NCBI GenBank assembly: GCA_051294905.1
Contig: CM119371.1
Span: 27,158,001-27,222,000 of the forward strand
DNA from: Botryllus schlosseri
Lineage: Eukaryota
Direction: 5' to 3'
Length of the DNA: 64,000 nucleotides
Positions 1-64,000 of the stretch are shown here, piece by piece. How positions within the stretch are numbered: position 1 is the first letter of the stretch; each line of letters begins with the position of its first letter. Made by a program: the position numbers and the translations under genes. Below the pieces are notes generated by a model. The model made no database searches, had not been told where the DNA came from, and saw only the letters and a list, made by a program, of their open reading frames with translations.

Positions 1-815
1 GTGTATTTTTTGAAATTTTATTATTGTAAGATATTCGATTATTGGGTACCCTTTCCCAACAAAAATTAGGCATGATTTATAGAAATGGGCAGTTGGGCGT
101 CGGTTGTTACCACATCATGACGCGCCAAGACATATGAAGCTAAAGGCTATGTAACATGCGAATCCAAGAAGTGCGCCAGAACGATCAGCAGCGAGAAAAC
201 CTTGGGCGAAAAAGACTGCCCCGGTGCTGACCGAAAACTTCGATATATACAACTATATGTGTAATTGTTCATGTCCATGGGTGCCTAAATGGCTGGCGCC
301 GAATGTTCCTGTCCTGGCGATCCGAGTCCCACAACAAGACAAATGCCATATCGAGGGAACATTATTTTCCAGTTAAGAAATGCCAATTTGAAATCGTGTA
401 CGTCTTTTACTTTAGTCCCTTTTTGGCGATTTCAATATCTTTTGACATAGCAGATAGGGGGTCACGAAATAGCATCATGTAACGAAGTCATTATATCAAC
501 GGGTACGCCCGAAGATGTTTTATTATTATTTAGAGGGCCTATCTATTCCAACACACCTCACTGGATCAGCTCTACCGGTAAATCTGATTATGTGAGCAGG
601 GAGGGGATAAAAATTGATAGCAATATATATGCAATTTCCGATCATATTGGCCGATGCAATCATGAATTATAGAAATTTTTTCGCGCTTAGCGCGTTTAGG
701 GACGCTACTACTAAATGGCCACTCAATGTACAAGATAAGTACTGGAAGAATCCTAGAGCCGTAGGGGGGTCTGGGGGGCGAAGCCCCCCAGTAGTTAGTT
801 TTATCACCCTATTGG
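1..815. mobile_element. Partial hAT-type non-autonomous element, same family as 46234-47085
   Basis: Colinear similarity with 46330-46995 (e.g. gatttatagaaatgggca, ccaagaagtg.gccagaacgatc.gcagcgagaaa, aaattgatagcaatatatatgcaatttccgatc); left end lies outside the window. Confidence 0.75.
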
Positions 816-829
816 AGGGTGGTTGCGCA

Positions 830-2072
830 CTGTTGTCCGAGGGCCTGCGCAGTGAGTTGGCGTGTTTGCGCAGACTCTTGAAAAATTAGAGGGAACATTG
901 ATGGGCAGCCAGGCCCCTTTGGGGCCCTAGCTATGATTAGGAGTACTTTATGTTGTAGTTTTTGCAGTGGCTTGAGTGCAGTTTTACTGGCAGCCCCCCA
1001 ACAGAGGATACCATAGTGTAACTTCGATTGGATTAAGGATTTAAAGAGTATCAGAAGAACCCATGCTGGCATGAAGCGCCTAAGGCTGTAGAACAGGCCG
1101 CACTTCAGTGATAATTTAGTTTCTAGGGACTGAATATGACTCTTCCAGGACACGTTCGAGTCCAGAAAACCTCCGAGATATTTGGCATTATCTGTGTTGG
1201 AAACGGGCTGACCAGCGATATTACCGGTTAGCTTATTTTTTTAATTTACTGTCAGCAATTGCGATTTCGAGGCGTTTATGGAAAGGTTGTTCTGGGCCGT
1301 CCACTAATGGACTTTGGGCATTTGGTCACCAGTCAGGGCATCCAGCTCTGCCGTCGAAGATGCTGAAGAGAGGAGGTGAATATCATCAGCGAACAGTGTG
1401 GTGTTCAATGAGGAGGTTTCAAAAATGTCGTTGACATATAAGGTGAAAAGGACCGGTCCAAGTACTGAGCCTTGGGGCACATAACAGGTCACCAGGTGAG
1501 GAGAAGACAAGGTGTCTGAGATCACAACCATTTGTTGGCGTCCAGTGAGGTAACTTTTCATGAGCTCAAGTTGTGGGCCCCGAAGTCCGTAACGCGCCAA
1601 TTTCGAAATGAGAATTTTATGATCTACGCAGTCAAACGCTTTTTTTAGATCGAGAAAAATGCTACATCCCACATTTCGCTTCTCTGAGATAACATAATAC
1701 TGTTCGGCCACTGTTAGGAGGGCATATGCGGTTTGGTGTTTGTTTCGGAAGCCAAATTGTTGAGGGGAAATGACAGACATTTTGGCGAGGAATGAGGACA
1801 GGCGGGAGAGGAGCAACTTTTCGAAATCAACCCCGATGCATGGGAGAACGGATATCGGACGGTAGTTGGTGACATTAGTTCTATCCCCAGCTTTGTGTAC
1901 AGGGACTACTCTGGCTTTTTTAGATAGCTTGGGTAGACTCCATTTTCTATCATGAAGTTGAAAAAATGGGCCATATATTGACCGATATGCATGCTTATCA
2001 TTTTTAAAAACCATGATTGGATTTGGTCATAGCCGTCGGCCTCGTGCGATTTCAGTTTGTGGATGGCTACTT
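830..2072 (-). mobile_element. Non-LTR retrotransposon (CR1/L2-group LINE) ORF2, reverse transcriptase part, frameshifted
   Basis: NYRPISVLP, QFGFR, IFLDLKKAFDCVDH, VPQGSVLGPVLFTLYVND, FADD, KYLG, SWKSHI, YGILCWG. Frameshift near 1920 and a frame break near 1305. Confidence 0.93.
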
Positions 2073-3575
2073 CCCAGCAAACACAAAACCGTAAAAGGAT
2101 CATCCGGGATCATCTCGATTAGGTTCTGATTTTCTAAGTGTCGAGGGAATGTCTAAAATACGTAGTAGGATGGTCTTGTGGTTATATTCAATCAGAATAA
2201 ATTCATACTCGGTGTTGTTCCATCTCATGCATTAGGCTTCGTTATATCCGGTAGTTAACCTAATAATGCAAATTTTCTATCTCTCGAGGGTACGACTAAA
2301 ATACGTAGAAAGGATGACTTTGTCGGTACATTCAATCACGATGAATTCTATCCGGTTTTGTTCGATCTCATGCGGTAGCTTCGTTCTATCTATTAGAAAA
2401 CAATGTTCTCCCTTCGTTTTATTGCGTGAGGATGTCACCGGTGTTGTATATTCGTGTTGTTGCTCTAAGGTCGAATAGTTCTGTTTTCCTCTGATATATA
2501 TGATCTTCATTATATATATATTCGCTCTTTCGGTAATCTCGCATGTTCAACGAGTATGGCTAATAGTTTTATTCAGAGAATAACTAAATAAGTGATATGT
2601 TGTACGTTTAGGAATATGATTATCGATGCGTGACTTCTAGAATATTTCGGCGATTCAAATTTTACGTCATCGCGCCATACAAAGATTTGACGCGCAACAG
2701 GTCGCAGCCAGGCATAGTTCGCTCTTTCTGTATGGTAAATGCCGTAAATATATAGGAATTGTGACTGACTGAGGTAGCGGGTTAAAGGTATATATGCAGT
2801 AGCATATAGCTTATGGGGTATTTCGAATTGCCTGTAGTATATGACGCCTAGAGCTGTTTGACTTTCTGCAAAACAGGTGTAGACAACTATAGAAAAGTTT
2901 CAGCTTTTCCAGGTTAGAATTAGAGCTAAACCGTTTTTTCCGAATTAGATTACAATTATTTTGCTGGCATTTCGCTCTAATTTAGTGAAATTAGACCACT
3001 ATAATTCGCTTTAGGCATCTGAATTACCGGTACCTATACCTACGGTATATCATAATATTTATGCTTGAATTTTCTAGGTATATAAGTCATATAGATACAT
3101 TCCTGTAGAACACTGATTCATGATTTTATAAAAGTTGGTGCAAGAATGGACATTTTCAACTTGATGTTGATTAATGGAGCAAAATTTGATATTTGAGTGC
3201 AATTATACCTCGAATCCAGTGACAAGATTATTAATCGTTGAAACCAAACGCAGCTTGTTCATGTTGGCCCAGAGAATTTGGCTAGCCAGACCATATTTAT
3301 GGAATATGGTCACATAAGATAATATTTTGGGCTATTTTACATGAACTTGCCAACATTTGATTTGATATGTCCACTAAAACAGTTGTTATTCTGCTTTCGA
3401 ATAAGACCTAAATTGCTGGTTTCAATGGTAACTGTGTTTGTCAAAGGCTGCAAAGGTCATTTCTTTTCCATGTTAGATGTTTATTTGTTTGTTTGTGGTG
3501 TTCATGGTGGTGGTTCGACTAAACTGGTCATTTTACACCAGGCCGGTTCTTATTATTATTATTCCGTATCTGCCC

Positions 3576-4465
3576 GATTACCAGTGAACTCGGCACTTAG
3601 TGAATTCGGCCGCACAAACTCGGCACTTGGTGAATTCGGCCGTGGTAGATCTCGTAGCGGTACCGGTCACCATGATTGGTTACTGGAATGTTTGCCGGTG
3701 AACTTGGCACTTTGAGTGGTTGTCAATGTTGTACGGTGGTCAGGGCATGCGTAGATCACACAGTCACGGCGTGATTAGATCACAGATTACGTAATTGCGG
3801 GAAATAACGCGACGCTCTTCACTTGGTGAACTCGGCCCTTGGAGGAATTGACACTAGAACACCTTCGCATTAGAAATGCATTTAATATGAATGAACAGTA
3901 TCAAAAAGGGAATTTAAACGTGACGTGGCTCGTGGTAGATCTCGTAATCTTGGGATCCTTCAACCGTGTTATCGAGACACCCTAATCCCAGAGTGGAATC
4001 GTCTCTCCAAAGGCAAAAAATAATTTATTTTGACGTGATCATGCGAAACATTTGTTGATGAGGAACACTGGCTTGTCGTGATCGATAAACGAAGAAGCGC
4101 CGCTTGATGTTCCACAGTTTTGATCTCACATACAACGCCAAGATCCATCTTCTCAAAACTTACACGACACAGGCCCGTGACTCACGCCATCGATTCCAAG
4201 CAGACCGCGCGTGGTTGGTATATGAGCGCTGTGTTATTTCCCGTGGCTACGCAATCCGTGATCTAATCACGCCGTGACTGCGCGATCTACGGATGCCCTG
4301 AACTTCTTACAAGATTGACGAATTACTTGATAATACTATTATTAGTTTGATAATTCATATTAATAGCTGTAAATACACTTCATTTCAAAATTTCCCGAGG
4401 GCCGAATTCACCAAGTGGCGAGTTTGTGCGGCCGAATTCACCAAGTGCCGAGTGCATCGGCAACC
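3576..4465. mobile_element. Palindromic MITE with G-start TIRs and 8-bp TSD ATCTGCCC (MULE-like?), nested in copy 1
   Basis: ATCTGCCC at 3568-3575 and 4466-4473; arms built from gaactcggcacttggtgaattcggccgc repeats; counterpart at 12722-13581. Confidence 0.7.
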
Positions 4466-5096
4466 ATCTGCCCACTTATAGCACGGCCCACTCCTAGGCT
4501 TTTTAAGACATGGCTATGCGAATCAGATGGCGAGGAGGAGCCTAGATAAACGGCCAACACTTCGGTAGGAATTATGGAGTCGACGTGTCACGCTCGAACC
4601 CGCAATTCATTGGTGTTTAGCTATAATGGAACGTACCACTACGTTTCCTCGCCATACCTTGTAAAATGAGACCGTAGCATTTGGCATTTCGTGTGGCAAT
4701 TGACTTTTGTGTGGAAAATTGTGTTCGTTTTAGAACTTATCAGAAACGTTTATTCCGCCATAGATTGTATATGATAAAACGATATCGGAATTGATCCTAG
4801 AAGAATTCCAAAGCAACTCACCACAAAGGAGGATTTAAAGAGGTTTGATGGCAAATTGAATGAAAGCAAAAGCCTTTGCAAGAGATGTGGTATGTTGAAT
4901 CTGTTTTGTTATTTTTAAATAGGCCTACTTTGTTGTGCCGATAGCAGACGGTATATATAAACGTAAGATGTGGAAGCTATCAAGGTGTTTTTAGAAATTC
5001 AGTCAGTCAAAGTGGACGATCGTATTTCTTGGATTATATTTAGGCTTATTTTAGCATCTTTGAGATGCAACTCTAAACGTGGACGGTCATGAACAG

Positions 5097-6260
5097 TAGG
5101 GCTCTTCAAAAATGACTTTTTTTCTCAAATCGTACTGGCTACTTGATAAAATTGTTAGGTTACCTAATTTAAGCCTACAAACAAAATTTGGTTCAATTCC
5201 AGCCAGTATCCGCTTTGCTACAAGAGAAGAAAGTTCCTATTTATTATATAAAAATGAATAATAAAAAATTTGAAGATTTTCTGTTAACCCCATGAAAGTG
5301 TTAAGCTGTCTATAGAAACGATGCTCACCAAATTTGGTTCAATTCCAACCAGTGGAAGCGGAGTTATTGCTGTCGATAAATTTGGATTTTAATAAAATAG
5401 TACTTACGGTGAGCACAACTTTAATAAGTAAACAAAGAATCGGTCACCGTAAATCAGGGCCGGCCAACCCGTGGCCCGCGGGCCACATGTGGCCCGGGAG
5501 AAGGTTTTGAGTGGCCCGCGAGGCAATTTCCGAAATTTCTAATATCATCAAAAATTGATTGCAATTGAACATGCAAGGCCAACCAAAAATTTGATTGGTC
5601 TGGCCGCAACATTTGAGATGTGATGACTAAAATATCAGTTCCGGCGCATTGACAGATGCGACATTGAGTTTGCGCTCGCAGTAAGACCGTCGACTATGAA
5701 ACCTAGGCACGAAATGATTGACGCATGCTGCTTGCATCTTTCGATATCGATATGTCCATGTGCCGAATAGCCCAGTCCTCGCAAACTTAGCCCAGCGAAA
5801 TACAACAAGCCCGCAATATAGTCAAGTGACAATATTATTGACCTATGAATTTCAAGAAATTTTCGCGCCTTGCGCGGCTTGTGGCCCGCACAATAATTCG
5901 TCAATCGAATGTGGCCCGTTGGCTGAAAAGGTTGGCCAGCCCTGCCGTAAATACTATTTTATTCAAATCCAAATTTTTCGACGGCAATATCTCCGCTTCC
6001 ACTGGTTGGAATTGAACCAAATTTGGTGAGCATCGTTTCTATAGACAGCCTAACACTTTCATGGGGTGAACAGAAAATTTTCAAATTTTTATTACCTATT
6101 TATTTTTATACAATAAATAGAAACTTTCTTCTCCTGTAGCAAAGCGGTTACTGGCTGGAATTGAACCAAATTTTGTGTTTAGGCTTAAATTAGGTAACCT
6201 AACAATTTTATCAAGTAGCCAGAACGATTTGAGAAAAAAAGTCATATTTCAAGAGTCCTA
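5097..6260. mobile_element. Long-TIR palindromic MITE (tagggctcttcaaaaatgac...gtcatatttcaagagtccta); intact only in copy 1
   Basis: ~300-bp inverted arms 5097-5410 / 5945-6260; TSD ambiguous (TA or degraded 8 bp). Confidence 0.75.
5455..5944. mobile_element. hAT (Charlie-type) MITE
   Basis: CAGGGCCGGCCAACC...GGTTGGCCAGCCCTG, GGCCCGC subterminal motifs, perfect 8-bp TSD CCGTAAAT. Confidence 0.9.
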
Positions 6261-7487
6261 ATGTCCATGTCAGAGAAACGTTTTAGGGTAGGCCTACTCA
6301 TATGTCTCGCAGCGTTCTCTACATAATTGTCAATTGCGATACAAACTGTTTGCTTGTATTGGTGAAGCCATCCAACTTCGAATTGTAAAATGTTGGGAGT
6401 CTTGATATCAAATTTTTGAAAGGTGCACTTTGAGAAGATTTCGGAATCTGTCAAATTATACAAAAATTTAGCAAACTCTTTGACATATTTCATCTATTTG
6501 GGACTCGATCAACGTAAAAGAATTGGTAATCATTTTATACAATATATTGTATTTGTAGTTGAAGTATAGTAATAATTCTTATGGTTACCGCACTTGTAAC
6601 GATTCACGGCCATAACTGGAATAATTAGAATGATGTAACTTTCAAATTGTCATGCATTTTGCAACAACATTGTTCTCAATTTTCAAGGTGCTGACCATTC
6701 GAGGAAGAATCACCCACCGGGAATTCACGATCCGTAAACGCGGCCGACTGTTTCTCTCCTCAAGCGGAAGCGACAGAGAAGAGGAACGAAGAGATAAAAC
6801 GAGCAGAAATAGCAAGAGTGTGACAAGTCGCGTCCGTTCGCTTTAATGCGTATTTCCATCCGCGAAGTAGTAGGTGGGAAAACTAATGGGCGTTTGGTTA
6901 GCGCTTATATAAGGTTGACTCCAGCGCTGTATTTGCTAAATGTTGCTGTGAAATAGGGGTGGTGTCATTTGGTATCAATATTGACTATTGAAAGACCATT
7001 TGTTAGTGGTCATGGATTTGTTCGGCCAGTATGCAGTAATTTCTGATGGTCACTTCCCGGGCTTCTGTTCTCTAACCCCTCATGATTGTTATTCTGCTTC
7101 TAGTAAGACTGTCGATTCTAATGTTTTATCGTATCATTTGTCGGAGGTTTCGCTCGCTTTATTTACAACGTTTTGCTCTCTGCTAGGTCAATTACTTTCC
7201 TGGCTGTGTATCACTACAGCCTAAGAAACTGCACTAATTCTCATGTTAATGTCTTGCTGGTTATCTTGCTGTCAATTCTAATAATTTGTTAATGTCTATA
7301 CCAGTGCAGCCAGCCAGCCACTCAAATGTTTTGTTCTCTGTACACAATATTGTTAGGTCTTCAGCTTTCCAGACAGAGTATCATTCCACTTTCTAGACTT
7401 GAGTATATATCTCTCCAACTAGCTGCCAAATAACTGATTCATTTGGATTGTTGAATTGATCATTTTGGACAGAATGTGAAGAAATTT

Positions 7488-7805
7488 TAGTCAAGAATTC
7501 TTTTTGTGTTAGTGGCTGTTTTCAAAGATTGCTGAAGTAGTCATCGTTGATCTTGATAATCAAGTAGAAGTGGCGATTGAAGTCAGTTCTCTAGTCAAGA
7601 ATTCTTTTTGTGTTAGTGGCTGTTTTCAAAGATTCCTGAAGTAGTCATCGTTGATCTTGATACACAAGTAGAAGTGGCGATTGAAGTCAGTTCTCTAGTC
7701 AAGAATTCTTTTTGTGTTAGTGGCTGTTTTCAAAGAGTGCTGAAGTAGTCATCGTTGATCTTGATAATCAAGTAGAAGTGACGATTGAAGTCAGTTCTCT
7801 AGTCA
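7488..7805. repeat. 104-bp tandem repeat, 3 copies
   Basis: tcaagaattctttttgtgttagtggctg... starts at 7491, 7595 and 7699; only one unit in element copy 2 (~9795-9900). Confidence 0.92.
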
Positions 7806-8455
7806 TATAATATTAAAAAATATAATAATAAAACTTGAAAACTTGAGTGGAAATAGTTCAGAATCGAATCCATTTTAGTAAGTATGGGCGAAAAAAATGT
7901 AGGAGTCATTCGTTAGTCTCTACCTCTGCCATTTTCGCAGTACGAATGTCTTAGCTATTAATCATCATTTTCATTTTATTTCTGCAGGGTGTTGAAAAGA
8001 AAAGGCCGCATGCTGGTTATTTAACTGGCTCATCAGAAGATGAAACCTGATGATAAGGACTGTTTTCACTTTCTTTCTAAAGACATTCGTTCGTTTGTTC
8101 GTTTTATTTTTTACAACGGCATTATTGCCAATTCGTTTGAAATTAAATTATCACAAATGTGATTAATATGTAGTAAATAATGTGGTGTGTGTACGCAGCC
8201 GTGATCAGGTTAAGCCCATAGTGGTAGAAAACAGGTTATTATATCAGGATCTTCTTCTTCTAACGTAGGATCTACATTCTACTCACCATGTTTAAAGGCT
8301 GTAGCATCTGCATAATATTTACATTATTGAAGGACATGGAAAAGACGTTGAATTGAGTCGACACAAAATCCCCCTTTCTACGACCTGCCGAGATCTAATA
8401 TCTACTATATCGGCTCGGCTTTTCTACATCTTTGGTCTGTACTGTGTTTGCTGGG

Positions 8456-9132
8456 TTCTACTTCGTATTTGGTTGTAGGTTCAAGCTCAATTGACTGGGA
8501 TATCGATCTCACCTCTGACCTGGCCGACACAGGTTTTGTAATAGAAGAAGCAATATTTGGGCCTACGTTACAAAAATATTCATTGAAGTGATTCGCGATG
8601 GCCGCCGGGTCTGAAAGTTTGTTTCCGGTATCCGAATTCACAATTTCCGAAACAGACTTATGGCCTTTTTTTCGATATAGGAGAGAGTTAAGTCCTGACC
8701 ATGTTTTTCGAGTGTCCTTTATGTGTCTGTTGAAAAATCTCTCATTGTACTTTGCTTTTGCCTTGGAAATGAGATGCACGGTGCGATTCCTGAAACGTCG
8801 AAATCTTTCTCGTTCATGTTCTGGGCAGTTCTTGGTGTATAATCGGTTATGCCACCGGTTACGTTTACGGATAAGTTGAATCAGCTTTGTGGTCATCCAC
8901 GGATTTCGCTTCAATTTTCTTTGACTTCTCGAAAGGCGCTGTAGAGGTGCAAATTGTTCCAGAAGTGATTTGATAGCAGACATAAACTCTACAAATTTTT
9001 CGTCAAAGTTGTTTATCGAGATGTGGGGGATGGCTGATGTTTTAAATTGATTGAATGCGGCATCATCGAGCGCTTCTTCGTCCACTAACTCTCGTCGTCT
9101 GCAGAGGTGATATGTTTCGGGGGGTGTCCTTT
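8456..9132 (-). mobile_element. LINE ORF2 middle segment (linker between endonuclease and RT)
   Basis: LEQFAPLQRL...NPWMTTKL...RNRWH...FRRFRNRT...KTWSGLN...IANHFNEYFCNVGPNIASSI; joins in frame to both flanking LINE pieces once the two insertions are removed. Confidence 0.9.
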
Positions 9133-11370
9133 CCCAGTAAACACAGTACAGACCAAAGATGTAGAAAGCCGAGCCCGATATAGTAGATATTAGATCTCGG
9201 CAGGTCGTAGAAAGGGGGATTTTGTGTCGACTCAATTCAATGTCTTTTCCATGCCCTTCAATAATGTAAATATTATGCAGATGCTACAGCCTTTAAACAT
9301 GGTGAGTAGAATGTAGATCCTACATTAAAAGAACATCCTGATATAATAACCTGTTTTCTACCACTGGGCATAACCTGATCACGGCTGCGTACACACACAC
9401 ACACCACATTATCTACTACATATTAATCACATTTGCGGTAATTTAATTCAAAACGAATTGGCAAGTAAATAATGCCAGTGTAAAAAATGAAACGAACGAA
9501 ATTACTTGTAGGGCCAAGTAGCAATGAATGAAACTATGAGAACAGTCAGTAATCAGAAGGTTTCATCGTCTGATGATGATAATCCCTCTGGCGTTTTCTT
9601 TTCAACAACCTGTAGAAATAAAATGAAAATGACGATTATTAGCTAAGACATTCGTACTGCGAAAATGGCAGAGGTAGCGAGTAACGAATGACTCCTACAT
9701 TTTTTTTTCCATACTTACTAAAATGGATTTGATTCTGGAATATTTCCACTCAAGTTTTCAAGTTTTTATTATTATATTTTTTATTATTATATGACTAGAG
9801 AACTGACTTCAATCGCCACTTCTACTTGATAATCAAGATCAACGATGACTACTTCAGCAATCTTTGAAAACAGCCACTAACACAAAAAGAATTCTTGACT
9901 AAAATTTCTTCACATTCTGTCAAAAATGATCAATTCAACAATCCAAATGAATCAGTTATTTGGCAGCTAGTTGGAGAGATACATACTCAAGTCTAGAAAG
10001 TGGAATGATACTCTGCCTGGAAAGCTGAAGACCTAACAATATTGTGTACAGAGAACAAAACATTTGAGTGGCGGCACTGGTATAGACATTAACAAATTAT
10101 TAGAATTGACAGCAAGATAACCAGCAAGACATTAAAATGAGAATTAGTGCAGTTTCTTAGGCTGTAGTGATACTCAGCCAGTAATTGACCTAGCAGAGAG
10201 CAAAACGTTGTAAAAAAAGCGAGCGAAACCTCCAACAAATGATACGATAAAACATTAGAATCGACAGTCTTACTAGAAGCAGAATAACAATCACGAGGGG
10301 TTGGAGAACAGAAGCCCGGGAAGTGACCATCAGAAATTTATGCATACTGGCCGAACAAATCCATGACCACTAACAAATGGTCTTTTAATAGTCAATATTG
10401 ATACCAAATGACACCACCCCTATTTCAGGGCAACATTTAGCAAATACAGCGCTGGAGTCAACCTTATAAAGTGCTAACCAAGCGCCCATTAGTTTTCTCA
10501 CCTACTACTTCGCGCTTCGCGGATGGAAATACGCATTAAAGCGAATGGACGCGACTTGTCACACTCTTGCTATTTCTGCTCCCTTTTTCTCTTCCTTTCT
10601 CTTGAGGAGAGAAACAGTCGGCCGCGTTTACGGATCGTGAATTCCCGGCTTACGGGTGATTCTTCCTCCAATGGTCAGCACCTTGAAAATTGATAACAAT
10701 GTTGTTGCAAAATGCATGACAATTTGGAAGTTACATCATTCTAATTATTCCAGTTATGGCCGTGAATCGTTACAAGTGCGGTAACCATAAGAATTATTAC
10801 TATACTTCAACTACAAATACAATATATTGTATAAAATAATTACTGATTCTTTTACATTGATCGAGTCCCAAATGGATGAAATATGTCAAAGAATTTGCTA
10901 ATTTTTTTGTATAATTTGACAGATTCCGAAATCTTCTCAAAGTGCACCTTTCAAAAATTTGATGTCAAGACTACCAACATTTTACAATTCGAAGTTGGAT
11001 GGATTCGGATTTTAATAAAATAGTATTTACGGTGGGCACCACTATAATAAATAATTAAAGAATTGTGTCACGCTGTCATACTGTTTTACGCAACCGTTGT
11101 TATGCACTGCATTGTTGCTGTGTTCTGGCTCCATTGATGTAATTTCTAAATTCGACATTAATGCGTCATAATTCTCCATCTGGTTTTGAATTCAACTCTG
11201 TTTTGCTTCCTTTATGGTGCCGGTAGCTCTTTAATAGGCACGCGAAAAGTTCTTCGGGTTTTAATAACGTTTATCAAGAAGGTACTTTTGAAAGCGGTAT
11301 TAAAATTTTGTACCACCAACCAGTTATTTAATTACTATTTATCTTCAAAGTAAATGCTCATTGCATGAAG

Positions 11371-11851
11371 CAGGGTTGTAAGACTCGAGTCAGGTTTTTC
11401 TGTTGACTCGACTTGACTCAGGTCATCTTCTCAAAGTACTGAAATGACTCGACTCATTGCGCATGACTTGAGACTCAGACGGCCAAGACCGACATTTCAT
11501 TATTATTTCAAAGAATAGTACAGCAAATCGCTATTGGGATTTCGTCTATTGATACTGGTATTTGAAAATGCGACCAGAAACTGCTAAAAGTAAGGAAAAT
11601 TCGTATATTATAAATGCGACCCACTCGATATCACAAAAAATATATAAAAAGTTGGTTTAACAAGACTTAAATTGGAAACTGAGCAGCTAACACAATGACT
11701 CTGGTTCGAGTCATAATACCAAAACTCGGACTCGGCCCTCTGCTCGCTGACTTGGACTCGGACTTGACTCGAATAGAAAATGACTCGAGTCAAAACTATA
11801 AAAGTGAGATTGACTTGCGACTCGGAGCCTTGTGACTTGGTTACAACCCTG
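11371..11851. mobile_element. hAT-type MITE, CAGGGTTGTAA family with GACTCGAGTC repeats
   Basis: CAGGGTTGTAA...TTACAACCCTG, TSD GCATGAAG. Confidence 0.88.
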
Positions 11852-12529
11852 GCATGAAGCCTCAATAGTTACATGAGTGGGGTGACTAGACAAAGAACAC
11901 AGTGACATTTGCAGCATATCATGAATGTCTCTTACTATATGTGATCTTGTTCAAATGGAGGTTGATGAAAGCGTATTTCCCATTCTTTCCGACTCTGCTA
12001 TAATTTCACCAGACTGGCAACCTTCTTCATGATGCTTTTTGCTGACTGACCAATATTGTCGCCGCCAACGGTACAAGTGCAAATGTCTGATATGTCAATA
12101 TAGGAACAGAATTATTTGACTGTTCATGACCGTCCACGTTCAGAGTTGCATCTCAAAGATGCTAAAATAAGCCTAAATATAATCCAAGCAATACGATCGT
12201 CCACTTTGACTGACTGAATTTCTAAAAATAATAAACATAACACCTTGATAGCTTCCACATCTTACGTTTATATATACCGTCTGCTATCGGCAAGCATTTG
12301 AAAATAACAAAACAGATTCAACATACCACATCTCTTGCAAAGGCTTTTGCTTTCATTCAATATGTCATCAAACTTCTTTAAATCCTCCTTTGTGGTGAGT
12401 GGCTTCGTTTTATCATATACAATCTATGGCGGAATAAAAGTTTCGGATAAGTTCTTAAACGAACACAATTTTCCACACAAAAGTCAATTGCCACACGAAA
12501 TGCCAAATGCTACGGTCCCATTTTACATG

Positions 12530-12715
12530 GTATGGCGAGGTAACATAGTGGTAACCTCCAATATAGCTAAACACCAATGAATTGCGGGTTCGAGCCTGAC
12601 ACGTCGACTCCATAATTGCTACCGAAGTGTTGGCCGTTTATCTAGGCTCCTCCTCGCCATCTGATCCGCATAGCCATGTCTTAAAAAGCCTAGGAGTGGG
12701 CCGTGCTATAAGTGG
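12530..12715 (+). mobile_element. Putative tRNA-derived SINE (inverted copy at ~4470-4660)
   Basis: A-box-like TGGCGAGGTAACATAGTGG, B-box-like GGTTCGAGCC; core tttatctaggctcctcctcgccatct also seen at ~30549 and ~61057. Confidence 0.5.
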
Positions 12716-12721
12716 GCAGAT

Positions 12722-13581
12722 GGTTGCCGATGAACTCGGCACTTGGTGAATTCGGCCCTCGGGAAATTTTGTAATGAAGTGTATTAACAGCTATTAATAT
12801 GAATTATTAAACTAATAATAGTATTATCAAGTGATTCGTCAATCTTGTAAGGAGGTCAGGGCATCCGTAGATCACGCAATCACGGCGTGATTAGATCACG
12901 GATTGCGTAGCCGCGGGAAATAACGCAGCGCTCATATACCGACCACGCGCGGTCTGCTTGGAATCGATGGCGTGAGTGACGGGCCTGTGTCGTGTAAGTT
13001 TTGAGAAGATGGATCTTGGCGTTGTATGTGAGATCGAAACTGTGGAAGATCAAGCGGCGCTTCTTCGTTTATCGATCACGACAAGCCAGTGTTCCTCATC
13101 AACAAATGTTTCGCATGATCACGTCAAAATAAATTATTTGTTGCCTTTGGAGAGACGATTCCACTCTGGGGTTAGGGTGTCTCGATAACAGGGTTGAAGG
13201 ATCCCAAGATTTCGAGATCTACCGCGAGCCACGACACGTTTAAATTTCCTTTTTGATACTGCTCATTCATATTAAATGCATTTCTAATGCGAAGGTGTTC
13301 TAGTGCCAATTCCTCAAAGGGCCGAGTTCACCAAGTGAAGAGCGTCGCGTTATTTCCCGCGATTACGCAATCTGTGATCTAATCACGCCGTGACTGTGTG
13401 ATCTACGCATGCCCTGACCCCCGTACAACATTGACAACCACTCAAAGTGCCAAGTTCACCGGAAAACATTCCAGTAACCAATCATGGTGACCGGTACCGC
13501 TACGAGATCTACCACGGCCGAATTCACCAAGTGCCGAGTTTGTGCGGCCGAATTCACTAAGTGTCGAGTTCACTGGTAATC
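12722..13581. mobile_element. Palindromic MITE, TSD GGGCAGAT (counterpart of 3576-4465)
   Basis: GGGCAGAT|GGTTGCCGATG...CACTGGTAATC|GGGCAGAT. Confidence 0.7.
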
Positions 13582-15102
13582 GGGCAGATACGGAAGGATA
13601 ATAATAAGAACCGGCCTGGTGTAAAATGACCAGTGTAGTCGAACCACCACCATGAACACCACAAACAAACAAACAAACATCTAACATGGAAAATAAATTA
13701 ACTTTACAGCCTTTGACAAACACAGTTACCATTGAAATCAGCAATTTAGGTCTTATTCGAAAGCAGAATAACAGCTGTTTTAGCGGACATATCAAATCAA
13801 ATGTTGGAAAGTTCATGTAAATTAGCCCAAAATATTATCTTACTGTGACCATATTCTATCAATATGGTCTGGCTAGCCAAATTCTCTGGGCCAACATAAA
13901 CAAGCTGCGTTTGGTTTAAATGATTAATAATCTTGTCACTGGATTCGAGGTATAATTGCACTCAAATATCAAATTTTGCTCCATTAATCAACATCAAGTT
14001 GAAAATGTCCATTCTTGCACCAACTTTTATAAAATCACGAATCAGTGTTCTACAGGTATGTATCTATATGACTTATATACCTAGAAAATTCAAGCATAAA
14101 TATTATGATATACCGTAGGTATAGGTACCGGTAATTCAGATGTTAGAAGCGACTTGGACAACTAGATAATTATAGTGGTATAATTTCACTAAATTAGAGC
14201 GAAATGCCAGCAATATAATTGTAATCTAATTCGGAAAAAACGGTTTAGCTCTAATTCTATAGCCTGGAAAAGCTGAAACTTTTCTATAGTTGTCTGCACC
14301 TGTTTGCAGAAAGTCAAACAGCTCTAGGTGTCATATACTACAGGCAATTCGAAATACCCCATAAGCTATATGCTACTGCGTATATACCTTTAACCCGCTA
14401 CCTCAGTCAGTCACAATTCCTATATATTTACGGCATTTACCATACAGAAAGAGCGAACTATGCCTGGCTGCGACATGTTGCGCGTCAAATCTTTGTCCGG
14501 CGCGATGACGTAAAATTTGAATCGCCGAAAATTCTAGAAGTCACGCATCGATAATCATATTCCTAAACGTACAACATCTCACTTATTTAGTTATTCTCTG
14601 AATAAAACTATTAGCCATACTCGTTGAACATGCGAGATTACCGAAAGAGCGAATATATATATAATGAAGATCATATATATCAGAAGAAAACAAAACTGTT
14701 CGACCTTAGAGCAACAACACGAATATACAACACCGGTGACATCCTCACGCAATAAAACGAAGGGAGAACATTGTTTTCTAATGGATAGAACGAAGCTACC
14801 GCATGAGATCGAACAACACCGGATAGGAATTCATCGTGATTGAATGTACCGACAAAGTCATCCTTTCTACGTATTTTAGTCATACCAGCGAGAGATAGAA
14901 AATTTGCATTATTAGGTTAACTACCGGATATAACGAAGCCTAATGCATGAGATGGAACAACACCGAGTATGAATTTATTCTGATTGAATATAACCACAAG
15001 ACCATCCTACTACGTATTTTAGACATTCCCTCGAGACTTAGAAAATCAGAACCTAATCGAGATGATCCCGGATGATCCTTTTACGGTTTTGTGTTTGCTG
15101 GG

Positions 15103-15870
15103 TTGTTGTTCTTGTGATAGAAAACCAATATGGTTGTAGTCACTGATTTTTGCCGAAATGACAAATGGAATGATTTCTATGTCGCGCGGGTTGGTATATA
15201 TGTGGTCGATCAAAGTGCTTGACTTATCGGTTATGCGCGTAGGCTCGGTGATCATTTGGTAAATACCGGCGGATTTGATGGCGTTGGAGTATGCGTTGCC
15301 TTTGTGTTTTAAAAGGTTTATGTTAATATCTCCCGCAATGAAACACATCTTATTGTCGCTATTGACTTTGTCCAGTGAGTGCTCCAACGCTTTTGCGAAT
15401 TGGTTCATGTTTTTCGTGGGATGACGGTACAATACGGCCACAAGAAAAGATTTGTGAATTCCAATTGGGTGATCAACTTCCAGCCATAACTCTTCGCAAT
15501 CTTTGACATTCAGATCGTAGTCCGTGCAGATTTCGTATGGAATGTTTTCTTCAATGTAAAGACCAACACCTCCGTAAGGTTTCTTTGACTTCGGTGCCGG
15601 AGTATACTCGAAGTTGTATCCCGATATATCAACATTTTGCGTGGGTTTGGTTGAAAAGTTTATTTCTGAAATCGCTACGAGGGTAGGTAACTTCAGATCA
15701 ACGATAAGGTCTTTTAACTCATCATGGTGGGAATTAGATTGCAATCCTCCGATATTTGTATGAATCAAACTAATTTGTTTGCCCTTCGGGGCTTGCAGAA
15801 TTGATGCCGTCTCGTTGATCGATATTGTGTTACTCTTTCTGATCAGTGGGAAACTATTTTCATTCGTCAT
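15103..15870 (-). mobile_element. LINE ORF2 APE-type endonuclease domain
   Basis: HTNIGGL, VAISE, GGVGLYI, LYRHP, IAGDININL, EPTRI, LIDHIYTN; final SDH motif reads SDY. Confidence 0.92.
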
Positions 15871-16139
15871 GATTCCGAGTTGACCCAAATTTCCATGTTG
15901 TTTTGTGGTTACTAAGTTATCTTGAATCAAGTAAATCGTTGGTTGTGAAAGAAAAATTTTCGAATCCCTCCATTGCATAAATTAGTATTTTTTATGAATT
16001 TCCAGTTTGAATCGGATTAGGATTGGACATGGACTTGAATATGAAAAAGTTATGGATTAGGATTTGGATTTGGATTTGAAGGTTCGGAATTGGATTGGAT
16101 TAGGACATAAAAATTTCAAATCCGCTTATCTCTGCCAAC

Positions 16140-16441
16140 TACGTACGTATAGTTTAGCATTTCTACGTATATGTGAGCGATAAAGCGCCATCTTGCGTTT
16201 ATATTTAACTCTATATTCGTTCATTGGTCCAGAATCAATGACCACTAATACCTCATACGTCGAAAAGTCAACTTGACTTGAATTGTGACTTGACTCGTGA
16301 CTTGACTTGACTTGACTCTACTTGACTCGACTTGACTCGAGTCACTTCCAAAAATCGGGTGACTTGACTTGACTCGAGTCAAAATGTGCAATGACTCGAA
16401 ATGACTCGTGACTCAAAGGTAGTGACTTGATCCCAACACTA
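16140..16441 (-). mobile_element. Partial CAGTGTTGGGA-family MITE
   Basis: Reverse complement of 30817-31220 (gacttgatcccaacact end, GACTT/GACTC repeats). Confidence 0.7.
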
Positions 16442-16864
16442 TTGATTGGTTGAATAAGCGTCATTCGCTGACTGTGCCCATGCAAAAATCTCGAAAATGC
16501 TGCAGAGTCATGTATACAGCGTATACGTCTCTCTCTTCACAGCAGACCATTTTCGCTGAGACTCAGTTAACCTCTTGCTGAAAAAAGCCAGAGGTACATA
16601 TCTGCCATTCTGGTACTCATTGATGACTGCGCTCAAAGCAACTTGACTCGCATCTGTCACAAGCTATACAGTGTACAGGCTCTTGGAATGTCGGAAAAAC
16701 CAATCTCGCTGCATCTATCAAAGCTGCTTTGATCTGCTCAAATGCACTCTGTGTCGCACTGGATCATTGGACCTTACTTCGAGCCCTGGTTCCCTTCAAC
16801 AAGTCATACAATGGCTACATATAAAAATTGTTACCTGTTTCCAATCCCTAGCATAAGTTAGTAC

Positions 16865-19800
16865 CAGTGGCGGCTCGTCCTATAGGGCAACTGGGGCATT
16901 GCCCCACCTAAAATTCTGTTCAATAACAATTTAACCATTTATAGACGCACAGCAATCAATATATACCGAGATCACAGCGAAACCCGCGTTCTTCTTGTGC
17001 TTTCGCTTGCAAACGCCCATACATAGCGAAGTCTCTGCGAAAATCGAATTCTCTTCTGTGTTTTCGCTTTGTGAATGCCTAGCCGGGGCTTGCCCCGGTA
17101 GCGCTCATAACAAGCTTTCACTATCTATTCTCTCAAAGCCGCGCACAATAAAGAAACGGTGATTTACTCTCTCCTATTCGTAAAATGGCCGAGCAACCGG
17201 GGCAAATATGCCTACTCGCCCTTAAGGTGTGATGTAACAATCGTATCTATATCTGAACTCGGTTACCGTAATATGCGTTGAGTCGACCTTTGCTGGAATA
17301 GGTCGATTTTGACGGTGTTTCGCACCATGATAATTCTTGAAACTTGGTATGATATGTCGTGAAGGTAGTATTTAACACTGCTCCAAGTTTCAGGCTTGCT
17401 ACTTAAAGATAATGGTAGTAATTCCGTTTCCGAAGTTCAGTGTGTGCTGATCTATCATGTACAATGTACATAGTACAGCAAACAGATTTTACTCAAAAGC
17501 CGGTATTGGTCTCCATTGATTTTGACGATGTTCTATACCGAGATCGGTCATGACATTTGGCACGGTAAGTGTTAGTATCGACCGCTGTAACAAGTTTTAA
17601 GTTTGTCACTGAACTATGTGGGTGGTAATTTCGTTTCCAAAGTAGAGTAAGAGCTGACTCTTCATTTATCGCCAACAAATTTACGCAAAAGCCGTTATTG
17701 GTCTCTATTGATTTTAACGATGTTCCATACCTAGATCTGTCATGAGCTTTCACACGGTATGTCTTGATTTTAGTATCGAACACGGTGCCAAGTCTTAAAG
17801 TTGACACTCAATGATTGAGGCAGTTATTTCGTTTTCGAGGTCGAGTATGGTAGAGATGCGCGCTGATCTGATACTTAGCCTACCTACGTCATTGTGGATC
17901 TCACGCAAAAGCCGGTGTCGGTCTGTGCTAATCTATATAGTCTGCGTTCCATAACGAGATCGGTGATGATATTTCCAATGGTATATCTCGATGATCGGAT
18001 GAAACAGCTAACCAAGATTCTCGGTTTGCATTCAAATATTCACATAATTTTATGTTCGCCAATGTCCATTTCACTGTGAAATTGTGGCCTTCAAACCATT
18101 TGCTTACAATCCCCTGTCAATTGCGATAGCTATTTCATTTTCGATGTCGGCTAACAGCTGATCATTCGATCAGCCTATTCCTCGATCTATTTTACTCAAA
18201 GTCAGGTGTTCGTCTGTTTGTATTGATATTGACAGTGTACCATACCGGAATGGGTTATGAGATTGCGTATGCTACTTCTCGATGATTTCTTGTAACAGTA
18301 TACTAAGTTACGGCTTTTATTCATGTATTTATTGATTAATATATTTTCCAACGGCGATTTCGCAGCAGACTTATAGACAGTAAGCCGTATGTGTTGTGTC
18401 ACAGTCTCCAGTTTCAAGGCCAAAATGTCCTACGTTGTTCCGAGACCGAAGTTCCGAGGCTGCTGTCCTTAGTTCTTCAAAGACCATTCAAATTGATGTT
18501 CTGGATTCAATATAACAGGCCCAATCTATGAGATAACAATTGCGTATGTGTCCGAACTCGTTGACCTTTCCAGTTAGGCTTACGCAATCTCTCGAGTTCT
18601 AGTCATTGGAATTACTCAGGTCAAGTCAAGTGCGAACATGAATCGTATTGAATCTTTATTCCGTACGTAGTTTACGCAGTTGCCTTTAGAGCAAAAATGA
18701 GAGGTCTAGAAGTTGTCCAGTCTATTGATCCAATCGTACGCCGGGTGCCTCCGCTTTGGTTGCCTATTATCACCTGGTCGTAACCAGAGATGGCCACAGT
18801 CCGGTTCAGGAGCAGGAGCAGGATTTCAATGTTTTTTTACCTGGCCGGACTCGATCCGGATTTCGAATTTGGGGTGACGGTCGGATTTTAGGGTCTATCG
18901 ATTTGCGTAATCTATAACTCTACCATGAAATCAAAACGCATGCTACTAAGGATGACCTGATACTTGATTCGTGGCATAGGGACGATTCTTAGTTCACGTA
19001 CATTTTGTAAAATAATCCTTTGATTAAAAATAAATGAATAAAACATTTGTTACCACACTTCAAGTCACGGCTCACCGGCAAACCTCTCGCGGCACCTACG
19101 GTAAAATCACTGTTGTCGGGAAATTCATGTGACCATCATAAAGTTACTTTTTTACGTTGGAAAACGCCATTGTGACGTCATGTTGATAAAAGTCGCTCGC
19201 AGCCCTTGCCCCACCACCCGATATTGTCACGAGCCGCCACTGCTGAGATGATGATATCATTCTCAGATTCCATTCAAATATTTACTTTGATATTATATCC
19301 TCCAATGTCAATTTCACCGTGAAATTGTGGCCGTCAAGCCATTTGCTTACAACCCTCTCAAGCGCGATAGCTATTTAGTTTTCGATGGCGGCTAACAGCT
19401 GATCACTTGATCAGCCTATTCCTCAGTAAATTTTACGCAAAATTCGGTGTTGGTCTGTTCGCATTAATTTTGACAGTGTGCCATACCGAAAAGGGCCATG
19501 AGGACACTTCTCGATGATGTCATGTAACAGTGTACTAAGTTTAAGGCTTTCATCCACGTATTTATTCGGTAATATATATTCCAAAGGCGATTTCGCAGCA
19601 GACCTATAGACAGTAATAAAGCCGTATGTGTCGTGTTACAGTCTCCAGTTTCAAGGCCAAAATCTTCTATGCTGTACCGAGACCGAATTTCCGAGGCTGC
19701 TATTCTTATAGTTCTTCAGAATGATGTTTTGGATTCAATATGACAGGCCCAATCTATGAGATAACAATTGCGTGTGTGCGTATGAGTCCGGACTCGTTGA

Positions 19801-20194
19801 CCTTTCCAGTTAGGCTCGAGTTATCGTTATGAGATAACAATTGCGTATCTATCCGAACTCGTTGACCTTTCCAATTAGGCTTACGCTATCTCTCGAGTTA
19901 TAGTCATTTCCATTTCTGCAGATAATTAGTCAGGCCTAGTGCGAACATGAACCGTGTTGAATCTTTTTTCCGTACGCCGTTTACGCAGTTACCATACTTC
20001 AAGTCACAGCTCACCGGCGGACCTCTCGAGTCTCGTGGCACATACGTTAAAATCACTGTTGCCGGGAAATTCATGTTACCGTACCATCATTAAGTTACTT
20101 GTTTACGTTGGAAAACGCGATTGTGACGTCATCTTGATAAAAAGTCGCTTGCAGCCCTTGCCCCACCACCCGATATTGTCACGAGCCGCCACTG
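16865..20194 (+). mobile_element. Composite hAT non-autonomous element (CAGTGGCGGCTCG TIR) with duplicated right half
   Basis: TSD GTTAGTAC at both outer ends; extra internal right end GAGCCGCCACTG at ~19242; degenerate ~200-bp internal tandem units. Confidence 0.88.
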
Positions 20195-21648
20195 GTTAGT
20201 ACCCTAGAATCGAACAATATATTTAGTTTTTTTTACACAAAGATCTTTGGCTTAAAAGAGGAAATTTATACTGAAAGATATATAACGCGGAGCGAATGTT
20301 TGTTGATGTTGTACTTGTGTAATCTGACTCCAGAAGGTTACTTGTGGCATTCGTTGCGTATGTCTTCCCTTCGACGGACCGGCGTACCACGAAGCCTGTC
20401 TAGTACACTTATTCGAAGATCACACGGACAGCTGTTTTTGTTCTGTCTCCACGACTTGTAATTTTATTGAATCAGCGTACGACGACGTGATAGCATTTTG
20501 ATCATGAAATTGAAGGGAATGTGTATACGTCGTATTACGCGCATTATATATTAAAGCGACGAGAGATTACATGCACGAGATATCGTAACATTTATTTCTT
20601 CCTACCTCGATTTCACACGACACATACACGACTCATGAATGTCTTATCGGGTTTTCACTACATGGAATTAAGTATTGTTTCGTGATAATCCTCCTCGATC
20701 AAATATAAAAATGGCGTTAACAATATATTCAGTTATACCTACATGTAGCGTATTTCGCTCTTGATATTGTGTGATTGCGAGCCAACTTTTGTAACAAAGC
20801 AGGTAAAATTTCCAAGCAAATATGTTATGATGACGTTAATATTGTAATATATACGAAAAAAGTTCACAGTGCAGAACCAACGAAATTTCGTTTGTGAACG
20901 TGAACCTCTCAATTTCCGAGGTTCACACATAGAACGCGTGCGTGAACCTCGCGTTCAGACCATCACTATCTACTACCCCTAAATATAGTGATTTTGCTGT
21001 ATTTTGATTTAAAAGAGTCATTTGTGTGTCAAAATAACAAATAGATCGGATTTCTAAACTTTAGAGTACGAGTGAACCAAGTTTCTATCTCGCCATTTCA
21101 GCGAAAATTTGAGATTTTGGTCAAAATAGCCCCATGGGTTATCTCCAAAACAAGTGCCAATTTGAAAAAAACTAAGGTCATATTCGGAATCAGTGCCCTT
21201 CAGAACCCCCAAAACCATTCTTACTTTGTGTGCCTAAAAATATGTGTTGACCAGTGTTATTTTTGTAATACCATAATATGAACTTCTTAGGAAGTGGCAT
21301 TCTAGAAAATTTGTTACAATTTAGTGGCTATATCGTCGTTCTAAAGCACTTCGATTTAAATCCTTGCTTCTTTGATTGAAAAGTATGCATGAAGTATGAC
21401 ATGATCTTATTAGCAAATATAATATTTCTCTCTATTCTATTGTCTATCTGCGCACTCTGCACATATGCTTGACGGAAAGACCATAAAAGCATCAGAGAAC
21501 ACCTACACGCCTTCACCAGCCACTCCTAATTCAGGGACATCTTTTTATCGGTGCAGTGTCCTGGTAACAAGTCACAATCTAGCATCGATGTATGATTAGT
21601 ACGATGCTCCTGTGACGTTTAAAATCGCATTATAATTAGAATTATTAC

Positions 21649-23200
21649 CAGGGTTCTAACCAAGTCACAAGGCTCCGAGTCACAAGTCAATCTCACTTTT
21701 ATAGTTTTGACTCGAGTCAAGTCGAGGTATTTTCAATTCACCATCGAAACAAGTCCGACTCCAAGTCAGCGAGCAGAGGGTCGTGTCCGAGTCATGGTAT
21801 TATGACTCGATTACGAGTCTAAGTCAATATGTTGACTGATCAATTTACAGGTAATGTCTTGTTAAACCCACTTTTAATAACTCTGTTTGGTGATATCCAA
21901 TGGTTCGCATTTACAATATACTAATTTTCCTCACTTGTAGCCGTTCCTGGTCGTATTTTTAAGTACCAGTACCAATGGACGAAATCCCAGTGGTTTGGCT
22001 ACTTTACTATTCTTCGAAATTACAATGAAATGTCGATCTTGGCCGTCGGAGCCTCGAGTCATATGACTTGGTTCGAGTAAAGCGCAATGACTTTAGTCAA
22101 GTCGATTCAATACACATAGGGACTCGAGTCGAGTCGAGTCGAGTCATTTTCGCAGTTTGAGAAAATCACTAGGGATGGTGTGAACGTGAGGTTCACGTTC
22201 GCGTTCTGTGTGTGAACCTCGGAAATTTAGAGGTTCGCGTTCACAACAGAACCTTGGTAGGTTCTGCACTGTGAACCTTTTTCATATATTGCAATATTAC
22301 AAACTCTATGTATGGTGCTGGCAGCATTAAAAATCACCACTAAACGAGCATGCACCTTGACAATCTCAAAAGTTTTACTTGCTTTGTTACAAAAGTTTGC
22401 TCGAAATATCCAGCTTTCCGTTTGTGAATATTTATTGACTCTCTGTTGTGAGTTTGACCCGCAATCAACAACATCATGAGCGAAATACGTAGTCAGCGAA
22501 TAATTCTTATTCAACCAATCAATGAGATTGATATCGTTTTCTGATGAAACATAATCTTGCAGGCGTACGGGGTCAATCTTGACTCCATATCTTTACTGCA
22601 TCATTAAAACTAAATCCGTGCCATTGAGGTGTTGGCTACTGCTGTATAGTGTATACCTTGTTAATGCGATAATATTTAAAGCAAGTATAGAAAGCCGTTT
22701 TACACTCAGCTCAATATCAATGTAGCGATACTCAGACGCCGAATCCATTGTCCTGTCTGGTCTAGACCGTTGAGGCGTAAGCTTATATTCCCTGGTAAGT
22801 CCTCGTCGAAATTGTTGGCAAAGCGATGGAAGGTATTGATTTTATGGGAGTATTATATCCTTTAATTGCCTCACTTGATACATTTAGCGACGTTTAAAAC
22901 GCCAATATGTACTCTGGCATTGTGGCATTATGTGGCACGAGTCGTCGCTAAGTATCGTGTATATAATTGTACATTAATATAGGCTATCACTTCATTGAAA
23001 GATTGAGTTGGAATTAGTAATATGACGTCACGTGACGTCATGAGGTTCACGTTCGTGTTCACACAGAACCTTTCAAAAAGGTTCGCGTTCACACGAACCT
23101 GAACCTTTCAGAGGTTCACACCATCCCTAAAAATCACTCGATTCAAATCGAGTCAACAAAAAATAGTGACTCGTGTCGGAGTGCAGTGCTAATTGAACTC
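21649..23200. mobile_element. CAGGGTT family MITE (GACTCGAGTC-rich), interrupted by 22170-23129
   Basis: cagggttctaaccaagtcacaagg start; homologous to 11371-11851 and 32367-33529; right end not clear. Confidence 0.7.
22170..23129. mobile_element. hAT-type element TAGGGATGGTGTGAAC...GTTCACACCATCCCTA
   Basis: Perfect TIR and 8-bp TSD AAAATCAC; related copies at 38460-41064 and (inverted, partial) ~20740-20970. Confidence 0.88.
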
Positions 23201-24850
23201 AACCCGAGTTCATGAGCTTCATTTCTCTCATGTGACTTCGCGCCCCTCAAGGGGGTAGGGCGGAACGGATCGACAAATTCTCTGGTCAGGATCCGATCCT
23301 GTTCTTCCATTATCTGGTCCGGCTTCGAACCGTTTATGTGATGTTTATTCAAACATGTCCATAAAATATCAAAGATTTCATAAAGAAAATCTTTCCCCAT
23401 CATCGGGTCATCTCGTCTCAGTCGTTGCCAAAATCGGATTTGCATTCGCAGTCGTAGTGGACGCCGTCGTAAGTTGTCGCTCGTAGTCGCTCAGCCCATC
23501 TCATCGCAGCAGTCGATGTCGATTCGTAGTCGCGGTCGTAGTAGGAGCTGCCAGTACTTGGCGCTCGTTTGCGTGTGTTTTTCATATAAATTTGGTGGAG
23601 TGGTGGTGGGGTGGGGTAGGGTAGGGGGGTGGATAGGGGAGGTTAGGGGAGGGTTTAGTGATTTAGGGTGGGGTACAGTGGGATGGGATATGAGGTTTGG
23701 GGGTTGGGATATGTTGTAGGTGGATTGGTTGGGTTTTGTGGGTCGATAAATACAATAAGATTTATCGCGCAAGCGTTTAATGGGCTCGATTAAATTATTA
23801 GGTATATTTTACTTCTTATATCGTTGATGCGTTGGTGAATATTTTGGGCGTATTCGTTTTTTATGTCGAGTGCATTTTTCCATTCCCACACAAGGGTTTT
23901 CACGTTCATAAAAGCTTTTATGATGGTCGGAGCTTTCGGCTCCGGCTCCGTCCGTATCAGGAACAGTACTGATCCGGATCTGATCTAGTTCCGGCCAAAC
24001 ATAAAAAGTCCGGGCGAATATCCAATCCGACTCCGGTCCATGATCCGCCCTGCAACGGGGTGTGCTCCCAGTTTAAGTACCACTTTCCTAAGCCAAGGGT
24101 GACACAATCATTGACGATTGACGCGGTTACAGCATTACAAAACAACATCCACATTGCAGAATGAATATTTACCGTCATATTTCGGTGGAAGCGGACAATC
24201 GCAATCACAAAACCCTCAATAAAGATGTCTTCGAGAGTATTTTACCGATGAAATTGACTTACCGCAAAACGTTGGATGCGAGATAAAATGTAAACAATCC
24301 GCTTCACAAACATCACTATCCACGGGGTTCGGTATTACAAAACTGAAATTAAGGCATATTGTTGCCGCGGTAAACTTTCCGCCTAGCTTCCAACTGGTCG
24401 AGTTTAAGTCGCACTGGATCATTAAGTTTTTCTTTAGCTTCATTACGGTAAATAAGTGCGGGAGTAATCGATCGGCGATGGCTTGACCTGTTATTTACCC
24501 AATCGCTTTATATCAAGCGAATCAAGCTAGCAACCATATATAACGCATATAGATTGTGAGGACACAGACGGGCGAATGAGCGCGAGGACTGAGTACCACA
24601 CGCGTTATAGGCTACGCCTATGTGAGTATAACCGGGGCTTGGATTTCGTGTGGGAAACAGGATATTAGACGAATGACGATGTTGTATATATATATGAATA
24701 TCATCCATTGTTTATTTCTGGTTACTTCGCGCGGTCGCCTTGCCGATAAGTATTTCGATGCCTATTTGGTAGGCCTATGAACTCGCTTCGAATAACCATC
24801 CGGGTCAAGCTTGCAGAAAGGTTTATTGACCCGGCTGCATCCTCATACGA

Positions 24851-26253
24851 CAGTGGTTCCCAACCTTTTTCGGCTCGTGGACCCCTTGGCCGATATTTGA
24901 GCCAAATTCCCCCGCTAAGAAAAAGTTGCCCGGATACTAAAAAGGTGCTTTTTTAACGCACGGCCATTTGTTGACTGAGCAATATATGCCAAAACGTATT
25001 CAGATATGCCCTAACTATATTAAATGCGGACCGCATTACACTTTCGTAAAGTACCGCTGACAACTTCCATATCAATTATTTGACACTAGGTGTATTGTTA
25101 TCAGTGGTGGCTTTTGGTGTGATCGGTCGCCCAGGGACCATTGGTCGAAGGATCCCCCATCTTTGGTTTAAGTGCTTTTTCAAGGATTATAGCGAATAAA
25201 CGTGGAAATCCGTGTACCAATCAAGAAGATGATTCCGTACGGATGGGTCGATCATCAAATCTCTGCATTTGTTAGAAAAGTTCCATAACCCGATAATCAA
25301 ACCTTGACGTGGTGTATTGGCTTATTACTAATGTCCCCCGATAGCTTGCCAAATAAATGTGGTCTACTAGCCTGCAGCAGTTGTATCGCTGCTTTAATAT
25401 TTCACGCTACATGCCATACATCTTCAATATGAAGACATGAGATATATTTAATTGGGTCACTTATTTTATAATTCTACAATGTATAATAAAAGAAGGCTCA
25501 GGAGCTGCAACAATTCAATATTGAAGCCTGCTTCAAAACCGTGTTACAGTGTCATACACGCGAGTGACGTAATTCAGGTTCATATGGCGCATTAATTTAG
25601 TTTGGTAATAATAGAAGCGAGGAGGGTCTGGGGGTGAAGTACCTCAAAAACTGCGATTACATACTTGTAGGGACCCGAGAAGTCTCGCCCAGGACCCCCC
25701 AATAGTAGGGCCACCACTGATTGTTATCAAAAATGTATTTAAATCAAAAGAAATTAGGTCATCACTTTCCGTTGTTCCGCCTGTTTTTTACTGGTCGTAT
25801 AGCTCCTGACGACAAATAAATCATTAAATTCGCTTTTGCGATAGCCTTGAGTTGAATCAATGAACTTCGTGTATTTCACGTTAGCAGAGATGCTTAAAAA
25901 AGGTAAACATTTTCCCCAGCTGCCTTTTTTTGCTGAATTCCCCCCGACTTTTCCCTGCTTGGTAGCAATTTGGTCGATAGGCTGTCGCGGGACCAATGAC
26001 ATCGTCTCACACGCCTCACTTTTTCAAGGGGTGGAAGATTATAGAGGCATATAAATATATATTTAGCTAAGAATCCGTCACAAGAGACCTTCAAAGAACT
26101 AGTTTCAAAGTTTGCAATTCTTACATATAAGTCGAAAAATGTTGCGAACCCGGTGTATCTTTCATTACAAAGCAAAAGCCAAATTCCCCCCTAAAAGTTT
26201 CGAAATTCCCCCCAAGGGGGGAATTCCCCCCCCCCCCCGGTTGGGAACCACTG
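24851..26253. mobile_element. hAT MITE CAGTGGTTCCCAACC...GGTTGGGAACCACTG
   Basis: 15-bp TIR, TSD TCATACGA. Confidence 0.9.
25102..25719. mobile_element. Nested hAT MITE CAGTGGTGGC...GCCACCACTG
   Basis: TSD ATTGTTAT. Confidence 0.85.
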
Positions 26254-27939
26254 TCATACGAGGTAAAACTCAAGTATTCGTGATACTAGAAACAGTCGCC
26301 TGTGTGTAGCATTTGGCATACAAACTAGAATGCACTGTACCCTTGCGTACCAACTAGTAAAGTATTTATATTTTCCTTTTCGTGTAATACGATCCCGACA
26401 AAACTGCAAATTATTGACCAGAATGACCACACAGCATTAGTTGATATAATGTAAAATGTCATACTTTTATCAGCCACAATCGAGCGCGTTGACTGCGGAA
26501 CGCCGCGTTGCGTCTCGAATTACGAGAGTTTACGTGAGTTCAAATCACCCTTGCGTGAGCTGGCAGCAAAATATTTTGTGATACCAATTTCGGCACTGTG
26601 CGGTAATCGCATTCGAGAGAGCTAATTAGCGATGTTTGAGCAGAGATTCTGATTTACCGACTTATTTTGTTTTTGTAATGTCTTCCCAGGTCTGAATATC
26701 GTTGTTACTATGTTGCATCACTTGCATGACCAACTGTATTTGTAGAGTCTGTCTCTGGCTCGTAAAACGGGATACCGAAAGTACAATCTTGGTAGCTTGT
26801 CACACGATGTTTACCGTCCACATTCATATCAACAGTATATTAGTTAAACGTGATTTTGCAGCACGGCAATATTACATGATTTATTTATAAGGTATTAATA
26901 TAGGTACCGGTTCTGAAATGCGGTGGCTATGTGAATGTCCCAATGTCCACCGACTAACTTTAGATCGCATTCAGATGAACTCAAACATATTTGGTCAGTA
27001 AAGAGTTAATTTTACTTTGTTCTGATTGTGCAAGTAAGTTTCCCTACCTGTACCACTTTCTCCGGTGCCTATAAGCTATATACACTACTTCCATAGTACT
27101 TTCACTAAATAGAGTATTGTTTCAGATATGCCTGCATCCGTTTTATTAGTGCCAGCGCATTAAAACTGGTCGGAAAGGTCTCCGCATCACTGTAACTGAA
27201 TATATTGTCTTAAATTGAACCTATTTATTGTGCCATTGGTAATTTTCTGTCATTCGTGAAGAAGCACTCAGGAATGTCTAAAGTGTTCATGCCCGACTAA
27301 CCATTAACAGAGTGTGAACAAGCGACCAAATCTACTTTTGAAACTATACTTGAGCACTGCTCATCTCTTCATTTTATACTTCTAATACTTCGACGTTACT
27401 TCTACGTCTACTTGAGTAGGAACGCTGACTATTTGGCCACATCTGAGCTCAAGACAACAATGTTAAAGTTCTGGCAAGAGAAATACTAGTTACCAGTATA
27501 ACAGCCCCTGCTAATATCCTGACGAATAGTAAACAACATAATATAGGACAAGCAATTTGCAGAGAGTAAATGTATTAGTTGCAACCAAGGTAACAGAAAT
27601 TCAAAAGTAACATATATTCACGTGACAAGAAACGAAACTCAAAACAATATTGAATACCAGTGTTAGGTATTGCAATGTCGATTGGTTCATGATATGATTG
27701 CTTCCTGGAAAGCAAGTAATAGTATAGCATGGCATTTACCTTTAAATGATATCTCAGTTTCCGTTTATAAATTTGTTAACCGTTTAACGTATACTCAATA
27801 TTTCTCTTCGCCTAAATACAGAAGGCTGGTTGCAATTAAAAGTATGGTAATCATTAGATAAGGATTATACATGACGTATACATCTCAATGTCACTGATAG
27901 TCCAAGTTAGAACGTTATCAGAGGGGAACGTACGAATCG

Positions 27940-28252
27940 TCAGAATCTTCTTCGGAACTTCATCTCGGAGAACTGAATGTAATGATAAGTTGAAGGAAAA
28001 TTCTGGTCCTCCCACACAAAGCTATCCACGCCCCTCGTGCGAAATCCATTGAGATGGCTGTCGGCACAGGCGTGAAACCACCAAGCTCCTTTCCAGTAAG
28101 AAGCGCAATTCACACTTGAAGCTGCGTCGTGATCTGCGTCTTTCGTTGTGAATGGTTGATTGTTATGCCCCCCGAGTGAATCCGTGGCATTTCCGGAGTA
28201 TCCGGACACGTTCAATATGTAGTTGGTGGAGCCAGGTCCGACTCGAAAATTG
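27940..28252 (-). CDS. FReP paralog A exon 5 (C-terminal part of fibrinogen domain)
   Basis: tag|C AAT TTT CGA...; [20 protein letters not shown]...GAWWFHAC...SEMKFRRRF*. Confidence 0.93.
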
Positions 28253-31200
28253 CTAAAATAACATGATGCGAAAAGTCTTGAATATGTAAGTAATATGCAA
28301 TATCGATTTTTTTTTCTAACCTCATTGTGTAACAAAATTTGATTTGTAGATTCTCAAATCTCCCACTACACACGGAGGAAAAGTAATGTTTTCATTACCA
28401 AAATATTCAATAAATAATATAAATACTCATACGTCCAGCACTTGAAGCAAATAAATGAAGCGGCGTTGAAAGAGCTGTGATACAGCAAGATAATCTCGAA
28501 ACCAGAGGTGGTACGTAACGAAATACTTCTACTGCAAGTAGATTTCGTCTACTTGTACTACTTCCTCTTGTAGTTATGTTTTGAATACTTCTAATTCTAC
28601 ATGACATATTTCAGTTTTCTAGGTAAAATTAGGCCTAGAATACTTACTTTTTTACTTACTTGGGAATAGCTACTTCCACTTATGATCGAGTAGAAATTTA
28701 CGAAGTTACTTTTACTTCTACCCACGCTGGCTATTTTGACCACACCTCGCCTCGAATCCCCACAAAACAGATACGGAAAATACGGTGCCAAATAACAATA
28801 TGCTTGCAGTATTTATGCGAGGTGGACCTGAAAGCACAGGGTCGCTACAAGCTCTAGCTCTAGAAATTCATTCCGTTTCGTCCGCTTTTAAACATAATTA
28901 TCACGAAACGGTGCGATTAATATACGCGTACGGGGTCGATAAAACGTGCATTGAAGCATATTGCTGATTGATGCGAGTTTAGGAAATTTGAGTTTCTACA
29001 TATTCGGTTCGCAAAAATAGCATCTATCTTGTTATCACGAGCTAGGGCTTCTACTGTATAGTTTCCTGGCGAAAATAATCTTCATAAAATCAGAATTTTT
29101 GATCAAACCAACCGATACAACCTGTATCCGGCATAGGTAATTCTACCGTCTATTCCAGGGGTCTCAAACTTGAATGTGATCGCCGGCCAGTTTCCTAGTT
29201 TTTGATAACGTCGCGGACCGCAGAATCAGCAATATAGGGGTATTTAACGTATTTCCAAGTAAATATTGTATGACGGGACCTTGCAGATTGACATCCCCCA
29301 TCTCTTGGAAATGCGATTTACTAATGCAGTAATTCACGTCAGTATGCCACAAAAATTATATTTTGAGATATCTGAATAGCATTGCTGTGTTACCTGGTCG
29401 AGAGTACGCATAATTTGAAAAACAAACATGGGATGTGGACACCAAGCTAGAGGAAAAACGCATCATGTTATCATAAGAGATGCTGCGTTATAATTTGCAG
29501 CTATAGCGGACATTTGGATAGCCAAAAGTATAGGTAAAATATATTTGATTGATCTGATGTCACATCATTTGAGAAGTGTGGCGTAATCCAGGTTTCGGGT
29601 CTGTTCCTGATGAGTAGGCTATTGATCTTGTCAATGTCCAAGTCGAATTGATACAGCGTTAGAGTAACTTTCAAATAATCGAACAGATACATCACAATAT
29701 AAATGTATTAGTAGGCCTAAATGTGACATAGTATTACAAACGCCCATCGCCAAAACAACCCATGGAGTTTGTCGCGGTGGCGCGTACAACTACGCTACTC
29801 ATGACTCAACAACATGACTCAACAAAATGAAGAAATTTTTTGCAGCTTCCGGGGGGTCTCTGAGTATATAATCGTAGCTTCTGACGGGTCCACACCCTAA
29901 TTGTTACGGACTTAATATTAGTACGTCATATGGAACGGGATGACATGATGTGTATATTCATATTTCTTCTTTTCCCACCAACTTCAGCAGCGGACCCGGA
30001 TCCGAAAAGTACAGACTCACCTTAGGAATATAATACCGAAAGAATAAAGACAATGAACGAGGTTTTAGTGGGACTAGTGACTAAAGTCAATAACAAAAAC
30101 CATGACCTACCGGTACTTGGCAGACAAATGAACTCCATGTAGCGTGATCATATTAATTTTCAACTCATAATCTCCTTCCCGTGTCATCTGATGTAACGCC
30201 TCCAGTCCTGATGAAAGATAATATCAGGTATCATAACTCTGCGGAATCGGTGTGACAAGAGCATTAGATTATTGACATATGTATTTGGAGCTGTTCATAA
30301 CGAATTGCGCTACCACAGACTTATCATGTCTGGTTTATACATCATATCTTATTCGTGATACATTTTGATTACCTTATTTCGGAAGTAAAAACGTTTAATA
30401 CTAGTAATTCATCAACATCTGTATAAAAATACCAAAATCAATGGTGGCGGTATAGCGTAGTGCCACGATCCACCGCTGCAACAGTAATAGGTTAAGGATT
30501 CCAGTTCGGCCGAGGTCGAATCTAAAATCCCAATTCAAATTTTGGATATTTATCTAGGCTACTCCTCGTCATCTCCATCGAGTAAGTAGTGTCTCATAGC
30601 ATAAGGGAACAGGGGAAGTGCCGATCACAGGATCACATAATTTTAAGCTGTTGCACAATCCCGATCACTTTATGCCAACATTTGAAGGTTGAAACCAAGC
30701 ATTCATCTTTGGCTCGCTGTTCGCAGTACACAGCAAGTTGGAACCTATGTGTTTTCGAACGTATATCTCATCGGTATCCAGGCCGTGTGCCTTTGGACCA
30801 GGGGCGGGCAACATACCAGTGTTGGGATCAAGTCACTACCTTCGAGTCACGAGTCATTTCGAGCCATTGCACATTTTGACTCGAGTCAAGTCAAGTCAAT
30901 CGATTTTCGAAGGTGACTCGAGTCAAGTCAAGTCACTGGATTTTTGGAGGTGACTCGAGTCAAGTCGAGTCAAGTCAAGTCAAGTCAAGTCAAGTCAAGT
31001 CAAGTCAAGTCAAGTCACGAGTCAAGTCACAATTCAAGTCAAGTTAGCTTTTCGAAGTATGAGGCATGATTATGTCATTGCATTTTGCTGGGTGTCTGAA
31101 ATACAGATTGAGTGGTCATCGATTCTGAACCAATGAACGAATACAGAGTTAAATATACACGCAAGAAGGCGCTGTATCGCTCATATATACGTAGAACTGC

Positions 31201-34200
31201 TAAACTACGTAAGTAATTGCATAGTCTCAGTTTATAGTTACCAGCCAAAATAGATAATAGAGAAACGAATTGATGAGATACAATATACATTCGAGCCTGC
31301 GCCAATGGTTGATGACTATATAAACTATATTCGAATTCAAATTCAATTAACCAAGACGTTTGATTAAGGTAAGAACAGAAAGCTGAAATACACATTTTAC
31401 TATTAAATTACTTCACTATACTAGTTTACGACTTCGTAAGCTATAAGCTTCGATCACTTCGTTTGCGGTCAATTTATTTGGGAAAGAACAATGGAGGCAC
31501 AGTGAAACGCATGATCATTGAATGATTAGTCGCTCTCACGGGTTACACGAGCGTTTCGCGAGCAACCCGATCATATGCAAGATACAATGATTTTTATCGA
31601 CACCGATTACTTGATGACTTGAAATTGACTCGTGAATTTTGCTCCGAGTCACGAGTCAATCCACACTTTTGATACGCCGAGTCAAGTCAAGTCAAGTCAT
31701 TTTAGAAAAGTGACTCGAGTCAAGTCAAGTCATACGAAAAAGGTGACTCGAGTCTGACGCGTGTCAAGTCATGACTCGAGTCATCCCAACACTGCAACAT
31801 ACGGCCGGGGAAGGGATTTTGAGCGGCCCGCAGATAGTCTCAGGTTATTTATGATAATGTGGCCTGCGGCTAAAGAGAGGTGCCAATGGAACTATTTGCT
31901 ATGTTCAAGTCTACAGAAATTTGCGAGCAAACATTTTCGACCATGAAAACTAACAATCGAACTCAGGGGTGGGCAATTATATTTTCTCCGTTGGCCAAAT
32001 GAGAAGCAGAAAATATAATGGCGGGCCGACTAAAGTTTTTTAGCTGTATGCCACAGCGGTATTATTTTTTTGTTTTAATTGAAAGCAGTGAATTGCAGTG
32101 TTAGTGTATGCTGCTCAGTGTATATGTTCAGCGAGAAGTAAGTGACGGTTAATTACCAACAAATAATATTTTCAGCCGTCATATTTCGAACAATGTTAAA
32201 CATGAAACATTTTTAATTCTCTATAAAACCCTATCCGCGTTTTTCTATCAGGAAATTAAACTGTATTTGAGATACTACAGGCAATAAATTCAATAAATAC
32301 TGTTTTGACCGCTATGCTTTCAACCTAAAATTCACATTATATACGATTTATTCCTTGTATATGTGGCAAGGTTGTAACCAAGTCACAAGGCTCCAAGTCG
32401 CAAGTCAATATCACTTTTATAGTTTTGACTCGAGTCATTTTCAATTCACCACCGAGTCAAGTCCGAGTCAAGGTAGCAAGATGAGGGTCGAGTCCGAGTC
32501 ATGGTATTATGACTCGAGCCCGAGTCATGGTATTATGACTCGAGCCCGAGTCCAAGTCATCGTGTTGACAGCTCAATTACAGTCTTGTCAAACCCACTGT
32601 TATAACTCTGTCTGGTGATATCCAATGGTTCGCATTTATAACGTACTATAATTTCCCTCCGTTTTAGCAGTTTTGGTTGCATTTTCGAGTAGCAGTCAGT
32701 GTTGGGATGACTCGAGTCACCTTTTTCGTATGACTAGACTTGACTCGAGTCACTTTGCTAAAATGACTTGACTTAACTCGGCGTATCAGAAATGTGAATA
32801 GACTCGTGACTCGGAGCAAAATTCACGAGTCAATTTCAAGTCATCAAGTAATCGGCGTCGATAAAAATCACTATATCTTGCATAAGTTTGGATTGTTCGC
32901 GAAACGCTGGTGTAACCCGTGAGAGCGACCAGTCATTCAATGATCGTACGTTTTACTGAGGCTCCATTGTTTTCTCGCAAATAAATTGACATGAAACGAA
33001 ATGATCGAAGCTTACAGCTTATGTTGTCGTGAACTAGTAGTAAAGTAATTTAATAGCAAATATATATTTCTGTAATCTTTTCTTACCCTAACCAAACCTC
33101 TTGTTTTATTGAATTGAATTTGGATAGAGTTTATATAGTTCTCAACCATATGCACAAGCTCGAATTGTATCATCTCAATTTGTAAATGGGTAATTTATAG
33201 TATTAATTTATCGCTTTGACTCGAGTCAACCCAAGAAAACCGAGTGACTTGACATTAACTCGAGACAAAATGTTCAATAACTCGAAGTGACTCGTGACTC
33301 GAAGGTAGTGACTTGATCCCAACACTGGTACCAGTACCAACAGACGAAATCTCAATAGCGTAGGTACTTATACCTTCGAAATTACAAGGAATGACGGTCT
33401 GGCCGTCATGTGCAATGAATCGAGTCCAAGTCGAGTCAATACACAGATTTACTCGAGTTGAGTCATTTTCATATTTCGAGCGAATGGCTCGAGTCAAGTC
33501 GAGTCATGACTCGAGTCATTACAACCCTGATATGTGGATAAATACACGATTACAGAATCCATTTAGGAATCCGGCCCGCCAAGTACTTCATTTTCATATA
33601 TCCGGCCCGCCGACTGGAGAAGTTGCCCGCCCCTGCTTTGGACCAACCGGGTGGGGACCGATGATACGCTTGTGCAATTAATTTTAAACTTTCAAACGGC
33701 ATATATTCATGTGTATATCCGCGGTAGGTAGAGCGTGGACCAAAGTGTTGAGCCAGCAAAAGCTCCGATTTTGGTGGATGAAGGTTTGGGGGGTAGAGAA
33801 CAAATTATAATTTTTGATCGATTGGTACCACATCTCTACAATACGACTTGTCGACCAGATTTACCTTCGGGAGCACATAGGTGAGTGATTGGGTATACAT
33901 TTGCGTCGTTACTGAACTTTACTTTTATCTGAATAACAACGCCGACTAATATACATTGAATGTTTGCAGGCGCATGAATAAGATGCATCTTACATCCACT
34001 GCGACTCAAATTTAGTTCAATGTTTATCATTATGTAAAGCCTACATGTACTCGTACCTAACCAGATATTTTCAAAATCTCCAAATCCGTTCACGTAGTCA
34101 GCCCAATTTCGGAAGAAATCGACATTGCCGTTCTTTCTTCGTTGAAAAACCTGTAATGGAAGTGGAAATGAAGCTTATCCTCTTGAACTTATGAAACATT

Positions 34201-34873
34201 CAACATACGGTCCAGTTTCCTCCTTCATCTCTGACGTCACAAAACACGTTCTTGAATCCGATTCCGGGAATGAGTAATCCGACCACACCACCAGTGTGGC
34301 TGTGTGCTAATTGTGACTCGATTTGAGCGCCTTCGCAGTTACTCGGTAAAAGAGTGTGAATAGCTACAAATCAGAGGTGTGATTTCAGAAAATTTGTTCC
34401 GAAACCCCATCAATCAACAACACACCTTTCTTTATTTTTCTATCGACGGTTCCTTCGGTCACAATGCTGTCAAAGATACTCCGGGGCCGAAGCCATTGTG
34501 CGCTATGGGCGGGATACGGTAAATATTCAAGCGTGCTTCCACCAGCAAGTCGAATCGTTCCATTAGCGGGTCGAATCCTTCCATTGGCGGGTAGAATCAT
34601 TCCATTAGCGTGCCCATAAAGCCGCCTAGGTAGCCGTGGTAAAGGTGTCCATTCCGACGTTCTATTTGGGATTCTTGATGACCTCGTTCGTGATTTGAAG
34701 TATTCTTCGACCAAAGTCTTGTTATAGTTGCTCAGACGCCCCTGTCGGCACCAGAGGCCCCGGCACCCAATGGGTTTAGTTCTCGTTCCATTCTTGATTT
34801 TTGAAGCCGTCGTTTGTGATGCGAGGAAAAGTATAACCAGCAGAAAGGTTATGGCACTTGTTGGTGTTTCCAT
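27940..34873 (-). CDS. Fibrinogen-related protein (FReP/ficolin-tenascin-like fibrinogen C domain), paralog A; 5 exons complement(34873-34426, 34363-34209, 34150-34057, 30207-30111, 28252-27940); 368 aa
   Basis: Signal peptide [27 protein letters not shown] junctions with consistent phases 1,0,1,2 give one open frame of 1107 nt. FReD motifs: [36 protein letters not shown]....[11 protein letters not shown]...[38 protein letters not shown]....GAWWF..C..SHLNG, SEMKFRR. Exon phases and the sizes of exons 2-5 are identical in paralog B. Confidence 0.93.
28503..28750. mobile_element. TACTT-rich MITE in FReP A intron 4 (counterpart ~58183-58435 in paralog B)
   Basis: cagaggtggtacgtaacgaaatactt... 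at the same intronic position in both paralogs. Confidence 0.6.
30111..30207 (-). CDS. FReP paralog A exon 4
   Basis: cag|[33 protein letters not shown]|gtaggt; too short to appear in the ORF track. Confidence 0.9.
30443..30668 (+). mobile_element. Putative tRNA-derived SINE in FReP A intron 3 (counterpart ~60515-61172 in B)
   Basis: A-box-like GGTGGCGGTATAGCGTAGTG, degenerate B-box, core shared with the 12530 copy. Confidence 0.5.
30817..31794 (+). mobile_element. CAGTGTTGGGAT-family hAT MITE with (CAAGT)n array
   Basis: TIR CAGTGTTGGGAT, TSD CAACATAC; (CAAGT)n at ~30961-31040. Confidence 0.9.
32367..33529. mobile_element. CAGGGTTGTAA-family MITE
   Basis: caaggttgtaa...ttacaaccctg, TSD ATATGTGG. 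Confidence 0.87.
32697..33327 (-). mobile_element. CAGTGTTGGGAT-family MITE nested in 32367-33529, inverted relative to 30817-31794
   Basis: TIR CAGTGTTGGGAT; TSD GTAGCAGT/GTACCAGT (7/8). Confidence 0.85.
34057..34363 (-). CDS. FReP paralog A exons 2 (34363-34209) and 3 (34150-34057)
   Basis: [11 protein letters not shown]...[13 protein letters not shown] | [32 protein letters not shown]; 58-bp GT..AG intron between them. Confidence 0.92.
34426..34873 (-). CDS. FReP paralog A exon 1 (signal peptide + variable N-terminal region)
   Basis: ATG at 34873, hydrophobic leader, donor AAAG|GTGTGT at 34426/34425. Confidence 0.88.
34550..34612 (-). repeat. 21-bp coding tandem repeat x3 in FReP A exon 1 ([21 protein letters not shown])
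   Basis: tcgaatcgttccattagcggg / tcgaatccttccattggcggg / tagaatcattccattagcgtg. Confidence 0.85.
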
Positions 34874-37800
34874 CTAATTTTTCAAATATATTTGATTAAG
34901 AGTTTGTGCTTAGACCTGTGCAGCATTGGTACCGTGAATCCAGTGAATGATTTCAGCCTATTATCATAATAGAACTCAATTTAGATACGTAACGGAAAAC
35001 AGTTATTAGTTTGTTGGTCAATACATGACGTTTTCAGAAGTACCTGGTAACTTCCCATACTACACTTACGCGAAGGCAGTTTACGTTTGAAAGACCTGAT
35101 ACAAACCCGAAGATATTGACAAATATATCACCGCATTTCAAATTAAATGCATGAATATGTCATGGTATAGATATGTAATTTGTTGGTTTATGGGCATTAC
35201 GGTCTATATACCCCTTGCACTCCTGAAATAAATATCGTGTTCATGGAATCATAATTGCCGGCCTGGCGACGAGACATCCTCTCTGCTATGCGTAGGGATA
35301 ACTCTCTCGTAACTGAATGTATCGACCAAACACGTTCCTTTATATACCATCGTTTCAGGCGAAACTCTAGCTTTACTGAACCACCGATCGACTTCTCTCG
35401 GGTATATTCAAAGGTAGGAGTGCCCTACAGCATATCAACTGAGTGATTCCCGAAACGAACAACAATACCAAGAACACTAATCAATACTGCTTTCCGGTGC
35501 GTTAATTGATATTATGTGTGGTAAGAATTAAGTGCCCTACAGCTAGGTCGACCGAGTGATTGATGAATCCCGCAGCAATACCATGGACATTAGTTGATAC
35601 TGCTTCCCAGTACGTCACTAACCGATGATTTGCTTCCGGCTATATATTTTTTATGCTAATAGGAACCACGACAGAACGCCTCAACTGAAAAAAATAGTAC
35701 GCGGCTTCCTTTTTCTGAATACCATTATGTAAATTGCTCCATTTAAAACATTCAAAACCCGCAGCATTACCAGGAACATAGCCTACTTGTTACTCCTTCT
35801 CAATACCCGAATACCAGATAATTTATTCCCTGGAATGTATTTGTTCATATTCAAGCGGAGCACGGTATAAAGCCTTTATTAATAAATCATTTCACGGTTT
35901 CATTTTCTGAATAGAATTACGTAAATTTTTCGATCTGAAATACTTTCAATCGCTGAATAATGGGTACATACATTTAAATATTATATAATCGCCGAAATCA
36001 GCACCGCTATCGCTCGAACAGCACACAACGCAGAGTGGTCCAGCTTTCGTGAATTTTATCAGGATAACAGCGGGTTTATAGATGTCGCGCATTTATACCG
36101 TTGTTCGTTTTACAAAGCGATTGTTAAGCTAATTTCCAATATCTTCGTCGTATATACCACCTTTTAAGGAACACAGCTTGATAGCTCTCATTGACCATGT
36201 GATGCCAATCTCTGTAACTTTGCTATTGTGCCAAAAGCTCCAAAGGTTTTGAAATCACCTGTAAATTCCTTTCCTTTTGATTTTCTTCCTAATATTATGC
36301 ATTTTCAAACGTCGTGATAATGTTGTCGATGAATCTGTCCGATTTTGTATTGTCTCTAGTACCCGTCATTATGACATCATCAAAGTAGGAATGATTTACA
36401 ATGTCGAAGAATGTACCATTTCTGTGGTAAAAAGTGAATCATTGCCATTAGGTAGTCGCAACCAAAAATAATTTGGTACCTTTGTACCATGATTATTTCA
36501 TACCGAGATGTGACCTTGCTGATCGTTGGTCAGGAAAATGTCGCTATCATGATTCTTCGTAGCGTTGGTAAAAATGTTTTGGATTTTATGATACCATCAA
36601 TCGAGGTTTCAAAATATTCATGGTGGGAAGTTCGTATCCATCGAGACCAGTTTTCTCGGTGAAAAACAAAACCGCCGAAGTCTTTATTTTCGTTACGGCG
36701 GAAATGACTCTTACTGATCGTCTAGTGTACTACAATAAAATCTCAGCTAGGATTCGAGAACACGTATCATTGTGCATTGCCCTGATGCTAAATTGACCGG
36801 CATGATAATTATAGTTGCAGCCATGCAATGTAGATAGGCATGGCGTGGAAAATCAACGAACCGTGAGATAAACAGGACACCAAAGTCACGAAGACACGAT
36901 GAAAATGTTATTCGATAAGCGAAGGGTGAAACACAGGAGCAGCTCCTTGTACCATTCTCTAAGGAGAGGTGGATTCGTTGGACGTAACGCATCAGCGCAT
37001 AACGAATGCATGACGTATTACCATTGGGTTATCCGCAAGCAATATAGACGAATGGAAATATACCACATTCGCGTGAGCGTGTAAGGCAATCCAGTTTTGG
37101 AGCGGGAATTCTGTTTGTATGACGTAATGCAGCATCGCATAGCCGACAAACGTTTGTAATATTGTCGTTGGTGTATATCTACAAATAATGTCTAAAAAAT
37201 GGTATTGACCTACGCGTGAGATCGTACAAAGATTCCGATTTCGGTCATCGGACTAGCGTATCGATTGGCTTATTTGAGAGTATTAAACTGAATTTATTCT
37301 CCGAAACGAGAACATTGAAGTTGACTTGTAATGGGAATATTGCATTACTGCATCAAAATTTATTGCATGGTCGATTCAGTTATGGTTATACGCAGAACTA
37401 TGATAAATTATTGCAACACATAGGCGCATCGAGCGATATTTCGTATTTCACATTGATGCTGGAAACTCCTAATGATGATGTCCGACAATTCATGTGTCCA
37501 ATATATGCATTACACCACGATTGACGATTGTACATGAATCATTTTCTGCTTCAAACGCTACACATATTACAGTTATACCTCTTACGATGGTAAGCCACCT
37601 CTGTGCGCAAGTGAATAAATTTCTCGCGTTGGCAAAGTTATTTCAACTGTTTCGTGACGTGACGTGACCTGTGTGTCGATCCATCAGAATACTTTGTAAG
37701 CATATCATTTTCAGTATAAACTGAATTGGTATACAGTAACATGTCTATCGATGGCAGGTTGCTTTACGAGTTCAAATATTATTACAGGTATGCATTCACA

Positions 37801-38459
37801 CTAGGCTACATTTGAAAACTTGCGTCAGCTAATCACCAATATCTGTTCTCAGAGTGTTCACCGATTGATATTCGCTGGGTATAACTTCAAGGGTGGGGTA
37901 GGAGATCCTTGCAACTACATGCCAGTGACACTTCTTGATACTGCTTCCCAGTACGTCAATAACAGATGATTTATTCTCCGAAATGTTTTTTCATGTTAAA
38001 CAGGACCACGGAACAGCGCCTCTACTATAAAAATAGTATACTGTTACCTTTTTCTGGTTACCGTTGCGTAAATTGGTTCATTTCAGAAATTTGAAACCCA
38101 CAGCAATATCAGTAACACTGCTTGTTACGACTTCCCAATATAAATATATATATATATATATATATAATAATATAAATTCTATATATTACATAGCAGCCTG
38201 AATCGGTATCGATATCGACTGAACAACATACAACGCAGAGTGGTCCAGCTTTCTCAACTTTTATCAAGATAACAGGCGGTTTTCAGTTGCCGCTCACTTA
38301 TACCGGGCATACCACCACAATGTTTTAAAACCTTCACTGAAATAAAGCCAGTGAAATATTCTACTTTATTGTAGTGTATAGTGTGGGATGATGTATCAAA
38401 AATGCGACTGCCCCATGTATCTGCCAATGCGTCGGAACTGATATTTTAGTCATCAGCAA

Positions 38460-41064
38460 TAGGGATGGTGTGAACGTGAGGTGTGTGTCAGGTGAACCTC
38501 AGGAATTTATAGGTTCACGTTGACAAACGAACCTTGGTAGGTTCTGCACCGTGAACATTTTTCATGTATCACAGCTTTCACTTCATTATACCATCTTTGC
38601 TTGAAATTTATTGCATTTCAACTGCGGGCCATTATATGTCCATGTCGCTGGCAGCACAAAGAAAATCATCATCTTTACAATCTCATAAATTTTACTAGCT
38701 TTGTTACAAAAGTATGCTCGAATATAGTGAATCTTTTCTGTGAGCTTGACCCGCAATCACATAACATCAAGAGCGAAATGCACTACATGCAGGTAGTCAG
38801 CGAATGATGCTTATCCAACCAATCAATGAAATTGATATCGTTGTCTGATGTAAAAAATTTAGCAAGCGTATGTGGTCCATCTCGATTCCATATGTCTGTT
38901 GTATTATAAAAAAAAACAAATCCGTTGCGATTGGGGTGATGGCTATTGCTGTATGAAATGGTATACGCATAGCACACTCTGCTCAATATCAACGTATCAA
39001 CACTCAGACGCGGAATGCATTGTCCGGTATGGCCGAGACCGTTATTAAGACGTAAATTATATTCCCTTGTAAGTCTTCGTAGAAATGTTGGCAAAGCGGC
39101 GCAAGATATTAATTTTATCGGATCATTATATCATTTGATTGCCCCAGTTGATACATTTGGCGACGTTCAAAACATCTATATCTACGTTAGCATTGTGGCA
39201 TCATGTGGCGCGAGTCGTAGCTAGGTATCGTGTACATTATGGATGTCAAACATAGGGCCCGCGGGCCGCATCTGGCCCGCGAAGCAATTCGGAGTAGATT
39301 GAAAAATGCATGTATTATCCAGCACATTTCTCACGAATGTTGAGAATTTTAGCAGGAAATAATTCCATTAACTACTCCTTCAAGGCAGCACATGTCAAGT
39401 GTGTTTATAGGCCACATTATAGCGACCCGACAGGGGAAGCGAGTCCCGCAGTTGGTTAAGCACTGCCGCCACGACACGAATGGTGAGTGGCTCGAGTCTT
39501 GGCTCTGTCATGCTCATCTGGGCTCCTCAACGCCGAACTCGCTGTAAACACAGCGCATTGAAAAAGCTCAGAGGAAGAGAGAGCCGAACTCTTGAAAGAT
39601 AGCAGCAAATGACTCATGACAAGTTTACTGAAATATTTGTATGTGTATGTGTACGTGTATGAAATTTACTATGCGGGCGCATATAACCAAGTTGTTGAAA
39701 GCGCCAATTAATGAGTGTCAATAAAACAAAACAACTAACCGCCTGGCTGCGGTGTTGTGGTTTCTAGTCACCATTAGGAGCAGAACCCTGACATTGACAC
39801 CCAATTTCGAGAGGGCAAGATAGTGCAAATTCATTTCACTGACCAAAAACTAGTTATTCACAGAAGCGCAAACGTCAATGCGAAAAACGGAGAGTATAAT
39901 AGAAGTCTCCACTGTCCAGCACTCGAGAGAAACCCGAATCGCGATATAATAGTATGAAGCACAATCCAACGTCCACAATCACAGGTATAAGTCTTTTGCA
40001 TTTCTTACAACACGTACGCAGGGTTGATGCCAATATGTCACTAAACAAATTGAGCATAGCAATGTACCATCTTATCATCGTCAGAGCCACTGTTTTGTAG
40101 GTTTATAACCAGTGTCGCCAGACGTCTTTTGCGAAAAGAGACCGAACAGTGCCGAAAAGGGCCAAATTGTTCAATAACGTTAATAACGTTGCAACATTAA
40201 CCACAGAACTTTTGTCAATCACCTGGAATGCAAGTTTTATAGTTTTGATACTGGTGTAGGATACCAAATCCACTACCTTAAACTACACTGGATCCAGCTA
40301 CAATAAATGCCATTATTTCAAATCCTTTGGCGACCGAATATAAAGTCGTAAAATAAAACTTTTTGTGCTATAATATGAGAGTGATGTAATTTTGTCAATT
40401 TTAATTAAAAATTGAGAGAATAGCTTCTTTGCATTTGAAACTTACCCAACTTATATACCTAATATTTAGGTTTTTCATCAAAAAAAACTCGCTTTATCTG
40501 CTACTCAACTTCCAGCTATGTTCGATGCTTTTTCGTCCACCCATTCAAGAATCTGTATTTACAATTTCAAGACAGATATTTTGTGATACGATTGTTGGTA
40601 TACAATTTTCTTTCCAATTCTATACTAGTTGCTGACGATTACCCCTGACGAGTGTCAGCCGAAAATATTCGGGTTCAATCTTCATCTTCTACAGTGCTTT
40701 CATTTGAATCTTTGACGTTGGCAAAAATATTGTCAGCTCAATTTACGAGATACATTTATTAGAATAGCTAGTTCGATGGTACGTCTCGTGGATTTTGGGT
40801 TATTTTGAAATTAAGGAATCTTGGTGCGGCCCGCGAGCGATTAGAAATGTTGAATCCAGCCCGCGACGTCAATTGAGTTTGATACCCCTGGTGTACATTA
40901 ATATATGCAATCACTTCACTGAAATGTAGGTTAAATATAGGCAATAAAGGGTTGAAATTAGCAATATGAGGTCACATGACGTCATGAGGTTCACGTTCGC
41001 GTTCGCACAAAAGCTTTCGAAAAAGTTCGCGTTCACACGAACCTGAACCTTTCAGAGGTTCACA
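38460..41064. mobile_element. TAGGGATG-family hAT element (right TIR truncated) with nested Charlie-type element
   Basis: Homologous to 22170-23129 on both sides of the insertion at 39238-40890. Confidence 0.8.
39238..40890. mobile_element. hAT (Charlie-type) element
   Basis: tatggatgtcaaac...gtttgatacccctg, GGCCCGC motifs, TSD GTGTACAT. Confidence 0.82.
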
Positions 41065-44000
41065 TGATTGAAATTTACATTTGAAAATATAGAGTAACAA
41101 TAGCTCTTTTGATGAAAAAGCTTCCGACCACTGTTATAAATAGTTCGAAAATACCTATAACCGGGACTTCGTCGATATGTAGCGTTTTAACAGTGGGCGA
41201 TTATCATCATCGCAGCATCGATGTCGTTCCAATAATCTATAACTAAATGCTTTAACTGTTCAACCGACGACGATTTCCAGTGTTACAGCTACTCTACATC
41301 GTATACGTCGTATATACCGGGTGAAAATCGTCAATAGGTTCTTATTGCGTGTTTTTTTCAAAAGTATTCACACAATTATGGCATAATTATATGAAGCTTT
41401 TTTAATAGCATTCTTGATATACACCACTTGTTTCGAATTCAACCTTAACCGGTAGCAACTTTTTGGAGCTTACATTGCATGCATTGCCGAGTCTGTATAG
41501 GCAACATCAAACATTTCCACCAGAGAACGGCACTCTCTGTTTCAATGTGTGGGCATGTATAAAATTACAATAACTGTTTTTGTCCCAGAGGCCATTATTA
41601 CTTCGGCAGTAGAACGAGAAGAAGTCTGGCTGAATTATTGGTCTTAGTGATATTCCAAGCAATTTCAAACGATTCCTCTGTGACTTTGTTTTCAACTTTA
41701 ACATTACCTCGTAATATGGATTGCAGGGATTTACAGGGGACAAGTGCCCTACAGCTAAGTCGACAGAGTGATTGGTGAATCCCGCAGCAATACCAGGGAC
41801 ACTAGTTGATGCTGCTTCCCAGTATGTCAATAACCGATGATTTGCTCCCCGAAATGTATTTTTTCATGTTAAGAGGAACCACGACAGAACGCCTCTACTG
41901 AAAAACACAGTACACGGCTTCCTTTTGCCGAATACCATTACGTAAACATTCAAAACCCGCAGCATTACCAAGAACACTAGTCTACTTGTTACTCCTTCTC
42001 AATACCCGAATTTCAAATAATTTATTTCCTGGAATGTATTTGCTCATATTCAAGCGGAGCACGGTATAAAGCCTTCATTAATAAAACATTTCACGGTTTC
42101 AATTTCTGAATAGAATTACGTAAATTTCTCGATCTGAAATGCTTTCAATCACTGAATAAGGGGTACATACATTTATATATTATATAACCGCCGAAATCAG
42201 CATCGCTATCGCTCGAACAGCATACAACGCAGAGTGTTTCAGATTACCCGAATTTTATCAGAATAACAGCGGGTTTCCAGATGTCGCCTATTTATGCCGT
42301 TGTACGTTTTACAAAGCGATTGTTAAGCTAATTTCCAATATCTTCGTCGTATAAGTCGCCTTCTACGGAACACCGCATGATAGCTCTCATTCGAGTGATG
42401 TCGAGCTCCATAACTTTGCTATTGTGCCACAAGCTCCAAAGGTTTTCTTCTTGATATTATTAGTTTCCGAACGTCGCAATAATGCTGTCCCTGTCGGTGA
42501 ATCTGACGAAAATCGAGTATCTCGCCGATTTTGTTTCGAGTCTAGTACCTGTCGATATGACATCGTCAAAGTAGGAATGATTTACAATGCTGAAGTATGT
42601 GCCATTTATGTGTTAAAGAGTGAACCATTGCCATTAGTTAGTCGCCACCAAAAATAATTTTGTAACTTTGGACCATGATTATTTCATAGCGAGATGAGAT
42701 GTGACCTTGCTGAGTGTTCGTCACGAAAATGTTGTTATCATAATTCTTCGTAGCGTTGGTAATATTGTTATGGATTTTATCATACCATGAATCGAGGTTT
42801 CAAACTGTTCATGGTGGTAAGTTCGTATCTATCGAGACCGTTTTTCTCGGTGAAAAACGAAACCTCCGAAGTCTTTATAATTTGTATCTGCGGAAATGAC
42901 TCCTACTGCTCGTCTCGTGTATTACATTTAATTCTCGACTAATATTCGAGAACTCATATCACTGTGCCTTGCCCTGACGCTAAATTGACCAGCATGATAA
43001 TTATAGTTGCAGCCAAGGTGGATAGGCATCGCGTACAAAATCAACGAACCGTGAGATAAAAATGACACCCAAGTCACGATAAGCAAGGGTGAAAACAGGA
43101 GCAGCTCCTCATACCGTTCTCTAATGTGAGAGGTTGGTTCGTTGGACGTAACGCTTCAATGCATTGTGGACGAACGAATGATATATTACCATTGCGTTAT
43201 CCGCAAGCAATCTAGATGAATGGAAATATACCACATTCGCGTGTACGCGTATGGAGGCAATCCAGTTTTGGAGCGAGAATTCGTTTTTTATGACGTAATG
43301 CAGCAACGTATAGATGAGAAACGCTTGGTGTATATCTGCAAAGAATGTCTGAAAATGGTATTACATGACCTACGGTCATAGGTCTAGGGAATCGGTTGGC
43401 TTTTTCGATAGGGTTAAACGGAATCTATTCTCCGAAACGAGAATATTGAAGTTGACTCCTAATGGGAATATTGCATTACCGCATCCAAATTTATTTCATG
43501 GTCATGCAGAACTATAATACATTATTACAATAATAATGCGCATCGAGCGATATTTGGAATCATATAATGATGCTGCAGACGCCTGATGATGATGTCCGGC
43601 AATTCATGTGTCGAATATATCCATTGCACCACTCTTGACCAAATCAATGTGTGTTTTTCATTTGTATATGAAATAATGTGTGTTGCAAACGCTACACATA
43701 ATCCAGGTATACGTCATACGTTAGTAAGCCACGTCTGTTCGCAAGTGAATAAATTTCTCGCGTGGGAACCGATATATCAACTCACTCGTTCACAACTCTA
43801 TGGACATTGGACGAGTGAGTGCTGATGTAAAGTCCGTGGGGCGCGGGGTGACGTGTGTGTCGAACCAGCAGAATACTTTGTAGGCATATGATTTTCAGTA
43901 TAAACTGAAGTGGTATACAGTAACATGTGATTTCGAAACACACAACAATACCAGGGGCACTTATTGATGCTGCTTGCCAGTACGTCAATAACGGATGATT

Positions 44001-45920
44001 TATCACCCGAGATCTATTTTTCCATGTTGAAAAGGACCACGGAAGAAAGCCTCTACTATGAAAATAGTATACTGTTTTTTTCTGGTTACCGTTACGGAAC
44101 TTTGTTCGTTTCAGAATTTCGAAACACACAGCAATATCACCAGCACTACTTATTACGACTCCCCAGTTATTTATCTACTCAGAAGTATTTGTTCACGTTC
44201 AGACTGACCACGGTACAAAGCCTACAGTATAAAAACAGTTCACGGTTTCAGTTCCTGAACAGCATTACGTAAATTGTTCGATTTCAAACAATATCAATCA
44301 CTGAATATGCTGTTTATGAATTTTATATATTACATAGCCGCTGAAGTCGGTATCGGTATTGATATCGATCGAACAACATACAACGCAGAGTGGTCCAGCT
44401 TTCTCAACTTCTATCAACGGGGGTTTCTAATTATCGCTCATTTATACCGGTCATATCACTACAATCCCATGAACCTCCAACACTATCAAACCCAGCGAAA
44501 TAGTGAACATAAATCAGACATGTTCCGTGAGGTAGAGTCGGAGACTCTTTTAGCAGATCCCTGGGTTATTCTAGCCCCGGGGTTCTTAACCCGCGGCCCG
44601 CAGACGGTTATTTAGCGGCCCACGGCGTCTTTCATCATGATCCATTACTACTGGCGCTGCATTGTTACATATCATTGTATTTGTAATTGTTATTGACTAC
44701 TCATTCTTTGTTGTGTTCTAGTTTCCTGATTTATGCTTGAGTTGATTGTTAGTGTTTTGAATCGGTATTCGGCTGTGGTCTTGTTCCAAGAGTTGTGTAG
44801 TACACTTTTAAAGAGTGTTTCACTCACCGCGAATGGTTTGAACAGAAACAAGAACAAGGAACGGGAAATTAAACAGCGAAAACTGGGTTTGTAATGTATC
44901 TTTGAGTGGAAAAATGAATTTGCTTTCTCAGATATAAATCGAAAACCGATGGGCCATATTTGTCAAAAAACAATTGTCGTAACGAAGGGTAGCTTAAAAT
45001 GATACCGCGACAATTTCTTCTGTATAGTTATACATATCGCCTGATCGCCTGAAAAGTTACCAGCTTTAGGTGTCAAGCCGTAAATCCATATTTAGAAGCG
45101 CTGTTAGAATGGCGGACGACGTCACAAACTTACTTGGTAGGTCTACCTCACGAAATCCGAGAAATATGCTAGAGAAGGTGTAAATTCAATAAAACTTTAA
45201 CATACTGTGCGAATATTCGCAGCAAGTACAACATCACCTAACTAATTTCGAAGATACAGTTTACTGATTGATTCAACCGTGACCAGAAGAGTAACAGCAA
45301 CGTCAGTCGATAGATTATCGCATTTTCTGAAATACGTTGCCGCATATAGACTCACTTTAGCCACCTAGCATTTGACGAATCCACCGACTCAACCGACATT
45401 GCATGACTAATTATCTGAGTGCATTCTATCAGAGTGGACATATTTGCAGAGGAAATGTTGGCAGGTCAAACGTTGGGAGGGACCAGCTTAAATCATCAAC
45501 TTGACCAAGCTGACTTCTGTAACTATTGATCCAGGGCTCCAGCCATCGAAGGAAAGGAGAAATGTTGATTGGTTTGCTCAAAATGGACCCAGAACGCCTG
45601 AATTCTTCTCATATCAATGAAAACTCAAAGTTATAATGACCTCTGTCACGAAGAAGTTACCGTAATTTTAAACATACAGTTAGGTTATATCGTGGACGGG
45701 TAAGTATTAATGTGCATATACCGAACTGGCAACGAATGCATTGTACGCTCCATTACTTGCGCCTCTGGAAAAACATATTTTCACAAAAAAAAAAGCAACC
45801 ACAAATTTATGAACGCTATTCAGTGTTCATTATATATATATATCGACTTTTCAATTAAATAAAATAAAATGAAAAGGGCAAAAGAAAACAGAAAACAAAA
45901 AAACATCGAGATAATCAGTT

Positions 45921-47590
45921 TTAGGCTCGTATTAAGCGTCTCCAACGTAGGCGGTCGTGGGCGTCTTCAAGCGACATCCCGCGTTGCGCTATGTCAGTCT
46001 CCATTGTCGAGCGCCATGTTTTCCAATTCCAGCCACCTCTGCGCCATGGCTCCGTGGGAATGTGATTGATGATGGCGGCGGCTGGTTGCTCGTCTTGATG
46101 CCGCACTAGATGGCCGATTAGGCGGAAGCGTCGTTCAGCTGCCAGTAGACGGCATGGCACGGTTCCTGTGAGTTCTCGCAATGCATTCGTGGATATATGC
46201 TCCGGATGGTGAATGCCGAGTGCATAGCGGATGCAGGGCCGTAACTGACGCACCACAAACCCCCCAATTGGGGGGGCGAGCTCGAAGGGGGCCCCAAATT
46301 TTTTGGTGAATTAGTATAAATTATAGAGTATTTTTTGAAACTTTATGCAACATTTTCACAAATTTTCCGCGCTGCGCGCGATTTCAAGTTGCCAAATGTT
46401 ATAATTATTGGGTACTCTTACTCCAGTGAAAAATACACAAGATTTATAGAAATGGGCATATCGGCGTTGGCCATTACCGCGCCGCGACGCACCAAGACAT
46501 ATACAGTTTTAGGCCATGTAACACGCGACTCCAAGAAGTGTGCCAGAACGATCGGCAGCGAGAAACCTTGGCAGAAAAGGACTGCCCTTATGGTGACCGA
46601 AAACTTCGTTATATAGGCTATAGGTTACGAAATACATATAGGTTTATTTGTCCATAGTCGCCTAAATGACTGGCGTCGAATGTTCCTGTCTTGGTAATCT
46701 GAACATCATAGGACAGATACCATCCCGCAGCGTCAGAAGATGTTTAATTATTATTTACGGGCTCTACAGTTTCGAAGACATCTCACTCAGCTCTACCTGT
46801 AAATCTGATTTCGTGAGTAGAGAGAACAAGAAATTGATAGCAATATATATGCAATTTCCGATCTCATGGACCGATTTTATCATCAATTATCAAAAATTTT
46901 CGCGCGTGGCGCTGGCTAACTGAACTGTACAACTATATTACTTGACAAACGCGAACAACGTGATTGGAGGGGGGATCGGTTTATCACCCTATGGGAGCCC
47001 AAGACTCAATTTAGGTTTACCACCCTATGGGGGACCCGAGACCAACGTTTTGGGGGGGGCCTGACGAAGTGCTGTTACGGCCCTGAGCGGAGGAGTGCGT
47101 CGTAGTTAGCGTTGAGCATCTTAGCCAGCGTCTCTGTCAGCGTGAGTGCCTCTATTCCGTAGAGAAGAACCGGCTCGACAGTGGCACGGAAGATACGGGT
47201 CTGGAGCTAGGTTGAGGCACTTGAATGGAAGAGGCTATGTAGCCGTCTTGCCGCGCCCCAGGTCTTTGCTCGCCTCGCCTTGAGCGCTTTTCCAGAGTCA
47301 GCGACGTCAATACCGAGGTACACAAAACTCGTTACATACTTGAGATCGATTTCTCCCAGTTGAATCGGTGTCGTGTTCTTCGGTAGAGCTGGTATGGCCA
47401 GAACCTCAGTCTTTTTGGCGTTGATCTGGAGGCCAACAAGAGCGGCAGCGGCCTCTAGCTGGTTAACGAGGCGCTGTGCTGATGCGGTGTTCAGGACAAG
47501 CAAGGCTAGGTCGTCTGCGTAGGCACGAATACCTACGTGTATTGCCTCGCGAGTCGTACGCGTGCGCGTTCCTTGCCGTGGTCGCCATTC
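45921..47590 (-). mobile_element. 5'-truncated RTE-clade LINE, RT C-terminal half
   Basis: AYADDLALL, GLQINAKKTEV, FVYLG, VEPVLLYGIEALTLT, FRLIGHLVRH, TWRSTMETDI, AHDRLRWRRLI; split by the MITE at 46234-47085. Confidence 0.88.
46234..47085. mobile_element. hAT MITE CAGGGCCGTAAC...GTTACGGCCCTG inserted in the RTE
   Basis: 12-bp TIR; TSD AGCGGATG/AGCGGAGG; RTE frame rejoins across it (DALLR|YALGIHH). Confidence 0.88.
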
Positions 47591-50500
47591 AAAGAAGTTC
47601 GTATTATCCATTAATGCCCTCGAATGCATAAAAATGTACAAAATGCCCGTATGCGACTGGAAAATATGCTACAGTAGCCTAAATTTAATATTAGCTCATA
47701 AGTACATTGTAATAATGTTCTGCGGCCCGCAGCGTTTTTTGCTGTTAAAATGCGGCCAGTTATACAAGGGAAGTTGAGAACCCATGTTCTAGCCCGTAGC
47801 ATTAGCTATACAGAATGTACACCATTCCTCCAAGTGCCGACGACACGAAAGAGGATGCCGCAATGGAACTAGTGCTCTGAATAAGAGGGTAAACTTTGTC
47901 ATAACTTCACAACGACATTTCAAGAAGTACGCGATTTTGGTGACGGATTCGAAATATCCATAGGAAGATGTGACAGCATTGCTACGGGTATAACTGGAAA
48001 TAGAGGCTGTAAATGTGTAGCTAATTACAACATTGGGAATAGCGAAACATCTCTATTATCATGCTATCATTTCCCCTTGTGGCATTTAGTTCTTGTGATG
48101 GGAAGTCGCTTTCAGAAAAATTCACTTTCCTCCCTTGAAAATCAAACAAATTATATTCAAATAGTGATTTTCGAGTTTTAACAAATATACGTTAGATAAA
48201 GTGGTTGATGCGAATTTTCAATATTTTCGTCGTATTTACCGCCTTCTACTGAACACCGCATGATAGCTGTCATTGGCCATGCGATGTTTTCTATTTTGTC
48301 GCAAAGCCTATGGGGTTTAGAAATCACTTTTTTTATCGTTTCCTTTTGGTGTTCTTCTTTCCAATCGTCGCGATAATTTTGTCGGTGAGCCTTGCAAAAT
48401 CGAGTATCTGACCGATTCCATTCTGATCCATCCAGTAATTTTGACCCCAATCACAGTAGGCATGACTTACAGTGTGCGAGTATACTATTTCTGTTGTCAA
48501 AAGTGAACCAATGTCAGCTTGTCGCCGCCAAAACTAATTTTGTACTTGTGGACCATGAACAATTCATAGCACGAATGTAACTAGCTGAGCGTTGGTTACA
48601 ATAATGTGTATATCATGTTTCCGAATAAATTATGAGGGTAGTATTCGATAACCGAAGTGTCAAACACAGGAGCAGCTCCTTCCATTCTAAAGTGGGAGCT
48701 GGGTTCGTTGGACGTAACGCATCAATGCATAATTGACGATCGCATGACGTATTACCATTGGTTTATCCGCAAGCAATCTCGATGAATGGAACTATACCAC
48801 ATTCGTGCAAGCGCGTAAGGAAGATAACAGGGGGTTTCTAATTATCGCTCATCTATACCGTTCATATCACTACAATCCCATATAACCTCCAACACTATCA
48901 AACCCAGCAAAATAGTACACTAATATCGGACATCTTCCGTGACGCGAAGTCGGCGGCTCTTCTAGCGGATCCCTGGGATATTCTAGCCCGTAGCATTGGC
49001 TATACAGAAGGTACACTAGCGGTATCAGACGAGGCGATGTCGGCGATAATTTCTCTACCATCATGTGAGAGATCGTTGCATTTGATTAGTTTCAGAAGAC
49101 GTTGACGTGTTGCATTTAAACCTGCTCGGGGATAATTGACATCTGCGAATCGGATTTTTGTTGTTGTACAGGTCAAGTACACTGTAAATACTACCGTATT
49201 ATGATCAGTGATGGGCGCATAGTGATTTCTGAAAATCCGAATCCATCCGACAGCTCAAGTCTCTGAGGAGAAATTCTTCCGAATACGAACAACCTCATCG
49301 AAATATCCATGTATATCCGAAAAATCATTTCCATAATCCAGAAAATCCGAATAGAATATTTTTTCCGAAGAATCCCAATTGTGTAGCGGACCTAGACACA
49401 TTTAGGGCGGTAAGCCTTTATAATGGTTCAGAGTTGGCTTGTTTATATTTGCTTGGGCCTTTAACAGAACAACTTCAGAGTGCTAACAGTCCTATAACAA
49501 TGTCCGTTTAGTTGTCGCGCTGACGATTTTTTTATCTTTCGACTTGATGTCAAAAGTCACGTCTGGACAGAATTATCCAGAAAAGTCCGAAACAAAGTAA
49601 CAACTGGCCGAAAATATTCGAAACTAATACTGCGATATGGTTATGATGGCGTTCCAATGTGTTCATGCTGCAATGTCTTGTCGAATGAAACTTTCTCCGA
49701 ACCATGGTAGCATGGTATTTGTAAGGGTAGGTCAAAAAATTAGCACGTGCTTTAACTGCCATAATAGCTGCAGAAGAATGCGCGTGCTGGTGCTACTCGA
49801 AGGTGGTGGGTGCATCCGATTTTGCAACGCCGGCCTATACCGGGTGAGTGAAGCAGCTCAATAATTTAGTACAACATCGCAGTAATTCTTTCGCAATGCC
49901 TCGCCAGAATTTCCGTCCGCCAAACGGCTTGAGCAAAAGTGACGCTATTCAAGTCTCGACACTGGTTTATATATGGATACGCATAAGTGCATCTCCGACT
50001 TCTCTCATCACCGCGATGGTAAAACCAACCCCTACGCTCGGTCGACATCGTCTCGTCTGATACGGCCTTAAAACTCTAATTTCGTCGTGGGCCGGATTCA
50101 AGATTTCAAAATGTTACCTCGCGAGCTTGCTTTTCACTCGAATAACTAAAAGGCATATATATATAATACACAGATCATTGTTTTTTTAAAGGAGCAAGTC
50201 GCAACACGTTTCTACGCGAGCAATGGCATTGGCAAAAATACGATGATTGTCCTGTTGAATACAGCTAAGAACCGTTAAAAAAGCTGCGTTAGCGACGATA
50301 TAGGTTGGCATATTCCGTCTATGCTCTCTTTATGTTAGTCTTAGGCGACGGCAGGCTGCCCTATGAGCGCAAAGCTATAATACTGGCTTGTATTGACACT
50401 GCAATAGAAAAACGTTGAGTAACCACCGACAGATACTCTCTGTCGTATCTTCAAAGGTATGGTAAGAGTCCCTTGCAGCTACATACGACATCTTACTGCT

Positions 50501-51944
50501 TGCGAAACGCACAACAATACCAGGGACATTTCTTGATACTTGAATTGCTTCCCAGTACGTCATTAACAGAGGATTAATTTCCCGACATGTGTTTCTCATA
50601 TTAAAATGGACCACAGTACAACGCTTCTACTATAAGAACAGTAGGCCTATACACGGTGTCATTTTTCTAATGACTATTACGTCAATTGCTCCATTTCACA
50701 AACTCAAAACCACCAGCAACATCGAAAACACTACTTGTTACGGATTCCCAATGTTTATTGCCTGGTAAGTATTTTCTCATGTTCAAACGGACCACGGTAC
50801 AAAGCCTCCAGTCTAAGAACAGTTTACGGTGTCAGTTCCTGCACAACGTCACGTAAATTGCTCGATTTCAAATATTATCAATCATTGAATAGGGGGTATA
50901 CATATTCGATATATTGTATGGCGGCGACATCGGTCTCGATATCGCTCGAACAACGTATAAGGCAGAGTGGTCCAGCTGTCTCAACTTTTATCAAGAAAAC
51001 AGCGAGTTTCCAGTTGTCGCTTATTCATACCGGGCATATCCCCACAATTCCACGAAACCACCAACAACACCGAAGCCCAATATTTTTGAACATTCTTGAA
51101 CAATAATTGACAGCGTTCGTAAGTTTTAGTTATTCTTCCTAGTTTCGAATATATCAACTTCCAATCGGTTAATCTAATCAAGATGATTTTTCTATTAAAA
51201 GAAAAACCAAGTTTAAGCAATATTCTTAAAATATGGGCCATGTTTTAAACATTTTTCATCCATTATGTCGCTATTTCCTTATAGTGTACGTCACAGTGGA
51301 TTGACATTTACATTTGAAAATATAGGGTAAATATAGCTCCTACAATGAAAAAGGCTTCCGACAACTGTCACAAATACCTTGTACCGGGACTTCATTGTTT
51401 TGCAGCGTTTTTACGGTCGGCGATCATCATCATTAGAGCATCCACTCCTTATCAATGATCTATATCTACATGCTGTAACTGTTCAAGCGACCACGATTAC
51501 AAGGGTTCCAGCAACTCCACCTCGTACACGTCGACTGTATTGGGTGCAAATTGTCCGTATGCTAATACTGCATGTGTTTTTCGAAAGTATTAACACAATT
51601 ATAGCATAATTATACAAAGTTTTTTTCGCGACATTTTTGATACAGCACTTGTTTTAACTGCAACCCTGACTGGTAGCAACTTTATGGAGCATACATTGCA
51701 TGCCAATCCAAGTCAGTTGACGCACATTCAAACTCTTCCACTAACTAGAGAATGTGAAGGCAAGTACAAAATTGCAGGATCTGTTTTCGACCAAGAGGCC
51801 ATCGTCACTTCGACAGTGATATAAGAAGACTTTTTGGTTTTACCGATATTCCAAGCAATTTTAAACCATTCCTCTTTGACGTTGTCTTCGATTTTATCAA
51901 TTCCTCGTAATATGAATCGGAGGGATTGACACCTAGCGAGCAAC

Positions 51945-53847
51945 CAGTGGCGGCTCGTGACAATATCGGGTGGTGGGGCAAGGGCTGCAAGCGACTTTTT
52001 ATCAAGATGACGTCACAATGGCGTTTTCCAACGTAAACAAGTAACTTAATGATGGTACGGTAACATGAATTTCCCGGCAACAGTGATTTTAACGTATGTG
52101 CCACGAGAGGTCCGCTGGTGAGCTGTGACTTGAAGTGTGGTAACTGCGTAAACGGCGTACGGAATAAAGATTCAACACGGTTCATGTTCGCATTAGACCT
52201 GACTAATTATCTGCAGAAAGGGAAATGACTATAACTCGAGAGATAGCGTAAGCCTAATTGGAAAGGTCAACGAATTCGGACAGATACGCAATTGTTATCT
52301 CATAGATTGGGCCTGTCCTATTGAATCCAAAACATCATTGTAAAGGACTAAGAATAGCAGCCTCGGAAATTTGGTCTCGGTACAGCATAAGAGATTTTGG
52401 CCTTGAAACTGGAGACTGTAACACGACACATACGTTTTTATTACTGTCTTATAGGTCTGCTGCGAAATCGCCTTTGAAAAATATATTACCGAATAAATAC
52501 GTGGATGAAAGCCCTAAACTTGGTACACTGTTACATGACATTATCGAGAAGTGGCCTCATGGCCCTTTTCGGTATGGTACACTGTCAAAATTAATGCGAA
52601 CAGACCAACACCGAATTTTGCGTAAAATTTACTGAGGAATAGGCTGATCAAGTGACGGGGGGGGGGGGGGGGGGTTGTACGCAAATGGCTTGAAGGCCAC
52701 AATTTCACGGTGAAATTGACATTGGAGAATATACGATCAAAGTAAATATTTGAATGCAAACTGAGAATGATATCATCATCTCACTTAACGTTACCGCAGA
52801 TACACCGGCTTTTGCGTGAAATCCGCAATGTGTTGTAGGCCAAAGTGTCAGATCGGAGCACATCTTTACCATACTCGACCTTGATAACGAAATTACTGCC
52901 CTAATCATTGAGTGTCAACCTTGAGACTTGGCACAGCGTTCGATACTAAAATCAAGACATACCGTGCAAAAGCTTATGACGGATCTAGGTAAGGAGCATC
53001 GTTAAAATCAATAGAGACCAATACCGGCTTTGCGTATAATCTGTTAGCGATAAATGACGAGTCAGCTCTCACTCGAATTAGGAAACGAAATTACCACTAA
53101 CACAGTTCAGTGACAAACTTAAAACTTGGTACAGCGTTCGATACTAACATTAAGACTTACCGTGCCAAATGTCATAACCGATCTCAGTATTGAACACCGT
53201 CAAAACCAATGGATACCAATACCGGCTTTTGAGTAAAATCTGTTTGCGATACATGACGGATCAGCACACACTCAACTTCGGAAACGGAATTACTACCCTA
53301 AACTTTAAGTAGAAACCCTGAAACTTGGGGCAGTGTTAAATACCACCATCACGACATGACATAACAAGTTTTAAGAGTTTTCATGGTGTTAAACCCTATT
53401 AAAATCGACCTATACCAGCAAAGGTCGACTAAACGCATATGACGGTAACAGAGTTCAGCAATAGATACGATTGTTACATCACACCTTAAGGGCACAGAGC
53501 TATCGTGCCCCGGTTGCTCGGTAATTTTATGAATAGGAGAGAGTAAATAACCGTTTCTTTATTGTGCGCGGTTTTGAGAGAATAGACAGTGAAAGCTTGT
53601 TATGAGCGCTACCGGGGCAAGCCCCGGCTAGGCATTCGCAAAGCGAAAACACAGAAGAGAATTCGATTTTCGCATAAACTTCGCTATATATGGGCATTTA
53701 CAAGCGAAAGGACAAGAAGTATACGATTTTCGCTGTGATTTCGGTTCATATAGATAGGTGTGCGTCTATAAATGGTAAAGAATTGTTATTGAACAGAATT
53801 TTAGGTGGGGCAATGCCCCAGTTGCCCTATAGGGCGAGCCGCCACTG
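51945..53847 (-). mobile_element. hAT non-autonomous element CAGTGGCGGCTCG, inverted relative to 16865-20194
   Basis: TIR CAGTGGCGGCTCG, perfect TSD CGAGCAAC. Confidence 0.92.
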
Positions 53848-53879
53848 CGAGCAACGTTTATTTCATAAGATCAGGTAGA

Positions 53880-54100
53880 AATGTATTTTTAAAACTTCGA
53901 GTGAAATTATCAGTGGTTTCGCTTTGAATTCCTTTGTTTCGTTAAGACAACTTTTCTTTGACAAATGAGACACATTGGTTTTAAATTTATCTCAGCGAAA
54001 TAAAATTCGTTGTTCCACGCAGAGTCTAAAACCAAGTTGCCGTCGTTAAAGTTATCCGTCCTTGGCGTGATCTGTTCAAGCCTGTTGTGGTGAGTGTACA
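53880..54100 (-). pseudogene. Fragment of Charlie/GTF2IRD2-like hAT transposase N-terminal zinc-finger region
   Basis: AWNNEFYFAEINLKPMCLICQRKV....QRNSKRNH; related to the remnant at ~44900. Confidence 0.7.
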
Positions 54101-55568
54101 ACTGCCGGGTCCAGACGAATTTCGGTCATCAAAACAATGTCAATTGATATCCGAGCATTTCAAGAGACCAGAACACATCAAAGAATGAGTCATCAACACA
54201 CAAAACATAGACGGTGAGACGGGAGAGTTATTATGTAGATGAATTGTTATTGTACAGTAGTTGTAGTAGTAGTTAGTAGTAATTACTTTTAATCAAATAC
54301 GTTGCGTGCTACAAAGTAAGCGACTGTGAGCCGCCCGTTGAGGACCGTGTATTAGAGAGAAACTAGAATTTCGATTTAATAATAATGAAGCAAATTCAAC
54401 GTTAACATTTAAATCTGTTTTATTCCTCTCAACAAATACGAATGCAGGAACAACACTAGACTGCGATCAAAACAAAGCCATCATAGACATATGGAAGCTT
54501 ATATCTTCAATAGAGTAAATGTTTTACCGGTGTGCAACTGTATTAATCCTTATAGGCCTATTCATCGTATTTTGTCCAGTCCATTGTTGCGAATGAAGGT
54601 GTTACTGGAAAGGAACCCATGTGTTCCGTAATAGTCTTGATAATAATCAAGTATTCAAGGGTAAACAGGGTTTGGATTTTCCGGTAACATGCTGGATCAT
54701 TTGACTGCTCTGGCCCGCGAGCGTGTCTATGGTCTAAATCCGGCCCGCGACGCAAGTTGAGTTTGACATCTATGGCTCATACCTTACAAAATGTGCTGGT
54801 TTAAATTTGCAATATCACTTCGTTTGAAATACTGATATATATCTCAGCTATCATGTTCACGGTTTATAGTATAGGCCTACCTGTACCATATTTTCAGCAA
54901 CGCAAAGAAAGACATTTATTTAACCGACAATTGAATTAAAAGTAGAATTGTTTCGTTCTAGTTTGTCAATACTTCAACTTTCCTAGGTATGTACTGGACC
55001 AGGGGCGGCGATTATATTTCACACACCCACACTCCAGCGAAGACGTCGAAAATATTTTGGCAGGCCTACAGGTAAAAGTTAAAACTATATTCTGCGGATT
55101 CTCTGCAGTGCCTTTCGTGATTCTGGTCGCAGTTCGCTTGGACAGTGGTAACTTTCAAACGCCTATTTAATTTCAGGACATATTAGCATAAAAAACATTA
55201 TTTCACTAACTCGACATTCGAGAATGGCTAAATTACTGTATTTATGGGTGTTGTGGGAAATTACCAAGCTGCTCTTTGTTGTTGCATCTCAAGCTTCATG
55301 TAGCTTAGTAAAATAGCATTGTAAATTCGATAGGTTCACAAACAGGGAGTGCTACATTCTCGCTTCATCTGCTTTGACCAAATGCCTGTATTCCTCGCGT
55401 GATTTTGCTAGTAATTTCGATATGTTCACCACAAACAAAACAGACGCCTTTTCTTCTGTCTTTAGTGCTATATAGATCTTCTTGAAATTGTGGCAATCGT
55501 CGTCCCCCTTTCTGTGTTCGGTGCGTACCCTAACACATCGATTATGCTTGAGGACGACCACTGATCAC

Positions 55569-56819
55569 CAGACTTGTACAAACTAAGCATTTAGTTAGTT
55601 GACGGTCAACTAACTAACCGTTTTTTGAGTAGTTCTAGTTCTAGTTGTAGTTGCGGATTTTGAAAACCGCGTAGTTCTAGTTCTAGTTGTAGTTGCGGAT
55701 TTTGAAAATTCCGTAGTTCTAGTTTTAGTTGTAGTTGCAGATTTTGAAAATTCAGAAGTTCTGGTTCTAGTTTTAGTTGCGCATTTCAAAAAAATATTAG
55801 TTGCCGAACAACTAGAAAACACTCGTGTGTCCTGCCCTGCGCGATGAGAACTCTCCTCGCGTGACAAGTGAGGTTACTTAGGGTTACTAATGAGATCATG
55901 ACAAAGGATCAAATGCTCATTGTTGGATCAAAATTAATACATTGATTATGCCGAGTTCACTGATAACTCGGGCAAATTTACAACAATCGACAGTGCGCAG
56001 CGCACGCGATCTCCCGCTGAGGTTGTTTACTAATTGGAGAGAAGACTATCTGGAATCGCCCAAGGTATCTTTACGAAGGAAATTGCCCGTGTCGTCTCCT
56101 TCTGGCTCTTCAACGCACAGGAAACCGAGACTCTCACTCTTCAACTTTCTACCTCCAAGTCAGTGTCGTCCGCTTTGAAGTTAAATCCGGCCCGTCTGAG
56201 GTGAAAAAGTATGCCCGGGAACAGCGACTACCCCTGGGTCAGAATGTGCTAAACTGTTGGCCGAATATGACTGACTTGCCAGAATTACGGAACTTGGCGA
56301 AAGATTTTCTTGGGATGACTGCGACATCTGCGCCCAGTCAAAGTGCTTTCTCGCATGGTGGGGTTTTGTATTCCCAAAAGCGGGCAAAATTCAACGAAAA
56401 AACATTTTCGCAACTCATGTTGATTCGCTGCAATCAGCAACCGCTGCAGAAAATGGTTTAGTTTATCCTGTACTGATTACAGAATAGTTCTGTCTGTCTG
56501 ATTTTTCAGTAATTTCGTTGTACCGACGTTCATGTGGAAGGCTAGAACGCCGAATTCTAATAAAATAAAAATGAATGTGTTGATTGAGAATTAAATTCAG
56601 TTAGTTGTGTTAGTTGCCGATATTTAAATTTCGTTAGTTCTAGTTATAGTTCTAGTTGCAAGTTTTGACAATTGAGTAGTTCCAGTTCTAGTTCTAGTTG
56701 TGGGATTTGAAAATTGGGTAGTTCTAGTTATAGTTATAGTTGCGAGTCTTAAAAATTGAGTAGTTCTAGTCATAGTTCTAGTTGCGTTTTCTGAAAATTC
56801 AGTAGTTTGTACAAGTTTG
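55569..56819 (+). mobile_element. Internally deleted hAT element with subterminal GTAGTTCTAGTT arrays
   Basis: CAGACTTGTACAAACTA...TAGTTTGTACAAGTTTG, TSD CTGATCAC; tandem arrays at ~55625-55800 and ~56630-56810. Confidence 0.9.
56180..56461 (+). pseudogene. hAT transposase C-terminal dimerisation domain remnant
   Basis: LNCWPN..DLPELRNLAKDFLGMTATSAPSQSAFSHGG.LYSQKRAKF...TFSQLMLIRCN matches the hATC pattern (A-T-S-x-x-S-E-R-x-F-S), with ER degraded to QS. Confidence 0.85.
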
Positions 56820-57647
56820 CTGATCACTTGTAAAAATTGACATGTTTTAACATAGTGTCCGACCTTTAGTGGTGTGGACACACGCAAATCACTCGGATCA
56901 ATGCGATCGGATTACGTAATTCTCACCATCTGTCGGAGGTAATCACGGTACCATTTAGTTTGGCTTCGCGAGCGTTAAATTTGATAAAACAGGTATCAGT
57001 CGAAATACTGCTATGGTACTGATTACGAAAATATAAATTATACTCTGCTCGTGTCCTGGAACACCCCAAATACGCCTTGCATTGTGACGGAGCTGGAGAT
57101 TGTGACGTAATAATACTTTCACTTCTACTTGTGTAGGATCGCCGACTACTCGGCCATATCTGCACTCAAAACTACAATATTATTGGTAAAGCAAGAACAT
57201 TTCTAGTTAACATTTGACTAGCACTTGCGACTATCCTCACAATAAGGCAAATAATTTGCAGAGAGTAAATGTATTAGTTGCAACTACGGTAACAGAAATT
57301 CAACGCTTATCGATATATACGTGAAACGAAGCGAGCCTTAAAATAACGTTAAATACCAGTGATAGGGATTGGAATTGCAATTCCTAGATGATCTGATGTC
57401 TTTCTGGAATACAGGAAAGTGTACGGCCTGGTATTGACCTTTATATGACATTCAATTCTAATCATTTCGAAAATTGAGTTTATAAATTTGCTAGTTGCTT
57501 AAAGTCTACTAACTTCGCCTCGTATAGAGATGGCTCGTTATAATTAAAGGTCTGGTATTCATTAGATAAGGATTATACACGACGTATACATCTCAATGTC
57601 ACTAATACTTCGAGTTAGAACGTTATCAGAGGGAAATGGACGAATCT

Positions 57648-57960
57648 TCATAATCTTCTTCGGAACTTCATCTCGGAGTAATCAAGGTTTTGCCGAGTTG
57701 GAGGAAAATTCAGGTTCGTCCATTCAATTTCAGTCCTGTCCTTCGTGAGACGTGTGTTGAGATTGGCATGGAAGCAGTCAGTATACCACCAAGCTCCGTG
57801 GCTGAGAGAAGCGCAATTCCCACTTGGATATGCGTCATGATCTGCGTCTTTCGTTGTGAATGGTTGGTTATTGTGAAACGCGAGTGAATCTGTGGCGTTT
57901 CCGGAGTATCCGGACACGTCCAATATGTAGTTGGTAGAGCCAGGTCCAATTCGAAAATTA
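57648..57960 (-). CDS. FReP paralog B exon 5
   Basis: [20 protein letters not shown]...[14 protein letters not shown]...SEMKFRRRL*. Confidence 0.93.
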
Positions 57961-60900
57961 CTAAATAACATGATGCGAAAAGTCTTGAATATGAAAGCAA
58001 TACGTAACAAATATTTTTCTAACCTGGGTAACAAAACGGTTCTCAAAACACTCACAATAAACACAGGAAAATAGTATTTTCGTTTGGCAAATTATCAATT
58101 AAATACTTGACATACTGTAGCTACTTGGAGCAATTATATGAAACGGCGTTGAAAAAGCTGTGTTAGCAATTTACATCCAAACCAGAGAGGGACAGTAACG
58201 AAGTACTTGTACTTCAAGTACATGTTGACTACTTGCACTACTTTTTCAAGCAATGTCTGAACTACTTCTACGTCCACTTTACATATTTCAGTATTCTAGG
58301 CAAAATTAGACCTAGAATACTTACATCGATACTTACTTGGGAAAACCTACTTCTGCTTGTGCTCGAGTATAAATTGACGAAAATACTTTTACTTGTACTT
58401 GAGTACGAACCAGGGCTACTTTGACCGCACCACCATAAAACATGTATGGGAAATACAGTGCGAAATAAGAATATACTTGCAGTATTTACGTGAGGCGGAC
58501 TTGAAAGCACAGTGTCATCACAAGCTATACCAATAGGAATCCATTCGGTTCCGTCCGCCTAATTATCACGAAACGATGCGATTAATATGCGCGCACGGTG
58601 TCGATAAAACGTGCAATAAAGAATATTGTTGTTTGATGCGAGTTCAGGAAATTTGAGTTTCTCCATATTCGGTTCGCAAAAACATTATCAATTTCGTAAT
58701 AACAAGCTCGGGCTTCTTTTGTATCGACCTATTCAAAAAAGAAGTTATTTATCAAACCTATCTATGCAAACTATATCCGACCTAGGTAATTCTACAGTCT
58801 ATTCAATATAATTGCATGTAACGTCCATGAATCAATTTTGCAGTAGTTCGCGATTTTCCTTAATCGCGAGAATAATTCCTTCGTATTTGATTTACGTTGA
58901 GCAGCCGAAGGACTGAAATAAGACAACGGATGTGTCTTGTGGGCGAGGTGCCAGAAATGTTAATTAAAACTTTAGTTTATCCATCTATACCAGGGGTGGG
59001 CAAACTACGGCCCGCGGGCCGCATGCGGATCGCAACACCGTTCTGTCCGGCCCGCGAGAGTCTAAAGAAACTCAATAAAAATATTGATAAAGTGCGTACT
59101 AAAAATCGAATTAATGCAGGGATTTGATTAAACTTTTCTTAGTATATTTCACCATGATAATTCTAAGGCAGTGGGTCTCAACCTGGGGGACGCGTGCCCC
59201 TTGGGGTCATGAAAGCATCTGAAGGGAATCGCGAAGCTGAGCTCAACTGAAAATTTTTCCGCGCTTCGCGCGATATACTTACAATTCATAATGATTGCTC
59301 TGTATTTAGTATGAATTTCATATTCAAAAATCTCTCATCAATAGTCGTAACCTCCCATGCCACCAAACTATCCGTTAGGTTTGCTATAGCATCCTGGTTG
59401 CGTTTTGTGATATGACGATAAGGGGGCGCGAAATCTACACATATAGTAGAAGCGTGTTTGAAGCTAACATGGTTATGATGCTGTCAGCATTATGTGTCCT
59501 AAAACTGAACCCAAAGCGGAATTGATAAATCTATAAACAGATCACTGCTCAGTGTGCTCACAGATTTAAATTTCAATTCTGTTCTATGAATCGGGACAAC
59601 AGACTTTCATCTCCTATAGTTTTGACAAATTGGTTATTGAGGTCGACCAGCCTATGAAATCTCACCATTGTTTCTGACGCGTGTACGATATCATCATAAC
59701 AATGTTTGGTTTGTTTCAAATAAGCATATATATTATCTCCATGTCCTCACTATATAATCAAATACCAGCAATATTGCGGTTTGGTTTATGATCCCAATTT
59801 TATAAAGTGCGGCCCGCGAATGGATTCAGATGTTGAATGCGGCCCGCGAGCTCAAAAGTTTGCCCACCCCTGATCTATACCATGATTATTTATTTAATTT
59901 TATTACTTTCTAATTACACGTGAACGGGAAGAGCTATCAGTAATATTAATATATGACGCAAAACTATTTCCTTTCTACACGTGTGAGCTTTGTAATGTAA
60001 AAAAGTAGTTTTATGATTGGCTGACGTCACTTCTGTGAGTGAAAATATCATGGCAACGGGGCCCGGGGAAATTTTCTTATGAAACATCATACTTAGGAAT
60101 ATAATGCCGCAATAAAAAAGACAATGAATTAAATTTTAGTTGGACTAGTGACTAAAGCCAGTAGTAAAAACCAACACCTACCGGTACTTGGCAGACAGAT
60201 GGACTCCACCCGTCGTGATCATATTAATTTTCAACTCATAATCTCCTTCCCGAGTCATCTGATGTAACGCCTCCAGTCCTGATAAAATATTATTTCGCGT
60301 ATCATAACTCAGCGGATTCAGTGCGACAATAGCATTCGATCAATGACATATGCATTCGAAGCTGTTCACAATGAATTGCACTACCACATGCTTATCTTGG
60401 CTGGTCTATGCATCATGTCTTCTTTCTTCATATATTTTAATTACGTAATTTTGGAAGTAAAAACGTTTATTACTAGTAATTCATGAACATTTTTATAAAA
60501 ATACCAAAATCATTGGTGGCGAAATAGCGTATAGTGCTATACGACTAGGGTTGCATTTAAAAAAAATATTAAAACGAACATGTTTAAAACGAGGCCTTTG
60601 ATTGAAACATGTTTTTATTGTTTTTTTTTTTCTGAAGTGATGACGTCACGAATAATCAATTTTGACGTCATACGAGATTAACATTGACAATTGAAAATAA
60701 AGGGAAAATATAGCTCCTTTGACGAAATATCTGTACTATTCCTGTTCAACCGACTAATTTGAGGGTTCCAACCATCCCATATCGATATACTTCGGCTATA
60801 TGGGGTGATAATTTTCCGTAGTCTCATCCAACATGTTTTTGGAAAGTTTTCACACAATTATGGCATGGTTTTACAACTAAAAAAAACAGTTTTTGTAAAG

Positions 60901-62730
60901 GTTTTTGTTTAAAACACTGTAAACAAAGTGTTTTAAAATGCCGTTTGTTGCAAATGGAACCATAGCTACGATCTACAGCTGCAACACTAATAGGTTACGG
61001 ATTCCTGTCCTGTCCGGCCGTGGTCGACTCTAGAATCCAAACTCACTTTTTGGATATTTATCCAGGCTCCACCGCGCCATCTCCATCGGAGCAGTGTCTC
61101 ATAGCATTAGGGGCCAGGGAAAATGCCGATCCCGGGATCACATAATTTTAAGCTATTGTACAATCCCGATCCCGCAATTAATCCAATTAAAACCCCATGT
61201 TCGCTAGAAGGCATTTACCACGGATGGATAAGCTCTATATCTCTAATTTGCTCTTAAATTAGTTCCAATATCAGCTGATGATCATGTACACTCCACATTA
61301 CTGTGCCACTAATACCGACTATGATGGCATAGCAACGAATTGGTCAGATACTTATACTTTTATGCGGTGCTTAAGAAATTTTACCGACATGTATTACTTC
61401 CAAATTTCTATTGTGGGTAGACTACTCTCATATCATTCAACTGCTTTCAGTCATACAGGTATACACCAATGGTACAAGAAACCAGAATCTAGCTCAGAAT
61501 TATACCGCGGTATGAATCGAGTAAAACATTTTATTGCAAACTACGTCTGCACGTAGGAAAGTAGAAAGATATGCATGCCGGCAGGTAGGATTTAGGACCG
61601 TGATATAATTCTGATCTTGGTCCTGTTTTCGTAGTATACAACCCAACACGAATTATAACAGCAATCATTTTTCAATGTGAAGTGTACGGTTTGATGCATA
61701 CTACATGACGTCATATATTTGATTTTCAATACCATCCGTGAGTGTTATTTATTCAATTCAATGATTGAAAACACGCCCACATATAGAGATGATGTATGTC
61801 ATAGTTACATGTGGTAGTTTATCGCTATATTCAGCTATTTCAGCTATATCAGCTATTTGAGCCTATGCCAACATTTGAAGGGGGAAACCAAGCAAGCATC
61901 GTCATTTCCCTTTACTTTTACCTGAGCAATTACGCCGACTAATATAAATTGCATGTTTGTAGCTTTATAAATACGCTGATACTTACATCCACTGCGACTC
62001 GAATTAGTATAGGGTTCATCAATATGCAAAGCCTATATATACTCGTACCTAACCAGAAATCATCAAAATCGCCAAATCCGTTCACGTAGTCAGACCAGTT
62101 TCGGAAGAAATCGACATTACCATTATTTCTTCTCTGAAAAACCTGTAATAGCAGTGGAAACTGATCTCATCCCCTTTAACAAATCACACATTCAACATAC
62201 GGTCCAGTTTCCTCCTTCATCTCTAACGTCACAAAACACGTTCTTGAATCCAATTCCTGGAATGAGTAATCCGACCACACCACCATTGCTTCTGTGTGCT
62301 AATTGTGACTCGATTTGATCGCTTTCGCAGGTACTAGGTAATAGAGCTTTAACAGCTACAAATCATAGGTGTGATTTCAGAAAATTTATTTTGAAAACAA
62401 GTGTTATAACAACACACCTTTCTCTATTTTTCTATCGATGTTTTCTTCGTTCGTAGTCCCGTCAACGTTTCCCCGAAGCGAATTTCTTTGTTCGCACCGG
62501 ATGCAAGCATCGCGAATATCCGTGTTTCCATCTATCCTATTTGTTGGCCTACCTGTAATTGGGTCCATGATACGCTGACCAACGTTATAGTTAGGCGGTT
62601 CCCATTTAAGGCACTGGCGGCAAGCAAAGCCATAGGGCGTCGTTCCATCTGTGATTCTTGATCCCTTCGTTTGTGATGCGAGGAAAAGTACAACCAGCAG
62701 TAAAGTTATGGTACTTGTTGGTATTTCCAT
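57648..62730 (-). CDS. Fibrinogen-related protein, paralog B; 5 exons complement(62730-62418, 62355-62201, 62142-62049, 60278-60182, 57960-57648); 323 aa
   Basis: Signal peptide [27 protein letters not shown] junctions; exons 2-5 are 155/94/97/313 nt as in paralog A; spliced frame is open. Same FReD motifs ([45 protein letters not shown]). Confidence 0.93.
58991..59872. mobile_element. hAT (Charlie-type) MITE in FReP B intron 4
   Basis: CAGGGGTGGGCAAACT...AGTTTGCCCACCCCTG, TSD ATCTATAC. Confidence 0.92.
60182..60278 (-). CDS. FReP paralog B exon 4
   Basis: cag|[33 protein letters not shown]|gtaggt. Confidence 0.9.
60546..60964. mobile_element. MITE (tagggttgcattt...aaatggaaccata) inserted in the SINE of FReP B intron 3
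   Basis: Absent at the paralogous site (30462); imperfect TIR and TSD; interior similar to segment X (41070/51290). Confidence 0.6.
62049..62355 (-). CDS. FReP paralog B exons 2 (62355-62201) and 3 (62142-62049)
   Basis: [11 protein letters not shown]...[13 protein letters not shown] | [32 protein letters not shown]. Confidence 0.92.
62418..62730 (-). CDS. FReP paralog B exon 1
   Basis: ATG at 62730, leader homologous to paralog A, same donor AAAG|GTGTGT. Confidence 0.88.
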
Positions 62731-63412
62731 CTAATATTGTAAAATATGTTAGATTGACAGTTTCTGTTTTCGACCTTTGGGGCATGAATACCTCGAATTC
62801 ACTGACCTGATTTTAGCCTATTACGAGCATTTCGTCACTGCCGTCTTAACATATTCGAACCCAATTTAGGTAAGTATCGGAAAACTGTTAATAATGTGTT
62901 GGTTCATACATGAAATTTTCAGATACCCCTGACTGCTTCACATACTACACGCACATGAATTGGCACTTTTCGTTTCAAAGACTTGATACAAACGCGAACA
63001 TACTGACAAATATATCACCGAATTCTCACATCAAATGCATGAATTTGTCATGGTATAAATATGTGAATTTTTGAATATATATTGGCGTTTCGGTCAAAAT
63101 ATACCTAAGATTTCTGAATTATATTTCGTTTTGATAGAAAAAAAAATTGCCTGTCTGGCCACGAGACAACCACTCTGCTATGCGTAAGGATCACTCTCTA
63201 GTAACTGAAATATCGACCATGAACATCCCTTTTATATACTATCGTTTAAGTCGAAAATCTGGCGGTAGGTAATCACCGATAGATCTTCTCCGGAGTATAA
63301 GTGAGGGTAGGAGTGCCCGACGGGAACGTCTACAGAGTGATTGAGAAACCAACAACAATACCAAGAACACTACCCGATACTGCTTCTCAGTACATTAATT
63401 GATCTTCTATGG

Positions 63413-64000
63413 CAGGGGTCACCAACACGCGGCCCGCGGGCCGCATGCAGCCCGCAAGGTCATGTTTTGCGGCCCGCGACATGATTTGAAATTTCGAAAG
63501 AACTCTTCGTAAAGCATTTTGTAATGCTGAAATTTATTTCAGTTTAAACATGTGGTTGTTGTTCTAAGTAAGATATTCCCACTATTCCTCACCAGCTGAT
63601 ACCGCATCATTCCATGGAGTAATAATTTGGAAATTTGCTGATGTGAATGGTCATATTATATTGCCTTGACGTGCAATGGCCCACTGCCAAGGCCGAGACG
63701 ATTGAAAAGCGACTTCCGGCTCCCCGAAAGACCAAGCTTTTCGGGGAGATAGTTCCCCAGCACGTACACCGTATCTATAGCTAACTGAAATATTGATTTA
63801 TTAGTCCAGGTCAGTCTGCGTCAGAAGAAGGAGAATTATGAGGCCGTCGACAATTAATTCGATTAGGATGTGTTGGCGTAAGGCAATGCGCAAATGGAAT
63901 TTACGAACTGACTCCTGAATTAATGAGAAGTTTGAATTATTCTTCAAATTTATTCGCGCTACGCGTGGTTCCGTGAGAGTTGATTTTCGATTATAGTATA
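63413..64000. mobile_element. Left part of a Charlie-type hAT element running off the window
   Basis: CAGGGGTCACCAACACGCGGCCCGCGGGCCGC start. Confidence 0.7.

Follow-up and report, generated by a model that had tools for sequence, protein, structure and literature searches.

Two oppositely oriented non-autonomous TRC/EnSpm-type elements inserted in one LINE copy

The interrupted LINE and the two elements

The window analysed here, the whole stretch of 64,000 nucleotides from Botryllus schlosseri, contains two transposable elements that lie in opposite orientation within a LINE. Element A occupies positions 2073-8455 (6383 bp) on the plus strand, which is the strand of its relic helper gene, and is of the non-autonomous TRC/EnSpm type; element B occupies 9133-15102 (5970 bp) on the minus strand and belongs to A's family and to another sub-lineage of it. 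The 13-bp TIR CCCAG(C/T)AAACACA occurs four times in the window, where chance would give 0.15 occurrences, and all four are located at the ends of A (2073-2085 and 8443-8455) and B (9133-9145 and 15090-15102). TT adjoins each of the four ends, and the target-site duplications (TSDs) are found at 2071-2072 and 8456-8457 for A and at 9131-9132 and 15103-15104 for B. The original prediction that each element has its own TIRs and its own TT duplication was thereby borne out.

ORF2 of the LINE is read from the minus strand in three pieces. The 5' part (15103-15981, 5' limit approximate) encodes an apurinic-type endonuclease (PF03372, E 5.7e-6), the 677-bp linker piece between the elements (8456-9132, including both inner TT copies) is in frame with both flanks, and the end of the linker with the reverse transcriptase domain (PF00078, RVT_1, E 5e-28, 1307-2026) lies at 897-2072, a piece with a frameshift near 1906, two in-frame stops and an approximate 3' limit. 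The order of APE-type endonuclease followed by reverse transcriptase is present, and this LINE, which is itself multi-copy, may be akin to the CR1/L2 group. When A and B were excised with one TT each, a stop-free LINE frame of 572 codons was obtained, reading LSQEQQ|RTPPET and KYEVE|VAIHKL across the junctions. Among the 25 trim combinations at the A and B junctions, trims other than 2 left 307-315 codons at B and 518-532 codons at A, the contrast at A being weak because the frame stops about 55 codons further on at an unrelated frameshift. The predicted continuity of ORF2 across both junctions, with its endonuclease and reverse transcriptase, was confirmed.

The empty LINE site at B was found in a contig of public run X11, which joins 9123 to 15103. 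This contig has three T's at the site, equal to one TT copy, with the adjacent G run one G shorter, and it bears out the 2-bp duplication for B. The TIR pairs and TSDs, separate for each element, and the LINE frame restored on removal support the view that the 13-kb inverted structure consists of two separate insertions, in opposite orientation, within one LINE, as had been proposed.

Family assignment and the relic helper gene

The TRC group of animal CACTA/EnSpm elements is characterized, as far as the published accounts go, by a short TIR starting with CCC and a 2-bp TSD (PMC1636069, PMC4298943). A and B have CCC-starting 13-bp TIRs at all four ends and a 2-bp TT TSD, and their ends, duplication and size fit this group, in agreement with the earlier assignment to an EnSpm/CMC-type element in an animal genome. 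The assignment rests on ends and TSD, because Transposase_21 was found neither in 94 frames (all B frames of at least 36 aa, five A frames and the LINE pieces) nor in 104 frames of at least 72 aa within 16000-64000; a missing transposase is expected for non-autonomous copies. CACTA/EnSpm elements have a short subterminal repeat motif common to both ends. In A and B the best shared 8-mer count was 7, versus 6-10 in 20 shuffles, and only a 143-bp doublet was present at the 5' end (1.8 units at 2129-2390 in A, plus strand; counterpart in B at 14783-15057).

Known relatives share several of these features. Spongebob_HMa / EnSpm-4N1_HM of Hydra is described as an element of about 5.8 kb with a TIR starting CCCAGC, a 2-bp TSD and no recoverable transposase, and the likeness extends to a copy number in the hundreds (441 in Hydra) (PMC4298943). 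Compared by ends, TSD and size, the two differ in that the TIRs diverge past base 6 (CCCAGCCAACATTGAC versus CCCAGCAAACACA) and, going by that description, in that the family of A and B retains a relic spliced helper gene (PMC4298943). SmTRC1 and the Aedes TRC element are similar in their CCC core, 2-bp TSD (Aedes TIR CCCAGTCAAC), spliced transcripts without a transposase domain and copies inside other repeats, as outlined in PMC1636069, whereas they encode Transposase_21, which was found in none of the frames examined here.

Both A and B lack a transposase and carry the relic of a spliced gene that is broken in the two copies; its role as a helper is putative. Exon a (A 4790-4889, plus strand, start approximate, GT donor after 4889; B ~12405-12327, minus strand) was recovered by tblastn with the protein P0002 (E 7.6e-8 on A) and has an identical +1 frameshift in A and B, which could be a family-wide or a shared derived change. 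Exon b (11936-12086, minus strand, one frameshift, 67% identity to P0002, E 1.7e-9) is present in B only and missing from A. Exon c lies at 6688-6873 in A (plus strand) and 10681-10502 in B (minus strand), with a donor at 6873 seen in RNA and a predicted acceptor at 6688. The last exon, d, spans 7988-8150 in A (plus strand, end approximate, ATTAAA at 8142) and starts at 9609 in B (minus strand). The GT-AG junction 6873|7988 was carried by 1326 reads of RNA run X22, from a loose-end consensus; the RNA evidence came from raw-read runs with the same species label, and transcription of some member of the family continues. With exons matching P0002 and this junction in RNA, the relic has the character of a spliced, TnpA-like second gene. 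An ATG with a GTGAGT, close to the 3' end of A and on the other strand, was considered as an alternative gene start and rejected, since the RNA runs in the reverse direction.

The relic gene is possibly DUF4806/BEN-like, with a putative motif likeness to such proteins. An Atlas feature comparison placed DUF4806 at rank 14 (score 0.89, on 16% of members), which is a lead only, and no Pfam match to PF16064 (DUF4806) was obtained with the exon pieces or with P0002, which reads through an intron. The structure model of P0002 was unusable (pLDDT 38). Exon a alone as a query gave one candidate and no confirmed match, exon c gave 45 candidates with none confirmed, and exon b in frame 1 had 0 matches among 1.84 billion representatives, the Atlas giving nothing usable. 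Likewise, P0002 gave 71 pattern-matching stretches in viral contigs and 455 in metagenome contigs with 0 confirmed in either, and a single match in the PDB at chance level (E 1).

Divergence of the arms and origin of the pair

Each element contains further repeats. A nested inverted-repeat element at 3576-4465, with an 8-bp duplication (ATCTGCCC), is common to A and B (12722-13581) and therefore predates both insertions. A MITE-like element with 325-bp arms (92%) occurs only in A (5088-6269, ends approximate), where it takes the place of B's exon b, and it contains in turn a CAGGG...CCCTG MITE at 5455-5944 with an 8-bp duplication (CCGTAAAT), which we take to be hAT-like. A piece of B at 11003-11071 is 85% like the centre of the long-armed MITE; it has no arms and, relative to the element, runs in the reverse sense. 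A second hAT-like MITE lies in B's intron b-c (11371-11851, 8-bp duplication GCATGAAG); its left junction is found in a high-depth contig, so that it probably came from the subfamily by inheritance. In the last intron of A, a 104-bp unit is repeated 3.1 times (7488-7805, plus strand) and is present once only in B. Self-matches cover 58% of the window, Rfam gave 0 matches within 1-16500, and the 25-base 5' end of the element had 0 matches in metagenome contigs.

The two copies had been described as near-perfect reverse complements. The opposite orientation stands, and about 4.8 kb can be aligned at 95.8% identity (202 mismatches in 4790 aligned columns), but the middles (A 5098-6363 and B 11007-12118, 1.1-1.3 kb) are non-homologous save for a 69-bp piece in opposite sense. 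Near-perfection does not hold even for the alignable segments, which are 96.7% (A 2073-5097), 96.5% (A 6364-7487) and 91.0% (A 7696-8455) identical with 27 gap events in the alignment; in a patch of exon d (A 7990-8125), 34 of 127 columns differ from B (27%). The longest perfect run between the arms is 146 bp; runs of that length arose in 36% of 2000 random scatters, and there is no indication that the arms have undergone gene conversion with each other.

Allele sharing was assessed at sites from 40 listed of 472 variant rows; 20 of the 40 fall within the shared arms. At all 19 listed sites where the base of B is not that of the family majority, A agrees with the majority, and it shares the B-specific alleles at 0/19, which gives the shared fraction a 95% upper bound of 15%. 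Homopolymer-type indels of intermediate frequency at 9706, 9763 and 14302 were little weighted, being prone to recurrence. A 17-bp gap near 10601 was rejected as a family polymorphism, since 8320 of a depth of 8330 was of A type, and it is probably private to B. Contig depth, which is not equivalent to copy number, was very high over B's full length in two DNA runs. B's middle was represented by single contigs of X11 with depths of 5230 and 6494, which differ from B at 3 of 290 bases, and the B-type 3' patch had a depth of 8358 in X1 and 4756 in X11; the A-type exon d was the one present in the 1326 RNA reads. With its middle and its 27%-diverged patch in high-depth contigs, B seems to belong to a multi-copy subfamily. 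It is 3.6% different from A, compared with about 1% between B and the high-depth subfamily contigs, and the two seem to be related as cousins and not as a parent and its copy. The local hopping originally put forward is not supported, given the unshared alleles and the occurrence of B's middle and 3' patch in high-depth contigs of other copies.

Considering these results, we favour, with a probability of about 0.75, separate cut-and-paste insertions of different sub-lineages of a high-copy, non-autonomous TRC/EnSpm family into one LINE copy. A fairly young, multi-copy LINE would have been struck twice by this family, each time with a transposase acting in trans that bound the CCCAG ends and left the TT duplications seen at both elements. 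The family would descend by deletion from an element with two genes, the transposase having been lost and the spliced helper gene, now visibly decaying, retained, and A and B would derive from different sub-lineages elsewhere in the genome, as allele sharing suggests. Their proximity might be due to chance, to clustering of targets or to survival within a region dense in repeats, and the present pair would then be an incidental, convergent and imperfect inverted repeat. Under uniform insertion, 0.02-0.5 such pairs are expected per family at 100-500 copies in 350 Mb (both values assumed), and only 0.005-0.02 at 50-100 copies in 350 Mb (assumed).

A local hop soon after landing, before private mutations arose and with later remodelling by deletion, MITE insertion and conversion by distant copies, appears unlikely. 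The 677-bp spacing and the exon-a frameshift in both copies speak for it, as do local transposition described for Ac/Ds, P, Tc1 and Sleeping Beauty and the closely spaced Pack-CACTA1a insertions noted in PMC6379663, and few shared private alleles would be expected if it took place during the family's burst. It has to accommodate, however, the lack of any shared allele among those listed and the closeness of B to the subfamily contigs rather than to A, and it requires both conversion of the exon-d patch to the haplotype of other copies and replacement of the middle. It is considerably less probable still that the pair was assembled afterwards, by ectopic recombination of two LINE copies with one insertion each or by a mis-join through the repeated spacer. 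The LINE is indeed multi-copy, none of the contigs listed spans the whole structure, and in X11 no depth was recorded for B-specific alleles at 12 of the 15 sites checked, although contigs drop rare variants; against this, the arms differ throughout and are not one sequence assembled twice, window-type alleles of both the LINE and the element were found at low non-zero depth at 12 of 15 sites in run X1, and the frame is intact at both junctions. A single fold-back or composite element, inserted as a 13-kb unit together with LINE DNA, would account for the identical outer ends with TT beside them, and yet we give it almost no credence: the flanking LINE, whose frame is continuous, lacks exactly the in-frame piece that forms the spacer, each arm has both of its own ends and its own TSD, and the middles are unrelated. 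The original prediction, which had excluded a fold-back and a duplication of host DNA, was supported in this respect.

Nested insertions of a high-copy non-autonomous family are expected in a repeat-dense region, and the pair, which is real, is mostly ordinary. It cautions that inverted neighbouring copies are not necessarily the product of a local hop, a possibility that allele sharing relative to the family consensus can test without the genome. The helper gene is the part of most further interest.

Geometry of the inverted pair

Mobilization of the pair as a composite had also been suggested. Its outer ends are both 5' ends and identical, the TT on either outer side belongs to the TSD of the adjoining element within a continuous LINE, and the LINE frame runs outside and inside the pair, all of which argues against this suggestion. 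Ac/Ds macrotransposons, in the account of PMC3239180, use one 5' end and one 3' end, both external. A and B resemble these and the Pack-CACTA hybrid elements as two neighbours enclosing other DNA, whereas such units, as described, need direct orientation; the external ends of A and B are both 5', and the unit is unmoved (PMC3239180, PMC6379663). The pairing of A 5' with B 3' and of A 3' with B 5' corresponds to double-Ds as defined in PMC3239180. The inverse Ds pair of rice OsRLG5-161 and maize double-Ds likewise consist of two non-autonomous copies that face opposite ways at a distance of about 1 kb, with their own TSD per copy and two directly oriented 5'/3' end pairs (PMC3239180). The rice pair belongs to hAT and consists of identical young copies exposed to active transposase under tissue culture, and spacer inversion was reported there in 33 of 300 plants (PMC3239180). 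In contrast, A and B are CACTA elements with interrupted arms that are 3.6% diverged. As to the predicted spacer inversion, this haplotype shows no net flip, since the reading frame passes unbroken from either flank into the spacer, and the arms show no homogenised tract. Following the preferred reading of two separate insertions, and by analogy with Ac/Ds, a still active transposase would make the pair a double-Ds-like substrate for breakage or flanking rearrangement and not a macrotransposon.

The geometry would allow the predicted hairpin or small RNA, for which the reads mapped here gave no locus-specific evidence. Both relic genes point to the spacer, so that read-through of about 1 kb beyond A's last exon would give a fold-back RNA. 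A joint reading, in which TRC elements with CCCAG ends have as their helper a DNA-binding protein of DUF4806/BEN type, equivalent in animals to maize TnpA, and the read-through fold-back RNA acts as a silencing trigger, is speculative and on balance doubtful. We found no paper linking DUF4806 or BEN to EnSpm in a literature search whose coverage stopped short of Repbase and most subscription journals. If the helper were of DUF4806/BEN type, the DUF4806 family of unknown function would be tied to EnSpm transposons, and an intact partner with a BEN-like fold beside a TRC transposase would give DUF4806 a function class and represent a second type of animal EnSpm helper. The fold-back RNA, if made, would contain more than 2000 perfect 21-mers and could be a natural silencing trigger for the still-transcribed family.

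Structure of the nested pair

Self-comparison of the window gave three inverted blocks between element A (2073-8455, plus) and element B (9133-15102, minus). Aligned one at a time, the blocks showed identities of 96.7%, 96.5% and 91.0% and had 27 gap events; over 4790 aligned columns, 202 mismatches were counted. No alignment was obtained between A 5098-6363 and B 11007-12118. The 13-kb inverted repeat of the original prediction is real, yet its arms are imperfect and interrupted by these middles. Both elements have 13-bp terminal inverted repeats (TIRs), CCCAG(C/T)AAACACA, the four being the only matches within the window (0.15 expected), and a TT duplication stands at every end, in agreement with what had been claimed for each element. 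Excision of A and B with one TT each left 572 codons without a stop across both predicted junctions, which confirmed the restored LINE frame, with endonuclease upstream and reverse transcriptase beyond an unrelated frameshift.

The B insertion site without the element, and with a single TT, was found in one contig of DNA run X11, and this contig may represent another copy of the LINE family instead of the empty allele of this locus. B-specific alleles had zero depth in X11 at most checked sites; thus the B insertion may be polymorphic between individuals, which is a hint only because contigs drop rare variants. B also holds at 11003-11071 just the centre of a long-armed MITE that is whole in A (compared with 5380-5447). 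This piece has the same position within the element but is inverted and only 85% like that of A; it may stem from an old common insertion, later flipped and shortened, or from a second one.

A relic gene and the family of the elements

A relic gene in both elements, with exons a (4790-4889), c (6688-6873) and d (7988-8150) in A and exon b (12086-11936) in B, had been overlooked. When exon b was searched as protein with its frameshift bridged by X, a single protein, P0002 (one of six candidates), matched with 67% identity (E 1.7e-9); its sequence reads through an intron and matches exon a of both A and B. Exon b is missing from A, its position being taken by a long-armed MITE into which a hAT-like MITE is nested. 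A frameshift in exon a is common to A and B, so neither can make the putative helper protein. In RNA run X22, 1326 of 22.2 million records (~60 per million) break off at 10515 and continue with letters matching the A exon from 7988, giving a GT-AG intron (6874-7987) on the element sense strand; this junction was taken from the loose-end table, and the 15 joints listed, of 207, included none from RNA. Since the junction consensus has a single difference from A, and the B allele is absent from 326 of 331 reads at 10598, the spliced transcript comes from some family member, not B, and A is not established as its source. The wording of the relic exons is reminiscent of DUF4806. Pfam gave no support for this assignment, the Atlas offered it as a lead only (score 0.89, DUF4806 on 16% of members), and the structure model of P0002 was unusable. 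DUF4806 is tied to the BEN fold in a protocol paper (PMC10789644). The helper-gene relic is the sole lead of wider interest.

Judged from their ends and target duplications, A and B fit the animal CACTA/EnSpm elements of the TRC group, which is defined by TIRs starting with CCC and 2-bp duplications (PMC1636069). Its Hydra member Spongebob_HMa (5836 bp, 441 copies) starts with CCCAGC (PMC4298943). No transposase domain was detected among 94 frames taken from B, from parts of A and from the LINE, or among 104 frames from window positions 16000-64000, so A and B are non-autonomous; a transposase would then act in trans, and the family may descend from a two-gene element. Every bin of B lay under very high depth contigs in two DNA runs, and single X11 contigs over B reached 5000-17000, with low-depth contigs listed at 44-221, which suggests a family on the order of a hundred copies, though depth is not copy number. 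The nested arrangement is real but ordinary, and the family is a new one of a known kind.

Origin and stability of the pair

The local hop of the original prediction disagrees with allele sharing. Forty variant rows were displayed, with 432 more beyond, and 20 of the 40 lay in the shared arms; the others (LINE, flank and B's own middle) were excluded from the allele test. At 19 of the 20 displayed shared-arm rows B was off the family majority and A had the majority base (19/19), the twentieth lying inside a diverged patch; at most 15% of derived alleles would be shared (95% upper bound). The B middle recurred, with 3 of 290 bases different, in X11 contigs that were 5230 and 6494 deep, one of them continuing for 22 bases within the nested hAT-like MITE, so that B is ~1% from a multi-copy subfamily versus 3.6% from A. 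In the patch at A 7990-8125, 34 of 127 columns differ from B (binomial p 3e-20 against the rest); because the B type reached a depth of 8358 in one DNA run and 4756 in the other, and RNA shows the A type, both haplotypes are probably older than these insertions. We infer that A and B are of separate subfamily origin. A hop early in the family burst, followed by heavy remodelling, is a less probable alternative, and the common exon a frameshift is explained by neither separate origin nor a local hop. Pairs this close are expected at 0.02-0.5 per family (100-500 copies, uniform insertion, assumed 350 Mb), and 58% of the window is self-repeating; A and B may be neighbours by chance, by clustering of targets or because they survived in a region dense in repeats.

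As the relic genes converge, each element has its 3' end at the spacer and its 5' end on the outside. In contrast, the Ac/Ds macrotransposon combines a 5' end on one outer side with a 3' end on the other (PMC3239180), which speaks against the proposed mobilisation as a composite. The same paper describes inverse Ds pairs with directly oriented 5'/3' ends as a substrate for sister-chromatid transposition, and recombination that flipped the spacer between identical Ds copies, separated by 1.1 kb, in 33 of 300 rice plants (PMC3239180); by analogy, such behaviour might extend to the CACTA-type pair. The 677-bp LINE spacer (8456-9132) is in frame with its flanks, indicating no net flip, and the longest perfect run between A and B (146 bp) is in line with random scatter, indicating arms without homogenisation. 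Contrary to the anticipated spacer inversion and instability, the pair appears stable so far. A predicted fold-back RNA, with 2092 perfect 21-mers, would require transcription to continue beyond exon d, whose start is 468 bp from the end of A, and across the 677 bp of LINE; RNA depth was at most 3.4 in the two bins wholly inside the spacer, where reads cannot be placed at this locus.

Other features of the window

Fibrinogen C-terminal domain exons (27943-28353, 33839-34174, 57651-58091 and 61942-62166, all minus) fall into two related blocks, at 27.4-35.5 kb and at 57.1-63.4 kb, that are 73-85% alike, putatively a tandem pair of genes or pseudogenes. A second reverse-transcriptase fragment (47210-47668, minus) matched RVT_1 (E 1e-6), and a hAT transposase C-terminal dimerisation fragment (56021-56458, plus, E 5.8e-8) is flanked by 42-bp tandem arrays (55629-55786 and 56611-56807). 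Self-comparison also gave a second family with internal repeats, whose inverted copies (16865-20197 versus 51942-53847) are 76-96% alike and lie 32 kb apart. Related GACTC/GAGTCA-rich MITE copies occur at 11371-11851, 16271-16440, 21648-22062 and 30814-33400; this family had the top DNA depth of the stretch covered by reads, with RNA on both strands.

Follow-up and report, generated by a model that had tools for sequence, protein, structure and literature searches.

Expanded and variable families of fibrinogen-domain proteins are already known from invertebrates. Two paralogous genes of this kind, A and B, lie in a 64,000-nucleotide stretch of the Botryllus schlosseri genome (contig CM119371.1, positions 27,158,001 to 27,222,000; hereafter the window), and they raise the question of what has diversified the ligand-binding end of their products, and for what use. 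Tunicates, the sister group of vertebrates, are not known to have adaptive immunity; the subfamily described here provides a concrete, testable case of how they diversify recognition.

Here, we model A, B and two neighboring copies, C and D, test their coding sequences for positive selection, and map the selected sites onto the ligand pocket. The four genes probably constitute a diversifying innate-recognition repertoire derived, without collagen and with predicted secretion, from an expanded subfamily of ascidian ficolins.

Gene models

A and B are minus-strand genes of five exons each; their introns are GT-AG, their frames are open, and they encode proteins of 368 aa and 323 aa, respectively:

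34426..34873, minus strand: gene A exon 1, with a signal-peptide-like hydrophobic start, a basic Arg/Pro-rich variable region, two Cys, no collagen, and a neck motif that ends DRKIKK and is also found in collagen-bearing relatives
34209..34363, minus strand: gene A exon 2, where the fibrinogen-related domain begins; AG/GT ends, open frame
34057..34150, minus strand: gene A exon 3
30111..30207, minus strand: gene A exon 4
27940..28252, minus strand: gene A exon 5, PF00147 positions 112-219, P subdomain and stop
27943..28122, minus strand: hypervariable last 60 codons of gene A, with most of the positively selected sites
62418..62730, minus strand: gene B exon 1, with a signal-peptide-like start, a variable region, four Cys, no collagen and a neck ending DRKIEK
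62201..62355, minus strand: gene B exon 2
62049..62142, minus strand: gene B exon 3
60182..60278, minus strand: gene B exon 4
57648..57960, minus strand: gene B exon 5, PF00147 positions 112-219
57651..57830, minus strand: hypervariable last 60 codons of gene B
57297..57647, minus strand: gene B 3' UTR, to which RNA reads from B-like haplotypes align

The intact copies C and D lie 21-44 kb past the window's right end, making a tandem cluster of four copies among the loci read, all with open frames. Exon 5 scores 55.9 bits (A) and 56.9 bits (B) against PF00147, where the cut-off is 22, and thus encodes a fibrinogen-related domain (FReD). All four products start with a hydrophobic stretch of ~23 residues and, judged by eye, have no further one. 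The mature N-terminus encoded by exon 1 is very variable, ranging from 47 to 125 aa across the four copies and carrying two cysteines in A, four in B, two in C and none in D. Neither Gly-X-Y runs of at least four triplets nor EGF, FN3 or long coiled-coil regions were found in A-D. Exon 1 of A and B has no Pfam match up to E 1 and hence no N-terminal immunoglobulin domain, in contrast to the gastropod FREPs (IgSF plus FReD).

Divergence between A and B

The initial annotation described hypervariability localized to the last 60 residues, and our counts bear this out: A and B differ at 34/60 amino acids in this tail and at 20/158 in the preceding residues (exon 2, 9/51; exon 3, 5/31; exon 4, 2/33; early exon 5, 4/43). 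The 9/52 and 5/32 given earlier for exons 2 and 3 are the same differences, over totals that include split codons. As the tail boundary was picked after the data had been seen, the Fisher test (p = 1.4e-10) is post hoc, and window-free site models were therefore also used. The 3' flank is alignable between the copies, as had been noted, and the tail itself aligns gap-free. As close paralogs whose differences are concentrated in 60 residues, the four genes make a ready set for specificity swaps.

NG86 estimates for A versus B give dN 0.074 and dS 0.269 in the head, and dN 0.482 and dS 0.164 in the tail. Nucleotide divergence of the tail (0.281) is above that of all nine non-coding segments (0.141-0.267), the outcome that the initial annotation expected of a comparison with introns. 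Over the six pairs among A-D, tail dN exceeds dS in five, significantly for A-B only (p=0.011), with B-C reversed. Fourfold sites differ at 68/344 in the head and 13/74 in the tail, so that synonymous divergence is flat, a pattern at odds with conversion of the exons upstream. Such homogenization had been proposed as a possible source of the contrast and is rejected, since neither synonymous nor intron divergence is lower upstream. Acquisition of the tail from some distant paralog is likewise rejected: dS shows no rise in the tail, and the exon 5 tree unites A-D in a single clade (support 100/95 in a bootstrap not fully settled, on a tree without v-Themis).

Positive selection in A-D and in other subfamily members

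Codon models were run with our own Python code instead of codeml, and for the larger sets branch lengths were scaled only. Over 218 codons of A-D, likelihood-ratio tests (LRTs) gave 34.8 for M1a/M2a, 35.1 for M7/M8 and 34.9 for M8a/M8, with a selected class of omega ~5.4 on 13% of sites, and support positive selection on A-D codons. The LRT was 34.4-34.9 over all three topologies, 21.6 with multi-base changes allowed, 24.9 without the gapped loop (17.1 with multi-base changes), and 20.0 against a null with a separate mutation rate for the tail. None of 64 null simulations reached 34.8; those of the rate-variation null comprised four replicates. Block-wise conversion simulations (n=20) peaked at 9.2, with two above 5.99; under a multi-base-change null, 9/20 simulations exceeded the nominal 5% threshold, with a maximum of 21.4.

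The signal recurs outside the cluster. In 23 other subfamily members the LRT on a gap-free 42-codon core was 101.3, or 64.2 with multi-base changes; these are the best DNA matches to A and not a random sample, three of 26 relatives were dropped, and some may be pseudogenes. On the same core alone, A-D gave 7.9. Five of the seven A-D sites fall within the nine sites of the 23 other members (p=0.0026). The diversifying selection that the initial annotation proposed at the ligand-binding end is thus upheld by the site models and by this replication.

Could the tail instead have been freed from constraint once the genes had duplicated and the acetyl site was gone, the signal being relaxed constraint combined with multi-base changes, a local mutation rate or conversion? 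Several observations fit: the canonical His and Tyr-Ala loop are missing (see below), one omega fitted to the whole tail (1.59) does not significantly exceed 1 (LRT 2.7), multi-base changes inflate the site-model test, and pair distances change from segment to segment, which suggests some mosaicism. However, neutral-ceiling models are rejected both when multi-base changes are allowed and when the tail has a rate of its own, the tail has diverged beyond every non-coding segment, and the same sites are selected in the independent 23-member set. No copy has lost its open frame, and the structural residues within the tail are the same in all four. We regard this explanation as very improbable and already largely refuted.

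Mapping of selected sites onto the ligand pocket

Because no full-length database protein was found for these genes (three matches at 42-52% identity), only exon 5 was folded. The best 150 of 5844 database representatives were all at most 63% identical, and an Atlas search led to generic FReD clusters. The exon 5 model (pLDDT 78.9, pTM 0.62) reaches a TM of ~0.55 to FReD structures in Foldseek, and among solved structures FIBCD1 matches exon 5 best (E 3.5e-17). Pocket positions were mapped by sequence alignment. The DADHD motif, previously noted in both A and B, is invariant in A-D together with both P-domain cysteines, and it aligns to the FIBCD1 calcium loop; we take its aspartates to be the calcium-loop residues of S1-type FReDs.

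The nine sites selected in the 23 relatives correspond to FIBCD1 residues 380, 381, 396, 399, 404, 405, 412, 413 and 416. Nine ligand-site residues are named in the available portions of PMC3908420 and PMC10825690, and among them fall five of the nine selected sites in the relatives (p=0.013) and four of the seven in A-D (p=0.028). By alignment, the selected positions fall along the rim of the ligand site known as S1 in FIBCD1, ficolins and tachylectin-5A.

The S1 acetyl pocket, as set out in the accessible part of PMC3908420, comprises a Cys-His pair, Tyr405, Tyr431, Ala432 and Trp/Tyr443. Across A-D, the equivalent of FIBCD1 His415 is A/F/Y/Y and that of Tyr405 is W/S/W/C, while the Tyr431-Ala432 loop is 4-5 residues shorter and the motif is absent; the His382 equivalent is kept. 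The canonical acetyl site, in its His and its Tyr-Ala loop, is on this alignment lost in A-D. In agreement with the initial annotation, the canonical Cys-His is missing, with the residues Ala-Asp following the second cysteine in protein A and Phe-His in protein B. The four proteins thus have P-domain cysteines, calcium-loop aspartates and the His382 equivalent in common with FIBCD1, human ficolins and tachylectin-5A, but acetyl-pocket residues that FIBCD1, L/M-ficolin and tachylectin-5A possess (His415, Tyr405, Tyr431-Ala432) are replaced or missing. They also differ from this group in having no evident transmembrane segment or collagen.

Positive selection does not tell a binder from a target, and the FReDs of tenascin and angiopoietin-like proteins match exon 5 as strongly as those of ficolins. 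Both points would suit a fixed host role (matrix, tunic, clotting or signalling), with a surface that escapes pathogen adhesins or inhibitors, or with a single adaptation of each copy to an endogenous ligand of its own. We consider such a role unlikely: A-D lack the EGF, FN3 and long coiled-coil regions, their relatives are ficolin-like in architecture, and selection falls preferentially on ligand-site positions, not evenly across the domain.

A dispersed ficolin-derived subfamily

A-D belong to a dispersed subfamily of ~142 motif-bearing loci. Of the first 30 PF00147 loci, three yielded no motif and were left out. In the relatives, exon 1 encodes a signal peptide and a three-Cys motif, followed in 9/12 by a Gly-X-Y run of at least four triplets, giving the order signal peptide, Cys motif, short collagen, neck and FReD. 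Relatives of A-D thus mostly have a ficolin architecture, which adds support to the immune-lectin reading of the initial annotation; the recognition system that it proposed for A and B is one that we infer from sequence. The acetyl-site His occurs in 0/26 subfamily members and 0/4 of A-D, against 23/27 in the canonical group, and the aromatic-Ala-Asp-Gly motif in 0/4 of A-D. Two canonical clusters, analyzed with 7/26 relatives dropped, showed no selection (LRT 3.2) and weak selection (11.9), respectively. Unlike these two clusters, one ficolin-derived subfamily has lost the acetyl site and shows strong selection at defined positions.

As an innate-recognition repertoire, the family would supply soluble, germline-encoded proteins for pattern recognition, acting as opsonins or agglutinins on a variety of non-self surfaces, each copy presenting a different calcium-supported binding surface. 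Duplication and birth-and-death would have made this repertoire, and changing microbes or parasites may have driven its diversification. In place of a collagen stalk, A-D may oligomerize via the N-terminal cysteines and the neck, and they may work without classical MASP docking. The ficolin mechanism is not simply transferable to A-D because both collagen and the acetyl site are missing in them. In amphioxus, a ficolin devoid of collagen nevertheless engages MASP, according to the available part of PMC11312191.

Comparison with known systems

Expansion of ficolins is known in the styelid Styela clava, with 54 genes (PMC7540406, in part), and excerpts of PMC5465252 and PMC2527998 link ascidian ficolin transcripts to haemocytes, complement and allorejection. 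A-D resemble ascidian ficolins (those of Halocynthia roretzi and Styela clava and the Botryllus ficolin-like ESTs) as secreted FReD proteins, their own secretion being predicted, but have no collagen, and their subfamily is without the acetyl-site His and under strong positive selection at the level of sites. The Anopheles FREP/FBN family is likewise a large FReD expansion with varied tachylectin-5A binding positions, for which broader carbohydrate recognition has been proposed in an account that is descriptive in the accessible text of PMC1242226. By contrast, the A-D family derives from ficolins in a chordate, and its shared pocket positions were put to a direct test for omega above 1.

B-like haplotypes and transcription

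DNA run X2 contains an exact B contig (depth 8.6) and a second B-like contig (depth 11.6), which has 41 differences and 3 gap letters over 57257-57588 and is not A, C or D; RNA runs contain more B-like types. Such diversity would be expected if the proteins were polymorphic self/non-self ligands between individuals, in colony allorecognition or gamete compatibility, with a partner receptor reading the variable end. Protein binding is compatible with a secreted FReD whose surface varies and which lacks the acetyl site, and Ciona offers a precedent in v-Themis, described in the available text of PMC9265791 as a polymorphic, allelic fibrinogen-like ligand of the vitelline coat, nested in an intron of s-Themis. 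A-D share with v-Themis, as described there, the character of a variable fibrinogen-like ascidian protein; their variation, in contrast, is seen among paralogs. v-Themis, which takes part in the multi-allelic control of self-sterility, is nested antisense in intron 1 of s-Themis, a polycystin-1-like gene. Near C1:27.18-27.27 Mb, an exon-by-exon search, which small exons can escape, gave no match to PF08016, PF02010 or PF01477 and so no polycystin-like neighbor or s-Themis-like partner, and with no PKD-channel, REJ or PLAT match near the cluster the analogy to v-Themis drawn in the initial annotation loses support. Moreover, the selected sites are common to ~142 dispersed loci, so a repertoire fits better than a one-locus compatibility system, and we judge the self/non-self explanation decidedly unlikely.

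A broader form of the repertoire can be put forward only speculatively. More than 100 ficolin-derived proteins might form a germline antibody-like repertoire that has no universal acetyl site, varies at fixed pocket-rim positions and carries collagen stalks of 0 to ~21 triplets. The four-gene cluster would then be a collagen-free branch that keeps deeply diverged haplotypes (~12% in the B 3' UTR), so that individuals would differ in recognition, possibly of each other.

The transcription check suggested by the initial annotation came out positive for the B-like gene, through RNA reads on the gene B 3' UTR. Gene A is rejected as their source: A, C and D are only 73-78% identical to B in the best 90-base UTR window, below the read cut-off of 85%. 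Coding-exon reads are not assignable to one copy, and a further member of the subfamily, with loose ends at 57783 and 57819, contributes to the depth over exon 5. On the 3' UTR of gene B, one single-cell run shows a strand-specific 3' read pile.

Four related genes and a shared architecture

Genes A and B, the two paralogous fibrinogen-domain (FReD) genes of the window, have open frames and GT-AG introns, and searches with their DNA across the genome (495.5 Mb, 219 contigs) uncovered a further two closely similar copies, C and D, beyond the right end of the window.

34873-27940, minus strand: gene A, 5 exons, 368 aa
62730-57648, minus strand: gene B, 5 exons, 323 aa
C1:27.243-27.248 and 27.260-27.266 Mb: copies C and D, both intact

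A–D form a single clade in an exon-5 tree (support 100/95, the bootstrap not fully settled). Exon 5 of A and of B each match PF00147 at ~56 bits, and exon 1 of A and B matched no Pfam family. In all four copies exon 1 encodes a hydrophobic leader followed by a variable stretch (47–125 residues, net charge +1 to +18, 0–4 cysteines) without a Gly-X-Y collagen run, and then by a neck with DRKI(K/E)K at its end. Large indels separate the four N-terminal regions (window 34426-34800 and 62418-62660); that of gene A is strongly basic (net +18), carries short internal repeats and loosely resembles a cationic peptide.

The neck followed by a splice donor occurs 24 times in the genome, with no occurrences for controls. 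We compared exon 1 from 12 relatives (L068, L069, L074-L081, L044 and L067), eight chosen from the neck-pattern matches and four from loci found earlier. In nine, 4 to ~21 consecutive Gly-X-Y triplets lie between the neck and a Cys motif; exon 1 of L044, L067 and L080 has no such run. For five relatives, the same strand carries a terminal exon of the subfamily no more than 12 kb further downstream, linked by position rather than by transcript. The collagen runs and neck indicate a ficolin-like predicted architecture for the subfamily, of which A–D appear to be collagen-less derivatives. A–D differ from ficolins proper in lacking collagen and from acetyl-binding FReDs in lacking the acetyl-site histidine, and they probably work like these proteins. 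Collagen-less ficolin-like proteins occur in invertebrates (PMC11312191).

The tail of the domain diverges faster than neutral sequence

The initial annotation had described hypervariability at the ligand-binding end of the domain, which proves real, robust and broader than first seen. Amino acid differences between A and B number 9/51 in exon 2, 5/31 in exon 3, 2/33 in exon 4, 4/43 in early exon 5 and 34/60 in the tail (the last 60 codons), agreeing with the earlier counts apart from split codons. For A against B, dN over the head (the first 158 domain codons) is 0.074 and dS 0.269, and over the tail they are 0.482 and 0.164. Non-coding divergence ranges from 0.141 to 0.267 across nine segments (introns, intron flanks, UTR, upstream); nucleotide divergence of the head (0.10) falls below this range and that of the tail (0.281) above all nine segments, indicating that the head is constrained and that the tail evolves faster than neutral sequence. 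Gene conversion homogenising the upstream exons, which had been raised as another source of the contrast, is ruled out by the non-coding divergence and by four-fold degenerate sites, where 68/344 head positions and 13/74 tail positions differ over the six A–D pairs. All four copies retain the cysteines, DADHD, the His382 equivalent and the WW core unchanged.

Positive selection in A–D

Codon site models (our own Python code, GY-type, F3x4, 218 codons, four copies) gave likelihood-ratio test (LRT) values of 34.8 (M1a/M2a), 35.1 (M7/M8) and 34.9 (M8a/M8) and a selected class of omega ~5.4 at 13% of sites, supporting the diversifying selection proposed earlier. The signal was kept on all three topologies, and the LRT was 21.6 once double and triple changes were allowed, 24.9 without the gapped loop (17.1 with multi-base changes) and 20.0 against a null giving the tail its own mutation rate. 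Null simulations reached maxima of 5.3 (plain, 20 simulations), 9.2 (conversion, 20), 21.4 (multi-base changes, 20, nine of which exceeded 5.99) and 5.8 (rate variation, of which only four finished); none reached 34.8.

Several results weigh against positive selection. The head by itself gave a non-significant LRT of 4.2. A single omega for the tail was 1.59, not significantly above 1 (LRT 2.7); a Fisher test of tail dN against dS was significant in only one of six pairs, and in the B–C pair tail dN is below dS. The single tail omega speaks for relaxed constraint as an account of the tail and its divergence beyond neutral sequence against it; we regard that account as very improbable.

Selection extends across a dispersed subfamily

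From 871 PF00147 candidates in the genome, the 150 scored gave at least 151 matches. The exact KDADHD pattern occurs 142 times, some of which will be pseudogenes, versus twice for a control. Terminal exons split into two groups (support 98/90), and either side also takes in some long-branch outsiders. One is a canonical group, with histidine after the second cysteine in 23/27 and an aromatic-Ala/Gly-Asp-Gly loop in 20/27; the other is the KDADHD group, to which A–D belong and whose 26 further members compared have these features in 0/26 and 1/26. Both features are absent from all four of A–D (0/4 each), confirming that A and B do not have the canonical Cys-His acetyl site.

The 26 KDADHD members compared are the best DNA matches to A rather than a random draw; 19 of them gave an LRT of 100.9, and 23 gave 101.3 on a gap-free 42-codon core (64.2 with double changes), with nine selected sites at omega ~5. 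On the same core A–D alone gave 7.9. Canonical acetyl-site exons lie in large tandem clusters with little or weak positive selection (C5:10.07-10.17 Mb and C5:18.2-21.8 Mb, comprising L002-L030 in part); on C5, a cluster of eight sequences gave a non-significant LRT of 3.2 and one of 11 sequences gave 11.9. Elsewhere, L001 (C2:30991931-30992443) matches FReD profile positions 41–220 in a single open frame of 293 codons and is possibly an intron-less retrocopy.

Selected sites are enriched at aligned ligand-binding positions

The closest solved structure to exon 5 by sequence is FIBCD1 (E 3.5e-17), whose numbering we counted along the exon-5 sequence alignment. The family sites correspond to 380, 381, 396, 399, 404, 405, 412, 413 and 416, and the A–D core sites to 380, 381, 404, 406, 412, 413 and 415, five of these seven being family sites (p=0.0026). 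Two structural reports (PMC3908420, PMC10825690) assign Tyr405, Cys414, His415, Tyr431, Ala432 and Trp443 to the acetyl pocket, His382, His396, Arg412 and Asn413 to adjacent pockets and Lys390 to a sulfate site, and equate Lys381 with the ligand-binding Arg186 of tachylectin-5A. Of nine ligand-site residues so named within the core, the family sites include five (p=0.013) and the A–D sites four (p=0.028). A–D vary further in a shortened loop in place of Tyr431-Ala432 and near the Trp443 position. A predicted model of exon 5 only (pLDDT 78.9, pTM 0.62), matching FReD structures at TM ~0.55, confirms the fold only; contacts were not derived from it.

Selection, the placing of its sites, the architecture and transcription of a B-like gene are shown here. 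We think it reasonably likely that A–D are pattern-recognition proteins from a repertoire shaped by gene birth and death: the scaffold and calcium loop would stay constant between copies, and varied non-self ligands would drive the re-cutting of the binding-site rim in each. Their secretion, their ligands, an immune role and the oligomeric state we infer. Selection on the same rim could also accompany a fixed role in the host, combined with escape or sub-specialisation, which we consider unlikely.

A B-like gene is transcribed

Reads were mapped on gene B only (57100-63000, 85% cut-off). In bulk run X8, reads fall on each of the five exon regions and on the 3' UTR, and depth is zero across three unique stretches of intron; intronic repeats draw unrelated reads. 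X6, a single-cell run, has reads piled up on one strand at 57297-57493 (depth 244), the second mates lying in the gene's sense assuming the usual 3' library layout, and run X12 covers exon 5 and the UTR only, at low depth. An origin of the UTR reads in A, C or D is excluded by a best 90-base identity of 73–78%. A B-like gene is therefore transcribed.

At many listed sites the B-like UTR reads do not match B as assembled, a comparison drawing on 40 of ~1100 variant rows, none in the tail. DNA run X2 yields an exact B contig and, at similar depth, another B-like contig in which 41 of 329 bases (~12%) in the 3' UTR differ (window 57257-57588). Of 14 listed letters of the latter (57304-57558), X8 shares 14 and X6 11. 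This second type is either a further, fifth copy or an allele that has diverged deeply. Further B-like types are present in the RNA runs.

Relation to known systems

A self/non-self ligand would connect A–D with v-Themis, the analogue suggested by the initial annotation. The analogy is weakened at the locus: v-Themis has a nested polycystin partner (PMC9265791), whereas PKD-channel, REJ and PLAT matches are absent near the A–D cluster in exon-by-exon searches, which can miss small exons. We consider a self/non-self ligand improbable and favour varied non-self ligands.

Elsewhere in the genome, two tandem REJ-plus-PKD-channel genes with long open frames (C11:19237463-19261683) recall the arrangement of Ciona s-Themis-B/B2. 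At L040 (C12:18708378-18754452) ~45 kb separate a KDADHD-type FReD exon from a 902-codon open frame with a PKD-channel match, which in so large a family may be a coincidence.

The A–D finding is a variant of a known theme: published reports describe 54 ficolin genes in Styela clava (PMC7540406) and varied binding-site residues in mosquito FReDs (PMC1242226). Botryllus ficolin-like transcripts have been tied to rejection and complement (PMC2527998, PMC5465252). Literature consisting mainly of titles and abstract openings, with few subscription journals, mentions no site-level positive selection in an acetyl-site-less ascidian ficolin-derived subfamily, which does not establish its absence from print.

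Other features of the window and genome

Among 14 longer frames scanned of the 58 listed, the rest of the window holds only transposon remnants, with transposon fragments interleaved with long inverted duplications (76–96% identity).

2073-5097 / 12119-15102: inverted duplication
6364-8455 / 9133-11006: inverted duplication
16865-19816 / 51942-53847: inverted duplication
1307-2026, 15049-15981, 47210-47668: LINE reverse-transcriptase and endonuclease fragments
56021-56458: hAT dimerisation fragment
35530-37744, 41742-44482, 50497-51066: block just upstream of A, repeated between A and B at 69–79% identity

The repeated block may be what is left of earlier duplications of the region upstream of the gene.

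L072 and L073, two GH6-bearing cellulose-synthase-like stretches that are nearly identical, lie 43 kb from each other on C9 (15.02-15.07 Mb); in their shared exon the second copy appears to break off early. The GH6-bearing exon marks the host as a tunicate, probably a styelid other than S. clava: it best matches the cellulose synthase of Styela clava (70%), followed by those of Molgula (63%) and Ciona (51–53%).
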